Source: a bacterium (lineage in GTDB: Bacteria; Muiribacteriota; UBA6191). From it: a stretch of DNA of 49,624 nt. A model generated the notes under the pieces. The model did no database searches. It was not told the origin of the DNA and saw nothing but the letters and a program-made list of their open reading frames with translations. The stretch spans positions 1 to 49,624 of the forward strand of contig JAYZAC010000156.1 in assembly GCA_036339875.1 (NCBI GenBank), given 5' to 3'. Each line of letters begins with the position of its first letter. Position 1 is the first letter of the stretch. Positions 1 to 49,624 of the stretch are shown here, piece by piece. The translations under genes were made by a program, and so were the position numbers.

Positions 1-618
1 CTTTCTAGTAGCCCAACCAGCTAATAGGGGTATAAGCACATACAGAAAAACACTCAAAAAAAGAGTTTCCCATGGTACAACAACATTACTCACTCCAAGT
101 AATAAAGCCGCTATGGGAGCAAAGGCAAATATCATAATTAGATCATTAACTGAAACTTGTACTAAAGTATAAACTGGGTCTCCATCAGTTAATTGAGACC
201 AAACAAAAACCATTGCTGTACAAGGTGCAACACCTAATAAAATCATACCTGCAATGTAGTCCGTAGCATTTTTTAGCTGAATAAAATGAGGATAAATTTG
301 TATAAAAAACAACCATCCCAAAAATGCCATGGTGAATGGTTTTATAAGCCAATTGACCACTAATGTGAGTAGAAGCCCCTTTGGCTTCTGACTGATTTGA
401 GTAATGCTACTAAAATCTACCTGAATCATCATTGGATAAATCATGACCCAAATTAGAATCGCAACTACAAGATTAACTCTAGCGTACTCAATTGAAGCAA
501 TAGCCTGAAAAACATTAGGTGTTAAATTACCTGCTACTATCCCCAGAGCGATACAAATGGCTACCCATATGCTCAAATACTTTTCAAATAGACCTAGAGC
601 TTCTTTCTTGTCTGACAT
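1..618 (-). CDS. acr3: ACR3-family arsenite efflux transporter, 5' part (runs off the window edge)
   Basis: Not in the ORF track; translated by hand from ATG at 618: [26 protein letters not shown]...[14 protein letters not shown]...NWLIKPFTM...[20 protein letters not shown]...[10 protein letters not shown]. These are ACR3 signatures (often annotated arsB). The frame is open to position 1. Confidence 0.95.
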
Positions 619-912
619 ATCTGCACCCTTCTGGTGTGGAGTTACTAATTACATCAAATATCTGCTAGATGGGAGCACTATGCAATTCTTGAGCCCGAAT
701 TGCGAGAAATTTTTGTGTTAATAGTATGAATTTAGCCGCTCATTTTTTAACAGCACTCTTAGTTCAGTAGCGATTTTCAATTTTATCTCTAAGAATCGAC
801 CTGAATGAAGCTCCTAAAAATCTTCTCACTATTTACAAAATATAAGGAAAGTGATAACTAGCTTATTAGCATAAGATGGAAATTAATTACTAAGATTATA
901 GGAGCTAAAAAA

Positions 913-1914
913 GTGACTATTCGTGTTGGATTAAATGGATTTGGAAGAATAGGGCGATTGGCTCTAAGAGCCTGTTTTGATTGGCCAGAAATTGAAATTA
1001 TTCATATTAATGAACCAGGTGGAAGTGCTGAATGTCTCGCACATCTTTTGAATTTTGATTCGGTACACGGTACCTGGAAACATGAAGCACAAACCAATAA
1101 TGATCAGATTCAAATTGGTGATAGAGTTATTAGCTACTCGCAGAATCTAAAGATTCAAGAAACAAATTGGAAGCAGTACGACCTAGACCTAGTTATTGAA
1201 TGCAGCGGCGTTTTTCGTACAAAAGAAAGTCTACAGCCATACTTAGATATGGGAGTTAAAAGAGTATTAGTTTCGGCTCCTGTGAAAGAAGATGGAGTGC
1301 TAAATGTAGTCGTTGGAGTAAATGACAATTTGTTTGATCCTAAACGACACAAGATTGTAACCGCTGCGTCTTGCACCACCAATTGTCTTGCACCCATAGT
1401 TAAAGTAATCCATGAAGGCATAGGAATTAAACACGGTGTTATTACTACAATCCATGACATTACTAATACTCAAAGTATTCTTGATCAACCTCATAAGGAT
1501 CTTAGAAGGGCAAGGTCCAGTAGTATGTCCTTGATTCCAACTAGTACAGGTTCAGCAAAGGCCATTGGAGCAATTTTCCCAGAGTTGGAAGGTAAATTAA
1601 ATGGCCTTGCAGTTAGGGTACCGCTTGCAAATGCCTCACTAACAGATTGTGTTTTTGAACTCAATCGAAAAACGGATGTTGAAGAAATCAATGGGCTTTT
1701 AGAGGAAGCTTCAAAATTTGACTTGAAAGGAATCCTCGGATTTGAAAGGCGTCCTTTGGTTTCCGTTGATTTTAAGGATGATTTGAGATCAAGTATTGTT
1801 GACGCTTTATCAACAATGGTCTTAGGCGGAACTCAAGCCAAGATTTTAAGCTGGTACGACAATGAAATTGGCTACGTGCATCGCATGATGGAACTTGCTG
1901 TCAAGATCGCTTAA
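913..1914 (+). CDS. ArsJ-associated glyceraldehyde-3-phosphate dehydrogenase
   Basis: [24 protein letters not shown] catalytic motif, [14 protein letters not shown] variant and position directly before arsJ; GTG start with GGAG RBS. Confidence 0.93.
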
Positions 1915-1931
1915 CTTTTAAGACCAACTCT

Positions 1932-3137
1932 ATGTCGCCTTTGTCTCAATATCTAGCTGTAACTGCTTCATACTGGGCTTTTACCATCACAGATGGAGCT
2001 CTGAGAATGCTGGTGGTTTTATATTTCCACAATCTTGGATACAGCCCAATTGAAATAGCCAGCCTATTTTTGTTCTATGAATTTTTTGGAATTATCACCA
2101 ATTTGTTTGGAGGATGGCTTGGAGCAAGAGTTGGCCTAAACAAAACCATGCATCTCGGAATGCTAATGCAAAGCATCGCCTTGGGCATGTTATGCGTCCC
2201 ACCATCTTATCTTAACGTACCTTATGTGATGCTTGTACAGGCCATATCTGGTATTGCAAAAGATTTCAGTAAAATGAGCGCAAAAAGTTCACTCAAAGTA
2301 CTTGTTCCTCAAGATCAGGAAGATCGACTTTACAAATGGGTGGCTCTTCTAACAGGTTCGAAGAATGCACTTAAGGGCGCTGGCTTCTTTATCGGATCAA
2401 TCTTACTTGGAACCGTTGGTTTTAGATCAGCCCTGTTATGCTTGATGGCTGGTTTATTTACGGTCTTTTTGCTGAGTGTAATTTTCTTAAAAAATGAAAT
2501 AGGTAAAGGTAAAAATAAGCCCAAATTTAAGGATTTGTTTTCTAAGAGTCGCTCGATCAATTTATTGGCTATAGCCAGATTCCTATTATTTGGATCCAGA
2601 GACATCTGGTTTGTCATAGCTTTACCTGTATTTTTGCAGGCCCAACTAAAGTGGGGGCATGCGGATGTGGGTAGTTTTATGGCTGTCTGGATTATTTTTT
2701 ACGGTATCATACAAGCAATTTCCCCAAAAATAACCGGGACAAAATCTAGCAAGAAACCGAATCAAAGCAGTCTTTATAAATGGTGCTTGATACTTGCAAT
2801 CATCCCGCTTTTTATTAGCTATCTAATTCCAAATTTACCCAACCCCGGGATTACACTAGTTGTGGGACTGATTATCTTTGGAGGCGTCTTCGCCATTAAT
2901 TCATCTTTGCATTCCTACTTTATTCTTTATTTTGCTGACAGAGAAAACACCTCAATGGATGTTGGGTTTTATTACATGGCTAATGCTGGTGGAAGACTGG
3001 TAGGAACCATCTTATCCGGCTTACTTTTCCAACAATATGGACTTGATATGTGTTTATACTTTTCAACTGGGTTTTTAGTCTCTGCTTCATTCTTTGCATG
3101 GTTACTTTGCTTCAATCAAAGTCAGCAAAATAAATAG
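1932..3137 (+). CDS. arsJ: Organoarsenical (1-arseno-3-phosphoglycerate) efflux MFS transporter
   Basis: YWAFTITDGALRMLVVLYFH, LFYEFFG, SGIAKD-x-KMSAKS, LTGSKNALKGAGFF, DVGFYYMANAGGRL; 17 bp downstream of the GAPDH. Confidence 0.93.
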   Translation: MSPLSQYLAVTASYWAFTITDGALRMLVVLYFHNLGYSPIEIASLFLFYEFFGIITNLFGGWLGARVGLNKTMHLGMLMQSIALGMLCVPPSYLNVPYVMLVQAISGIAKDFSKMSAKSSLKVLVPQDQEDRLYKWVALLTGSKNALKGAGFFIGSILLGTVGFRSALLCLMAGLFTVFLLSVIFLKNEIGKGKNKPKFKDLFSKSRSINLLAIARFLLFGSRDIWFVIALPVFLQAQLKWGHADVGSFMAVWIIFYGIIQAISPKITGTKSSKKPNQSSLYKWCLILAIIPLFISYLIPNLPNPGITLVVGLIIFGGVFAINSSLHSYFILYFADRENTSMDVGFYYMANAGGRLVGTILSGLLFQQYGLDMCLYFSTGFLVSASFFAWLLCFNQSQQNK

Positions 3138-3359
3138 TGATAAAAAATGAATGCCCCATAAAATTTGACCCCGCTTGCTTTCAGTATTAATCAAATAGTT
3201 TGCAAAAATCTCTCACTCTTATCTGTGGTGTTTTACAGATGTTTTCTAAATGTCGTGAAAACATTTAAAACAATACGAACCTCAAAATTATATGCTGGTC
3301 TACTTTGCCTAAAGTTATTAGTTTGATTTCACCAAAAAAACGAAATATTTGGGGGAAAA

Positions 3360-4745
3360 ATGAAATCAAAAACACTTATGAAGATGAATGTCAAAATAAG
3401 CCTTTGCTTGAGTCTAATGACTCCAATGCATGCCATCGCTAATGCTTATGACGGTGAGGATTCGAAGAAACTTGTAGTTATTACTCTAAAAGGAGCACCC
3501 GTAAGTAGTAAGGTTCTTGATCTTAAGCCAACAGAGCGCGTCTCTGCAATGGTTACAGAATTTAGATTAAGAGCGGCAAGTTTATTAAAAGATCTCCAAA
3601 AAGAGATTGCGAGTGGGGGTGCTTCTGATGTGGAGCCTCTGTATTCCTCAAATTCAGTATTAGCTAAATTATCTAAGGCTAGTCTCCAAAGGGTAGCTTC
3701 TAATCCTGGTGTAGAAAGTTACACCTACGATCGTCAACTTGAACTTTGGCCTGAGCAGCAAGCACAAGCTAACAGTGATGCACGAGTTCGTTGGACTTAT
3801 GGTCTAAAGAAGTCAGGTATTCCTCAAGTTCGCAAAGCTTATGGTCTGGATGGTAGCGGAGTAAGAGTGGGAGTCCTTGATTCAGGGATTGATGCCAGTC
3901 ATCCGCATCTTGAAGGACAAGTAGTTGCTTGGAAAGATTTTGCTGGCGACCGAACTGAACCCGCCGATTTAAACGGTCATGGTACTCATTGTGCAGGCAC
4001 AATAGCTGGCACAGGGGACTACTATGAGCAAATTGGAGTAGCTCCCGGAGCAAAATTGGTTGTAGGTAGAATTTTCTCAGATAACAATCAAGCTTCATAC
4101 GCAGGAATCTTGCGTGCGATGGAATGGATGACTGATCCTGATGGAAATCCACAAACCGCAGATCATCCCCGAATCGTTTCTAATTCATGGGGTGGTAAAA
4201 GGCGTCCATTTGATCAGGAAAGAGCTTTATGGAATGCTGTTCAAACTTGGAGAGATATGGGTATCATGCCTGTCTTCGCCATAGGAAATTCTGGACCAAA
4301 TAGCTCCACTGCAGCGTCACCAGGAGCTTACCCACATGCTTTTGGAGTTGGTGCAACGGATCACTTAGATCGCTCTCCCGGATGGTCATCGAGGGGACCA
4401 GTCCGTTGGCAGGGCAAAACATATATTAAACCGGATATTAGTGCTCCAGGATTAAACGTGAAATCTGCTAAACCAGGTGGAAAGTTAGTCTACAAAAGCG
4501 GTACTTCTATGGCCGCACCACATATTGCTGGTATGGCAGCATTGTTGTTACAGTCTAATCCAAACTACACAGTCGAACAGCTAGAGACAATTTTACTAGA
4601 AGGTGTTGAAGATCTTGGTAAAACTGGCAAGGACAATGTATTTGGTGAAGGCCGGGCAAATGTTAAGACCAGCTTAGATGGACAAAGACCTGGTGGAGTT
4701 GAAAAACTGAATAATTTAAAGACTAAAATGAAAAGCTTATACTAA
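3360..4745 (+). CDS. Secreted S8 subtilisin-like serine protease (signal peptide, propeptide, catalytic domain)
   Basis: Triad motifs VLDSG, HGTHCAG, SGTSMAAPH; oxyanion GNSG; N-terminal signal-like segment. Confidence 0.92.
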   Translation: MKSKTLMKMNVKISLCLSLMTPMHAIANAYDGEDSKKLVVITLKGAPVSSKVLDLKPTERVSAMVTEFRLRAASLLKDLQKEIASGGASDVEPLYSSNSVLAKLSKASLQRVASNPGVESYTYDRQLELWPEQQAQANSDARVRWTYGLKKSGIPQVRKAYGLDGSGVRVGVLDSGIDASHPHLEGQVVAWKDFAGDRTEPADLNGHGTHCAGTIAGTGDYYEQIGVAPGAKLVVGRIFSDNNQASYAGILRAMEWMTDPDGNPQTADHPRIVSNSWGGKRRPFDQERALWNAVQTWRDMGIMPVFAIGNSGPNSSTAASPGAYPHAFGVGATDHLDRSPGWSSRGPVRWQGKTYIKPDISAPGLNVKSAKPGGKLVYKSGTSMAAPHIAGMAALLLQSNPNYTVEQLETILLEGVEDLGKTGKDNVFGEGRANVKTSLDGQRPGGVEKLNNLKTKMKSLY

Positions 4746-4765
4746 CTTTCATTTCAAGGAAATTC

Positions 4766-4795
4766 GCCCCGTCGTAAGCTCAATTACTGCGGGGC
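4766..4795 (+). terminator. GC-rich hairpin after the S8 gene (possible terminator or 3' stabiliser)
   Basis: GCCCCG...CGGGGC with an inner GTAA/TTAC pairing; no U-tract. Confidence 0.4.
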
Positions 4796-4848
4796 ATGAT
4801 CTGGTAATTTAGATGCTTCAAAGTACAATTCAGATTGTCACACTCAGT

Positions 4849-4870
4849 AAGTTATGTTATATCATATCTT
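4849..4870. promoter_or_regulatory. Zur/Fur-family-like operator upstream of the MerC-like gene
   Basis: AAGTTATGTTATATCAT resembles the proteobacterial Zur box ATGTTATAnTATAACAT; imperfect palindrome AAGTTATGTT-AT-ATCATATCTT about 30 bp before ATG 4898. Confidence 0.5.
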
Positions 4871-4897
4871 CATGGGTATATTGATGGGGGAAACATA

Positions 4898-5362
4898 ATG
4901 AAAAACGCACAATCTATTCTCGATAAGGCCGCAGTCTGCTTATCTATGATCTGCGTGATTCATTGTATAGGAATGCCTATACTATTAGTTTTACTACCCG
5001 GATTAAGTATGATACCTGCCGTTGAGGCCGCAAATTGTTGTCCTCATGGAGACGAAACGGTGGCATTTTTCAGTATGGCTAATTTTCATATGTTGATGGT
5101 CTTAGCTGTTGTACCCACCAGCGCGTACGCATTGATAACCGGCTATGTGCAGCATAGACGTTTTCCTGTAGTCATAACGGGATTATTTGGTATAACCATA
5201 TTAGCCGTTGGCGCTATCCTTGGTGCACAAGTTTTAGGATCTGATGCTGAGAGAGCACTCACGGTCGCCGGGTCCACCGCTTTAGCTTGTGTCCATGTTT
5301 GGAACTTTAGTCTTTGTCGCAAATGTACTGGTTGCACTACTGAAAAATGTTCATCTGAGTAA
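4898..5362 (+). CDS. MerC-domain membrane protein (putative metal transport)
   Basis: LDKAAVCLSMICVIHC matches the MerC N-terminus; GYVQHR; ExxLTVAG...H; four hydrophobic segments. Start moved from 4835 to ATG 4898, which follows a GGGGG RBS. Confidence 0.78.
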   Translation: MKNAQSILDKAAVCLSMICVIHCIGMPILLVLLPGLSMIPAVEAANCCPHGDETVAFFSMANFHMLMVLAVVPTSAYALITGYVQHRRFPVVITGLFGITILAVGAILGAQVLGSDAERALTVAGSTALACVHVWNFSLCRKCTGCTTEKCSSE

Positions 5363-5555
5363 ATCTATTCAAAAAAATTAAATCTAATAGTGCTACACAA
5401 CAGATTACTGTTGGTAATTTTGGTTGATTGTGAGAAGATTGTGGCAGCAGGCATGGTTTGTCGTAGTGCCTATGAAATTTTAAGTGTATTAATTACACTT
5501 TTTTTCGACCGGGAGTCGAAGGTGGAGCCCCTCATGGGGGAAGAAGAGGTTTAAA

Positions 5556-5906
5556 GTGGAAATTTATGTTGGAAACCTGTCCTATGGAACAAGTGAGGAC
5601 GGATTAAACGAACTATTCGCTAATCATGGATCAGTTCGACAGGTAAAAATTATAACGGATCGAGATTCCGGTCGATCTAGAGGATTCGCGTTTGTTTCAA
5701 TGGACAATGATCAAGAAGCACAAGCTGCAATTGATGCAATTAATGGTCATGAACTTGATGGTCGAGCTCTCGTTGTTAACCAATCCCGTGAGCGTAAACC
5801 ACGCGAAGGCGGCGGTAATTTCAATCGTGGTGGTGGAAACCGAGGCGGTTATAACTCCAATCGTGGAGGGGACCGTGGCGGATACAACAGAAATAACAGA
5901 CGTTAA
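5556..5906 (+). CDS. RRM (RNP-1) RNA-binding protein with RGG-rich tail
   Basis: RNP2 IYVGNL, RNP1 RGFAFVSM, repeated NRGG/DRGG; GTG start after GAAGAGG. Confidence 0.95.
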   Translation: MEIYVGNLSYGTSEDGLNELFANHGSVRQVKIITDRDSGRSRGFAFVSMDNDQEAQAAIDAINGHELDGRALVVNQSRERKPREGGGNFNRGGGNRGGYNSNRGGDRGGYNRNNRR

Positions 5907-5925
5907 TAATTGTTGTTAATATAAT

Positions 5926-5955
5926 AAAAGGACCGCAACCGCGGTCCTTTTTTTT
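5926..5955 (+). terminator. Intrinsic terminator, probably bidirectional
   Basis: AAAAGGACCGC-AACC-GCGGTCCTTTTTTTT between convergent RRM and phosphatase genes. Confidence 0.9.
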
Positions 5956-5972
5956 ACGTCAACTAATTGTAA

Positions 5973-7367
5973 CTAGTCAGTCATAATTATTTTTTTCAAG
6001 CCTTCAAAAACTACGGTATTTTCTACCATTCCAGAAAAGTAATTTTGGCCAACTCCGGTAGCTGATACGGGTATGGGTACACCTGTATGTCCTACGGTAC
6101 TCCAACCTATACCAGTTCGTTCTGCAATCAAATCGACCATCAGAATGGAGATCGGCTCGCTTGGACCGTATGCAAATTTCTTTGGGAATTTATCTTTTAA
6201 TTTAGGATCAAAAGTAAAATCATAAGCCTTCTCAATTCTATTTTTAGTATTTTCATCCAATTCACCTAAAGAAAAGTATTTACCCAGCTCTGAAAGTAAT
6301 TTCTCGAAAGATGGCTTAGTTTCGCGCCACTTCTGAACCACATTGTTGAACTCAAACATTGAAATTTTTTGATTCAACAGTTGCGAAGGACTCAATGTAT
6401 AACTCGTTTTGGACAAACCAAGAGATAAACCTCCCGTTTCATGATCGGCTACCACAACTACAGTTGTTTCGTCAGGGTGTTTCTCGTAGAAATCTACCGC
6501 AACCTTCACGGCCTCGTCGAAGTCAAGAACTTCTAACGCAGCAGTAGCCGCATCATTGGAGTGACAGGCCCAATCAATTTTACCTCCCTCTGCCATAAGA
6601 AAAAATCCGTTGGGATTTTTCAAAGACTTAATGGCCATACTTACATAATCCTTAAGCGTAGTATGATCACTACCTTTCCGATCAATAGCATAAGGTATAT
6701 CGGCGCCTTTACCGCAGTCATCAGGCATTACCCAATCACGCTCATTAGCTTTAGGCTTAAAAGCCGTAATATCGCTACTATGAAAAGTATAGCCATTCTC
6801 TTTTGCCTTCGAGTAATAGTAATCAGGAGTTCTCTTTAATCCGGGCATTTTTGAAACCTTAATACAGGCTCCACCAACAAAATCAAATGGTGCGACAACT
6901 AAATCATCCGCAATTTTATTATATAAACGACGATTCACTACTTTTCCGTAAAATGCTGCTGGCGTCGCATGATTAAGAGGAACGTTGGTAATGATTCCTG
7001 TCTTCATTTTACGTTTCCGAGCATAGTCCATCAAAGTAAGGTCAGTTTTACCCCCATCTTTATCCAGACCTATTGAACCTGAGTACGTCTTTTTACCGAT
7101 TGCATAAGTGGTGGCGCTGGCAGCAGAATCAGTAATATAACTATCAGTAGAATAAGTATGTAAATATCCCTGCACAGGAAGTTTGTTCATATTGAGTTTG
7201 ACGATTCCCGACTGCTCCGATACGCGACTATTAGCAAGAAATTCAGCTAACGTCCTCTGAGCAATACCCATACCATCTCCGATAAGAAGAAACACATATT
7301 TTGATCGCGCTTCACAATTAAAGTTTATTAAATTGAGTGCCAGTAATACAAAAATAACTCTGTTCAC
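5973..7367 (-). CDS. Alkaline phosphatase (PhoA family), exported
   Basis: IGDGMG, TDSAAS (Ser nucleophile), HATPAAF, EGGKIDWACH, ADHETGG, GHT; likely GTG start at 7367 after AAGGAG (ORF track starts at 7382); signal peptide. Confidence 0.92.
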   Translation of the reverse strand: MNRVIFVLLALNLINFNCEARSKYVFLLIGDGMGIAQRTLAEFLANSRVSEQSGIVKLNMNKLPVQGYLHTYSTDSYITDSAASATTYAIGKKTYSGSIGLDKDGGKTDLTLMDYARKRKMKTGIITNVPLNHATPAAFYGKVVNRRLYNKIADDLVVAPFDFVGGACIKVSKMPGLKRTPDYYYSKAKENGYTFHSSDITAFKPKANERDWVMPDDCGKGADIPYAIDRKGSDHTTLKDYVSMAIKSLKNPNGFFLMAEGGKIDWACHSNDAATAALEVLDFDEAVKVAVDFYEKHPDETTVVVVADHETGGLSLGLSKTSYTLSPSQLLNQKISMFEFNNVVQKWRETKPSFEKLLSELGKYFSLGELDENTKNRIEKAYDFTFDPKLKDKFPKKFAYGPSEPISILMVDLIAERTGIGWSTVGHTGVPIPVSATGVGQNYFSGMVENTVVFEGLKKIIMTD

Positions 7368-7501
7368 CACTACTCCTTGCAAACAAAAAATTACTTAAAG
7401 CCTGATAGTTTGCCTTGGCTGTGTTTAAGAATCAAGAGAATTTATTGAATCATAAGAGACGATTTAGAATACTTGACCACTGTAAGTTAAAATAAACCTC
7501 T

Positions 7502-10096
7502 ATGCAGCAGACTATTAATCGAAGTTGGTGGATTACAATACTTACTTTCATTGCGTACGGATTTTTTTTCCTAGCATGGGTTCTAGTCGTTGAACCATAT
7601 CCAGATCGAGATTCTGTAAGTCAATTTTATTTTCCTTTCAAAAATTATCTTCAAGCATCTATTGAAATTGGTAACGATTTCATTTTTTTAAAAGGTTTAA
7701 TTCCTAATGAATATCCAAATGGCGGACTTCTTCTAGCTGCACTTATATCCTCATTAGGCTTACAAGATTTTGTCTTAAATCAACCATGGCTTGTTAATCT
7801 GATTTTGGTATTCGTACTAAGCCTAATAGCAACTCAATCTGGTTTTAAAGGTGTAAAAAAAATCATCTTCATCTTACTAGTATTTACATTTCCAATTAAC
7901 CAAATAGCACTTAAAAACTTTAATTTACACTCATTCAATTTTATTTTTTTTCTAGGTGGAATGACATTCTTTTTTCGCTTTCTTAAGACTAGAAAACGTA
8001 GTCTTTGTGTATCCGCAATATGTCTACTTTGGTTTGCATGTTCTGTTAAACATCTGGGGGTCGTCTTTTTCGGTATGGGTTGGTTTAGCTTGCTTCTCTG
8101 GAAAACTAATAAAAATGAGCCTATCAAAGAATTGTTTAATGTCGCCGGCATTGTAGCTTTACTAACATTGCCATTCTACCTTCATAGTGGAATTAAAAAA
8201 TATGTAGTCGGAATAATGGCCCACAATCCCGAATTAGATTCTAGTCTAGCGCTGTCAATCACTTCAATAACTGCAATTGTCGGTATTTTAGTTTTAATAG
8301 CCTGCGCTAAAAGTAATCGCTCAAAAGCACAAATACCAAAGTTGTTTGATAATGGTTTAATTTTTTTCCTCTTGGCAATTAGTTTGTGTTGGATAATTAG
8401 CTTGGATTCTGATTTTAGCCCCATTCCCTGTATGTTATTCAGCATGATAATAGGCTCATTAACTATCATAATTTTCATGCTTCAATTTGATTTCAAAGAT
8501 TTAAGAGGTCTGAAGATACTTTTTATATTAATTAGTCTAACTTTGGCTTTAACTCTCTATTTTTCACGACTAGCGCAAGTTTCAATGATCTTCTTTCCAA
8601 CGATATATGTTCTCATGTTAGTGACTTTCGAGGAGAATAAAACCCTTAAATTGCCCATCCTCATCCTAATCACGTTTGTGACTGTAAGTAACTTTTTTCC
8701 AAATCTAGAAGACTTAGAAAACAGAATTGGAAGCAAAGGCTTCGGACTTTATGCGCGTGGTTTAAATACTTTGCATCAAAACCTTCTCAATTGGAATAAA
8801 TCAAAAATTAGTCTATACCGTAACTCCATCGAGAATAGTCTATCCAATGTAGATTTTGAAAAGGGGCAAAAAGCACTTTTGACACTCCATCCTCATCTAC
8901 ATTCTTATACAGCTCTCGAACTACAATTTCCCGATCATTTTTTGTTCTCTTTTCCTCCGATGACATTATTGGAACAATTACCGTCAGAAAAGCTTGAAAA
9001 AATTTATGAACATTTGAAAATCAATAAACTAGAAGGTTTGAATTACTTACTGGAAGAAGGGGAGTTTCCCCTGCTCATAGTTGGTAATGATGTTTGGTCC
9101 GAATACCTAAAAATTAAAATAGATCTAAATAATATCCCGAATATTTTTGAACGTAACGAATTTTGCAATTGGTTAAATTTAGCTTTATGGAAATACTTAA
9201 TTGAGCATCAATCTCTAGATGAATTATATGATGTGCAATTTTTACCATCTGAATCCCAACCTGAACTACTGCTTTATATACATCGTAGGTTTGATAAGGT
9301 ACGAAATACTAATCAAATATCTTACAAGCCTGGTTTAGTTGCAATTAAAGATAAGTATCGCTTAGTAACTAACCCTGAAATTCTAATTGCTAAATTACTT
9401 TTTGAAAAAGCTTCAATTCATTTCGATAAAAACCAGTTCTGGGAAGCAAGTATACTTTTACGTTTGGCTAATCAATTAGATCCTCTACACAAAGATATTC
9501 AACAAGACCTTAAAATTGTCCTTAATAGTTTGCCCAATAGTTTTAAGGCTAAACATAAACTTTATCAAATTGGAGGAGAAGCTGATAATTTACAACTTGG
9601 ATTAAATCAATTGTGGGGCTATCAAGGGAGTCTAGAGGGTTTGAGCCCAGAGGTCAGGGCTTATTTAATAAACGATAATGCAATGACTATCCCGAAGCCG
9701 TTATTAAAAACACGTGAAACTGCAGTAGGGAGCAATAAAGCCGATTATTATTTTAAAAAAGCTTCAGAAGTTTTTAATTCAAATCAAAAATTAGCTAAAG
9801 ATTATCTAATCCAAACATTGCAATTGGAACCAAGTCACACCGAGGCTCTGCGAGACTTAAATATTTTAGAGCAGAACTTATCTGCACAAAATTTTATTTC
9901 AAAACAAGAAGATCTTGCTACTAAGACTAAAGCAGAAAAACTATTTCAAGAGAGCTCAATGATTGTAAAGCAGAATAAAATAAGGGCCCTTATTCTTCTT
10001 CGCAAAGTCTTAAAACTTAACCCCAATCATAAGAAAGCTAAGAGGAGCTTAGAGCTACTTAAGTTACAACTAGGTATAAACTCAGAAAGTAAATAA
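7502..10096 (+). CDS. Multi-pass membrane protein, GT-C glycosyltransferase-like, with 3 TPR-like modules (paralog 1)
   Basis: TM helix followed by VEPYPDRDS; YPNG; LKNFNLH; KHLG; HNP; SNFFP; RGLNTLHQNLLNW; about 400 aa hydrophobic, then a soluble domain and LxPxH TPR-like units. Confidence 0.6.
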   Translation: MQQTINRSWWITILTFIAYGFFFLAWVLVVEPYPDRDSVSQFYFPFKNYLQASIEIGNDFIFLKGLIPNEYPNGGLLLAALISSLGLQDFVLNQPWLVNLILVFVLSLIATQSGFKGVKKIIFILLVFTFPINQIALKNFNLHSFNFIFFLGGMTFFFRFLKTRKRSLCVSAICLLWFACSVKHLGVVFFGMGWFSLLLWKTNKNEPIKELFNVAGIVALLTLPFYLHSGIKKYVVGIMAHNPELDSSLALSITSITAIVGILVLIACAKSNRSKAQIPKLFDNGLIFFLLAISLCWIISLDSDFSPIPCMLFSMIIGSLTIIIFMLQFDFKDLRGLKILFILISLTLALTLYFSRLAQVSMIFFPTIYVLMLVTFEENKTLKLPILILITFVTVSNFFPNLEDLENRIGSKGFGLYARGLNTLHQNLLNWNKSKISLYRNSIENSLSNVDFEKGQKALLTLHPHLHSYTALELQFPDHFLFSFPPMTLLEQLPSEKLEKIYEHLKINKLEGLNYLLEEGEFPLLIVGNDVWSEYLKIKIDLNNIPNIFERNEFCNWLNLALWKYLIEHQSLDELYDVQFLPSESQPELLLYIHRRFDKVRNTNQISYKPGLVAIKDKYRLVTNPEILIAKLLFEKASIHFDKNQFWEASILLRLANQLDPLHKDIQQDLKIVLNSLPNSFKAKHKLYQIGGEADNLQLGLNQLWGYQGSLEGLSPEVRAYLINDNAMTIPKPLLKTRETAVGSNKADYYFKKASEVFNSNQKLAKDYLIQTLQLEPSHTEALRDLNILEQNLSAQNFISKQEDLATKTKAEKLFQESSMIVKQNKIRALILLRKVLKLNPNHKKAKRSLELLKLQLGINSESK

Positions 10097-12216
10097 TGGA
10101 AATCATCAAGTTGCTAAGATCAAATAGTAAATACACTCATGCAGTATTGATCGGAACGATTTTATCTATTTATTTCTTGGCCTGGCAAATTAAAGTCAAC
10201 TCAGTGCCCTCTGTGGAAGACTTCAGTAGTTTTTTTTATCCATTTTTGAACTATTTATATGCGTCAATAGTATTCGATCCAGAATACTCATTTTTATCTA
10301 GGGTTGTTATCACTGATAATTCACCGCTGGGTCTACTAATTCCCGCCGCAATTATAAGCACTCTAAATATGCAGCTACTATTCATTAAGGCTCATTATCT
10401 CCTCGTAATTCCGTTACTTTTTGCTATCTGCTCTACTACATTATTTTTTAATTTTGATGTAAAAACACGCTGGATATTTATCGCTACAATATTCTTTTTT
10501 CCACCGATCCAAATTCTTCTTAAAGCAGATTATACTAACAGTAGCAGCGTCGTATTTAGCCTACTGTCTGTATTATTTATGCGATCTTACATAAATAAAA
10601 ATAAATTAGCTCATTTACTTGGGTTTTCAATTTGTACATGGTACTCAGTAATTACCGGTATCAGTGGATTACTTTTCTCTATCAACATTCTGATAGCCAC
10701 CTATGCATCGTTAATAAAAGACCATCAAAAAATTATCAAAGTTTCTATGGCGATCCTCATTATTGCCTTACTTTCATCTCCTTTTTACTATGCTGAAAAC
10801 TTAACTTTTTTCATCAATGGATTATTAATTCCAGATCATTTGCCCAAGACCTTATCAAAAGTATTCATCTTAATGATGCCAAATTTACTCCTATTATCTA
10901 GCTACCTTTCTGCTAATAATATTAAGACTTTAGACTGCCCAAAGTTCTTCAAAGATTTCTTATTACTTTTTTGTTTTCTAATATTAAGCATATATCTGAT
11001 CTGCAAAGATCCTCAATCAAGTACTGGTGGTTGGATTACCCTAATAACCTTTGTTCTTGGGTATATCACCATTACGTTTATAGACTTTAAGTACAAGTTC
11101 GAGAAGATCTGTAAATTTGAATTTCTTGTAACAATTGTTTGCATGATGAATTGTTTAATATTATACGAATTCTCTAACCAAAAAATTCTAGCTTTTTTGA
11201 CTTTTTCTTTATTGCTTGTGTGTATCCAATCCTTGTTACAAACTAGAAGTAATTCACGAAAACTATGCTTTTTACTCGTATGCTTTTGCTGTAGTAACTT
11301 CTTTCCAACAAGTAGTCAACTACAGAATTGGCTAGAAGGTAATGGAATGCGTTTAAGTGTCAATTTAGTAAAGAATCTCCACTTTAACTCACTCGGCTGG
11401 CAAAAATCGGAGATGAAAATTACTCAATTAGAACTAGAAACTATTCTGAGTAGGTATAATTTTTCTAATGAGAAATCTCTTTGTGCTTTTAACAACCTGC
11501 ACTTTAACTCTAGATTACTATTGAGTATTCCTGTAAATTTTTCATCATCTATACCTAGTTTAAAGAGGTTAGATGAATTATCTCAAGAAGATCTGAATAA
11601 GTTTTTGATAACTTATGGTCAACGCAAACAAGAATTGTTCGAAGACTGGCTGAGAAAAAAAAGATTTAGCTACCTTATCGAGGGTGTAAAACCTTGGGAG
11701 ATCGATCATCAACCATCAGCACCCTTAGCTGAATTACAAAACAATCCAAATCGTAAAGGTGAAATCGGTATGTCTTTAAGTAGATCTTTTGTTGAGTATC
11801 TTCATAACTCAGGTAAGATTGAGAAATATTATGAAAAATACGAAATACCCCAGAATGACCCTCGCATAAATCTCTACGTTAATCGAAGTATGCCTAAGGT
11901 TAAGGATCAACCAAAAAGAATGAATCTGGAACTTAGTCGATTAGGCATTCATCTTCCGATTGATCTTTATCGAAAGAACCCACCAGACTGGTTTCAAAAA
12001 ATTCATCCCAAAATTCAGAACCAAATACGGTCTAGAGAAGCCATAAAAATTCATACTTTAGGTAAAAAATTCTTAGATCAAGCTAACTATTTTGAAGCTT
12101 ATAAGCGGCTAAGAATCGCTTTTGAAATTGATCCAACTAATTCCACAATAAAAACTGACTATGAAGCGATTCAGTCACAATTACCAAATTCTTTCGATAA
12201 ATTCCTAGAAAATTGA
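10096..12216 (+). CDS. GT-C-like/TPR membrane protein, degenerate paralog 2
   Basis: Keeps YPFLNYLxAS, PPIQILLK, SNFFP, NSLGW, LHF and one TPR-like unit; lacks PDRD, LH, KHLG; TAATG-coupled to paralog 1. Confidence 0.55.
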   Translation: MEIIKLLRSNSKYTHAVLIGTILSIYFLAWQIKVNSVPSVEDFSSFFYPFLNYLYASIVFDPEYSFLSRVVITDNSPLGLLIPAAIISTLNMQLLFIKAHYLLVIPLLFAICSTTLFFNFDVKTRWIFIATIFFFPPIQILLKADYTNSSSVVFSLLSVLFMRSYINKNKLAHLLGFSICTWYSVITGISGLLFSINILIATYASLIKDHQKIIKVSMAILIIALLSSPFYYAENLTFFINGLLIPDHLPKTLSKVFILMMPNLLLLSSYLSANNIKTLDCPKFFKDFLLLFCFLILSIYLICKDPQSSTGGWITLITFVLGYITITFIDFKYKFEKICKFEFLVTIVCMMNCLILYEFSNQKILAFLTFSLLLVCIQSLLQTRSNSRKLCFLLVCFCCSNFFPTSSQLQNWLEGNGMRLSVNLVKNLHFNSLGWQKSEMKITQLELETILSRYNFSNEKSLCAFNNLHFNSRLLLSIPVNFSSSIPSLKRLDELSQEDLNKFLITYGQRKQELFEDWLRKKRFSYLIEGVKPWEIDHQPSAPLAELQNNPNRKGEIGMSLSRSFVEYLHNSGKIEKYYEKYEIPQNDPRINLYVNRSMPKVKDQPKRMNLELSRLGIHLPIDLYRKNPPDWFQKIHPKIQNQIRSREAIKIHTLGKKFLDQANYFEAYKRLRIAFEIDPTNSTIKTDYEAIQSQLPNSFDKFLEN

Positions 12217-12234
12217 GTACTACAGTGTATTAAA

Positions 12235-15200
12235 ATGTATCGGATGAACAGAAAACTTATAATTCTGGGTTTAGAAATTCTACTTGGTTTTCTAGCTTGC
12301 TTCATATTTCTTTGGGCATGGGTTTGCTATGTGGAACCATTTCCTGATAGAGATTCACTAAGTCAAACGCTTTACCCAATTTTGAATTATTTAAAAGCTT
12401 CTACTTTGATCGGTAACGATTTCATATTTTTAAGGCAACTTATGCCTTCAGAATATCCCTCGGGAATTTTATTTATCCCTTGGATCGTTGCATTCGTGGG
12501 CTTACAACAACTATTTTTAGAAACTCCTTGGTTATTAAGCACTTTTCTACTCATACCACTGTGCCTAACGGCATGGCTCGTACAAGCCAAGAAACTCAAT
12601 ACTTGGTTCGTTTTATTCGTCATTTTTTTCTTTCCTCCGGTTCAACTATGCCTCAAGAATCTTAATTTGCACTCCTTTATTGTGCTCTATAATTTGGCCG
12701 CTATTTTCCTGATTTATGACTATCGTAAAAATGAAAGATTCATTTCTTTGATTCTAGGAATAATATTTTTTATTTTCACGTGTAGTATCAAACACCTTGG
12801 AATCATCATTTTTATAAATTTGTGGATTACTTTTTTACTTTGGAAAAAAAGAAAAAGTGAATCACTAATGATTCCGATTATTGTAGGCCTAGCTATTATC
12901 TTGGTGGGAATTCAGGCCTATCCTGAACAGAGTTTGATTCCTTATTTTGAATCATTAAAGAACTACAACCCACTCATAAGTTCCACATTGCTATGGATAA
13001 TGGGGGGATCGGCTCTTTTTATTTTACTATTTTCATGGTTTCAAGGAGTTTCAGAGGATTTTGGAAGATTACAAATTGAGCATCTATTCATAAATCTTGG
13101 ATTTTTTGTAATCAGTGGATTATTAATTTTGGGTATCTTCACACCGCAACCAGATTTTCATGGTCTGATTTGGATGTTATTAAGTTTTGTAATAGGCAAT
13201 GCCTGCTTAATCGGCGTATTGAGATGGGGGCGGTTTGAAACTGATAACGGATTTATGATTCTTGCATTCATTATGCTAGGGGTTACCGCTTTGGTATTCT
13301 ACTTTTCAAGACTCGGTCAAATATCAGCCTTCTTTGTTTTACCATATCTATTGCTACTCATTCTTATCATTCAATCCAAAGTAGATAATTGGAAATTATA
13401 TTGTTTGGGAGCTACATTTTTTTTAATATCTAACTTTTTTCCTCCACTTAATACCTTGGAATCTATAGCAGGCTCTTACGGATTTCGTTTGTATGCGAGA
13501 GGATTCAACATGATTCATCAGAATCCCTTAGGCTGGCAGAAGACTAATGTAACAATCAATCGTAAATCAATAGATAAAGTCTTAAAAACAGTCAACTTCA
13601 CTCAATTAAAATCACCTATTCTCATGGGAAGATATGGAATTCATCATCACGATGCTGTTCAGTTTCATTATCCAAATCAATTTTTTTACGATATTCCAAA
13701 AATATCTTTACCTGAAGACATTTCATCTAATCATCTAAAATCAATCTATTCCAGCCTGCTGAAACTGAAAGATAACTTCTACACAAATTTACTGGAGGAG
13801 GCTCGTATTCCAATCATCTTAGTGGGCAATAGCCCATGGGTAAAATATGAAAAGGAATCATTATCTAAGATCGAAAAAGGGAATATGTTGAAGGCATCAA
13901 ATGTAAAAAGTTGGCTACATGATCCATTCTTCGAATTTTTAGAAAAACAGGACTTACTATCCATATTTTACAAAAAGTATTCCATAGAATCGTACCTTTC
14001 TAAATTGGATCTATACGTACACAAAAAACTACTCAACATTTCAAAGCAAAGTTCAGATTCAAAATCTTTAAAGGTATTACTCGATGACTATAAGAAATAT
14101 AAAAATCCAAATTTAGAAATTGCCCAAAATTATCTATTGAGATCGGATCTATATCTAGAGCAAAAAAAAGTTCTTGCTGCCATAGTCTTACTAATGAAAG
14201 CAACTCAACTAGACCCTGATAATCAATCCATAAATCATAAAATAGAGCACGCTCGAAAACTCCTAAGAACATGGGAAGGGGAAATCTTAGAAAAATACGG
14301 CTGGGCTAAACTAGCTGATATTTTAGAAGATTCTGATTCTTTACCTTGGAAAAAAAAGGAGGACTGGAACAATCATGTTTCTGATATTGAAATGGATTTT
14401 AATTCGGAACAACGCAAAGAAGAGGCCCGAAACTTATTTAAGAAAAGTACCGAATTCTTTGATAAAAATCCACAGCGAGCTATGTCGCTTCTGCAGAAAG
14501 TATTGAAACTTGATCCATTTCATGAAGAGGCAATTAAAGATCTCAAAATTTTGAATGAAATCAAGTTATCAAAACCTGAAGAAACAGAAAATAATAAAAG
14601 AAAAGCCGAGTTACTATTCAAGGAAAGTACTAAATTTTTTGAAATTGATCCATCTAAAGCAGCTGCAATTCTTACTGAAGTTCTAAGGCTGGACCCAGAA
14701 CATAAAGCTGCAAAAGAGGATTTAGGTTTAGCTGAGATCCGTATCAGTAAAGGCTGGAAAGGACCAAAAACAAAGGAACATAAAAAAGCGGATGAGTTAT
14801 TCAAGAGGGCTTCCGAAATATTTAAGTCGAATCCTTCAATGGCTGAATCGATGCTGAAAGAGGCTATAAAATTAGACCCTGCCCACGAAGAGGCTCTTCA
14901 GGATTTAAGAGTCATTGAAATCGAATCCTCTAGAATTAAAGCCTCAAATCTATATCATGAAAGTTTAAAGTATCAGCAAAGGCAACCATTAAAAGCGTTA
15001 AATCTTCTGGAGGAAGCTATCAAACTTGATCCTAATCATGAAATAGCTAAAAGAGATATTGAGCAGATTAAAATTTTTCTAGAAAGTAATTCTCTTAGAA
15101 AAGCCCAAGCAAAATGGTTTTTTTCAAAAGCTAAGAGTATGCTTACAACAAATCAAACGCAAGCAAGGCTAAACCTTCGTAAAGCTCTAGAAATGGACCC

Positions 15201-15252
15201 TGGAAACATTGAAGCTCACGAGCTCGCCAATCAACTATTTGGCAAAGAATAA
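12235..15252 (+). CDS. GT-C-like membrane protein with 6 TPR-like modules (paralog 3)
   Basis: VEPFPDRDS, YPSG, LKNLNLH, KHLG, SNFFP, ARGFNMIHQNPLGW; six AxxLFxxS...LDPxHxxAxxDL-type units. Confidence 0.6.
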   Translation: MYRMNRKLIILGLEILLGFLACFIFLWAWVCYVEPFPDRDSLSQTLYPILNYLKASTLIGNDFIFLRQLMPSEYPSGILFIPWIVAFVGLQQLFLETPWLLSTFLLIPLCLTAWLVQAKKLNTWFVLFVIFFFPPVQLCLKNLNLHSFIVLYNLAAIFLIYDYRKNERFISLILGIIFFIFTCSIKHLGIIIFINLWITFLLWKKRKSESLMIPIIVGLAIILVGIQAYPEQSLIPYFESLKNYNPLISSTLLWIMGGSALFILLFSWFQGVSEDFGRLQIEHLFINLGFFVISGLLILGIFTPQPDFHGLIWMLLSFVIGNACLIGVLRWGRFETDNGFMILAFIMLGVTALVFYFSRLGQISAFFVLPYLLLLILIIQSKVDNWKLYCLGATFFLISNFFPPLNTLESIAGSYGFRLYARGFNMIHQNPLGWQKTNVTINRKSIDKVLKTVNFTQLKSPILMGRYGIHHHDAVQFHYPNQFFYDIPKISLPEDISSNHLKSIYSSLLKLKDNFYTNLLEEARIPIILVGNSPWVKYEKESLSKIEKGNMLKASNVKSWLHDPFFEFLEKQDLLSIFYKKYSIESYLSKLDLYVHKKLLNISKQSSDSKSLKVLLDDYKKYKNPNLEIAQNYLLRSDLYLEQKKVLAAIVLLMKATQLDPDNQSINHKIEHARKLLRTWEGEILEKYGWAKLADILEDSDSLPWKKKEDWNNHVSDIEMDFNSEQRKEEARNLFKKSTEFFDKNPQRAMSLLQKVLKLDPFHEEAIKDLKILNEIKLSKPEETENNKRKAELLFKESTKFFEIDPSKAAAILTEVLRLDPEHKAAKEDLGLAEIRISKGWKGPKTKEHKKADELFKRASEIFKSNPSMAESMLKEAIKLDPAHEEALQDLRVIEIESSRIKASNLYHESLKYQQRQPLKALNLLEEAIKLDPNHEIAKRDIEQIKIFLESNSLRKAQAKWFFSKAKSMLTTNQTQARLNLRKALEMDPGNIEAHELANQLFGKE

Positions 15253-17273
15253 TGAAAAAAAGTATCAAAACTTGGTACAGATTTACACTGTATCTCGCTT
15301 TTCCGCTTCTCTATTGTATGGCCTGGGTAACTGTTGTTGGGCCTTCACCAGATAAAGACGGAATCTATCAGTTGTATTATCCACTCCTCAATTTCCTGAA
15401 GGGTTCTGAAGCACTTGGCCTAGATTACTTCGTTTTATCTAGCGAATTTTTTTATGACGCTTATCCTGATGGAGCAGCTATTCTCTCATGGTTAATTTGT
15501 TTTCTTAAACTTCATTCCTTCTTCCTAAAAGAACCATATCTAATAATTATATTCTTACTAATACCGTTTATACCCATTCTGTTAGTCACTCCATTAAAAT
15601 CGAGAAATTTGCTCATCATTTATGGATTGTTTTTTCTTCCAGCCATGCAAATCTGCTTGAAAGGCTTCTCACCTCATGCCTTCAATACATTATTCTCATT
15701 CGCTGGAGTTTTAAGTTTCGTCATTTACTATCGTAATAAAAGTATCAGATGGCTTATCTACACTATTTTCTTATTCTGGGTATCGATGATTTTCAAGCAC
15801 ATGGGCGTGCTTCATTTTTTATCATTTTTGAGTGCATATTTCATATGGCAACTGCTAGGTAAAACTAGATCAATGCTCGAAAATATTTTGCTAATGTTAA
15901 CTCCTTTATTAGCAATTCCTCTATACCCTTGGGGACAAAGTTCTGAATATCTTCAAACTAGTCTATCTCACGCTCCGTTTCTAAGAACATATTATTTATT
16001 GGTATATTTTATTTTTGCAATTCTTATACTTATTCCAACAATTATTTTAATAATAAAATCTAAATCGATTAATTCATCAAAATCAAAATGCTTGTGGTTG
16101 GAATCATCGGCTCCCGTTTTGATTGCTATTTGCCTAATGTTCTGGGTATGGGTTGAACCTCCCTCGGAGCAGAAATCAATGGCTAATGCACTCCTAGTTT
16201 TAGCATTAGGTTATGCTGCCTGTACTTATTTAATTACGACTTACAGAATTACGGGAATTCGATCATTACTTATTCTTATTACATTGCTTACGTTAAGCCA
16301 TAACTGCTCGATTTATGTCTCTTGGATAGCAAAAAGCTCTTACTTATTTTTTTTACCACAGCTCCTACTTATGTTTTTATGGTCAATGCATAGGCCAAGA
16401 TATGGAAAGTTAGTATTAGTAGTAATTGGACTAATTCTACTAAGCAACTTATTTCCTAAATTAAGTCTATTAGAACAAAATCCACGATTAAATAAGTTGT
16501 CATCAATTTATTTCGAAGGATTTAAATCAATTCATCAAAATCCACTGGGTTGGAATAGATCTGAAATCAGAAAAATGCGCAATAACCTAGATCGTACTTT
16601 TCAAGCTGAAGGTATACAAAATGGTAGCCTCTATATTAATCATGCTCTACATTACCATTCTCGAAATACCTTATTATTTGCTCGAAATATAATACATTTC
16701 ATCGGTTCAATTAATTCACTAGATGACTTAAATGAAAAATCAGCCCTATCTCTGAAACAAGCATGGTTGGATAAAAAATCAAAATTATTCTCAGAATGGT
16801 CTCACTCAGGCAAAATTAGCTTAATAATTACTGGCAAGGATCCTTTTACAAATCGAAAAAATGAAATCTTTAATTTAAGTAATCTCATGACTAAACAAAA
16901 TTTTCATCCTAACCAATTTCTTCAGGCAATTGGTATGCAGTATTTCTCGCACTTAAAGTCTTCGAAAACACTCCAAGTATTCTACAGACCGGTAAGCGTT
17001 GCATCACTCAAGTCATTAACTTTTTGGATTCACCGAGAACTCAAACCAAAAGAAAAACAACTCTCAGCTTACAATGTTTGGAAATCTGAACTTACTGGGC
17101 TGACGAATAGATTCAAAGATGAGGCCATGCATCTCTTTCTCGAAAGTAATCAGTACTATGATTCAAATCCTGAGAAATGCCTTCAATTACTTAAAAAAGC
17201 AAATCACCTAGATCCAGAAAATACAGAAGTTAAAAAAGATTTAGAAGCTCTAATTCAGAGATTAGAAAAGTAA
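15252..17273 (+). CDS. GT-C-like/TPR membrane protein (paralog 4)
   Basis: GPSPDKDG, YPDG, LKGFSPH, KHMG, SNLFP, HQNPLGW, LHYH; one TPR-like unit; TAATG-coupled to paralog 3. Confidence 0.6.
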   Translation: MKKSIKTWYRFTLYLAFPLLYCMAWVTVVGPSPDKDGIYQLYYPLLNFLKGSEALGLDYFVLSSEFFYDAYPDGAAILSWLICFLKLHSFFLKEPYLIIIFLLIPFIPILLVTPLKSRNLLIIYGLFFLPAMQICLKGFSPHAFNTLFSFAGVLSFVIYYRNKSIRWLIYTIFLFWVSMIFKHMGVLHFLSFLSAYFIWQLLGKTRSMLENILLMLTPLLAIPLYPWGQSSEYLQTSLSHAPFLRTYYLLVYFIFAILILIPTIILIIKSKSINSSKSKCLWLESSAPVLIAICLMFWVWVEPPSEQKSMANALLVLALGYAACTYLITTYRITGIRSLLILITLLTLSHNCSIYVSWIAKSSYLFFLPQLLLMFLWSMHRPRYGKLVLVVIGLILLSNLFPKLSLLEQNPRLNKLSSIYFEGFKSIHQNPLGWNRSEIRKMRNNLDRTFQAEGIQNGSLYINHALHYHSRNTLLFARNIIHFIGSINSLDDLNEKSALSLKQAWLDKKSKLFSEWSHSGKISLIITGKDPFTNRKNEIFNLSNLMTKQNFHPNQFLQAIGMQYFSHLKSSKTLQVFYRPVSVASLKSLTFWIHRELKPKEKQLSAYNVWKSELTGLTNRFKDEAMHLFLESNQYYDSNPEKCLQLLKKANHLDPENTEVKKDLEALIQRLEK

Positions 17274-20200
17274 CCATTTTTATCACAATACTCCTCGAAA
17301 CCAACATCGAGACAGAAGTTTTCTCTATAACTATCATGCTTAGATAACCAGTCATTAAGTTGTTTGAAGAATCTCTTAACAATGTGTAACTCATTTAATG
17401 CTTGGTCAAAATCTATTGCATTCAAAACTAGGTTTGTAATTTCGTGGTAACAATTGAAATTGGAACAAGAACGTCGCAAATTAATCAAGGTAATTTCACG
17501 GGCTTTATGAGCGTATCCCAATCGCAACCATAACTCAGAAAGCTCTTCTAGCCAGCGATAATCCTTAAATTCATTCTTTTTTTGTTCTGAGTGGAATTTA
17601 TCTAACTCCATTACAGCATCTGTAAAAAATTCCATCCGAATTGCACAACGAATCCATTCAAAAATCAGCTTTGAACTTCCAACATTCTCTGCTAATTCTG
17701 ATAACTCAATGAGAGCACTATAATTGTGTAAAAATTCTGATCTAGAAATAGAGTCAAAAAGTATACGAATGAATCTTGAGCGAGAGAATGAATCTAGAGT
17801 TTTTATAAGTGGAATGCTTTTTTGTAAATCTCGTATAGCAGGCCTAAGTAAGAATAGTTCTCGATATAGACGGACCTCAGACTCATGCTGAGATTCTGTC
17901 ACCCTAGACAGAACTGTTTCAAATAGTTTTAGTTCACCGTCTTTCAATAAATTAATTGCTAGTTTTATTTTTTTACTATCTTCAGTATCAGCTAAACTCA
18001 AATTATTTATTAAGCTCATTCTCAACCATTCATAAACCTTCTCATAATTGAGTTCATTAAATAATTTGTAGAAACAAAACCAAGACCTTAATGAAGATTC
18101 ATTAAGATCGTAATTCGGAAATTTCTTTAGTAAATTTTGGGCGAGTTCTGGTTTTATAAGATTTTGGACGCTCGAGCGCCTGTTTGATCGTTCTTCATAC
18201 CAGACTTCAAGTTCGCCAAACTCTTCTCCAGCTGAAATTTTCTGTAGCAAAGTCTGAAACTGAATGCGTAGTTCAAGCTTGGTTGAACTCAATTCTTTTT
18301 TCAGATCTTGAATAACTTTGGACTCCTTTGATAATTGGGATGTTTCACTCAGCCAGCTTAGAAGTACATCCGCATGGTCTAAACGATCAATCTCAAGCGC
18401 TTGATAAATCATTTGCTCCAGTAATGAATCATCGAAAAGATCATTATGATTAGATATTATCTTTGCTAACTCAGAATGCGACATAACTTCTAAAGCTTCC
18501 TGCATTATTTCTAGCCTATAAGCTTTTGTTTCATAAATTGAGGAATCTATGCTCGGTGACAATAAGGCTCGAGAGACCCAGAACATTCGAGTTTGAAGAT
18601 TGAAGAGCTTTAAGTACGGAATTAACTCTTTGATAAACTCTTCATGATTTCCTAATTTAAGGCTTTCAGAGTATAAATTTTCTATTTGGATAGCTAAGGT
18701 TGCCTCAATATCTTTGCTCAGCTTATTAGTAGTTATATTTCCTAATAGGCCAGTAAGAAGTTCATCTGGTTCGTCATGTAAATGATTCATTGCATCTGAC
18801 AACTTCTGATCATCTATCTTAGATAAATTCTTTAAGTATTTTGGTAATGAACCTGTCCTATTAACATAGTCCGATCCTACAGAAAATTTCCAACATGAGG
18901 ATTTAAATTCAGCTTTTTCAATTAATTCATTCACACATTCACGCAATGCTTGATTGGAATCTTCCCTCAATAAGTTGTTTAACTTATTCTGCAGTAACTG
19001 TACAAAATTTGGATTCGCTGTCCCGTGTAATAGATTTAACAAAGAATGCACCTTGGATTCAATTCTTGGTAAATGAGAAATTAAAACGGACGCTTTAACG
19101 CTACCTGAAGTGACCGCTGACCAATAAATTTTGTTATCAAAGTTTTCAACCAAGTAGGAGGTACTAGGATCCTTAGCAAGTGATATCATCCATAAATCAC
19201 AATACTCAACTCCTAATTTACAGATTGATTCATTCGCTCTATTGATTAACGAATCTCTAACTTCTGGTTTTTTCATTCTCTTTATAATTCTAATAACTTC
19301 CAAAAAATTAGATTTAATTTCATCCTCTGAGCTATCTTTTTTAAGAATTAATTTCTCAAGTAAATATTGAACTTTTGATCTTGGGATTCTTAATTTTGAA
19401 TAAGTGGAGGAGTCACTATTTGTAGTTTGGAGGATATAATCTTCAATTTGCTTACGTAGATAACATTTATCCTGTAAAGATGCATAATGATTGGAGCAAT
19501 CATCCTCTAAAGAAATACTATGCGTAGTATCTGTCGAAGATTCAACAGACTTGCTAGAGGCTGAACCTAAAACTGCATCAGAAAAAAACTTTAAAATTGT
19601 ATTCAAATCTTTTGTAAAACCATAAGTCACCTTAAGAGCCGGTATTGGGGAAAACTTGGTTGATTGAAGATTTTTCTGGTAAGGATTTAATTTAGGCAAT
19701 GACTCACAACAAAGTTTATCCCAGTCCCGATGAAAACTACTCGTATAATCATAAACCAGTGCTTTAAAATTCGGAAAAACTCTCACAAAAAGATTAGCAA
19801 CAACCGAGCCACCTGAATGCGCTAAAACACATATTTTATTACTATCCACCAAAGGATGACTCCTCAAAATTTGCCAACCTATGTAGGTCTCGTATAAACG
19901 GATACCCATTAAGTGATGACCAAGCTTAACAAGCTCTCTTGAGATAGAAGATTCATAAATACGCCGCATAGCCCGAAAACTGATTGTAAATATTCCAAAG
20001 CCATTTTCTAGCAACTTCGAACTTACATTCTGACTTACGAAGGAACTGCAGTTATCACCATGCCCATGGATACCTAAGATCATCGAATGTTTGTGAATAG
20101 AACTCGAAGGGAAAACTATTCTTGCTTCGAAAACTCCCACGAGACTATCGCTAATTTTAAGTCGCTGAATCATTACTCCCTGATTTTCCTCTTCTTCAAC

Positions 20201-20515
20201 TATTTCCACTTTAGGAGGAGACGACTCAAAATGAGAGATCAATTTATCCAGATTCAGTGCTCTACGAATAATCTCTTCTTGATTAAGAGTATCAGAGTGA
20301 GTAACTAAAGTCCTTTGAGAAACTGATGATGTTTTCGAAATAGATTGATCGCCACCGAGTTTTGTAGACAAATTTTGAAGTAAAACTTGATAAGATTTCG
20401 ACTCAATAATATCGATTTTCTGATAAAAGTTTTCGAGAATTTGAATAGTATTAGCTTCTGCGCAGTAGATGCCAGAAAAGACTATTAGTACTAGTTTTGT
20501 AAAAATCTTATACAC
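17255..20515 (-). CDS. Secreted protein: N-terminal alpha/beta-hydrolase-fold domain plus long helical region (paralog A)
   Basis: Signal peptide ending AEA; IHGHG, FRAMR, LMGIR, nucleophile elbow AHSGG, DYxSxFxRxW, CCESLP; Leu/Glu/Lys-rich C-terminal 750 aa. Confidence 0.62.
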   Translation of the reverse strand: MYKIFTKLVLIVFSGIYCAEANTIQILENFYQKIDIIESKSYQVLLQNLSTKLGGDQSISKTSSVSQRTLVTHSDTLNQEEIIRRALNLDKLISHFESSPPKVEIVEEEENQGVMIQRLKISDSLVGVFEARIVFPSSSIHKHSMILGIHGHGDNCSSFVSQNVSSKLLENGFGIFTISFRAMRRIYESSISRELVKLGHHLMGIRLYETYIGWQILRSHPLVDSNKICVLAHSGGSVVANLFVRVFPNFKALVYDYTSSFHRDWDKLCCESLPKLNPYQKNLQSTKFSPIPALKVTYGFTKDLNTILKFFSDAVLGSASSKSVESSTDTTHSISLEDDCSNHYASLQDKCYLRKQIEDYILQTTNSDSSTYSKLRIPRSKVQYLLEKLILKKDSSEDEIKSNFLEVIRIIKRMKKPEVRDSLINRANESICKLGVEYCDLWMISLAKDPSTSYLVENFDNKIYWSAVTSGSVKASVLISHLPRIESKVHSLLNLLHGTANPNFVQLLQNKLNNLLREDSNQALRECVNELIEKAEFKSSCWKFSVGSDYVNRTGSLPKYLKNLSKIDDQKLSDAMNHLHDEPDELLTGLLGNITTNKLSKDIEATLAIQIENLYSESLKLGNHEEFIKELIPYLKLFNLQTRMFWVSRALLSPSIDSSIYETKAYRLEIMQEALEVMSHSELAKIISNHNDLFDDSLLEQMIYQALEIDRLDHADVLLSWLSETSQLSKESKVIQDLKKELSSTKLELRIQFQTLLQKISAGEEFGELEVWYEERSNRRSSVQNLIKPELAQNLLKKFPNYDLNESSLRSWFCFYKLFNELNYEKVYEWLRMSLINNLSLADTEDSKKIKLAINLLKDGELKLFETVLSRVTESQHESEVRLYRELFLLRPAIRDLQKSIPLIKTLDSFSRSRFIRILFDSISRSEFLHNYSALIELSELAENVGSSKLIFEWIRCAIRMEFFTDAVMELDKFHSEQKKNEFKDYRWLEELSELWLRLGYAHKAREITLINLRRSCSNFNCYHEITNLVLNAIDFDQALNELHIVKRFFKQLNDWLSKHDSYRENFCLDVGFEEYCDKNGYFSNL

Positions 20516-23500
20516 TTTTCAAGTACCTTAATATAGCTAATATTTTTAAGTGATTCATCCTCGATCAACGAATCAGAACAAGGTGATTCTTTTGTTAAAA
20601 TTTTTTCTACAAGAATTCGTTGTAATGATTTAACTAAGTAGGGTTCCAAAGGGAAGGGGTCCTCTTCAAAATTAATGATTAATTCTGAAATTATTCTCAA
20701 TTTCTCATTTGAAATTTGTTCGCTATGTAGAGGTTTTAAAAGTTGTTTCAGAATTTGGAAGCATAGTGCAGAATTGTTAAGATCTCTTGCCAAAGAAAAC
20801 ATATTTTTCAAAGCTTCATATCGTAAATCCTCCTCGAAATCAGAAAGTTTACTTCTGGTTAAACTTATCATTTTGAATGCCTCGCGGGTATAGCCATTTT
20901 CGATGAGAATAGAACAAGCCTTCGAATAGACTTCAATACGCATTTCGGATTGCAAATACTGCTCTAATGCTTTCAATTCGTTAAGAATAGTTTCAAAAAA
21001 TTGATGATTATCAACCTGATTTTCTGCAAAGTCCAACAACAATGTTGCTTGATTATCATAATCATCCAAAGACTTTATAGACCTCAATGTTTCTTCAAAT
21101 TGATCCTTTGAAATATTTTGATCAGAAACTCTTTTAATTAAATATTTGATTCTAACTTCTGGCTCCGTCAACTTTTTCACTAATTCATCAGCTTTTTTCT
21201 GATTTTTTTGCTGAATTAGTATTTCAATCCAGTCTAAAATAATATTTTGCCAGTCTTCAGGATAAGTCGCCGAGAATATAGAACTTAACCTATTTTCAAT
21301 CTTTTTAGAAATACTATTAGAACCAATGGATGTAGCCAATTTTAATACCTCAATTAATACTTTTAATTCTTGGCGTCCGATTGATCTTTTCTCAAATTTA
21401 ATTAAGACATTTTCTAAATAACCGCCGATTTTAGCCTGAATAATATGACCTCGATAATCGTCTAAAGCTCGTCCTACTCGATCTAAATCAAATTCTTCTG
21501 AACTGTTTTGAATCGAAGTGTAAGCCAGAAAACTTTCTCCCAATTCATAACCAATTGATTCATATTTTGATCGAGTCTGAATCATTCTTTGCAAGAATTC
21601 CTGACGAGACTTAAATGACTGATAGCGCAATAGTATCGACTCCGCCATTTTTACATTGCCAAATTCTAAGGCCTCATCCAGTAAAGTGCCTAGAATGTGA
21701 TTCAAAAAATATGGATCCGGTAATTTCTCGAGGGCCTTCAAGACTAGATTGGGATATCCGTATTCGGAGGCCGTCTGCAGCATCAACGTATACTTCGGTT
21801 CTAGTCGATCGAAACTACCTTGAGTTTTCAGACATAATTGCAAGCCTATCTCAAACCATTTTTTAAAGTCGTCGTGCATTGCTCGATCGCCAGCGAAACG
21901 CAATAGAGTTCTGAAAAAGGGGACTCTAAATAATGGCTGTTCTATTTTTTTTATTAGCTGCTCTAGCGACTGAACGAGAATTTTGATGTATTTTTCTTGT
22001 GAGACATTCTCAGCCAGTTCAGATAGATAAAAGCAAGCTTTTTCAGGATCAAAAAACCATCTTGCTAAACTAGCAGCATCATTCGGTCTATTACGTTTTA
22101 TATATATTTTTCCCACTCTTAACATAGCGATCAAGAAATCTTCTCCGCTATTAGATTCTCTGACTACAGGTTCTGGTAAAGTCGAAATTTTTGGTTTTAC
22201 TAAGTTTTGAAGAATCGGATAGGGGACCAAAGTCTTGTTTTTATTTACGAGAGTCAATAATTCTGACATCTGCTTCATGAGTCGGGATTTGAGATCTTTC
22301 TTCATCGTAAGACAAGTCCATTCTGAACCTAAAATAATTTTTTCTTCCAAGTTCACTGGCCATAGATGTAATGATTTTGAAGGGTCAGCGTCTACCTGAA
22401 GTGTAATAAGTCCAGCAGATGACATAAGACGAGTACCAGTAATGCCCATTCGTTTAACCATAGAACTCACTCTTAAAAGTAAATCTAAGGCAACTTGAGG
22501 GTTCCCATTTGCGAAGTTCTGGAATGTATGCGAAATAATTATATTTCGCTGAGAGCCCTCTGGATACTTTTCGATAAGTTGAAGTATGTCATGCGTCAAT
22601 GATGTTGACCATATACTTTTATTGCCTGATATAGCTGAAAGATGACTAAAAAAATTAAGTTTAGATGCCGGTGTATTCAGTTTTTTAAATAGGAATACCG
22701 GTTGCTCCTCAACAGGTAATAAAAAAGAATATTTCAGCGTTTTAGATAATAAACTATCCTGTTGTAGTGGAATTTTTATTGTTGCGAGATGATTTAACAG
22801 ATCTGTTGTGAGTGCGGATGAAAACTTGCTAGGCTTCTTGATTAGTTCTTCGAAATGAATTTGTAGTTTAGAAGGTAAGACTTCTTTTTCAGAAATTGAA
22901 AGTCCACTCTCAGTAGGCTTCAAAGTATTTATGAAGAATTCTAATACTGCTTCATTCTCGGGAACAAAATTATAAGGAAATTTGCGCAGAGGAACAGGAA
23001 ACAAACTAGTATTACGAATCCAAGAACCCTTGTTATATAACTCAGGTAATCCCTCGCAACAAAAATTAATCCAAGTACGACGAAAGGTACTTTCATAATC
23101 TATCGCACAAGCTTTTACAGAGGGTACAATCCAAGCTAAAAGCCTAGCTATTGCTGAGCCACCCGAATGGCCAACCAAACCTATTCTTCTTTTACCTTGA
23201 TAAAGTTTTTCAACTAATTTTAAAATATTGATGCATTCGCGAATTCTGACTCCCATTAAGCTCAATCCGTAACTAAATAGCTTTTGACTAACTTGCACTT
23301 CCTCTAGATTTCGCATTGCGCGAAAATTAGGCAAAACGACAATTGTACCTCTACTTACTAGTTCCTCAATGAAATCCACATCCATGAAATTACTAGCCGA
23401 GCCACCATGACCATGCAAAGCTAAAAGAACTGGGCTTTGTTCAGATGATCTACCCGAGTCAAGAATAGAAACTTCAAATTTACCAACTATTGCATCTTCT

Positions 23501-23844
23501 ATAAAAAATTTTCGCTCCAGATAATTCTTATGATTCTTTTGAAGAAACTCTGTCGCAATAAGACTATTATGCTTGGCAAGCTTTTCAAGCTTTGACATAC
23601 CCAATTTTTCGTTAATCCAAATACTTGGTTCTGCGGGTATTGATGAAGCTTTTACCTTACTCTCTGAAAGCCAAATGGGAAGATTTTTACTGGACGGAAG
23701 GTTACTCTTTTCGAGCAACTTTAATAAACTTGCGTAGGGATCTTGCTCTTCCTCATAAAAACTGTTGAAATCGGTTTTTACTTCAATGGCCTGCAAAGGA
23801 CTAAGCAAGATTGATATCATGACCAGTAACGAGTACTTAAGCAT
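20491..23844 (-). CDS. Secreted protein: N-terminal alpha/beta-hydrolase-fold domain plus long helical region (paralog B)
   Basis: Signal peptide ending LQA; LHGHG, FRAMR, LMGVR, GHSGG, DYxSxFxRxW, CCEGLP; overlaps paralog A by 25 nt. Confidence 0.62.
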   Translation of the reverse strand: MLKYSLLVMISILLSPLQAIEVKTDFNSFYEEEQDPYASLLKLLEKSNLPSSKNLPIWLSESKVKASSIPAEPSIWINEKLGMSKLEKLAKHNSLIATEFLQKNHKNYLERKFFIEDAIVGKFEVSILDSGRSSEQSPVLLALHGHGGSASNFMDVDFIEELVSRGTIVVLPNFRAMRNLEEVQVSQKLFSYGLSLMGVRIRECINILKLVEKLYQGKRRIGLVGHSGGSAIARLLAWIVPSVKACAIDYESTFRRTWINFCCEGLPELYNKGSWIRNTSLFPVPLRKFPYNFVPENEAVLEFFINTLKPTESGLSISEKEVLPSKLQIHFEELIKKPSKFSSALTTDLLNHLATIKIPLQQDSLLSKTLKYSFLLPVEEQPVFLFKKLNTPASKLNFFSHLSAISGNKSIWSTSLTHDILQLIEKYPEGSQRNIIISHTFQNFANGNPQVALDLLLRVSSMVKRMGITGTRLMSSAGLITLQVDADPSKSLHLWPVNLEEKIILGSEWTCLTMKKDLKSRLMKQMSELLTLVNKNKTLVPYPILQNLVKPKISTLPEPVVRESNSGEDFLIAMLRVGKIYIKRNRPNDAASLARWFFDPEKACFYLSELAENVSQEKYIKILVQSLEQLIKKIEQPLFRVPFFRTLLRFAGDRAMHDDFKKWFEIGLQLCLKTQGSFDRLEPKYTLMLQTASEYGYPNLVLKALEKLPDPYFLNHILGTLLDEALEFGNVKMAESILLRYQSFKSRQEFLQRMIQTRSKYESIGYELGESFLAYTSIQNSSEEFDLDRVGRALDDYRGHIIQAKIGGYLENVLIKFEKRSIGRQELKVLIEVLKLATSIGSNSISKKIENRLSSIFSATYPEDWQNIILDWIEILIQQKNQKKADELVKKLTEPEVRIKYLIKRVSDQNISKDQFEETLRSIKSLDDYDNQATLLLDFAENQVDNHQFFETILNELKALEQYLQSEMRIEVYSKACSILIENGYTREAFKMISLTRSKLSDFEEDLRYEALKNMFSLARDLNNSALCFQILKQLLKPLHSEQISNEKLRIISELIINFEEDPFPLEPYLVKSLQRILVEKILTKESPCSDSLIEDESLKNISYIKVLEKCIRFLQN

Positions 23845-23923
23845 GAAATTTAGACTAGCTCCTAACCAAAGATCCTATTACTGTTTCAATTATACACTTT
23901 AGTAAACTGCCGAGGAATTAAAA

Positions 23924-26008
23924 ATGATGCCAGAGAAGGGTTCAAGATTTTTAACAGCCATTCAAGCATTTGTTTTTTGGTTAATTTCTGTGATCTGTCT
24001 AAGTCTGTGGGTATATCTTGTTGAACCTTTTCCTGACCGCGACTCCGTTCACCAGCTCCTTTTTCCTTATTTGAATTCTTTGAGTTTATCTGGATGGATA
24101 AGTTCTGATCCATTGTTTTTGAAGTCCGCTTTTCTTGATACCTATCCGTGGGGTCTGTCACTAATATCTTCTCTTCTCGGTTTTACAGGGCTATGGGAGA
24201 AAGCTTTTCAATATCCATGGCATCTACCAGCCCTTTCACTTATCCCAATAGGAATCGTAGTCTCCATACAAAAATTTAAACTTTCAGAAAAAGTTTTGTT
24301 TTTTGTTATCTTATTTTTCTGCCCATTTGTCCAAATCGCACTCAAGTCATACTCCTACCACGGACTTATTACATTATTGGTATTACCTGGCGCATTGATA
24401 GCGCTTCAAGGAATAGCTACGAAAAATAAAAAACTATTTTGGATGGGTGTTCTAACAATTTGGTACAGCGCTACTCTCAAGCATTTAGGTGCGATTCACC
24501 TGGGCAACTTAATGCTTAGTTATTTTATCTGGAAATTCGTGAAACAAGAGCTAAGATTTGTTGATTTATTTACTGGATTCCTACTCTTACTATTTCTAAT
24601 TCCATTTTATCCAATAGAAGGACTAAGCGATTATATTGGAATTGCTTTTAGTCATAACCCTAAGCTTTCTCCAATGGTAACTCTTTCGGTTCTCTTATTC
24701 GTTGGATTATCGGTTTGGGGAATTCTTTTATGGTCTGCAAGAGGTCGAACTTTACGTCATAAAGTTCGATTTTTTTATAACGGAAGAGGGGTACTGGGTC
24801 TGCTGACCTGTTCAACAGTAATCATTTCTTTTGGTGCCGATCAATATAGTTTTGAACTAATGGGAATCAGTTTTATCTTCGGCTATCTAAGTATTTTTCT
24901 TGCTTTAAGAAAAGTTGAACTTAAAGATCCTTCTGGATTAATGATGTTAGCTATTCTCATAACATTCACACATGGTTGTATACTTTACTTTTCCTTTCTT
25001 GGGCAAATCTTTGCAAATTTCTTTTTACCAGTAGGGTTAGCATTTGCCCAAAGTTTTTATGAGTCGATCAAAACTTTCCGATATGCTTTAGCATGTTTCT
25101 GTTTACTTATTTCAAATTTTGGTCCCGGACTTGATAACGCTGAACATTTATTTTGGGAATGGGGACATCATTATTACACTAGAGGACTTAATGGATTGCA
25201 GCATAATCCTTTAGGTTGGCAGACTAGTACTGTTCTAAAACTACGGAATAGGCTGACCAAAATACTCTTAAAGTTAAATTACTCTGAATCAGACGAACGT
25301 ATTCCTATTTTGTTTAGCGGATTACATTTTCATACACGTCTTCAATTTTTATATCCAAAAAATGTTTGGCAACCATTACCAGAGTTTCATTTGCCTCAGT
25401 TTATTCGTCATGATCGACTCGACATTCTTGCAGACGAATTGAATTCAGAGCTCAAAATGAAAAACTTCATTACAGAAGGAGGTTATCCAGTAATTATTCA
25501 TGGGAGGAGACCATGGACAAATTATCCCGTTTTCAAATTTAATTGTGATTCCTTTCACCGAGATGCAGAAAGTAGAAGATCTAATTGGGAAGAAACTATA
25601 TCTGACTGCATAATTGAAAAAATATTCGATGATCCAAATCTCATAAAACAATACAATTTAGTTGTTCTAAAAGAGGATAAACAACTCCTCAAAGTATATA
25701 TTCATAAAAATCTTATGAGTCCCCAAAAATCACTTTATTTTTTTGGTTTGAAAGAATATGAAGAACAGTGGAAATGGTACCAGAAATTAAACTGGTGGCA
25801 AAAAATTCTATTCCAAAAAGTAAACCCCTCTGAACGTTTATTCCATTTATTTCGTCAAGCGAATGATGAGATGGACCAAGATAATTGGCTTGAAGCATGG
25901 AAACTATTGAAGAAAGGGTTAGAAATTGAACCAGACCATGCTGAAATGCTTAAAGATTTATTAATTGTTGAAGAAGAATTAGGTGTTCGTAAACGTGAAA
26001 CACCATAA
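23924..26008 (+). CDS. GT-C-like/TPR membrane protein (paralog 5)
   Basis: VEPFPDRDS, YPWG, LKSYSYH, KHLG, HNP, SNFGP, RGLNGLQHNPLGW, LHFHT; one TPR-like unit; GAGG RBS. Confidence 0.6.
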   Translation: MMPEKGSRFLTAIQAFVFWLISVICLSLWVYLVEPFPDRDSVHQLLFPYLNSLSLSGWISSDPLFLKSAFLDTYPWGLSLISSLLGFTGLWEKAFQYPWHLPALSLIPIGIVVSIQKFKLSEKVLFFVILFFCPFVQIALKSYSYHGLITLLVLPGALIALQGIATKNKKLFWMGVLTIWYSATLKHLGAIHLGNLMLSYFIWKFVKQELRFVDLFTGFLLLLFLIPFYPIEGLSDYIGIAFSHNPKLSPMVTLSVLLFVGLSVWGILLWSARGRTLRHKVRFFYNGRGVLGLLTCSTVIISFGADQYSFELMGISFIFGYLSIFLALRKVELKDPSGLMMLAILITFTHGCILYFSFLGQIFANFFLPVGLAFAQSFYESIKTFRYALACFCLLISNFGPGLDNAEHLFWEWGHHYYTRGLNGLQHNPLGWQTSTVLKLRNRLTKILLKLNYSESDERIPILFSGLHFHTRLQFLYPKNVWQPLPEFHLPQFIRHDRLDILADELNSELKMKNFITEGGYPVIIHGRRPWTNYPVFKFNCDSFHRDAESRRSNWEETISDCIIEKIFDDPNLIKQYNLVVLKEDKQLLKVYIHKNLMSPQKSLYFFGLKEYEEQWKWYQKLNWWQKILFQKVNPSERLFHLFRQANDEMDQDNWLEAWKLLKKGLEIEPDHAEMLKDLLIVEEELGVRKRETP

Positions 26009-28337
26009 ATCATTACCTACTTTAATCGTTCAGATAATTCCGTTTCTAATCATTTTCTCCGTAGGGTTTATATGGTTAAGTAACTGGATTAAAATCGTAG
26101 ATCCATTTCCTGATCGTGATTCAATAAACCAGTTCTACTTTCCATTCTTAAATTATTTAAAAGCCTCAAAGTTCGTTTCGGCGGAGCCAAGCTTCATAAC
26201 TGAAATTTGTTTTTCGGGAAGTTATCCGTCAGGCTCAGCTATTTTCCCATGGTTAATATCGCTAATTGGTTTACAAGATACTTTTATTGATAACCCATTC
26301 CTGCTTTATACACTTTTTTTATTTTTGATAGCTGCTATACCGTATTACTTTAACCTAAACAATCACTCACGGCTGCAACTGGGCTTGTTAATCTTAGCAC
26401 TTCCTATTGTCCAAATTTCATTGAAAGGCTTTTCCCTGCACACTTTTAATGTTTTATTTGCGGTAATTGCTCTTCTTTCATTCCGCTCCTACTTAGCGCT
26501 AAAAAAATTAAAATACTTAGCTATATTTATCCTTTGTTTCTGGATCTCCGTCATTTGTAAACATTTAGGTGCTTTTTATTTATTTAATTTTGCCTTCACC
26601 TTCTTGATATATTCAATCTACTCTAAAAAAATCGATATAAAAGTACCCCTAGCTTTATTAATTATTAGTATTGCTAGCTTACCTTTTTACCCTCTACAAA
26701 ATCTGAAAGATTATTTGTTAGAAGTGATCACACATAATCCGCACATAAGTCTTTATGAGTTCTTTTCTATTGGATTTATATTTGTAGCAATAGCTACTTC
26801 AATTTTATATTTTATAAGTAAACATGCATCACTAGGACTCAAGCCCAGACTCTGCAAAGGACCTCTGATAAGTTCTATGCTGACAATCTTTGCTGGCTTT
26901 CTATGCACAATCCAATACGATGCCTACACCGGAAATAAGCATGTTATTGTTTTTTTCTTTCTGGGCTATAGCTTTTTGGCATGGTTAATATCGCACTATA
27001 ATCTGAAGAATTCACATGGATTTTTTTATCTATTTTGCACAATCACATACATTAATTCCACATTACTCTACTGCTCATTGATAGGAAAAACCTTCTACAT
27101 TTTCTTTCTACCAATCATACTGATCGCGATTCTGGAGTACTTAGATACCAAAAGCTTGTTAAAACGATTATCTTCTATTTTTCTTGCTTTAATCGTTTCC
27201 AATTTTTTCCCCTCGCTTGAAGAGATTCAAAAAAGCGGTGGCGATAGAGGAGAGGATATCTATGTAAACGCATTCAATTCGCTTTATGTTAATCCGCTAG
27301 GATGGGAAAGATGCGAAATACCAAATCTGAGAAGAGAACTCGTAAAAATATTCAGTACTATCAAAATGAATGAAGTCAGTAATTTTTACATTATTGAAAA
27401 TCTACATTTTCAAACTAAATTAAGCTTAGAATTTCCTGAAAACTTCTTTTATTCTTTTTCTTCAATCTATCGATTAGATGACCTTCCAACAGAAAGGCTG
27501 CTGGAATTAAAAACTAATTTTAATCGTCAACGAATAAATACTTTCTTAAATTGGATAGAAAAAAAACGAGTATCCTTTTTCATTCTAGGTACAAGACCGT
27601 TTACTACAAATATCGAAATTGCACCAAATCTGGAAATTTTTTTCGAATCCCAGACTCACGACATACGATCTTTTGCTGAATCATTAGGCACGGCCTACAT
27701 TCAATATCTGAAAACAAATCAAATTCTTAATAAGTTATATAGCTGTGTAAAATTACCAAACAAAAATCCAAGGCTTAAAATTTGTGTATTAAAATCTGCG
27801 CAATTAAATAATCCAATAGAGCGTCATTGGAATTCTTATCTTCAAAAAATAGCGACTGACTACGAAATGGAGCAAACACGGCCTCTGCCATATTGGATTA
27901 AAAATCTCGACGAGGGAAATCGAGCTCGACTCCTCCAAAAAAAAGCTGGTACGTTATATGGTGAGCTTGAATTGGAAAGTAAATCTTTAAGTTTTGAAAA
28001 AAAAGTTTATCGACTTAAAAAAATCCTAGAGTTAGATCCAAATCACTCCGGAGCAAAGCAAGATCTCAATGGCCTAATAGAAGAATTTAATAACCCTAAA
28101 ATATCTGATGATACCGAAAGTTTTGCAGCTGAAAATACTATTCAAGAAAGATCCTCAGCCGAAAAAATATTTAACCTATTTAAGAAAGCTAATGATCAAA
28201 TGGAAAAAAACAATTGGCTTGAGGCTAGGAAACTATTAAAACAAGGCCTTGAGATCGATCCAAATCATACTGAAATGCTTAAAGACCTTGAAATCGTTAA
28301 TAACGAGTTGAAAAACCTCCAATTAAAGAAACCCTAA
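25983..28337 (+). CDS. GT-C-like/TPR membrane protein (paralog 6)
   Basis: VDPFPDRDS, YPSG, LKGFSLH, KHLG, HNP, SNFFP, VNPLGW, LHFQT; two TPR-like units; start codon uncertain. Confidence 0.6.
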   Translation: MFVNVKHHKSLPTLIVQIIPFLIIFSVGFIWLSNWIKIVDPFPDRDSINQFYFPFLNYLKASKFVSAEPSFITEICFSGSYPSGSAIFPWLISLIGLQDTFIDNPFLLYTLFLFLIAAIPYYFNLNNHSRLQLGLLILALPIVQISLKGFSLHTFNVLFAVIALLSFRSYLALKKLKYLAIFILCFWISVICKHLGAFYLFNFAFTFLIYSIYSKKIDIKVPLALLIISIASLPFYPLQNLKDYLLEVITHNPHISLYEFFSIGFIFVAIATSILYFISKHASLGLKPRLCKGPLISSMLTIFAGFLCTIQYDAYTGNKHVIVFFFLGYSFLAWLISHYNLKNSHGFFYLFCTITYINSTLLYCSLIGKTFYIFFLPIILIAILEYLDTKSLLKRLSSIFLALIVSNFFPSLEEIQKSGGDRGEDIYVNAFNSLYVNPLGWERCEIPNLRRELVKIFSTIKMNEVSNFYIIENLHFQTKLSLEFPENFFYSFSSIYRLDDLPTERLLELKTNFNRQRINTFLNWIEKKRVSFFILGTRPFTTNIEIAPNLEIFFESQTHDIRSFAESLGTAYIQYLKTNQILNKLYSCVKLPNKNPRLKICVLKSAQLNNPIERHWNSYLQKIATDYEMEQTRPLPYWIKNLDEGNRARLLQKKAGTLYGELELESKSLSFEKKVYRLKKILELDPNHSGAKQDLNGLIEEFNNPKISDDTESFAAENTIQERSSAEKIFNLFKKANDQMEKNNWLEARKLLKQGLEIDPNHTEMLKDLEIVNNELKNLQLKKP

Positions 28338-28341
28338 CTCA

Positions 28342-30717
28342 ATGACTTCTGTAGCCAAAAGAATAATACCTTTTTTAACGGTGCTTGGTTTAGGTGTGAC
28401 GTGGCTAATCGCTTGGATACAATTCGTGGATCCTTTCCCAGACAGAGATTCGATTAATCAATTTTATTTTCCTTTTTTGAATTATCTCCAGGCTTCAAAA
28501 TTACTATCTATAGATACTGATTTTTTGATTAATAATTCCTTTTCCACAAGTTATCCAACGGGTGGTGCCATTTTCCCGTGGCTTATATCCAAAATAAATG
28601 CTCAGAGTTTTTTTATAAAAAATCCATTCTATATCTTCTTAATCTTATTACCCTTTATAGCCTGCGTACCTTATTTCTTCAAAACCAGCGTCAAATCTCG
28701 GTTACTAATCGGAATATTAATTTTAGCTCTACCTATGACTCAATTATCATTAAAAGGTTTTTCTCTACAGGGCTTCAATGTAGTTTTTTGTCTCATCGCT
28801 ATTCTTGCTTTTCGTTCATATTTAGCCCGCCGTCATTCGTCATATCTAATAGTTTTTATCATTTGTTTTTGGCTTGCAATAATTCCCAAGCATTTAGGCG
28901 CATTCTATTTTGTAAACTTCTTAATGGCCTATTTAATATGGGTCTTTCAATCGAACAAATTAGATCTAAAAGTAACCACTGCACTGCTAGTAATTACTCT
29001 AATCAGTATACCCTTTTACAACATCGATAATTTGCAAACCTACTTGATCAATGTGATTACTCATAACCCATACCTAAGTGTAAGTACTTTTTTTATTATG
29101 GGAGGTTTAATTTTTATTGCTGGGACCTTGCTTCTTATTACTGTAAATAGAAAGTCGACACTACTAACTTTACCTAAGCTTAGTAATGCTCCTTTATTAA
29201 GTTGTGTTCTACTTTGCTTCGCAACATACCTTACCACGGTTTCCTACGACGCAAAAATTGGGAATCAAGATGTTGTTCTATTTTTTATATTGGGATACGG
29301 CTTATTGAGCTTCTTTTTATTACGATATAAAACCGGTACAACTCGCGGTTTCATATTATTATTTTGTGCCATAACTTATGTAAACTCTACTTTACTTTTC
29401 TGTTCAATGATAGGTAAAACTTTTTACAATTTTTTCTTACCTATAATGCTTATTTCGATACTGGAATTTAAAGAAACTAGAAGCTTTCAAAACAAAATTA
29501 TTTTCATCATAATCACTATCCTGATTTCTAATTTTTTCCCCTCAATCGATGCAATACAAAAACTAATGGGAGAGCGAGGAGAGAATATTTATATCAACGG
29601 TTTTAATGCCGTTTATGTAAATCCATTAGGCTGGGAAAAGTGTCAAATTCCAAAATTAAGGTCAAAATTAGAAAAAGTCTATTCTAATTCAAAGTTTGAG
29701 AGCGAAAGTAGTCTTTACATAGCTGAAAAACTTCATTTTCATACAAAGCTAGCTCTTGAATTTCCAGTCAATTACTTCTTTCCATTCCCATCAATTTATC
29801 GACTAGATAATTTACCACCAGACAGAATAAAAGTACTGCTAGATAAATATCGAAAAATCGGTGAAGAAATGTTTTCTCAATGGCTTGATGAAAACAAAAT
29901 TGAATTGTTATTGATTGGTCAAAAAAATTTCACAAGCTTTGTAGGTGATCCCCCAAATATTGATTCTCTTATCAAAAAAGATTCAGCTGATTTGAACGAT
30001 ATAGCTAGATCTATAAGTAGAGAATTCCTTAAATTCCTTGAACAAGGCGAATACCTTCCCAGATATTACGATTGCCAGTTATTACCACATCAAAATCCAC
30101 GATTAAAAGTCTGTATATCAAAAAAATTAAAAAAGAAAACAGTTGTTGAAAATCGCTGGAATCGTCATTTATCAGACCTCGCTAGTCGTTATGAGATGAC
30201 TCAAAGAAGACCGCTTCCCAACTGGATTACTAACTTAGATGATGAAAATCGTATGCGACTTTCACAAAAACGAGCTGGTGCAATTTATGACGAACTCGAA
30301 AAAAACGAAGTAAGATTATCTAAAACTAAAATCTATGCAAAACTCCGCAAAATAATTGAACTAGACCCTGCACATGTGGGTGCACTGGAGGATATCTTAG
30401 CCCTACAAGAAAAGCTTACTAAAAAAGATTGGATTCTGTTGAGTAAAAAATATCAACCTATTGATTCAAAAGCTTTGGAAGATTCGCTGACCTCAGTTAA
30501 AACAAATAACCAAAATCCAGAATTTGAATTGTTAAAGGTCCTCACAGATGATCAAAAAGCGCATCATTTATTTATTCTCAGCAACCGCTACTTTCATACC
30601 GATCCAAAGCACTGCATGAATTTATTAAAACAAGTATTGAAATTTAAACCTAATCACTCTGAAGCTCAGAAAGATCTGATCGTCTTAAAAAAACGAATCC
30701 AAAGTTCAAAGAATTGA
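28342..30717 (+). CDS. GT-C-like/TPR membrane protein (paralog 7)
   Basis: VDPFPDRDSINQFYFPFLNYL (identical to paralog 6), YPTG, KHLG, HNP, SNFFP, VNPLGW, LHFHT; two TPR-like units. Confidence 0.6.
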   Translation: MTSVAKRIIPFLTVLGLGVTWLIAWIQFVDPFPDRDSINQFYFPFLNYLQASKLLSIDTDFLINNSFSTSYPTGGAIFPWLISKINAQSFFIKNPFYIFLILLPFIACVPYFFKTSVKSRLLIGILILALPMTQLSLKGFSLQGFNVVFCLIAILAFRSYLARRHSSYLIVFIICFWLAIIPKHLGAFYFVNFLMAYLIWVFQSNKLDLKVTTALLVITLISIPFYNIDNLQTYLINVITHNPYLSVSTFFIMGGLIFIAGTLLLITVNRKSTLLTLPKLSNAPLLSCVLLCFATYLTTVSYDAKIGNQDVVLFFILGYGLLSFFLLRYKTGTTRGFILLFCAITYVNSTLLFCSMIGKTFYNFFLPIMLISILEFKETRSFQNKIIFIIITILISNFFPSIDAIQKLMGERGENIYINGFNAVYVNPLGWEKCQIPKLRSKLEKVYSNSKFESESSLYIAEKLHFHTKLALEFPVNYFFPFPSIYRLDNLPPDRIKVLLDKYRKIGEEMFSQWLDENKIELLLIGQKNFTSFVGDPPNIDSLIKKDSADLNDIARSISREFLKFLEQGEYLPRYYDCQLLPHQNPRLKVCISKKLKKKTVVENRWNRHLSDLASRYEMTQRRPLPNWITNLDDENRMRLSQKRAGAIYDELEKNEVRLSKTKIYAKLRKIIELDPAHVGALEDILALQEKLTKKDWILLSKKYQPIDSKALEDSLTSVKTNNQNPEFELLKVLTDDQKAHHLFILSNRYFHTDPKHCMNLLKQVLKFKPNHSEAQKDLIVLKKRIQSSKN

Positions 30718-30802
30718 ATACCTTACCTCTAATTAAGCGAGTAACCCAACGGTATAAAAATACTAATTACCGAGAAGCACACACCTGCTAATTAAATCGA
30801 TT

Positions 30803-31633
30803 TTATTGAACAGGTACCTCAAGAAGAAGTCTAAATCCAAGATCATCTTCCCGCGATTCTGGGTGCTGACCACCACGAGTGGCACTCCTTAAGTAATCAG
30901 GCGTTTTCCACCAACTTCCACCTCTTTTACGACGACTTTCACCTTCTTTTTGACCTATTGGATCTACTCTAGGGTCTGCTGAATAACCATCTTCACCTTC
31001 AGCATCAATATCATTGACCCATTCCCAAACATTCCCATACATATCGTACAATCCCCAAGCATTTGGCTCTTTCTGAGCAACAGGATTCGTCGTCTTCTTA
31101 GCATTTTCTAGAAACCACGCATAAGAATCTAGTTTTGAAGGGTCATCTCCAAAATAGTAAGCTGTAGTTGAACCTGCTCTTGCGGCATATTCCCACTCAG
31201 CTTCCGTAGGTAAGCGATAGGTTCGCGAAGACTCTATTTCCTTCATTTTTTGCAAGAATTTCATAATATCGTTGAAACTTACATAATAAACAGGGTGATT
31301 CGGACCCTCACCATAGGGACCATCATCACCATAAGAAGAATTCTTTTTCCAAGAGTCTGCGCCCATTACTTTATCCCATTGCGATTGAGTTATTTCTGTC
31401 TCTGAGAGGTAAAAACTTTTTGTTATAGTCACCTCATGCTGCGGTAATTCATGAGATTTCGTATTCTGATCCTCTTTTGTGGACCCCATCAAAAATTTTC
31501 CAGCTGGTATTAGCAAAAATTTAATTCCCAAAGAATTCACCAAGATTTTCTCTGGTTGTTTAGCACTAACGGGAGATTGGTGAAGTGAAATAACGAGCAA
31601 CGCAATGAAAGAAAATTTTAGAGATGATTTCAC
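30803..31633 (-). CDS. Secreted FGE-sulfatase (SUMF1-like, C-type lectin fold) domain protein
   Basis: IPAGKFLMGS, ExPQHEV, TEITQxQW, RLPTEAEWEYAARAG, PNAWGLYDMYGNVWEW, RGGSW, LGFR; signal peptide; AAAGGA RBS. Confidence 0.9.
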   Translation of the reverse strand: MKSSLKFSFIALLVISLHQSPVSAKQPEKILVNSLGIKFLLIPAGKFLMGSTKEDQNTKSHELPQHEVTITKSFYLSETEITQSQWDKVMGADSWKKNSSYGDDGPYGEGPNHPVYYVSFNDIMKFLQKMKEIESSRTYRLPTEAEWEYAARAGSTTAYYFGDDPSKLDSYAWFLENAKKTTNPVAQKEPNAWGLYDMYGNVWEWVNDIDAEGEDGYSADPRVDPIGQKEGESRRKRGGSWWKTPDYLRSATRGGQHPESREDDLGFRLLLEVPVQ

Positions 31634-31739
31634 TTATGTTTCCTTTTAATAGTCTGTTTGAAGTTCGTCCATAAATAGTATCCCAAACTCGCGTCAGTTG
31701 CACAAGCAATTACAGCTTAGTCTTGCCTATTTACGATGT

Positions 31740-32825
31740 CTACAACTTACAACATCGAGCACAAGCCGGTGACATATTTGCCTTAATTTTACCCCTAAAA
31801 TTCTGATAAGCAGGACTGTTCCAGATAGTCTTGATACTTTTTTCTCTAACGTTACCAAAAGGCTCTTGTAAAAAATGACAGGACTTCACAGTTCCTTCAG
31901 GATATAAGTATGTTGAATGCCATATGAAGTGACAGGGGCGTTTACTCTTAAACTCTTTTGTATACCAATTCTTTATTTCATAATCACTCAATTGTGGAAT
32001 CATTTGAAAGGGAATGGAGAAATCTTTGAAACGATCAGATGTAACATCTGCTCCAACCTTTTCCATTGGTAAATCCATACGATAAGAATATGCCTGATTA
32101 GTTTGAAAGCCTGCCGCAGAAGAGTAATCTGGATAATTCTCAATCTCCTGACTGGTGAGATAATTGAGATGTGTAAATTTCACAGCTCTTATGGGAAAAT
32201 CTCGAAAATCATCTTCAAATTCTCGTAGTCTATTTATAAAACCAGGTGTCATTGGGCAGTTCAAATAGATAGCCGTATCAGGTAAAGCATTATTGAACTT
32301 CCTAATATTTGTTTTTAATAATTCGTAGGCACCTTTCTTTTTTACCTCACGGTCATGGTCCTCACGTACACCAAGAATTGAAAACGTGATACTACCTAAA
32401 CTACCCGGACTAAGCTGATCTAAAAGTTTTTCATGAATCAGAAGTCCGTTAGAAACAACTGAAGATCTCATTCCCAGATTCTTAATTCGATCTAATATTT
32501 CAGGTAAGTCAATTCGAGCAAATGGCTCTCCTCCTGAAAAATGCCAATCAGGACCGAAATGAGCACAATCGTCTATTAAGCGATAAATCTCATCTAGACT
32601 CAACTCTCCTTTTTTTGAAGTCGTAAGAGCATCTGCCGTATGACAAATATCACATCTCAAATTACATCGTAAGGTCACCAGAAAATTAATAATTTTGGGG
32701 TATGAAATTGTTCTATTTAAAAGAAACGCTTCTAAGGGATAATAACCCAATATCTTAAGGATAGTAGAATCGCGGATAAAGTCGCGATGGAAACTAGCTT
32801 TTTTAAGATGTTGCCAATATGACAT
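31740..32825 (-). CDS. Radical SAM protein with C-terminal SPASM/Twitch domain
   Basis: CNLRCDIC, SGGEP, SNG; C-terminal CHFIW...PEGTVKSC...FGNV...IWNS...CARCC. Confidence 0.9.
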   Translation of the reverse strand: MSYWQHLKKASFHRDFIRDSTILKILGYYPLEAFLLNRTISYPKIINFLVTLRCNLRCDICHTADALTTSKKGELSLDEIYRLIDDCAHFGPDWHFSGGEPFARIDLPEILDRIKNLGMRSSVVSNGLLIHEKLLDQLSPGSLGSITFSILGVREDHDREVKKKGAYELLKTNIRKFNNALPDTAIYLNCPMTPGFINRLREFEDDFRDFPIRAVKFTHLNYLTSQEIENYPDYSSAAGFQTNQAYSYRMDLPMEKVGADVTSDRFKDFSIPFQMIPQLSDYEIKNWYTKEFKSKRPCHFIWHSTYLYPEGTVKSCHFLQEPFGNVREKSIKTIWNSPAYQNFRGKIKANMSPACARCCKL

Positions 32826-32931
32826 TTACATGGCCTCCATCAACAATTTAACATGCTTTGACGCTTCTTAAGCATTATGCTGTGTAATATAAAGATCTTT
32901 TAAGCCTCTGCTTAGTATATACTATTTAACC

Positions 32932-34434
32932 ATGCGCCCTGTACTTAAGCGCCCGATATGCACCGAAATTGAAAAACCCTGCTTAAATGGTTCTTTAAAG
33001 GGCTTGAAAGTCCTTTTAGTATTTCATTCTTTTAAGAATGATACAGATACACTTGCGTTTATCAAAAATGTGAGGCATCTGGGAGTTGTTCCACCGCTAA
33101 ATCTTTTATATATCTCAGCATGGTTAAAGTTGCACGGTGTGCAAACTGAACTTTTAGAATGTAGTGCTCGCAATCTAGACTGCCAAGCTGCTATTGAAGT
33201 TGCAAAAACAAAAGAGTTTGACTTCATCTGCTTTACATCTACCAATCTTGATTTTCTCTTCGTAATCGAATGGATTCGTGCATTTTATGCCGAATTTAAT
33301 AAACCAATAATGGTTGGTGGTCCTGGTGCAGAAAATTATCCAGCAGAAATTGCTCAATATGATCAAATTCAAGCGGTATTTCATAGTCCTGCTGAAGCCT
33401 GTATGGTTCCCTGGCTCAAAGCTTTCGTTGCTAATAAAGAGTGGTGGAAAGTCCCGGGAACAGCATGTAAATATCAAGATAAAGTCTACTTAAATGAGTC
33501 TGTGGCTCTACCGAGGAACTTTATAAGGCCTCATCCTGATCGATCGGTACTAGATATGTCTCAGTACTATTCGATTCTTTCTAAGGGATTTCCATTTACA
33601 GCTGGAATGTCGTCTTTTGGATGTCCGTATGGTTGTAAATTTTGTCAAATAAGATTGAGTCCATTTTTTATACGTACTGCCGAAGACCTAATCGATGAAC
33701 TGGAAATTTGCGAAAAAGAATATGGCATCAAAGAACTTGATTATTTCGACTCAAATTTTACTGTACCAAGGCAGAGAGTTTTTCAATTTGCTGAGCTTTA
33801 CAAGCAAAGAAATCTATCTATTAGATGGTCTTGTCGGGTAAGGTCCGACCAAATTGACGAGGAACTACTCAAAGCTATGGCATCGATAAATTGTGCTTGG
33901 ATAGGTTACGGTATTGAATCTGGCGATGATACAGTACTTAAGAATATCAATAAGACTCAAAAGGGCTCTGAACATATTAGAAGTGTAATTCGAATGACAA
34001 AAGCTTGCGGAATCGGAGTAACCGGTTTCTTCGTGTTAGGTTTACCCGGCGAAAGTGAGCAGAGCCTAAAAAACACGTTAGACCTAATAACTGAAGAACC
34101 AATAGATTACGTTCAAATATCTCCCTATTGGCCTATACCGAATACTCCAATTTACGATGATCTAGTAAAGAGGACGGGTATCGATATATGGAAACTTTCT
34201 ATTACGCAGGGTATCAGACAAGAAGACTTAAAACTTGAAAATACTCATTTCTCAGTCAAAGATATGCACAAATATGCCTCTATGATTTATAAAGAATTTT
34301 ATTTCCGTCCGTCCCAAATAATTCAAATGACCAAAAGCATAAGTAGTTACACTCAATTTAAGAATTATTTTAGCGCAGGAATGGATGTCCTAAAGGGCGT
34401 TTTATTGGATAATAATTCTTCTCGTTCTAAATAA
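32932..34434 (+). CDS. Cobalamin-binding-domain radical SAM protein (class B methyltransferase-like)
   Basis: PPLNLLYISAWL and MVGGP (B12-binding domain), GCPYGCKFC, DSNF, GIESG, GFFVLGLPGE, PIPNTP. Confidence 0.9.
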   Translation: MRPVLKRPICTEIEKPCLNGSLKGLKVLLVFHSFKNDTDTLAFIKNVRHLGVVPPLNLLYISAWLKLHGVQTELLECSARNLDCQAAIEVAKTKEFDFICFTSTNLDFLFVIEWIRAFYAEFNKPIMVGGPGAENYPAEIAQYDQIQAVFHSPAEACMVPWLKAFVANKEWWKVPGTACKYQDKVYLNESVALPRNFIRPHPDRSVLDMSQYYSILSKGFPFTAGMSSFGCPYGCKFCQIRLSPFFIRTAEDLIDELEICEKEYGIKELDYFDSNFTVPRQRVFQFAELYKQRNLSIRWSCRVRSDQIDEELLKAMASINCAWIGYGIESGDDTVLKNINKTQKGSEHIRSVIRMTKACGIGVTGFFVLGLPGESEQSLKNTLDLITEEPIDYVQISPYWPIPNTPIYDDLVKRTGIDIWKLSITQGIRQEDLKLENTHFSVKDMHKYASMIYKEFYFRPSQIIQMTKSISSYTQFKNYFSAGMDVLKGVLLDNNSSRSK

Positions 34435-34485
34435 CATTACTACTGGAAACTTGTAAATTACGCTCAAAATACTCATAATTTCTGG

Positions 34486-35391
34486 ATGAATATTAAAAAT
34501 TTTTGTCTAACCCCATCTTTTTTATTCTTATTACTATTTTTCAGCCATGCAGAAGAGAAGCCCGAATTGATAAACAATCCAATATCCGAAAATAAAGCAA
34601 TCGAATCAAATTCGGAAAAAGAAAAAATCACTGAAAAGTCTCAAAAGTCTACAGATGAGACCACGCAAGATACGCAGGACGAGCTGGCACCTTGGAATCT
34701 ACCGCCTACATTGACTGATAAATTTGGACTCGAATTCGTATTAGTCCAACCGGGGCAATTTTCATATGAATTCAAAGATGAAACGATAGAGTATCCTTTC
34801 TATCTCCAAAAAACAGAGTTATCACAAGAGGCTTGGCTTTTGATTACCGGCTCTGAAGAGTGGAAAAGTAGCCAACAATTTCGAGATAAGCCTGCTAAAG
34901 TAAGCCCATCTCACCCTGTAGTTTATGTCAATTTTATAGATATTCAAACTTTTATCAATGTGTTGAATTCCAAGCATGGCAAGCCTGATTATCGGTTACC
35001 TACGCAAGAGGAAATTGCTTACGCAACTTCCGCCGGCACTAGAACAAAATATATGACCGGAGACGATTATAGCGGGTTATCTCCCTACTGCTGGTATAAC
35101 AATAATTCCGATGACTTAAAAATGGTAGGAATTAAAGAATCAAACCCATGGGGTATTCATGATTTGAATGGAAACGCATGGGAATGGACTATGGAGAGAG
35201 GTGACGATTTCACTAAAAATTTTCCGCTACTAGAAGACGGTGAACCAAATCTACGTTTTAAACACGGAGGTTCTTACATGAGTGACCCTGTAGAATGTAG
35301 CTCTCATTACCAACAACCTATTCCCATTACCATGCGAGACGAAGATCTAGGATTCCGTTTAGTTCGAAGGGTCGTTGAAGATGAATTCTAG
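34486..35391 (+). CDS. Secreted FGE-sulfatase domain protein (divergent)
   Basis: YRLPTQEE, NPWGIHDLNGNAWEW, HGGSY, DLGFRLV; signal peptide followed by an E/K/S/T-rich linker. Confidence 0.82.
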   Translation: MNIKNFCLTPSFLFLLLFFSHAEEKPELINNPISENKAIESNSEKEKITEKSQKSTDETTQDTQDELAPWNLPPTLTDKFGLEFVLVQPGQFSYEFKDETIEYPFYLQKTELSQEAWLLITGSEEWKSSQQFRDKPAKVSPSHPVVYVNFIDIQTFINVLNSKHGKPDYRLPTQEEIAYATSAGTRTKYMTGDDYSGLSPYCWYNNNSDDLKMVGIKESNPWGIHDLNGNAWEWTMERGDDFTKNFPLLEDGEPNLRFKHGGSYMSDPVECSSHYQQPIPITMRDEDLGFRLVRRVVEDEF

Positions 35392-36549
35392 TCATCTGCT
35401 TTCTATGATTCTCTCGATTGCAAATTCAATTCGTGCAATCAATCTTAATTGCCATCTAACACTTTCAAAGATTCCATTCTGAAGATCTAATGATAAATCT
35501 TTGTAGCAACTGTGCTTAACTCTTCGCTCAAACCCCCTTGGTGCAATTAAAAAATCAAGGAATCTCTCATAGCGACCGTTATCCAAACTATCTTTAAACT
35601 TTTGGTTTAATCTTTTCAGTGTACTAACCTCGATCAATTTGATCTTATTTGGATTGAAATTATTATTTTCAACTATCTCCGAAATATATCCAAGAAGATT
35701 CTTGTATAAGTTACGTCTGAAAGGCAGGCCGTGTATAAGCTCTTTTAGCCTAATTTCTTTCCATAACCCAAGGCTACTACTACTTCGAGTAATCAAAAGT
35801 CGTTGAAGATCACCAGGAATCCATTTAGAGCCGAATCTATTGAAGAATTGCTTAAGTATCTTCTTCTCCATATTCAACCACTGTTGCCAATCTTCTAATT
35901 GAGTTACAACGTTTCCGTCTTCAACTGAGTCGAAATCTTGTATTGATTCAAGAGCATATAAGAGCGTACGAGCTGGATTTATAAGAAAAGACTTTCTATT
36001 CACATGCAAATGATTAAAATCAACTTGACGCCTTATTAACGACATTTTCCTGCTCATCTCAAGTAATAATGTGCTTTCAGAAACTGAATTATTGTCAATT
36101 CTATTGTGACAATAAAAGTCTAACCCGGTTAAATGAACTAAATGCTCATGATGTCGCGATTGGGCAGAACCTGACAGCCATATCATGGGTCGATCTTTCT
36201 GCTTTGAGTCATAATTATTCAACATTAAATTCAATGCTTGGCGAGTTTCTTCAGACTTTTCACATTCCTGAATTAAATTCGTATTCTGAATTTCCCAATT
36301 GGGTAAGAAGGTGAGTTTAGGATCTAATTTGAGATATTTTTTCTGATCCTCGATTAAACTAAAACTAGGTTGTAGTTCAAAGGTATCCATTTGAGAAATG
36401 GATTGAGTGCTGCGAAAATACAAATAGACTGTGTTGTAAGCAAATTGAGGCATCAACCAAAAAACAATAATAATTGCACTAACCAGTCCGCAAATAACTA
36501 GCAGTGCATTTCCTTTTCGATTGAATTTTGTTAGTGCAGCAGTGTTCAA
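35392..36549 (-). CDS. Hypothetical protein with N-terminal membrane anchor (prepilin-like start)
   Basis: 385-aa ORF with AGAGG RBS; RKG-NALLVICGLVSAIIIVFW hydrophobic N-terminus; no recognised domain. Confidence 0.55.
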   Translation of the reverse strand: MNTAALTKFNRKGNALLVICGLVSAIIIVFWLMPQFAYNTVYLYFRSTQSISQMDTFELQPSFSLIEDQKKYLKLDPKLTFLPNWEIQNTNLIQECEKSEETRQALNLMLNNYDSKQKDRPMIWLSGSAQSRHHEHLVHLTGLDFYCHNRIDNNSVSESTLLLEMSRKMSLIRRQVDFNHLHVNRKSFLINPARTLLYALESIQDFDSVEDGNVVTQLEDWQQWLNMEKKILKQFFNRFGSKWIPGDLQRLLITRSSSSLGLWKEIRLKELIHGLPFRRNLYKNLLGYISEIVENNNFNPNKIKLIEVSTLKRLNQKFKDSLDNGRYERFLDFLIAPRGFERRVKHSCYKDLSLDLQNGIFESVRWQLRLIARIEFAIERIIESR

Positions 36550-36626
36550 AGCCTCTGTAGTTTAATCCTATTCAGTACATCATTCAATCAATGCTTAAAT
36601 TTTGAGTGTATTTGAAACTTTGTCAA

Positions 36627-37667
36627 TCAACGAAAAGACACTGCCAGTTTCCCAATACTCTCTCCAGATTCAAGCCATTGGTGTGCATCAGCCACATCTT
36701 GGATCGCAAATACTTTAACCTGAGGTGGGGGAATGGATTTTTCATTTACCATTCCCATCAACCCGTTCAGACAATCTGTTTTAAGCAATTCATATTCAAA
36801 AAGAAAACTAAGATTAAAACCAACCAAAGCTTTATTGTCAGTAATTAAATTTAATGGATTAAAACGCGGAGTTTTTAGTAAACCGAAAGCAGCTTTCAGA
36901 TAATTTAATTTACCACCCTGTTTGGGTAGAAGATTATGTGAGCCGTAGGAAACCAACTTACCTGTTGGCTTCAAAGACTCATACGAAAAACTTAAAGTTG
37001 TATAACCATTTGCATCAAATACAGCATCAAAATTATAACCATATTCAGCGGTGATCTGATCATAGGTGAAATCGTCATCACCACGCGCAAAAACCTGAAC
37101 CGCACCTAACTGACTCACATACTCTTTCTTCAGTGGATTTCCAACTACACCTATTACTCTATGACCACGAGCCGTGGCCAAACTCACCAAAGCTGAACCT
37201 ACACCGCCAGCTGCAGAATGAACTAAAAGTAAAGATTCAGGAGGCAAGTGAAAAATCTGATACAGAGCATAGTATGCCGTCATATGAGCTGCAGGTAGAC
37301 AGGCACCTTGCTCAAGTTCAAAATGTTTAGGTAGCTTAATAACTTGATTTTGAGGTAGACAAAGTACACTAGAATAACCATTGAACAAAGTGAACCCTAC
37401 GACCTCATCTCCGACCTTGAATTCAGTAACGTCGCTACCAATTTTCAAAATACGACCACTGATTTCAAAACCGGGTGTAATGGGCCATCCAACATACTTT
37501 TTAGCGGATTCGTAGACTCCCATACGAACAAGAATATCTGCATAGTTAATACCCGAATAACAAACATCAATGATAACGTCATTTGAGCTGCTTAATACTG
37601 GATCAGAGCACTCTTCTAATACCAGCTTCTCGTAACTTCCAGCGGAAGAAATCACAATTTTTCGCAT
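36627..37667 (-). CDS. MDR-superfamily NAD(P)-dependent oxidoreductase, VAT-1/quinone oxidoreductase-like
   Basis: GINYADILVRMG, PITPGFE, VHSAAGGVGSA, LVGFNL, SIGKL; no Zn-ligand cysteine cluster. Confidence 0.88.
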   Translation of the reverse strand: MRKIVISSAGSYEKLVLEECSDPVLSSSNDVIIDVCYSGINYADILVRMGVYESAKKYVGWPITPGFEISGRILKIGSDVTEFKVGDEVVGFTLFNGYSSVLCLPQNQVIKLPKHFELEQGACLPAAHMTAYYALYQIFHLPPESLLLVHSAAGGVGSALVSLATARGHRVIGVVGNPLKKEYVSQLGAVQVFARGDDDFTYDQITAEYGYNFDAVFDANGYTTLSFSYESLKPTGKLVSYGSHNLLPKQGGKLNYLKAAFGLLKTPRFNPLNLITDNKALVGFNLSFLFEYELLKTDCLNGLMGMVNEKSIPPPQVKVFAIQDVADAHQWLESGESIGKLAVSFR

Positions 37668-37675
37668 AACTACCT

Positions 37676-37718
37676 AAAAAAACCCGGTACAAAAGTCAAT
37701 TAACTCTAGTACCGGGTT
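37676..37718 (-). terminator. Intrinsic terminator downstream of katG
   Basis: AACCCGGTAC...GTACCGGGTT perfect 10-bp stem followed by a U run on the minus strand. Confidence 0.7.
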
Positions 37719-37730
37719 GTAAAAATCAGA

Positions 37731-39974
37731 TTATTTTAAGTCAAATCGATCAGCCTGCATTACTTTGGTCCAAGCGCTAACAAAGTCACGAACAAACTTT
37801 CTTCGACCATCATCGGCTGCATAAACTTCTGCAATTGTACGCAATTCGGCATGAGACCCAAATACTAAATCAACAGGGGTTCCTGTCCAACGTACCTTGC
37901 CAGTTTTTCGATCTACAGCATTGTAAATTCCTGGCTCAGAGGATGACTTGACCCACTTGTTAGACATATCAAGTAGATTAACAAAAAAGTCGTTACTTAG
38001 AACTCCAGGAGTATCAGTAAAGACTCCATGACTAGATCCGCCTGCATTAGCATTTAGTACTCGCATGCCACCAATTAGCACCGTCATTTCAGGTACACTC
38101 AAACCAAGCATATGGGACTTATCAACCAACATGTAGGTTGGATTAAAGCCAGCGCTCTCATGGTAATAGTTTCTAAAAGCATCTGCTTTTGGTTCAAGAT
38201 CATTAAACGAATCTACGTCTGTATGTTCTGATGTGGTGTCCATCCTACCTGGCTTAAAGGGTACTTTTATTCTTCGGTAACCATAATCGCGTGCTGCCTT
38301 CTCAACAGCAGCAGAACCTGCAAGAACGACTACGTCGGCAAATGATACTTTCTTTCCATCAGTCAATTGCCCATTAAAACTAGTTTGAATACTTTCAAGC
38401 TTCTTAAGTGCTTTACCAAGTTCAGCTGGATCATTTACTGCCCAGTCTTTTTGTGGCGCTAATCGTATCCTAGCTCCATTTGCACCGCCGCGCAAATCGG
38501 TTCCTCTAAAACTAGAAGCTGCTGCCCAAGCAGTGCGAACTAACTCACTAATACTTAATCCAGAGTTGAGAATCTTAGTCTTAAGTTTTTTAATATCATC
38601 ATCGTTAATCAATTTGTGGTTAACAGAAGGGATCGGATCTTGCCAAATCAGAGATTCAGTGGGTTTATCGCTACCTAGATAGCGACCTGCTGGACCCATA
38701 TCGCGATGAGTAAGTTTGAACCAAGCACGAGCAAATGCATCCTCAAATTCCTGCATATTATCTCTGAATCGCAGAGCAATTTTACGGTATTCAGGATCAC
38801 TCTTTAATGCAATATCCGTTGTAAGCATCATTGGAGCATGCCGTTTGTTAGGATCATGAGCGTCAGGTACCATATTGTCAGTACTTCGATTAGTCGGTCT
38901 CCATTGCTTAGCTCCAGCAGGACTACGCGTGAGTTCCCAATCGAATGCAAATAGTAGCGTTAAATATTGATTAGACCATTTTATAGGAGTAGGGGTCCAT
39001 GCTCCTTCAAGACCACTCGTAATAGTATCTTCACTATGACCTTTACCACATTTATTTTGCCATCCAAAACCTTGAGCCTCAAGCGGTGCTCCACCAGGCT
39101 CTCGTCCAACACATTTCTCTACCTTGTGTGCCCCGTGAGCTTTTCCGAAAGTATGACCCCCTGCAATTAATGCTACAGTTTCTTCATCATTCATTGCCAT
39201 CCTACCAAAAGACTCGCGGATAGCAGCAGCAGACTTTAAGGGATCAGGAACACCATTTGGGCCCTCAGGATTAACATAAATTAAGCCCATATGAGTAGCA
39301 CCGAATGGTTTCTTTAATTTTCCACTTTTGGTATGTCTATCACGACCCTTGAATTCCTGCTCAGGCCCCCAATACACTAAGTTAGGTTCCCAGTCGTCTT
39401 CACGACCGCCAGCAAACCCAAAGGTTTTGAAACCCATATCCTCTAATGCAACATTACCCGCTAAAACCATTAAATCAGCCCAGCTAAGACGTTTACCGTA
39501 TTTCTTTTTTACCGGCCATAATAGCCGTCTAGCTTTATCCAAATTGCCATTATCAGGCCAGCTATTGAGTGGGTCGAGACGCATTTGCCCACCAGCCGCG
39601 CCGCCGCGCCCATCAGTAACTCGATAAGTACCTGCGGTATGCCAGGTCATACGAATGAAGAAAGGCCCATAATGACCGTAATCAGCCGGCCACCAAGATT
39701 GAGAATCCTTCAAAGTTTTTCGAATATCCTCTTTCGCTGCTTTTAGGTCTAATTTTAAAAATTCTTTTCGATAATCAAAAGCCGGACCCATCGGATTAGA
39801 TTTTGCCGCATGTTGCCTTAAAGGTGCTAGATTCACAGCTTCAGGCCACCAAAATGAGTTGGGCTTGGCACCCAGTGGAATAGCACGTTCTTTCTCTTTA
39901 TGAGCATCAGCAGCCGGCACACAGATTAGCCCAAAACTGACAATTGCAGAAAGCGCTAAGATACTAAATTTCAT
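37731..39974 (-). CDS. katG: Catalase-peroxidase with Sec signal peptide
   Basis: [62 protein letters not shown]; start moved to ATG 39974 after GGGGGAG. Confidence 0.97.
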
Positions 39975-40035
39975 TTCTCCCCCTTCATGAGAATCAGTAC
40001 GTCTAATCATCAAATTACGAAACCATAAACATACT

Positions 40036-40050
40036 TTAGAATAATTCTAA
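40036..40050. promoter_or_regulatory. PerR/Fur-type 7-1-7 operator upstream of katG
   Basis: Perfect inverted repeat TTAGAAT-A-ATTCTAA, matching the Per-box pattern TTAnAATnATTnTAA, about 60 bp before the katG start. Confidence 0.7.
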
Positions 40051-40151
40051 TTCCTTTTAATTGTGACCTTGAAAAGACGAATTTTCAACTTTAAGAGGTA
40101 AAAACTTTCTCTAATCGAATTGTTTTTTAAACTTACAATTGTTCCCAAGGA

Positions 40152-40922
40152 TTAAATCTTGACTACTGCTTTTTCAATGTAGGCTGAATTCAATTCGACA
40201 TGCAAATAACCAAATGGATTACATAGAACTCTTGTGGAACCAATCGTATAGTCACAGTTTGCATGGGTATGTCCATGAATCCATAGTTTTGGCTGATGCT
40301 CCTCGATTAGTTTATCTAACGAGCTTGCAAAGTAACCATTCAAAGGGTCGTCATGAAATCTTGGATCTATTGAACGAAAACTCGGTAAATAGTGGGTTAT
40401 CACCACTTTCTTGGTTTGCTGAGAACTCTTGAGTGCCGAAAAAATGAAATCACGACAGGCTTGGTGTTTATCAATCATAATTTGCGGAGTAATAAAACCT
40501 TTCTCAGTTTTAATACGATGAAAATCAGGAATAATTTTATGAGCATGAGAAATGGTACTAACTTTCTTCTGATCGAAATCAGCCCAAAGAGTACCACCCA
40601 CAAATTCAACATCATCCAGTATGAAACTTCGATTATTCAAAAATTCAACATTGGGAATTAAACTACATAATTCGGTTAGCTTTTTATCTAGATCCGACAT
40701 TTCGGAATCCCAGTAATCATGATTTCCAGTTACAAAAAGAATGTGTCTAAATCGAGGACTCAATTCTTTGAACCAATCAACGATAGAAACCCCCGAACCT
40801 ATATCGCCGGCTAAAATAAGCACTGATTGAGAGTCAGTGGATAACGAGGGTAAGTCTAAAAATCCATCTACTGGTTTACGATATTCCAAATGTACATCAC
40901 TAATATAACGAATTAGCATCAA
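40152..40922 (-). CDS. Calcineurin-like metallophosphoesterase
   Basis: SDVH, AGDI, GNHD, ITH, HGHTH motifs; start may be ATG 40919. Confidence 0.9.
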   Translation of the reverse strand: MMLIRYISDVHLEYRKPVDGFLDLPSLSTDSQSVLILAGDIGSGVSIVDWFKELSPRFRHILFVTGNHDYWDSEMSDLDKKLTELCSLIPNVEFLNNRSFILDDVEFVGGTLWADFDQKKVSTISHAHKIIPDFHRIKTEKGFITPQIMIDKHQACRDFIFSALKSSQQTKKVVITHYLPSFRSIDPRFHDDPLNGYFASSLDKLIEEHQPKLWIHGHTHANCDYTIGSTRVLCNPFGYLHVELNSAYIEKAVVKI

Positions 40923-41685
40923 ATCCCTTTCTGAAAATGAGCAACATATAAGTATAACGAATTTTTTGATTTGCGCTGATGTTTTAGCGAATTTCTTTGA
41001 ACCACAGAGTGAACCAATCGACAGGGTAGCAACAATTTACCCTATTGCTGTCTGGCGGTGCTGAGCATAAAAGATCAATCTGACTAATACCTAGGCTTAC
41101 TTTTTCATAAGAATGAGATGATTTAGTTGTATGTAATTTAAAAAGTAGAACCCTAAGTTAGTATCTCACTAGTTGTTTGTAAGCTAGTTGAATTTGTTTC
41201 GGATTCGCATCATTTAATAAAAACCATCCTGATTCGAGCCAAAGAAAAACTTTCACGTATGTCATCAAGTAATGATTACTCGAAAATGCAAAACTATTTA
41301 TCCCGAATCAGCGATCTCGAATCCTCTGGGTAAAAGTAAAAGTTTATTATAAGCCAAACCGTAGGGGCTAAGAGGTTTAAAGATTCGCTATTAAAAATGA
41401 TCAATTGTAGATCACTAACTACGGCGATATGTCCCTAACTTAAAGAATTTTTTTATTCCATTTTATTTATTTTTTATATGTAGAAATTATTTCAAAATAT
41501 AAGAATTAGAACGTGAACAATTCCCATTCCAATAACAACAAATTTACACAAATATAGACAAAATAAATCATCATTTTTCACAATCTAGAACGATCATTCA
41601 AGAAAAAATAATCTCTGTAATCCACTATTAGAGAGGGTTTGAGTAACTCATAACAAATCTCTGATGTTTTTTTTTAAATTTTCTA

Positions 41686-41713
41686 TTGACGCTTTTTGTC
41701 TACTCCTTACGAT
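41686..41713 (+). promoter_or_regulatory. Putative sigma70-type promoter of the large S8 protease gene
   Basis: TTGACG-N16-TACGAT about 80 bp upstream of the start. Confidence 0.5.
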
Positions 41714-41789
41714 TTTGTTGCTAAATTTTACGTACATTCAGGTATATTTTGCGCATCGCTGCAAATCATAATTTTGATATAAGGAGCTA

Positions 41790-44348
41790 TTGATGAAAAA
41801 ACTTTTTACTGGAGTTCTGGCACTTGGTATTGCCGGCCAACTAATGGCCAAGCCTTGGGTACAGCCGGAGCTAGAAGAAACATTAAAGAATAATTCCAAT
41901 TCGCACTTCACCGTAATTGCTAAATTTCGTACTGTTGGAGCACCAATAAGTCTTCAAGGTCTTACTCCATCCGAAATAATACAATCCAAACAACGCCAAG
42001 CCGCCCTAGCAATGGATGATCTTCTAGATACCATTGAGGTTCAGCAGAAGAGAAGTTCTGACATAAAAAGAATTTCCAAATTCTGGATTGACAACAGCAT
42101 GGCAATCACAGCAACTCCAGCATTCCTGCGAACACTGAAAGATCGCGAAGATCTTGCCAGGCTGGAATTAAATGAAACTATCAAGTTATTCGACCCAATG
42201 GAAACCACGAACGAAAATTCAGATTCAGAAACTTTGACCTATGGTGTTAAGAAAGTTCGAGCGGCTAAAGTTTGGGATGAGTTAGGCATTGATGGTACTG
42301 GAGTAACAGTAGGTGTTTTAGATACCGGAATCGACTCCGACCACGCCGACCTAGCTGGTAGAGTTATCAAATCAAAAGATTTCGTTTCTGATTATGAAGA
42401 TGATACAGCCAATGACGGTCATGGCCACGGTACGCATTGTGCTGGTAGTATTGGTGGAGCTGCAACAAGCGGAATAGCGATCGGTGTTGCTCCAAAGGTC
42501 AATTTCTTAGGTGGAAAGATTTTCTCAGATTCAGGTTCAACCACTCGAGAAGCTATCATGAACGGTATGCAGTGGATGACTGATCCAGATGGTGACCCCG
42601 AAACTGATGATTTTCCACGCGTTGTCAGTAACTCATGGGGTGGTCCTTTGGGAACTCACTGGGTTGAAATTATGAATACATGGCATGCGATGGGCATCGC
42701 CCCAGTTTTCGCAGCTGGAAACAGTGGACCCCGTCCAGGCACTGTAGGCGCTCCTGGAGCTTACAAAGAATCAATTACTATCGGTGCTACTGATAGCCAA
42801 GACAAAATTGCTCGTTTCTCCAGTCGTGGACCGGTGACTTTTCAGGGTGAAACTTATATCAAGCCTGATGTTTCGGCTCCTGGTGTGAATGTGTATTCCG
42901 CAAAGAATGGTGGCGGTTATCAGAAAATGAGTGGTACCTCTATGGCGACTCCTCACGTAGCTGGTATCGTAGCTCTGATGCTTCAAGCAGACCCCGATCT
43001 TCCTGTAGAGCGTATTCGTGACATTCTACATGAAACTTCTGTAGATCTAGGCGATCCAGGTATGGATAATATCTACGGAATGGGTAGAGTCGATGCTTAC
43101 GAGGCCGTAAAACTTGTACTTACAGGTGGTAAAGCTATAGTATCAGTGGATTCCGGTGACCAAGATGCTACTATCAAAATCAATCCTGGCAACAAAATTG
43201 TTAAGGCTAGTGATGGGATAGCCAAACTGAGTCTGGCTGAAGGGTCCTACACCCTTGAAATTAGCGCTTTTGGATACTTCAGTAAAACCGTAAGTGTAGA
43301 TATTGTGGCTAAAGAGGTAAAAGAACTTAGCCTTAGTTTAGAGCAGGCTCCAACTTTTACGGCTACATTTAATGTTGCTAACTCTGGAGGGGCCCCATTG
43401 GCAGCCAATCTATCTTTTGTGGACGTTCCAGTTGAAGGAGGAGATACGAGTGAGGGGAGCTTAACTGTAGATCTACCTGGCGGTGCTTATACAGTGGTTG
43501 CTAAATCAAGAGGTTATCAGCCAAAAACAATAGATATTAATGTTACAGACAATCAAAGTTTTGATCTTGTGATGGATTCGTTACCTCCCTATGTACTTGT
43601 TGATGATGATAAAGGTAAAAACTACGAAACATATTACACAGCTGCACTAGATGAGGCTGGAATAGAGTATGATTTCAAAAATAAAACACTGTCATCTGAT
43701 GATTTAATGGGTTACGCCAATGTAATCTGGTTTACTGGCTCTGCTAGTAACGATACACTTTCTAGTAAAGAGCAGGCAGCTCTGAAGGCTTATGTAAACT
43801 CAGGTGGTCGTTTGATTCTGACTGGGCAAGACATCGGTTACAACATCAAGAACACTTCTTTCTACAAAGAGGTAGTTGGTGTCAAGTATCTTAAAGATAC
43901 ATCTAAGATTAAAACTGTAACTGGACAGAATCTTGAATTCCGACTTGATGGGCTTGATAGTGCCAATAATCAGAAATATCCTGATGTGGTCGAGCTGAAT
44001 GGTGCTGAAACTCTATTCACTTACAAAGGTCAAGGACCTGCTGGTACGCTTAACACTTATGGAGAGGGCAAGGTTGCTTATCTGGCTTTCGGATTCGAAG
44101 GAATTAAAGGTGCCTCCAGTAGAGATGCTGTTCTAGCTGTTCTTCTTGAATCCGTCAAAGCAAGTAATAGTGAACTTCTTGACCGTATTCATTGGGCTTT
44201 CAAGAAAGACAGAGAATTGCATGCAGTTCTAGTTCGTAATTTTGAAGTATCAGATGAAAATCGTGATGAGGTAGAATCCTACCTTTCCAACGCAGAATCT
44301 AAATCTGCATTCCGATCAATCATCAGTAGTCTAAAGCAACTACAGTAA
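41790..44348 (+). CDS. Secreted S8 subtilisin-like protease with two beta-sandwich (PEGA/carboxypeptidase-regulatory-like) domains and a C-terminal alpha/beta domain
   Basis: VLDTG, HGTHCAG, AGNSG, SGTSMATPH; two GxYT...GY units; VLVDDD...VIWFTG...GGRLILTGQD; AAGGAG RBS; signal peptide. Confidence 0.92.
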   Translation: MMKKLFTGVLALGIAGQLMAKPWVQPELEETLKNNSNSHFTVIAKFRTVGAPISLQGLTPSEIIQSKQRQAALAMDDLLDTIEVQQKRSSDIKRISKFWIDNSMAITATPAFLRTLKDREDLARLELNETIKLFDPMETTNENSDSETLTYGVKKVRAAKVWDELGIDGTGVTVGVLDTGIDSDHADLAGRVIKSKDFVSDYEDDTANDGHGHGTHCAGSIGGAATSGIAIGVAPKVNFLGGKIFSDSGSTTREAIMNGMQWMTDPDGDPETDDFPRVVSNSWGGPLGTHWVEIMNTWHAMGIAPVFAAGNSGPRPGTVGAPGAYKESITIGATDSQDKIARFSSRGPVTFQGETYIKPDVSAPGVNVYSAKNGGGYQKMSGTSMATPHVAGIVALMLQADPDLPVERIRDILHETSVDLGDPGMDNIYGMGRVDAYEAVKLVLTGGKAIVSVDSGDQDATIKINPGNKIVKASDGIAKLSLAEGSYTLEISAFGYFSKTVSVDIVAKEVKELSLSLEQAPTFTATFNVANSGGAPLAANLSFVDVPVEGGDTSEGSLTVDLPGGAYTVVAKSRGYQPKTIDINVTDNQSFDLVMDSLPPYVLVDDDKGKNYETYYTAALDEAGIEYDFKNKTLSSDDLMGYANVIWFTGSASNDTLSSKEQAALKAYVNSGGRLILTGQDIGYNIKNTSFYKEVVGVKYLKDTSKIKTVTGQNLEFRLDGLDSANNQKYPDVVELNGAETLFTYKGQGPAGTLNTYGEGKVAYLAFGFEGIKGASSRDAVLAVLLESVKASNSELLDRIHWAFKKDRELHAVLVRNFEVSDENRDEVESYLSNAESKSAFRSIISSLKQLQ

Positions 44349-44372
44349 ATTTAGTAAACGCGAAATATACTG

Positions 44373-44401
44373 AAGCGCCCCCTATGTGGGGCGCTTTTTT
44401 T
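44373..44401 (+). terminator. Intrinsic terminator
   Basis: AAGCGCCCC-CTATGT-GGGGCGCTTTTTTT. Confidence 0.9.
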
Positions 44402-44505
44402 ACATTAAATAAAAAGTTCTGCCTCTTACATTTACTGAATCTTGATTTGGAGTGGTCATTTGTGTATTGTGGCAGCCTGTAATCGAAACATAGAGAGGGA
44501 TTACC

Positions 44506-45960
44506 ATGCCTAAGACACCTATTACTGTAGCTCACGGGGACGGAATCGGTCCTGAAATCATGAGGGCCACCCTGCGAATACTAGAAGCTGCAGGCGCGCA
44601 AATTAAATCGGAGGTTATCGAAGTTGGAGAAAAAATTTACCTCCAGGGTAACACCACGGGTCTGGGTGCAGATGCTTGGGAATCTATTCGACGTACAAAA
44701 GTTTTTCTTAAAGCACCAATCACTACACCCCAAGGCGGCGGTTACAAAAGTCTTAACGTAACTATCAGAAAGACTCTTGGTCTATATGCAAACGTTCGAC
44801 CTTGCGTTTCGTACCATCCCTTCGTTGATACAAAGCATCCTAAAATGGATCTCGTTATCGTGCGAGAAAATGAAGAAGACCTATATGCTGGAATAGAACA
44901 TAGACAGACTGACGAAGTCGCACAATGTCTCAAACTTATTACTCTGCCGGGTAGTGAGAAGATCATTCGTTACGCTTTTGAGTTTGCAAAACTCAATGGT
45001 CGTAAAAAAGTAACTTGCTTTTCTAAAGACAATATCATGAAGATTACCGATGGAATGTTTCACAAGGCTTTCGATCGAATTGCCAAAGAATATCCAGAAA
45101 TCGAAAGTGAACATTGGATTGTTGATATAGGTACTGCACTTCTGGCAGATAAACCGGAGAGATTCGACGTGATTGTCTTACCTAATCTTTATGGGGATAT
45201 TTTATCTGATGTAGCTGCACAAATAACTGGTTCGGTAGGAATGGGTTCAAGCGCTAATATTGGTAAAGACATTGCCATGTTTGAAGCCGTCCACGGTAGT
45301 GCACCAGACATTGCGGGAAAGGGGATAGCAAACCCATCAGGACTTTTGTTAAGTGCCGTTAATATGATGGTACATATCGGTCAGCCAGAAATAGCTACGA
45401 CAATTCACAATGCTTGGCTTAAAGCACTTGAAGACGGAATTCACACGGGGGAACTCTACAAAGAAGGCTTAAGTACAGAAAAAGTGGGTACCGATGGTCT
45501 GGCGGAAGCTATTATACAGCGTCTTGGCCAAAAACCATCTCGTCTCAAACCTGTTAAATATGCTAGTACGGATAAAAAAGGTGTACAGGGAGATTACTCG
45601 CAAAGACCTCAGTCTAAGAAAGAACTTGTAGGGGTGGATGTTTTTCTTCATTGGACTGAAAAGCAGCGTGATCCGAATGCTTTGGGTGAGGCTCTAGGTA
45701 AATTTGAGTCAGGACCATTCAGTCTGCAAATGATAACCAATCGAGGTATTAAAGTATTCCCAGATGGCTTTCCAGAAACCTACTGTACGGATCACTGGCG
45801 CTGTAGATTTAGCAGTAAGGCCGCTGACGTAGCAGGAGATTATGAAAATGTCCTAGAAATCTGTCGTCAGATTAACTCCTTCGGCCTGGATATCATTAAA
45901 ACTGAGAATTTATGTCGCTTCGATGGTGAAATGGGATTTTCTCTCGGTCAAGGTCAGTAA
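44506..45960 (+). CDS. icd: NADP-dependent isocitrate dehydrogenase (long-C-terminus type)
   Basis: GDGIGPEI, KAPITTPQGGGYKSLNVTIRK, RENEEDLYAGIE, KDNIMK, NLYGDILSD, EAVHGSAPD, TDHWRCRF, C-terminal FSLGQGQ. Confidence 0.95.
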   Translation: MPKTPITVAHGDGIGPEIMRATLRILEAAGAQIKSEVIEVGEKIYLQGNTTGLGADAWESIRRTKVFLKAPITTPQGGGYKSLNVTIRKTLGLYANVRPCVSYHPFVDTKHPKMDLVIVRENEEDLYAGIEHRQTDEVAQCLKLITLPGSEKIIRYAFEFAKLNGRKKVTCFSKDNIMKITDGMFHKAFDRIAKEYPEIESEHWIVDIGTALLADKPERFDVIVLPNLYGDILSDVAAQITGSVGMGSSANIGKDIAMFEAVHGSAPDIAGKGIANPSGLLLSAVNMMVHIGQPEIATTIHNAWLKALEDGIHTGELYKEGLSTEKVGTDGLAEAIIQRLGQKPSRLKPVKYASTDKKGVQGDYSQRPQSKKELVGVDVFLHWTEKQRDPNALGEALGKFESGPFSLQMITNRGIKVFPDGFPETYCTDHWRCRFSSKAADVAGDYENVLEICRQINSFGLDIIKTENLCRFDGEMGFSLGQGQ

Positions 45961-45980
45961 AACTCTCCTCAAATCATTTA

Positions 45981-46008
45981 CCCCAGATCATTTTTCTATG
46001 ATCTGGGG
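45981..46008 (+). terminator. Hairpin after icd
   Basis: CCCCAGATCAT...ATGATCTGGGG 11-bp stem; no clear U-tract. Confidence 0.55.
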
Positions 46009-46157
46009 ATGAAACTCCTTCGTTTACTTCTCCTAAATCAACCTAAATTAAAATCTAAACAATTTAGTACAAAAAAAAACATTCTCTGTAAGCCCCATGA
46101 ATAGTAGATTTGGTATACGAAATTGTTTTATCTAAATAAAAATTCTGGTCTTATGGA

Positions 46158-46185
46158 TTGACGTTCAGTCTTTGCTCATTAAAGT
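46158..46185 (+). promoter_or_regulatory. Putative sigma70-type promoter of the C25 peptidase gene
   Basis: TTGACG-N16-TAAAGT, 40 bp before GTG 46226. Confidence 0.5.
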
Positions 46186-46225
46186 AGAGCCGCTTTGGTA
46201 TACATCTGTTGAGAAAGGAAACGAC

Positions 46226-48292
46226 GTGAACATTCAAAAATTCAAACTTGGCTCATTAACTAGAAATCTGAGTCTTGGAACAAAAGTACTAGCTATATCA
46301 GGTTTACTACTATCATCTTCTACTTCATTCGCTGAGTGGCAGTCTTTATCTCGTGATGGCGAACAAATCGGTTTCAATGTCGTCATGGGAAAAAAAGCTA
46401 ACCAACTTGTAAACGTCACGGTACCCGGTTACGATCTTCAAAAGCGTGAGGTCAACGGCAAGACTTACACCGTGATCAGTGTACCCGAATATCCAGGTAT
46501 TACCGAGAAAGGAAACCCTGATGTTCCACGCTTATCAGCCAACTTATTAATACCCAACGGTCAGATACCCTCCATGAAGATTGTTTCTACTGATTACGTA
46601 GATATCCCTCTTGAATACCCGTTACTATCCTCTAAAGGTCATTTTACCCGAGATATTAACCCAGAGGACGTGTCGTATACATTCTCAGATACATATAAGA
46701 AAGACGAATTTTATCCAAATAAACTATTGGCCGAGGTTTCTGAGCCTTTCACCATGCACAACGTGCAAGGGGTTAATGCTAATTTCAACTTCTTTCAGTA
46801 CAACCCCGTGAAGCAAATCCTAAGAGTCTACAAGAACGTTACTCTTAGTATGGAAAATTCAGCGCCAAAACCAAATCAGAGAGTTAGTAAAACTATCGTA
46901 CCTTCCTTCCTAGGTAGTACGTTATCCAGAAGTTTCATCAACTTTGGTTTAATGCAGGAACCTCTAGACCTTCATATCGCTGATGAGTCTGGCAGCATGT
47001 TAGTCATCTGTTTCGATGATTTTGCAGAGGCCGCCAAACCATGGGTTGATTGGAAGAAGAAGAGCGGTATACCCGTAAAATTTGTTAAGTTCAGTGAAGT
47101 CGGGAGCACTGCTGCAGATATCAAGGCTTATGTTCAAGAGGAATTCGACAAGGGCGGACTCAGCTTCCTACATTTGATTGGTGATGTGGAACAAATACCT
47201 ACCCTGCGTGGTACGGTGGAGAGAGCTCATTCTGATCAAACCTATGGCTTATTGGCTGGCGATGACTGGTTTCTAGATATCGTTGTATCTAGATTTTCAG
47301 CGAAAACGGCTGAAAAAGTAGCATTACAAGTTGACAAAACAATTAAGTATGAAAGTGCACCAGATACAGGTGACAATGCATCATGGTATAAGAAGGGTGT
47401 AGGGATAGCATCCAACGAGGGAAATCCAAAGGACTGGGATTATGCTAATACGATTCGCGATGGTCTGATGGAATTCACTTATGATGAAGTGGACCAGATT
47501 TATGATCCAACTGCAACAGATCAGATGGTAACAGACGCTGTCAATGATGGTCGCTCAGTAATCAACTACATTGGCCATGGTAGTAAAACCAGTTGGGTCA
47601 GTTCACGTTTTAACACTGGCGATATTGAGAATCTCGAAAATGGTCGCATGCTTCCATACATTTGGTCAGTTGCTTGTGTTAATGGTGCCTTCGCTGGCTG
47701 GGGTGAGAGTTTCGCCGAAGCTTGGTTGAATGCAGGTACTTTAGAAAACCAGCAGGGTGCCGTAGCAATCGCAGCTGCATCAACTAACATGCAGTGGGTT
47801 CCACCTTTATACTGGCAAGCAGAAGCAAATTTGGTTCTTCTAGTGAATGGTACGTCAAAAACTTTTGGAGGTCTATCCGTGGGAGGTATGTCCAAAATTG
47901 CTGAAAAGTATGGACCAACTTCTCGCAGCTTCAAGATATTTGTTGAACAGACTAATAATTTTGGTGATGGTTCTGTCAAAGTACGTTATGACGCTCCTAC
48001 AGCCGTTGAAATTGAAGAAGCCAAAATGAACAATGGTAAAGTGTCTGTTAAGGTGGGCAATCCTTCAGGAGCTGACATAGGTAATCTTACTGTGACTGTT
48101 TATAATGCAAACATGAGTGTACTGCATGTAGCTAAGACAGACACTCGTGGTGAAGCCACCTTTGATGTAGATCAGTCGGCTGGTGAATTATTCACAACCG
48201 TAACTGGTACCAACTTGGTTCCTGTAGTTGATCGTAAGGTTGATGTACAAAGTGCCAAGCGTTTAGATAAGTTCCAGCAGCTGCATAATTAG
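46226..48292 (+). CDS. Gingipain-like C25 cysteine peptidase (signal peptide, propeptide, catalytic domain, Ig-like domain)
   Basis: GNPDVP, SSKG, FQYNPV (propeptide); WKKKSG, LIGD, SDxxYG, SRFSA, INYIGHGS (His), SVACVNG (Cys). Start moved from 46172 to GTG 46226 after AAAGGA. Confidence 0.9.
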   Translation: MNIQKFKLGSLTRNLSLGTKVLAISGLLLSSSTSFAEWQSLSRDGEQIGFNVVMGKKANQLVNVTVPGYDLQKREVNGKTYTVISVPEYPGITEKGNPDVPRLSANLLIPNGQIPSMKIVSTDYVDIPLEYPLLSSKGHFTRDINPEDVSYTFSDTYKKDEFYPNKLLAEVSEPFTMHNVQGVNANFNFFQYNPVKQILRVYKNVTLSMENSAPKPNQRVSKTIVPSFLGSTLSRSFINFGLMQEPLDLHIADESGSMLVICFDDFAEAAKPWVDWKKKSGIPVKFVKFSEVGSTAADIKAYVQEEFDKGGLSFLHLIGDVEQIPTLRGTVERAHSDQTYGLLAGDDWFLDIVVSRFSAKTAEKVALQVDKTIKYESAPDTGDNASWYKKGVGIASNEGNPKDWDYANTIRDGLMEFTYDEVDQIYDPTATDQMVTDAVNDGRSVINYIGHGSKTSWVSSRFNTGDIENLENGRMLPYIWSVACVNGAFAGWGESFAEAWLNAGTLENQQGAVAIAAASTNMQWVPPLYWQAEANLVLLVNGTSKTFGGLSVGGMSKIAEKYGPTSRSFKIFVEQTNNFGDGSVKVRYDAPTAVEIEEAKMNNGKVSVKVGNPSGADIGNLTVTVYNANMSVLHVAKTDTRGEATFDVDQSAGELFTTVTGTNLVPVVDRKVDVQSAKRLDKFQQLHN

Positions 48293-48302
48293 CAGCTATA
48301 TA

Positions 48303-48381
48303 GGTGAGGGAGCTCCATTCCCTCACCGATTTTTCAACAGATCAAAGCAACCTCCGGATTTTTCCGGGGGTTGCTTTGTTT
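48303..48381. terminator. Two tandem hairpins between the convergent C25 and ettA genes
   Basis: GGTGAGGGA...TCCCTCACC followed by GATTTTT; CAAAGCAACCTCCGGA-TTTT-TCCGGGGGTTGCTTTG. Confidence 0.8.
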
Positions 48382-48400
48382 ACAGAATTCTTTTACAGAT

Positions 48401-49624
48401 CTAGCTTTTTTCTAATTTACGATACTTCTGACCCTTAGGTGTATCTCCCAGTCTGGCAACTCGATCAAGTTCATACTCGCTAAAGTTACCGTCAAAGAAG
48501 AGGGGTTCGTCATCTTCAAAAGCCAAAATATGAGTCGCTACTCGATCTAAAAACCAACGATCATGAGAAATCACAATCACGGAACCAGCAAAATGCTCAA
48601 TCGCTTCTTCGAGTGCTCTTAAAGTATTAACATCAAGATCATTGGTAGGCTCATCGAGTAAAATTACATTAGCCCCTTGCTTAAGCATTCTTGCAAGATG
48701 AACGCGGTTTCGTTCACCACCAGAAAGAACATCTACTTTCTTCTGTTGATCACTACCAGTAAAATTAAACCTCGAAACGTAAGCTCGAGAATTCATCTCT
48801 CGACTTCCTAATTGCACATTATCATGACCTTCAGAAATAACTTCCCAAATACTTTTACCTGATTCAAGTGAGTCACGACCCTGATCAACGTAAGCAAGAT
48901 CTACTGTCTCACCAATTTTAAAGGTTCCAGAATCGGGTGTATCCTGACCAGTAATCATCTTAAATAAAGTTGATTTACCTGCACCATTGGGACCAATAAC
49001 GCCTACAACAGCACCAGCTGGAATAACAAAATTCAAATCTTCATATAGAGTACGATCTCCATAAGCTTTACTTACCTTTTTACAGTCCACAACGATATCA
49101 CCAAGACGACGTCCTGGAGGAATGTAGATTTCTAAATCATCTAAACCACCCTTACCTTGTTGATTGTATAGATCTTCATATGCACTAACTCGAGCCTTCG
49201 ACTTTTTACGGCGACCTTTTGCCGAGGTGTTAATCCATTCTAATTCTTTCTTTAAGGTCTTCTGACGCTCGGATTCCTTTTTCTCTTCTTGAGCCAGACG
49301 TTTGGCCTTTTGATCAAGCCAAGAGCTGTAATTACCTTTCCATGGAATTCCCTCACCACGATCCAATTCTAAGATCCAGCCAGCAACATTATCTAAAAAG
49401 TAACGATCGTGAGTTACGGCAATAATTGTACCCTCATATCGCTTTAAATGCTGCTCGAGCCAGTGTACCGACTCGGCGTCAAGATGATTTGTAGGCTCGT
49501 CTAGTAGAAGGATAGAAGGCTTCTTTAGCAATAAACGACACAAAGCCACTCGGCGACGTTCTCCTCCGGAAAGAACTTCAATTTTTGTATCGCCTGCTGG
49601 ACAACGCATGGCATCCATTGCAAT
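48401..49624 (-). CDS. ettA: Energy-dependent translational throttle ABC-F protein, 3' part (start lies outside the window)
   Basis: [88 protein letters not shown]; frame open to the edge. Confidence 0.93.

Follow-up and report, generated by a model that had tools for sequence, protein, structure and literature searches.

Glycosyltransferases of the GT-C superfamily are defined in part by a conserved acidic motif that lies behind helix 1, in the first loop outside the cytoplasm. The closest described counterparts of the proteins discussed here are GT-C enzymes with a periplasmic or lumenal C-terminal domain, for example ArnT (PDB 5ezm, 5f15), PMT/Pmt4, STT3/PglB/AglB and ALG12. The shared features are a polytopic membrane domain (Z 15-18, model residues 1-599), an acidic motif that directly follows helix 1 in the first outward loop, and a soluble domain after the last membrane helix, as seen in the model of paralog P7. 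Unlike the ArnT, PMT, STT3 and ALG12 families, however, the proteins described below reach none of the Pfam or NCBIfam models of these families.

A second resemblance concerns the eukaryotic TMTC1-4 proteins, O-mannosyltransferases that belong to the GT-C/PMT clan. They are described as having a conserved pair of acidic residues in the loop behind helix 1, a DUF1736 region and, at the C-terminus, some 10 contiguous TPRs (PMC7801869). The layout of about 11 or more membrane helices, an acidic pair after helix 1 and then non-cytoplasmic TPR-type helices recurs in the predicted topology of our proteins, and both groups comprise several paralogs, those of TMTC having different targets (PMC7801869). 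Unlike TMTCs, the bacterial proteins carry 1-6 separate 47-aa three-helix modules with linkers and an added alpha/beta middle domain, and DUF1736 gave no match in any of the seven at E up to 0.1. The resemblance seen is one of layout. As regards the origin of such genes, a survey in Drosophila describes chimeric genes that arise from tandem duplications with ends inside genes (PMC4069613).

The stretch of DNA that was analysed (the window) comprises 49,624 nucleotides, contig JAYZAC010000156.1 of assembly GCA_036339875.1, from a bacterium of the Muiribacteriota. It harbors seven paralogous genes on the + strand, P1-P7. An initial annotation let the series begin at position 9385; the seven-member series is indeed present, but 9385 lies inside P1 and the first gene starts at 7502. 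The genes of the locus are as follows.

7502-10096, + strand: P1, 864 aa; 3 modules (aa 626-673, 743-789, 807-853) behind a soluble middle domain and a membrane core of GT-C-like type
10096-12216, + strand: P2, 706 aa; 1 long-class module (aa 645-692)
12235-15252, + strand: P3, 1005 aa; 6 modules, each modelled as three helices
15252-17273, + strand: P4, 673 aa; 1 short-class module (aa 621-667, nt 17112-17252)
17255-20515 and 20491-23844, - strand: two genes paralogous to each other, between P4 and P5; context, outside the module finding
23924-26008, + strand: P5, 694 aa; 1 long-class module (aa 636-682, nt 25829-25969)
25983-28337, + strand: P6, the putative chimera, 784 aa; P6/7-type body followed by a first module (aa 652-698, nt 27936-28076)
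3' part of P6, + strand: junction zone, then a tail with module that apparently derives from P5 (aa 726-772, nt 28158-28298)
28342-30717, + strand: P7, 791 aa; first module aa 641-688 (nt 30262-30405)
Last module of P7, + strand: aa 736-782 (nt 30547-30687)

The products of both - strand genes begin with an alpha/beta-hydrolase-like region and continue as a long helical one. A search of the 2.89-Mb assembly for an eighth paralog found none. Related genomes, all of them assembled from metagenomes, contain the family in 6 of 9 cases when they belong to the same bacterial family and in 0 of 21 when they belong to other families. The genomes with seven copies each are small and marine. The whole family is small: a search of 1.84 billion sequences gives 125 representatives with E up to 1e-3. 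We propose, with a probability of roughly 0.8, that the seven genes are tandem paralogs of a GT-C-fold family and that the likeness between the modules of P5 and P6 is the footprint of a single offset tandem duplication in the ancestor of the genus.

Each protein consists of three parts: an N-terminal membrane domain of about 11 or more helices, a soluble alpha/beta middle domain, and 1-6 three-helix modules. The AlphaFold model of P7 (pLDDT 87.2, pTM 0.81) aligns in VIA-align to ALG12 with Z 18.4, to ArnT (5f15; rmsd 4.7, 401 residues aligned, model residues 4-599) and AglB (3waj) with Z 18.1, and to STT3, PglB and Pmt4 with Z 15-18. All top 20 Foldseek matches are GT-C enzymes or complexes containing one, with only 2 of them reaching E 1e-3. 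All seven paralogs carry a D-R-D, D-K-D or E-D motif directly after helix 1, and among 42 sequences at least 90% conserve the DRD residue D36. As judged from the predicted structures, the core has the GT-C glycosyltransferase fold.

At the level of sequence profiles, Pfam and NCBIfam scans of the seven paralogs matched no model for the membrane core, PMT_2 (PF13231) gave no match in them at E up to 0.1, and a search of PDB sequences with the family profile returned TPR proteins only and nothing for the core. Among 27 distant relatives scanned for PMT_2, 4 score above the cut-off, 2 below it and 21 not at all, and hhalign of the family core against the PMT_2-bearing relatives gives 95.4% over 94 columns, so that the apparent link of the family to PMT_2 is only transitive. 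The ESM Atlas yields clusters without a name, plus one in which 29% of the members carry PMT_2, which is a lead only. By analogy with ArnT, PMT and TMTC enzymes, the most likely activity of the core is sugar transfer from a lipid-phosphate carrier at the outer face of the inner membrane, and the most likely role of the modules is to hold partners or acceptor proteins. That the modules serve in recognition, as the initial annotation put it, is something we infer.

A motif scan and an HMM built from 16 modules give 3, 1, 6, 1, 1, 2 and 2 modules for P1-P7, exactly the counts of the initial annotation. Its description of units separated by linkers also holds: the modules are about 47 aa long, the linkers 4 to about 54 aa, and the start-to-start spacing of 51-101 aa (in P3 the modules begin at aa 626, 727, 787, 848, 899 and 955) is not that of a contiguous array of 34-residue repeats. 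The modules are nevertheless TPR-related. The family profile matches consensus TPR proteins of the PDB with E 1e-25, one module aligning to 1na0 over its last repeat and the capping helix, and P3 scores above the cut-offs for Pfam TPR_19, TPR_2, TPR_8, TPR_14 and TPR_11; in the other paralogs the TPR models are below cut-off or unmatched. In the predicted models each module consists of three helices, with paired antiparallel packing, although the pTM of 0.34 for P3 leaves the placement of its modules relative to each other uncertain. VIA-align of a modelled protein to the TPRs of Sti1, Hop and OGT gives Z 9-10.

Over their cores P6 and P7 are 47% identical, as compared to 19-32% for all other paralog pairs (25% for P5 and P6), which agrees with the proposal that these two have the closest bodies. 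The modules follow a different pattern. Most module pairs are only 14-45% identical (mean 28.5, sd 8.8 for 120 pairs), and the last module of P6 is 66% identical to the module of P5, the highest of the 120 pairs (z 4.5). In a tree of 73 modules, the P5 modules and the last modules of P6 form a clade with support 99/97. Forcing the P6 last modules together with the P7-type last modules costs 56.8 lnL units, and vertical descent is rejected (AU p=0.0018). Judged from these trees, the last module of P6 is derived from P5 and is incongruent with the core tree. The P5 module of G003, a genome of another genus (g2), falls inside and not outside the clade of P5 and P6 modules (84/79 with the P6 module of G002), so the module tree does not date the copying from P5 to P6; the branches within this clade show no defined order relative to the split of the genera.

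The companion claim, that the last module of P7 matches P4 specifically, is not borne out. The two are 38% identical with a BLOSUM score of 96 (rank 8 by score and 14 by identity among the 120 pairs), while P3 is as similar to the P7 module, its second module being 42% identical with a score of 95. With orthologs added, the P4 modules are sister to the P7-type last modules at only 73/78 support, and the P4 core is placed in the same superclade as the P6/7 cores. On these alignments and trees the likeness is at background level and fits vertical inheritance. A second swap, from P4 to P7, is also unneeded since a P7-type last module is already present in the single-copy genes of P6/7 type in two other genera. 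The similarity of modules thus exceeds generic TPR background for the P5/P6 pair and not for the P7/P4 pair, and in a comparison of module and core trees only the former is out of place.

The single P6/7-type genes are found in G003 and in G007 (genus g6). The core tree joins the clades of P6 and P7, with three species each, as sisters at 97/99, and both single genes branch outside them; a further lineage (P0005/P0006) forms a trichotomy with P6 and P7. Each single gene contains a first module and a P7-type last module. In G003 the gene follows directly after a P5 ortholog that ends in a P5-type module; the adjacency is known for G003 only, as the G007 gene lies on a 2.5-kb contig. The single-copy relatives, the module tree and the core tree agree in suggesting that P7 is the keeper of the ancestral architecture. 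All 3 species of the genus and all 4 P6-type database clusters have the chimeric end of P6, and a P6 with a P7-type end was seen in none of them.

The DNA of the locus displays a matching long-range pattern. When the sequence is compared with itself, ungapped, at a constant offset of 2329 nt, identity climbs from about 0.35 to 0.57-0.77 at 25810-25840, continues unbroken through the stop codon of P5 and the start of P6, and drops to 0.25-0.35 after about 28090, past the first module. The repeat families D1, D2 and D5 are all spaced 2329 nt, and the stop codons of P5 (26006-26008) and P6 (28335-28337) are aligned at the same distance. The elements of the proposed duplication are:

25825..28100, + strand: putative copy 1 of the duplicated unit, with the 3' end of P5 including module and stop, and the start, body and first module of P6; the bounds give the detectable extent, about +/-30 nt, and the left end may reach about 25767
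28154..30429, + strand: putative copy 2, with the 3' end of P6 including the copied P5 module and stop, and the start, body and first module of P7
28092..28154, + strand: candidate junction zone in P6, aa about 704-724, between the linker of P6/7 type and the sequence derived from P5

About 54 nt of P6 (28100-28154) match neither parent at the constant offset. The junction zone is too diverged for the breakpoints to be placed to the base, and the junction is located to about 20 codons. The start codons of P5, P6 and P7 (23924, 25983 and 28342) are at 2, 0 and 1 modulo 3, and the period of 2329 is 1 modulo 3, equal to the frame difference between P5 and P6, which explains the in-frame fusion. 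G002 is organised in the same way, with an offset of 2314, also 1 modulo 3. Metagenome contigs from runs of four studies tile the stretch at at least 99% identity and bridge both ends and the junction (the latter, for example, in a contig of an independent run, X7 record 27, 27625-28228), and joints that skip one copy were sought in these contigs and not found. These Logan contigs are short, so that no single piece covers the whole 5.2-kb stretch, and some bins are uncovered in X4 and X7. The sequencing runs listed for the locus come from marine metagenomes, with no RNA run among them. A constant period, unit ends in two genes, an in-frame junction and an outgroup without the duplication are all present.

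We propose the following history. Before the duplication, P5, with its body and long-class module, would have been followed directly by one P6/7 gene consisting of a body, a first module, a linker and a short-class last module. Some 2.3 kb would then have been duplicated in tandem, reaching from 70-80 codons upstream of the P5 stop to a few codons beyond the first module of the P6/7 gene, with the right end in the linker after this module. The upstream P6/7 copy would thereby have lost its own linker and last module and would read into the copied P5 tail, giving P6, and the downstream copy would have kept the original end, giving P7. The P5 module would be the source of the copy now found in P6, and one event would have created the P6/P7 pair and the chimera together. 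The remaining differences in module number may reflect older tandem expansion and loss, stably inherited since. Similar to the Drosophila chimeras (PMC4069613), breakpoints in two neighbouring genes would have given an in-frame fusion with the parental copies intact on both sides. Unlike those cases, the setting is an operon-like array of bacterial paralogs, and the event is old and fixed in the genus, with the unduplicated state kept in sister genera. Because the array is made of paralogs, the fused parts are homologous domains, joined module for module, and the result resembles domain swapping.

The same genes could also have been formed in two events, with a gene duplication giving P6 and P7, both with P7-type ends, and a later gene conversion or ectopic recombination placing the 3' end of P5 onto P6. 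Conversion would keep the register through the stop codon, as the starts of the downstream genes are homologous as well, and the P5 and P6 modules are closer (66% at the protein level) than the P6 and P7 bodies (47%). At third codon positions, identity is 0.47 for the P5/P6 module and tail (27 of 58 codons), 0.39 for the P6/P7 bodies (187 of 484) and 0.32 for a control, a small difference with both values near saturation, which gives no sign that the module was copied later than the genes were duplicated. High conservation of the P5 module between genera can also explain its greater similarity. In addition, upstream homology to guide a conversion is missing, P5 and P6 being at the background of about 0.35 left of 25810, and the intermediate that this history calls for, a P6 with a P7-type end, is the form unseen among the species and database clusters above. 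As it also takes two events where one suffices, we consider this course unlikely. It is extremely improbable that the pattern is generic TPR background or convergence, or an artefact of assembly. Low identity is indeed the rule among the modules and the genomes are metagenome assemblies, but the P5/P6 pair lies 4.5 sd out, and the similarity in DNA does not stop at the module but takes in the tail and the stop codon and reaches into the next gene. The arrangement is also found in three assemblies and in contigs of four further studies, and an assembler would neither collapse nor invent copies that are only about 60% identical.

The initial annotation had favoured recurrent recombination that shuffles modules among paralogs on a conserved core and so diversifies recognition. 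What stands is that a foreign module sits on a P6/7 body, this being the one true incongruence; the event behind it appears single, old and of another kind than cassette swapping. The P1 second module of G000 and G001 groups with the fourth module of P3 (86/95), but this candidate transfer was not upheld since vertical descent is not rejected (AU p=0.245). Recombination does act on the locus, as is clear from a tract of about 9 kb covering P1-P3 that is 89-99% identical between the congeneric G000 and G001, which are otherwise about 70% identical; however, this tract comprises whole genes and ends at the P3/P4 boundary. Against shuffling, orthologs in three species of the genus agree in module number and position, and those of other genera largely do so too. 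The counts are 1 for P2 (4/4), 6 for P3 (4/4), 1 for P4 (5/5), 1 for P5 (4/4), 2 for P6 (3/3) and 2 for P7-type genes (5/5), the only exceptions being P1 (3, 3, 3, 4) and a P3-like gene of G007 (8), and modules 1, 5 and 6 of P3 form positional clades across genera. The dN/dS of the module regions is 0.15-0.17, similar to the cores (measured for P1-P3), which points to purifying selection, and polymorphic module combinations were not seen in the metagenome contigs of 4 runs. With the P7-P4 likeness at background as well, nothing in the sequences compared suggests ongoing module shuffling, and we regard recurrent shuffling as very unlikely.

The single offset duplication proceeds by a mechanism already known from other organisms, the protein function is inferred, and no long-standing question is opened by the finding. 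A wider reading, in which we place little confidence, would see the locus as a slowly evolving 'specificity island'. Its paralogs would be GT-C enzymes aimed by their modules at their own sets of envelope or secreted proteins, new aims would arise by gain and loss of modules and by chimeras from offset duplications, and blocks of paralogs would be exchanged between species, as suggested by the near-identical P1-P3 tract. If true, this would be a bacterial counterpart of the division of labour among TMTC, PMT and TMEM260 enzymes, built from a previously undescribed stand-alone module of 1.5 TPRs. The analysis in any case flags a narrowly distributed family with a predicted GT-C fold, whose three-helix modules may be natural handles for acceptor proteins. 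If the proposed history is right, an apparent case of domain shuffling becomes a dated and mechanistically explicit event of which the parental state survives in sister genera, and the locus would illustrate cleanly, for bacteria, how an offset tandem duplication makes a new domain combination and a new paralog simultaneously.

The seven paralogs (P1-P7), each with a GT-C-like membrane core, an alpha/beta middle domain and C-terminal three-helix TPR-like modules, are arranged as follows, with two large genes on the reverse strand between P4 and P5:

7502-10096, + strand, P1
10096-12216, + strand, P2
12235-15252, + strand, P3
15252-17273, + strand, P4
17255-20515, - strand, first gene of a paralogous pair, each about 1100 aa
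20491-23844, - strand, second of these two genes
23924-26008, + strand, P5
25983-28337, + strand, P6
28342-30717, + strand, P7

The two reverse-strand products share 30% identity across an N-terminal part that resembles alpha/beta hydrolases and has an HSGGS motif like a nucleophile elbow; some 750 residues of helical sequence come after it. Similar genes lie within the cluster of the congeneric genome G002, and one in that of G007, from another genus. Directly downstream of P7 (30803-35391) are genes for an FGE-sulfatase-domain protein (-), a radical SAM/SPASM protein (-), a B12-binding radical SAM protein (+) and a second FGE-sulfatase-domain protein (+); the first two of these genes also adjoin P7 in G002 and the other congeneric genome, G001.

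A six-frame search of the assembly with P7 (2.89 Mb, 203 contigs, 85% complete) found no further copy beyond P1-P7. P7-like proteins occur in this genome and in six of nine others searched within its bacterial family, and in none of 21 genomes from other families of the same class or phylum. P1-P7 can be aligned across about 620 residues, and an alignment of 42 family members has 14 invariant columns. A D-R-D motif directly follows membrane helix 1, its second aspartate being kept in at least 90% of the 42. P6 and P7 share 47% identity over the core, whereas all other pairs fall at 19-32% (P5-P6, 25%). In the core tree (first 600 residues, 30 rows) P2 groups with the P6/P7 lineage (branch supports 90/92) and P4 joins that superclade at 73/62, the other superclade comprising P5, P1 and P3. 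Genome G003, from a further genus, has two extra family members, both without a module by the HMM: one at locus L017 (6798-8756, -, 652 aa), sister to P5 in the core tree (100/99), and one at L018 (2045-3943, +, 632 aa), a very long branch. The P5 ortholog of G003 is broken into two overlapping ORFs (L017, 14022-14912, 296 aa, and 14899-16002, 367 aa), by a frameshift or through misassembly.

The membrane core of P1-P7 matches no Pfam or NCBIfam model. Its profile retrieves 125 representatives at E up to 1e-3 among 1.84 billion, and among 27 weaker or longer profile matches Pfam PMT_2 passes in four, falls below the cut-off in two and is absent from 21. Alignment of the core by hhalign with the four weakest-matching PMT_2-bearing proteins, of which three pass the Pfam cut-off and one does not, gave 95.4% over 94 columns. 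Residues 1-599 of the AlphaFold model of full-length P7 (pLDDT 87.2, pTM 0.81) match GT-C enzymes structurally, with Z scores of 18.4 for ALG12, 18.1 for ArnT (5f15; rmsd 4.7 A, 401 aligned), 18.1 for AglB and 15-18 for STT3, PglB and Pmt4. In Foldseek all of the top 20 matches were GT-C enzymes or GT-C-containing complexes, only two of which reach E 1e-3. By a crude hydropathy count P7 has 11 membrane helices and a 64-residue loop after helix 1; in the model helices extend to residue 421, and the alpha/beta domain spans 436-620. The layout of P1-P7 parallels that of TMTC1-4, in which 11 helices are combined with a DD motif in lumenal loop 1 and with TPRs on the lumenal side (PMC7801869); unlike TMTC1-4, P1-P7 have no DUF1736 and no contiguous TPR array. 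We regard P1-P7 as putative lipid-phosphate-sugar-dependent transferases acting outside the cytoplasmic membrane. The C-terminal part is predicted to lie on the same side, outside the cytoplasm, and the modules are putative binders of partner or acceptor proteins. Within the GT-C/TPR kind, this unnamed family is a divergent member.

A motif scan and an HMM trained on the 16 modules agree on 3, 1, 6, 1, 1, 2 and 2 modules in P1-P7, as the initial annotation had counted. Modules are about 47 residues long, and in P3 they start 101, 60, 61, 51 and 56 residues apart, not as a 34-residue array. With the family profile, consensus TPR proteins are found at E 1e-25, a module aligning to the last repeat and capping helix of a designed three-repeat TPR. 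Each module forms three helices in the models of P7 and of the C-terminal 406 residues of P3 (pLDDT 83.0); because pTM is low in the latter (0.34), the model does not fix how the P3 modules sit relative to one another. A one-residue indel divides the modules into a long class (first modules of P1, P3, P6 and P7, the single modules of P2 and P5, and the last of P6) and a short class (every other module). In the module tree the first modules of P1 and P3, the P2 and P5 modules and the last P6 module form a 98/99 clade, outside which the first modules of P6 and P7 stand beside the fifth of P3 (82/62).

Two exchanges had been proposed: a P5-like last module in P6 and a P4-like one in P7. Over all 120 module pairs identity averages 28.5% (sd 8.8). 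The last module of P6 matches that of P5 at 66% (z 4.5), ranking first, followed by the first modules of P6 and P7 at 49%; the P5/P6 match is thus real and exceptional. The last P7 module is 38% identical to that of P4 (score 96; 8th by score, 14th by identity), tied with its match to the second P3 module (42%, score 95), which is the background level for short-class modules. The P7-type last modules have the P4 modules as sisters with support of only 73/78. Since the P7-type last module is found in five of five P7 or single-copy genes and also in the deeper lineages P0013/P0014, the P4 likeness fits plain inheritance from a common ancestor, and a swap is not needed.

At the DNA level, 25839-25980 and 28168-28309 are 71% identical at a spacing of 2329 nt, and repeats marking the N-terminal regions of P6 and P7 (26082/28411 and 26412/28741) have exactly this spacing too. 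Scanned at a fixed ungapped offset of 2329 in 60-nt windows, identity is 0.22-0.45 up to 25780, climbs to 0.57-0.77 from 25810-25840, stays mostly at 0.5-0.77 and unbroken across the P5 stop codon, the start of P6 and its entire body, with local dips at 27490-27640, and falls to 0.25-0.35 after about 28090, a few codons beyond the first module. The P5 and P6 stops align, 2329 nt apart. This collinearity is the signature of a tandem duplication. The duplicated unit started within the P5 3' end and stopped in the linker that follows the first module of an ancestral P6/7 gene; P6 is the upstream copy of the body, reading into the copied P5 tail, and P7 the downstream copy, retaining the original linker and last module. 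The gene starts (23924, 25983 and 28342) are 2, 0 and 1 mod 3 and the period is 1 mod 3, so that the copied tail lies in the P6 frame. Genome G002 is collinear at an offset of 2314, likewise 1 mod 3. Local protein alignments pair P6 721-776 with P5 631-686 in the window and P6 708-785 with P5 621-694 in G002, which places the junction at P6 residues ~704-724 (nt 28092-28154). The P6 start is apparently a GTG overlapping the P5 3' end by 26 nt (25983-26015), and the P6 N-terminus is alike across three species; the position homologous to the P7 ATG (start region 28335-28344) is TTA in P6. The duplicated unit thus brought the upstream gene's 3' end, and with it the native translation-start context, before P7.

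The relatives show both states. G001 and G002 have P5, P6 and P7 with the window architecture, P6 ending in a P5-type module in both. G003 and G007 each carry one P6/7-type gene (800 and 782 aa) in which a long linker separates the first module from a P7-type last module; in G003 this gene directly follows the P5 ortholog, which ends in a P5-type module, and adjacency is seen there alone of the two, the G007 gene lying on a 2.5-kb contig. In the core tree the P6 and P7 clades join at 97/99 with these single genes outside. A tree of 73 modules unites P5 modules with last P6 modules (99/97), the first modules of P6, P7 and single-copy genes (99/94), and the P7-type last modules (88/89); forcing the last P6 modules with the P7-type ones is rejected (delta lnL 56.8, AU p = 0.0018). 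In a collection of 5.8 billion proteins, 14 module-bearing P6/7-like clusters (one partial) comprise ten with a P7-type end and four with a P5-type end, all four being P6 orthologs.

Third-codon identity is 0.47 for the P5/P6 module and tail (58 codons), 0.39 for the P6/P7 bodies (484 codons) and 0.32 for a control at the same offset upstream (133 codons); module and body values are both near saturation and differ little, and they do not call for a module copy that postdates the gene duplication. A later gene conversion from P5 into P6 is improbable: it needs two events, the second without upstream homology as a guide. The tandem arrangement is not peculiar to one assembly. The 5.2-kb region 25600-30800 is present in marine or seawater metagenome runs of ten studies and is tiled at 99% or more by contigs of four runs from four studies, which bridge the left end (run X3 record 9, 25600-26058), the chimeric junction (X7 record 27, 27625-28228) and the right end (X1 record 8, 29920-30792) and contain no copy-skipping joint over this region.

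Farther upstream, ~6245-15242, which holds part of an alkaline phosphatase gene and P1, P2 and P3, is 89-99% identical over ~9 kb to G001 locus L016 (G001:C83). Identity to G001 is 74-80% to the left (5669-6244), 66-76% to the right from 15242 (P4 and hydrolase gene), and 70-77% for P5-P7 against G001:C46. On the right, the high identity ends exactly where P3 stops and P4 starts. The tract reflects either recent recombination between species, carrying three paralogs across intact, or a chimeric metagenome contig.

Module number is stable across orthologs: 3, 3 and 3 for P1 (4 in G003), 1 in 4/4 for P2, 6 in 4/4 for P3 (8 in a P3-like G007 gene), 1 in 5/5 for P4, 1 in 4/4 for P5, 2 in 3/3 for P6 and 2 in 5/5 P7-type genes. 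P3 modules 1, 5 and 6 each form cross-genus clades, and the array is therefore older than the genera and not homogenised. Between this genome and G001, dN/dS for P1-P3 is 0.15-0.17 in module regions, 0.09-0.21 in membrane cores and 0.10-0.32 in middle domains. The second P1 module (9728-9868) and the fourth of P3 (14776-14916) are 45% identical, joint third of the 120 pairs, and group at 86/95 for this genome and G001, the second P1 module of G002 falling elsewhere; derivation of the former from the latter was set aside, vertical descent not being rejected (AU p = 0.245).

The initial observation thus holds for the most part, and the proposal that recombination swaps modules on a conserved core holds by half: P6 is a real chimera, with no sign of ongoing shuffling. 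Offset tandem duplication giving rise to a chimera is already known in other organisms (PMC4069613). One such event, from which P6 and P7 also arose as a pair, explains the P6 chimera. The chimera is fixed within a single genus of uncultured marine bacteria; the remaining module variation is old and stably inherited.
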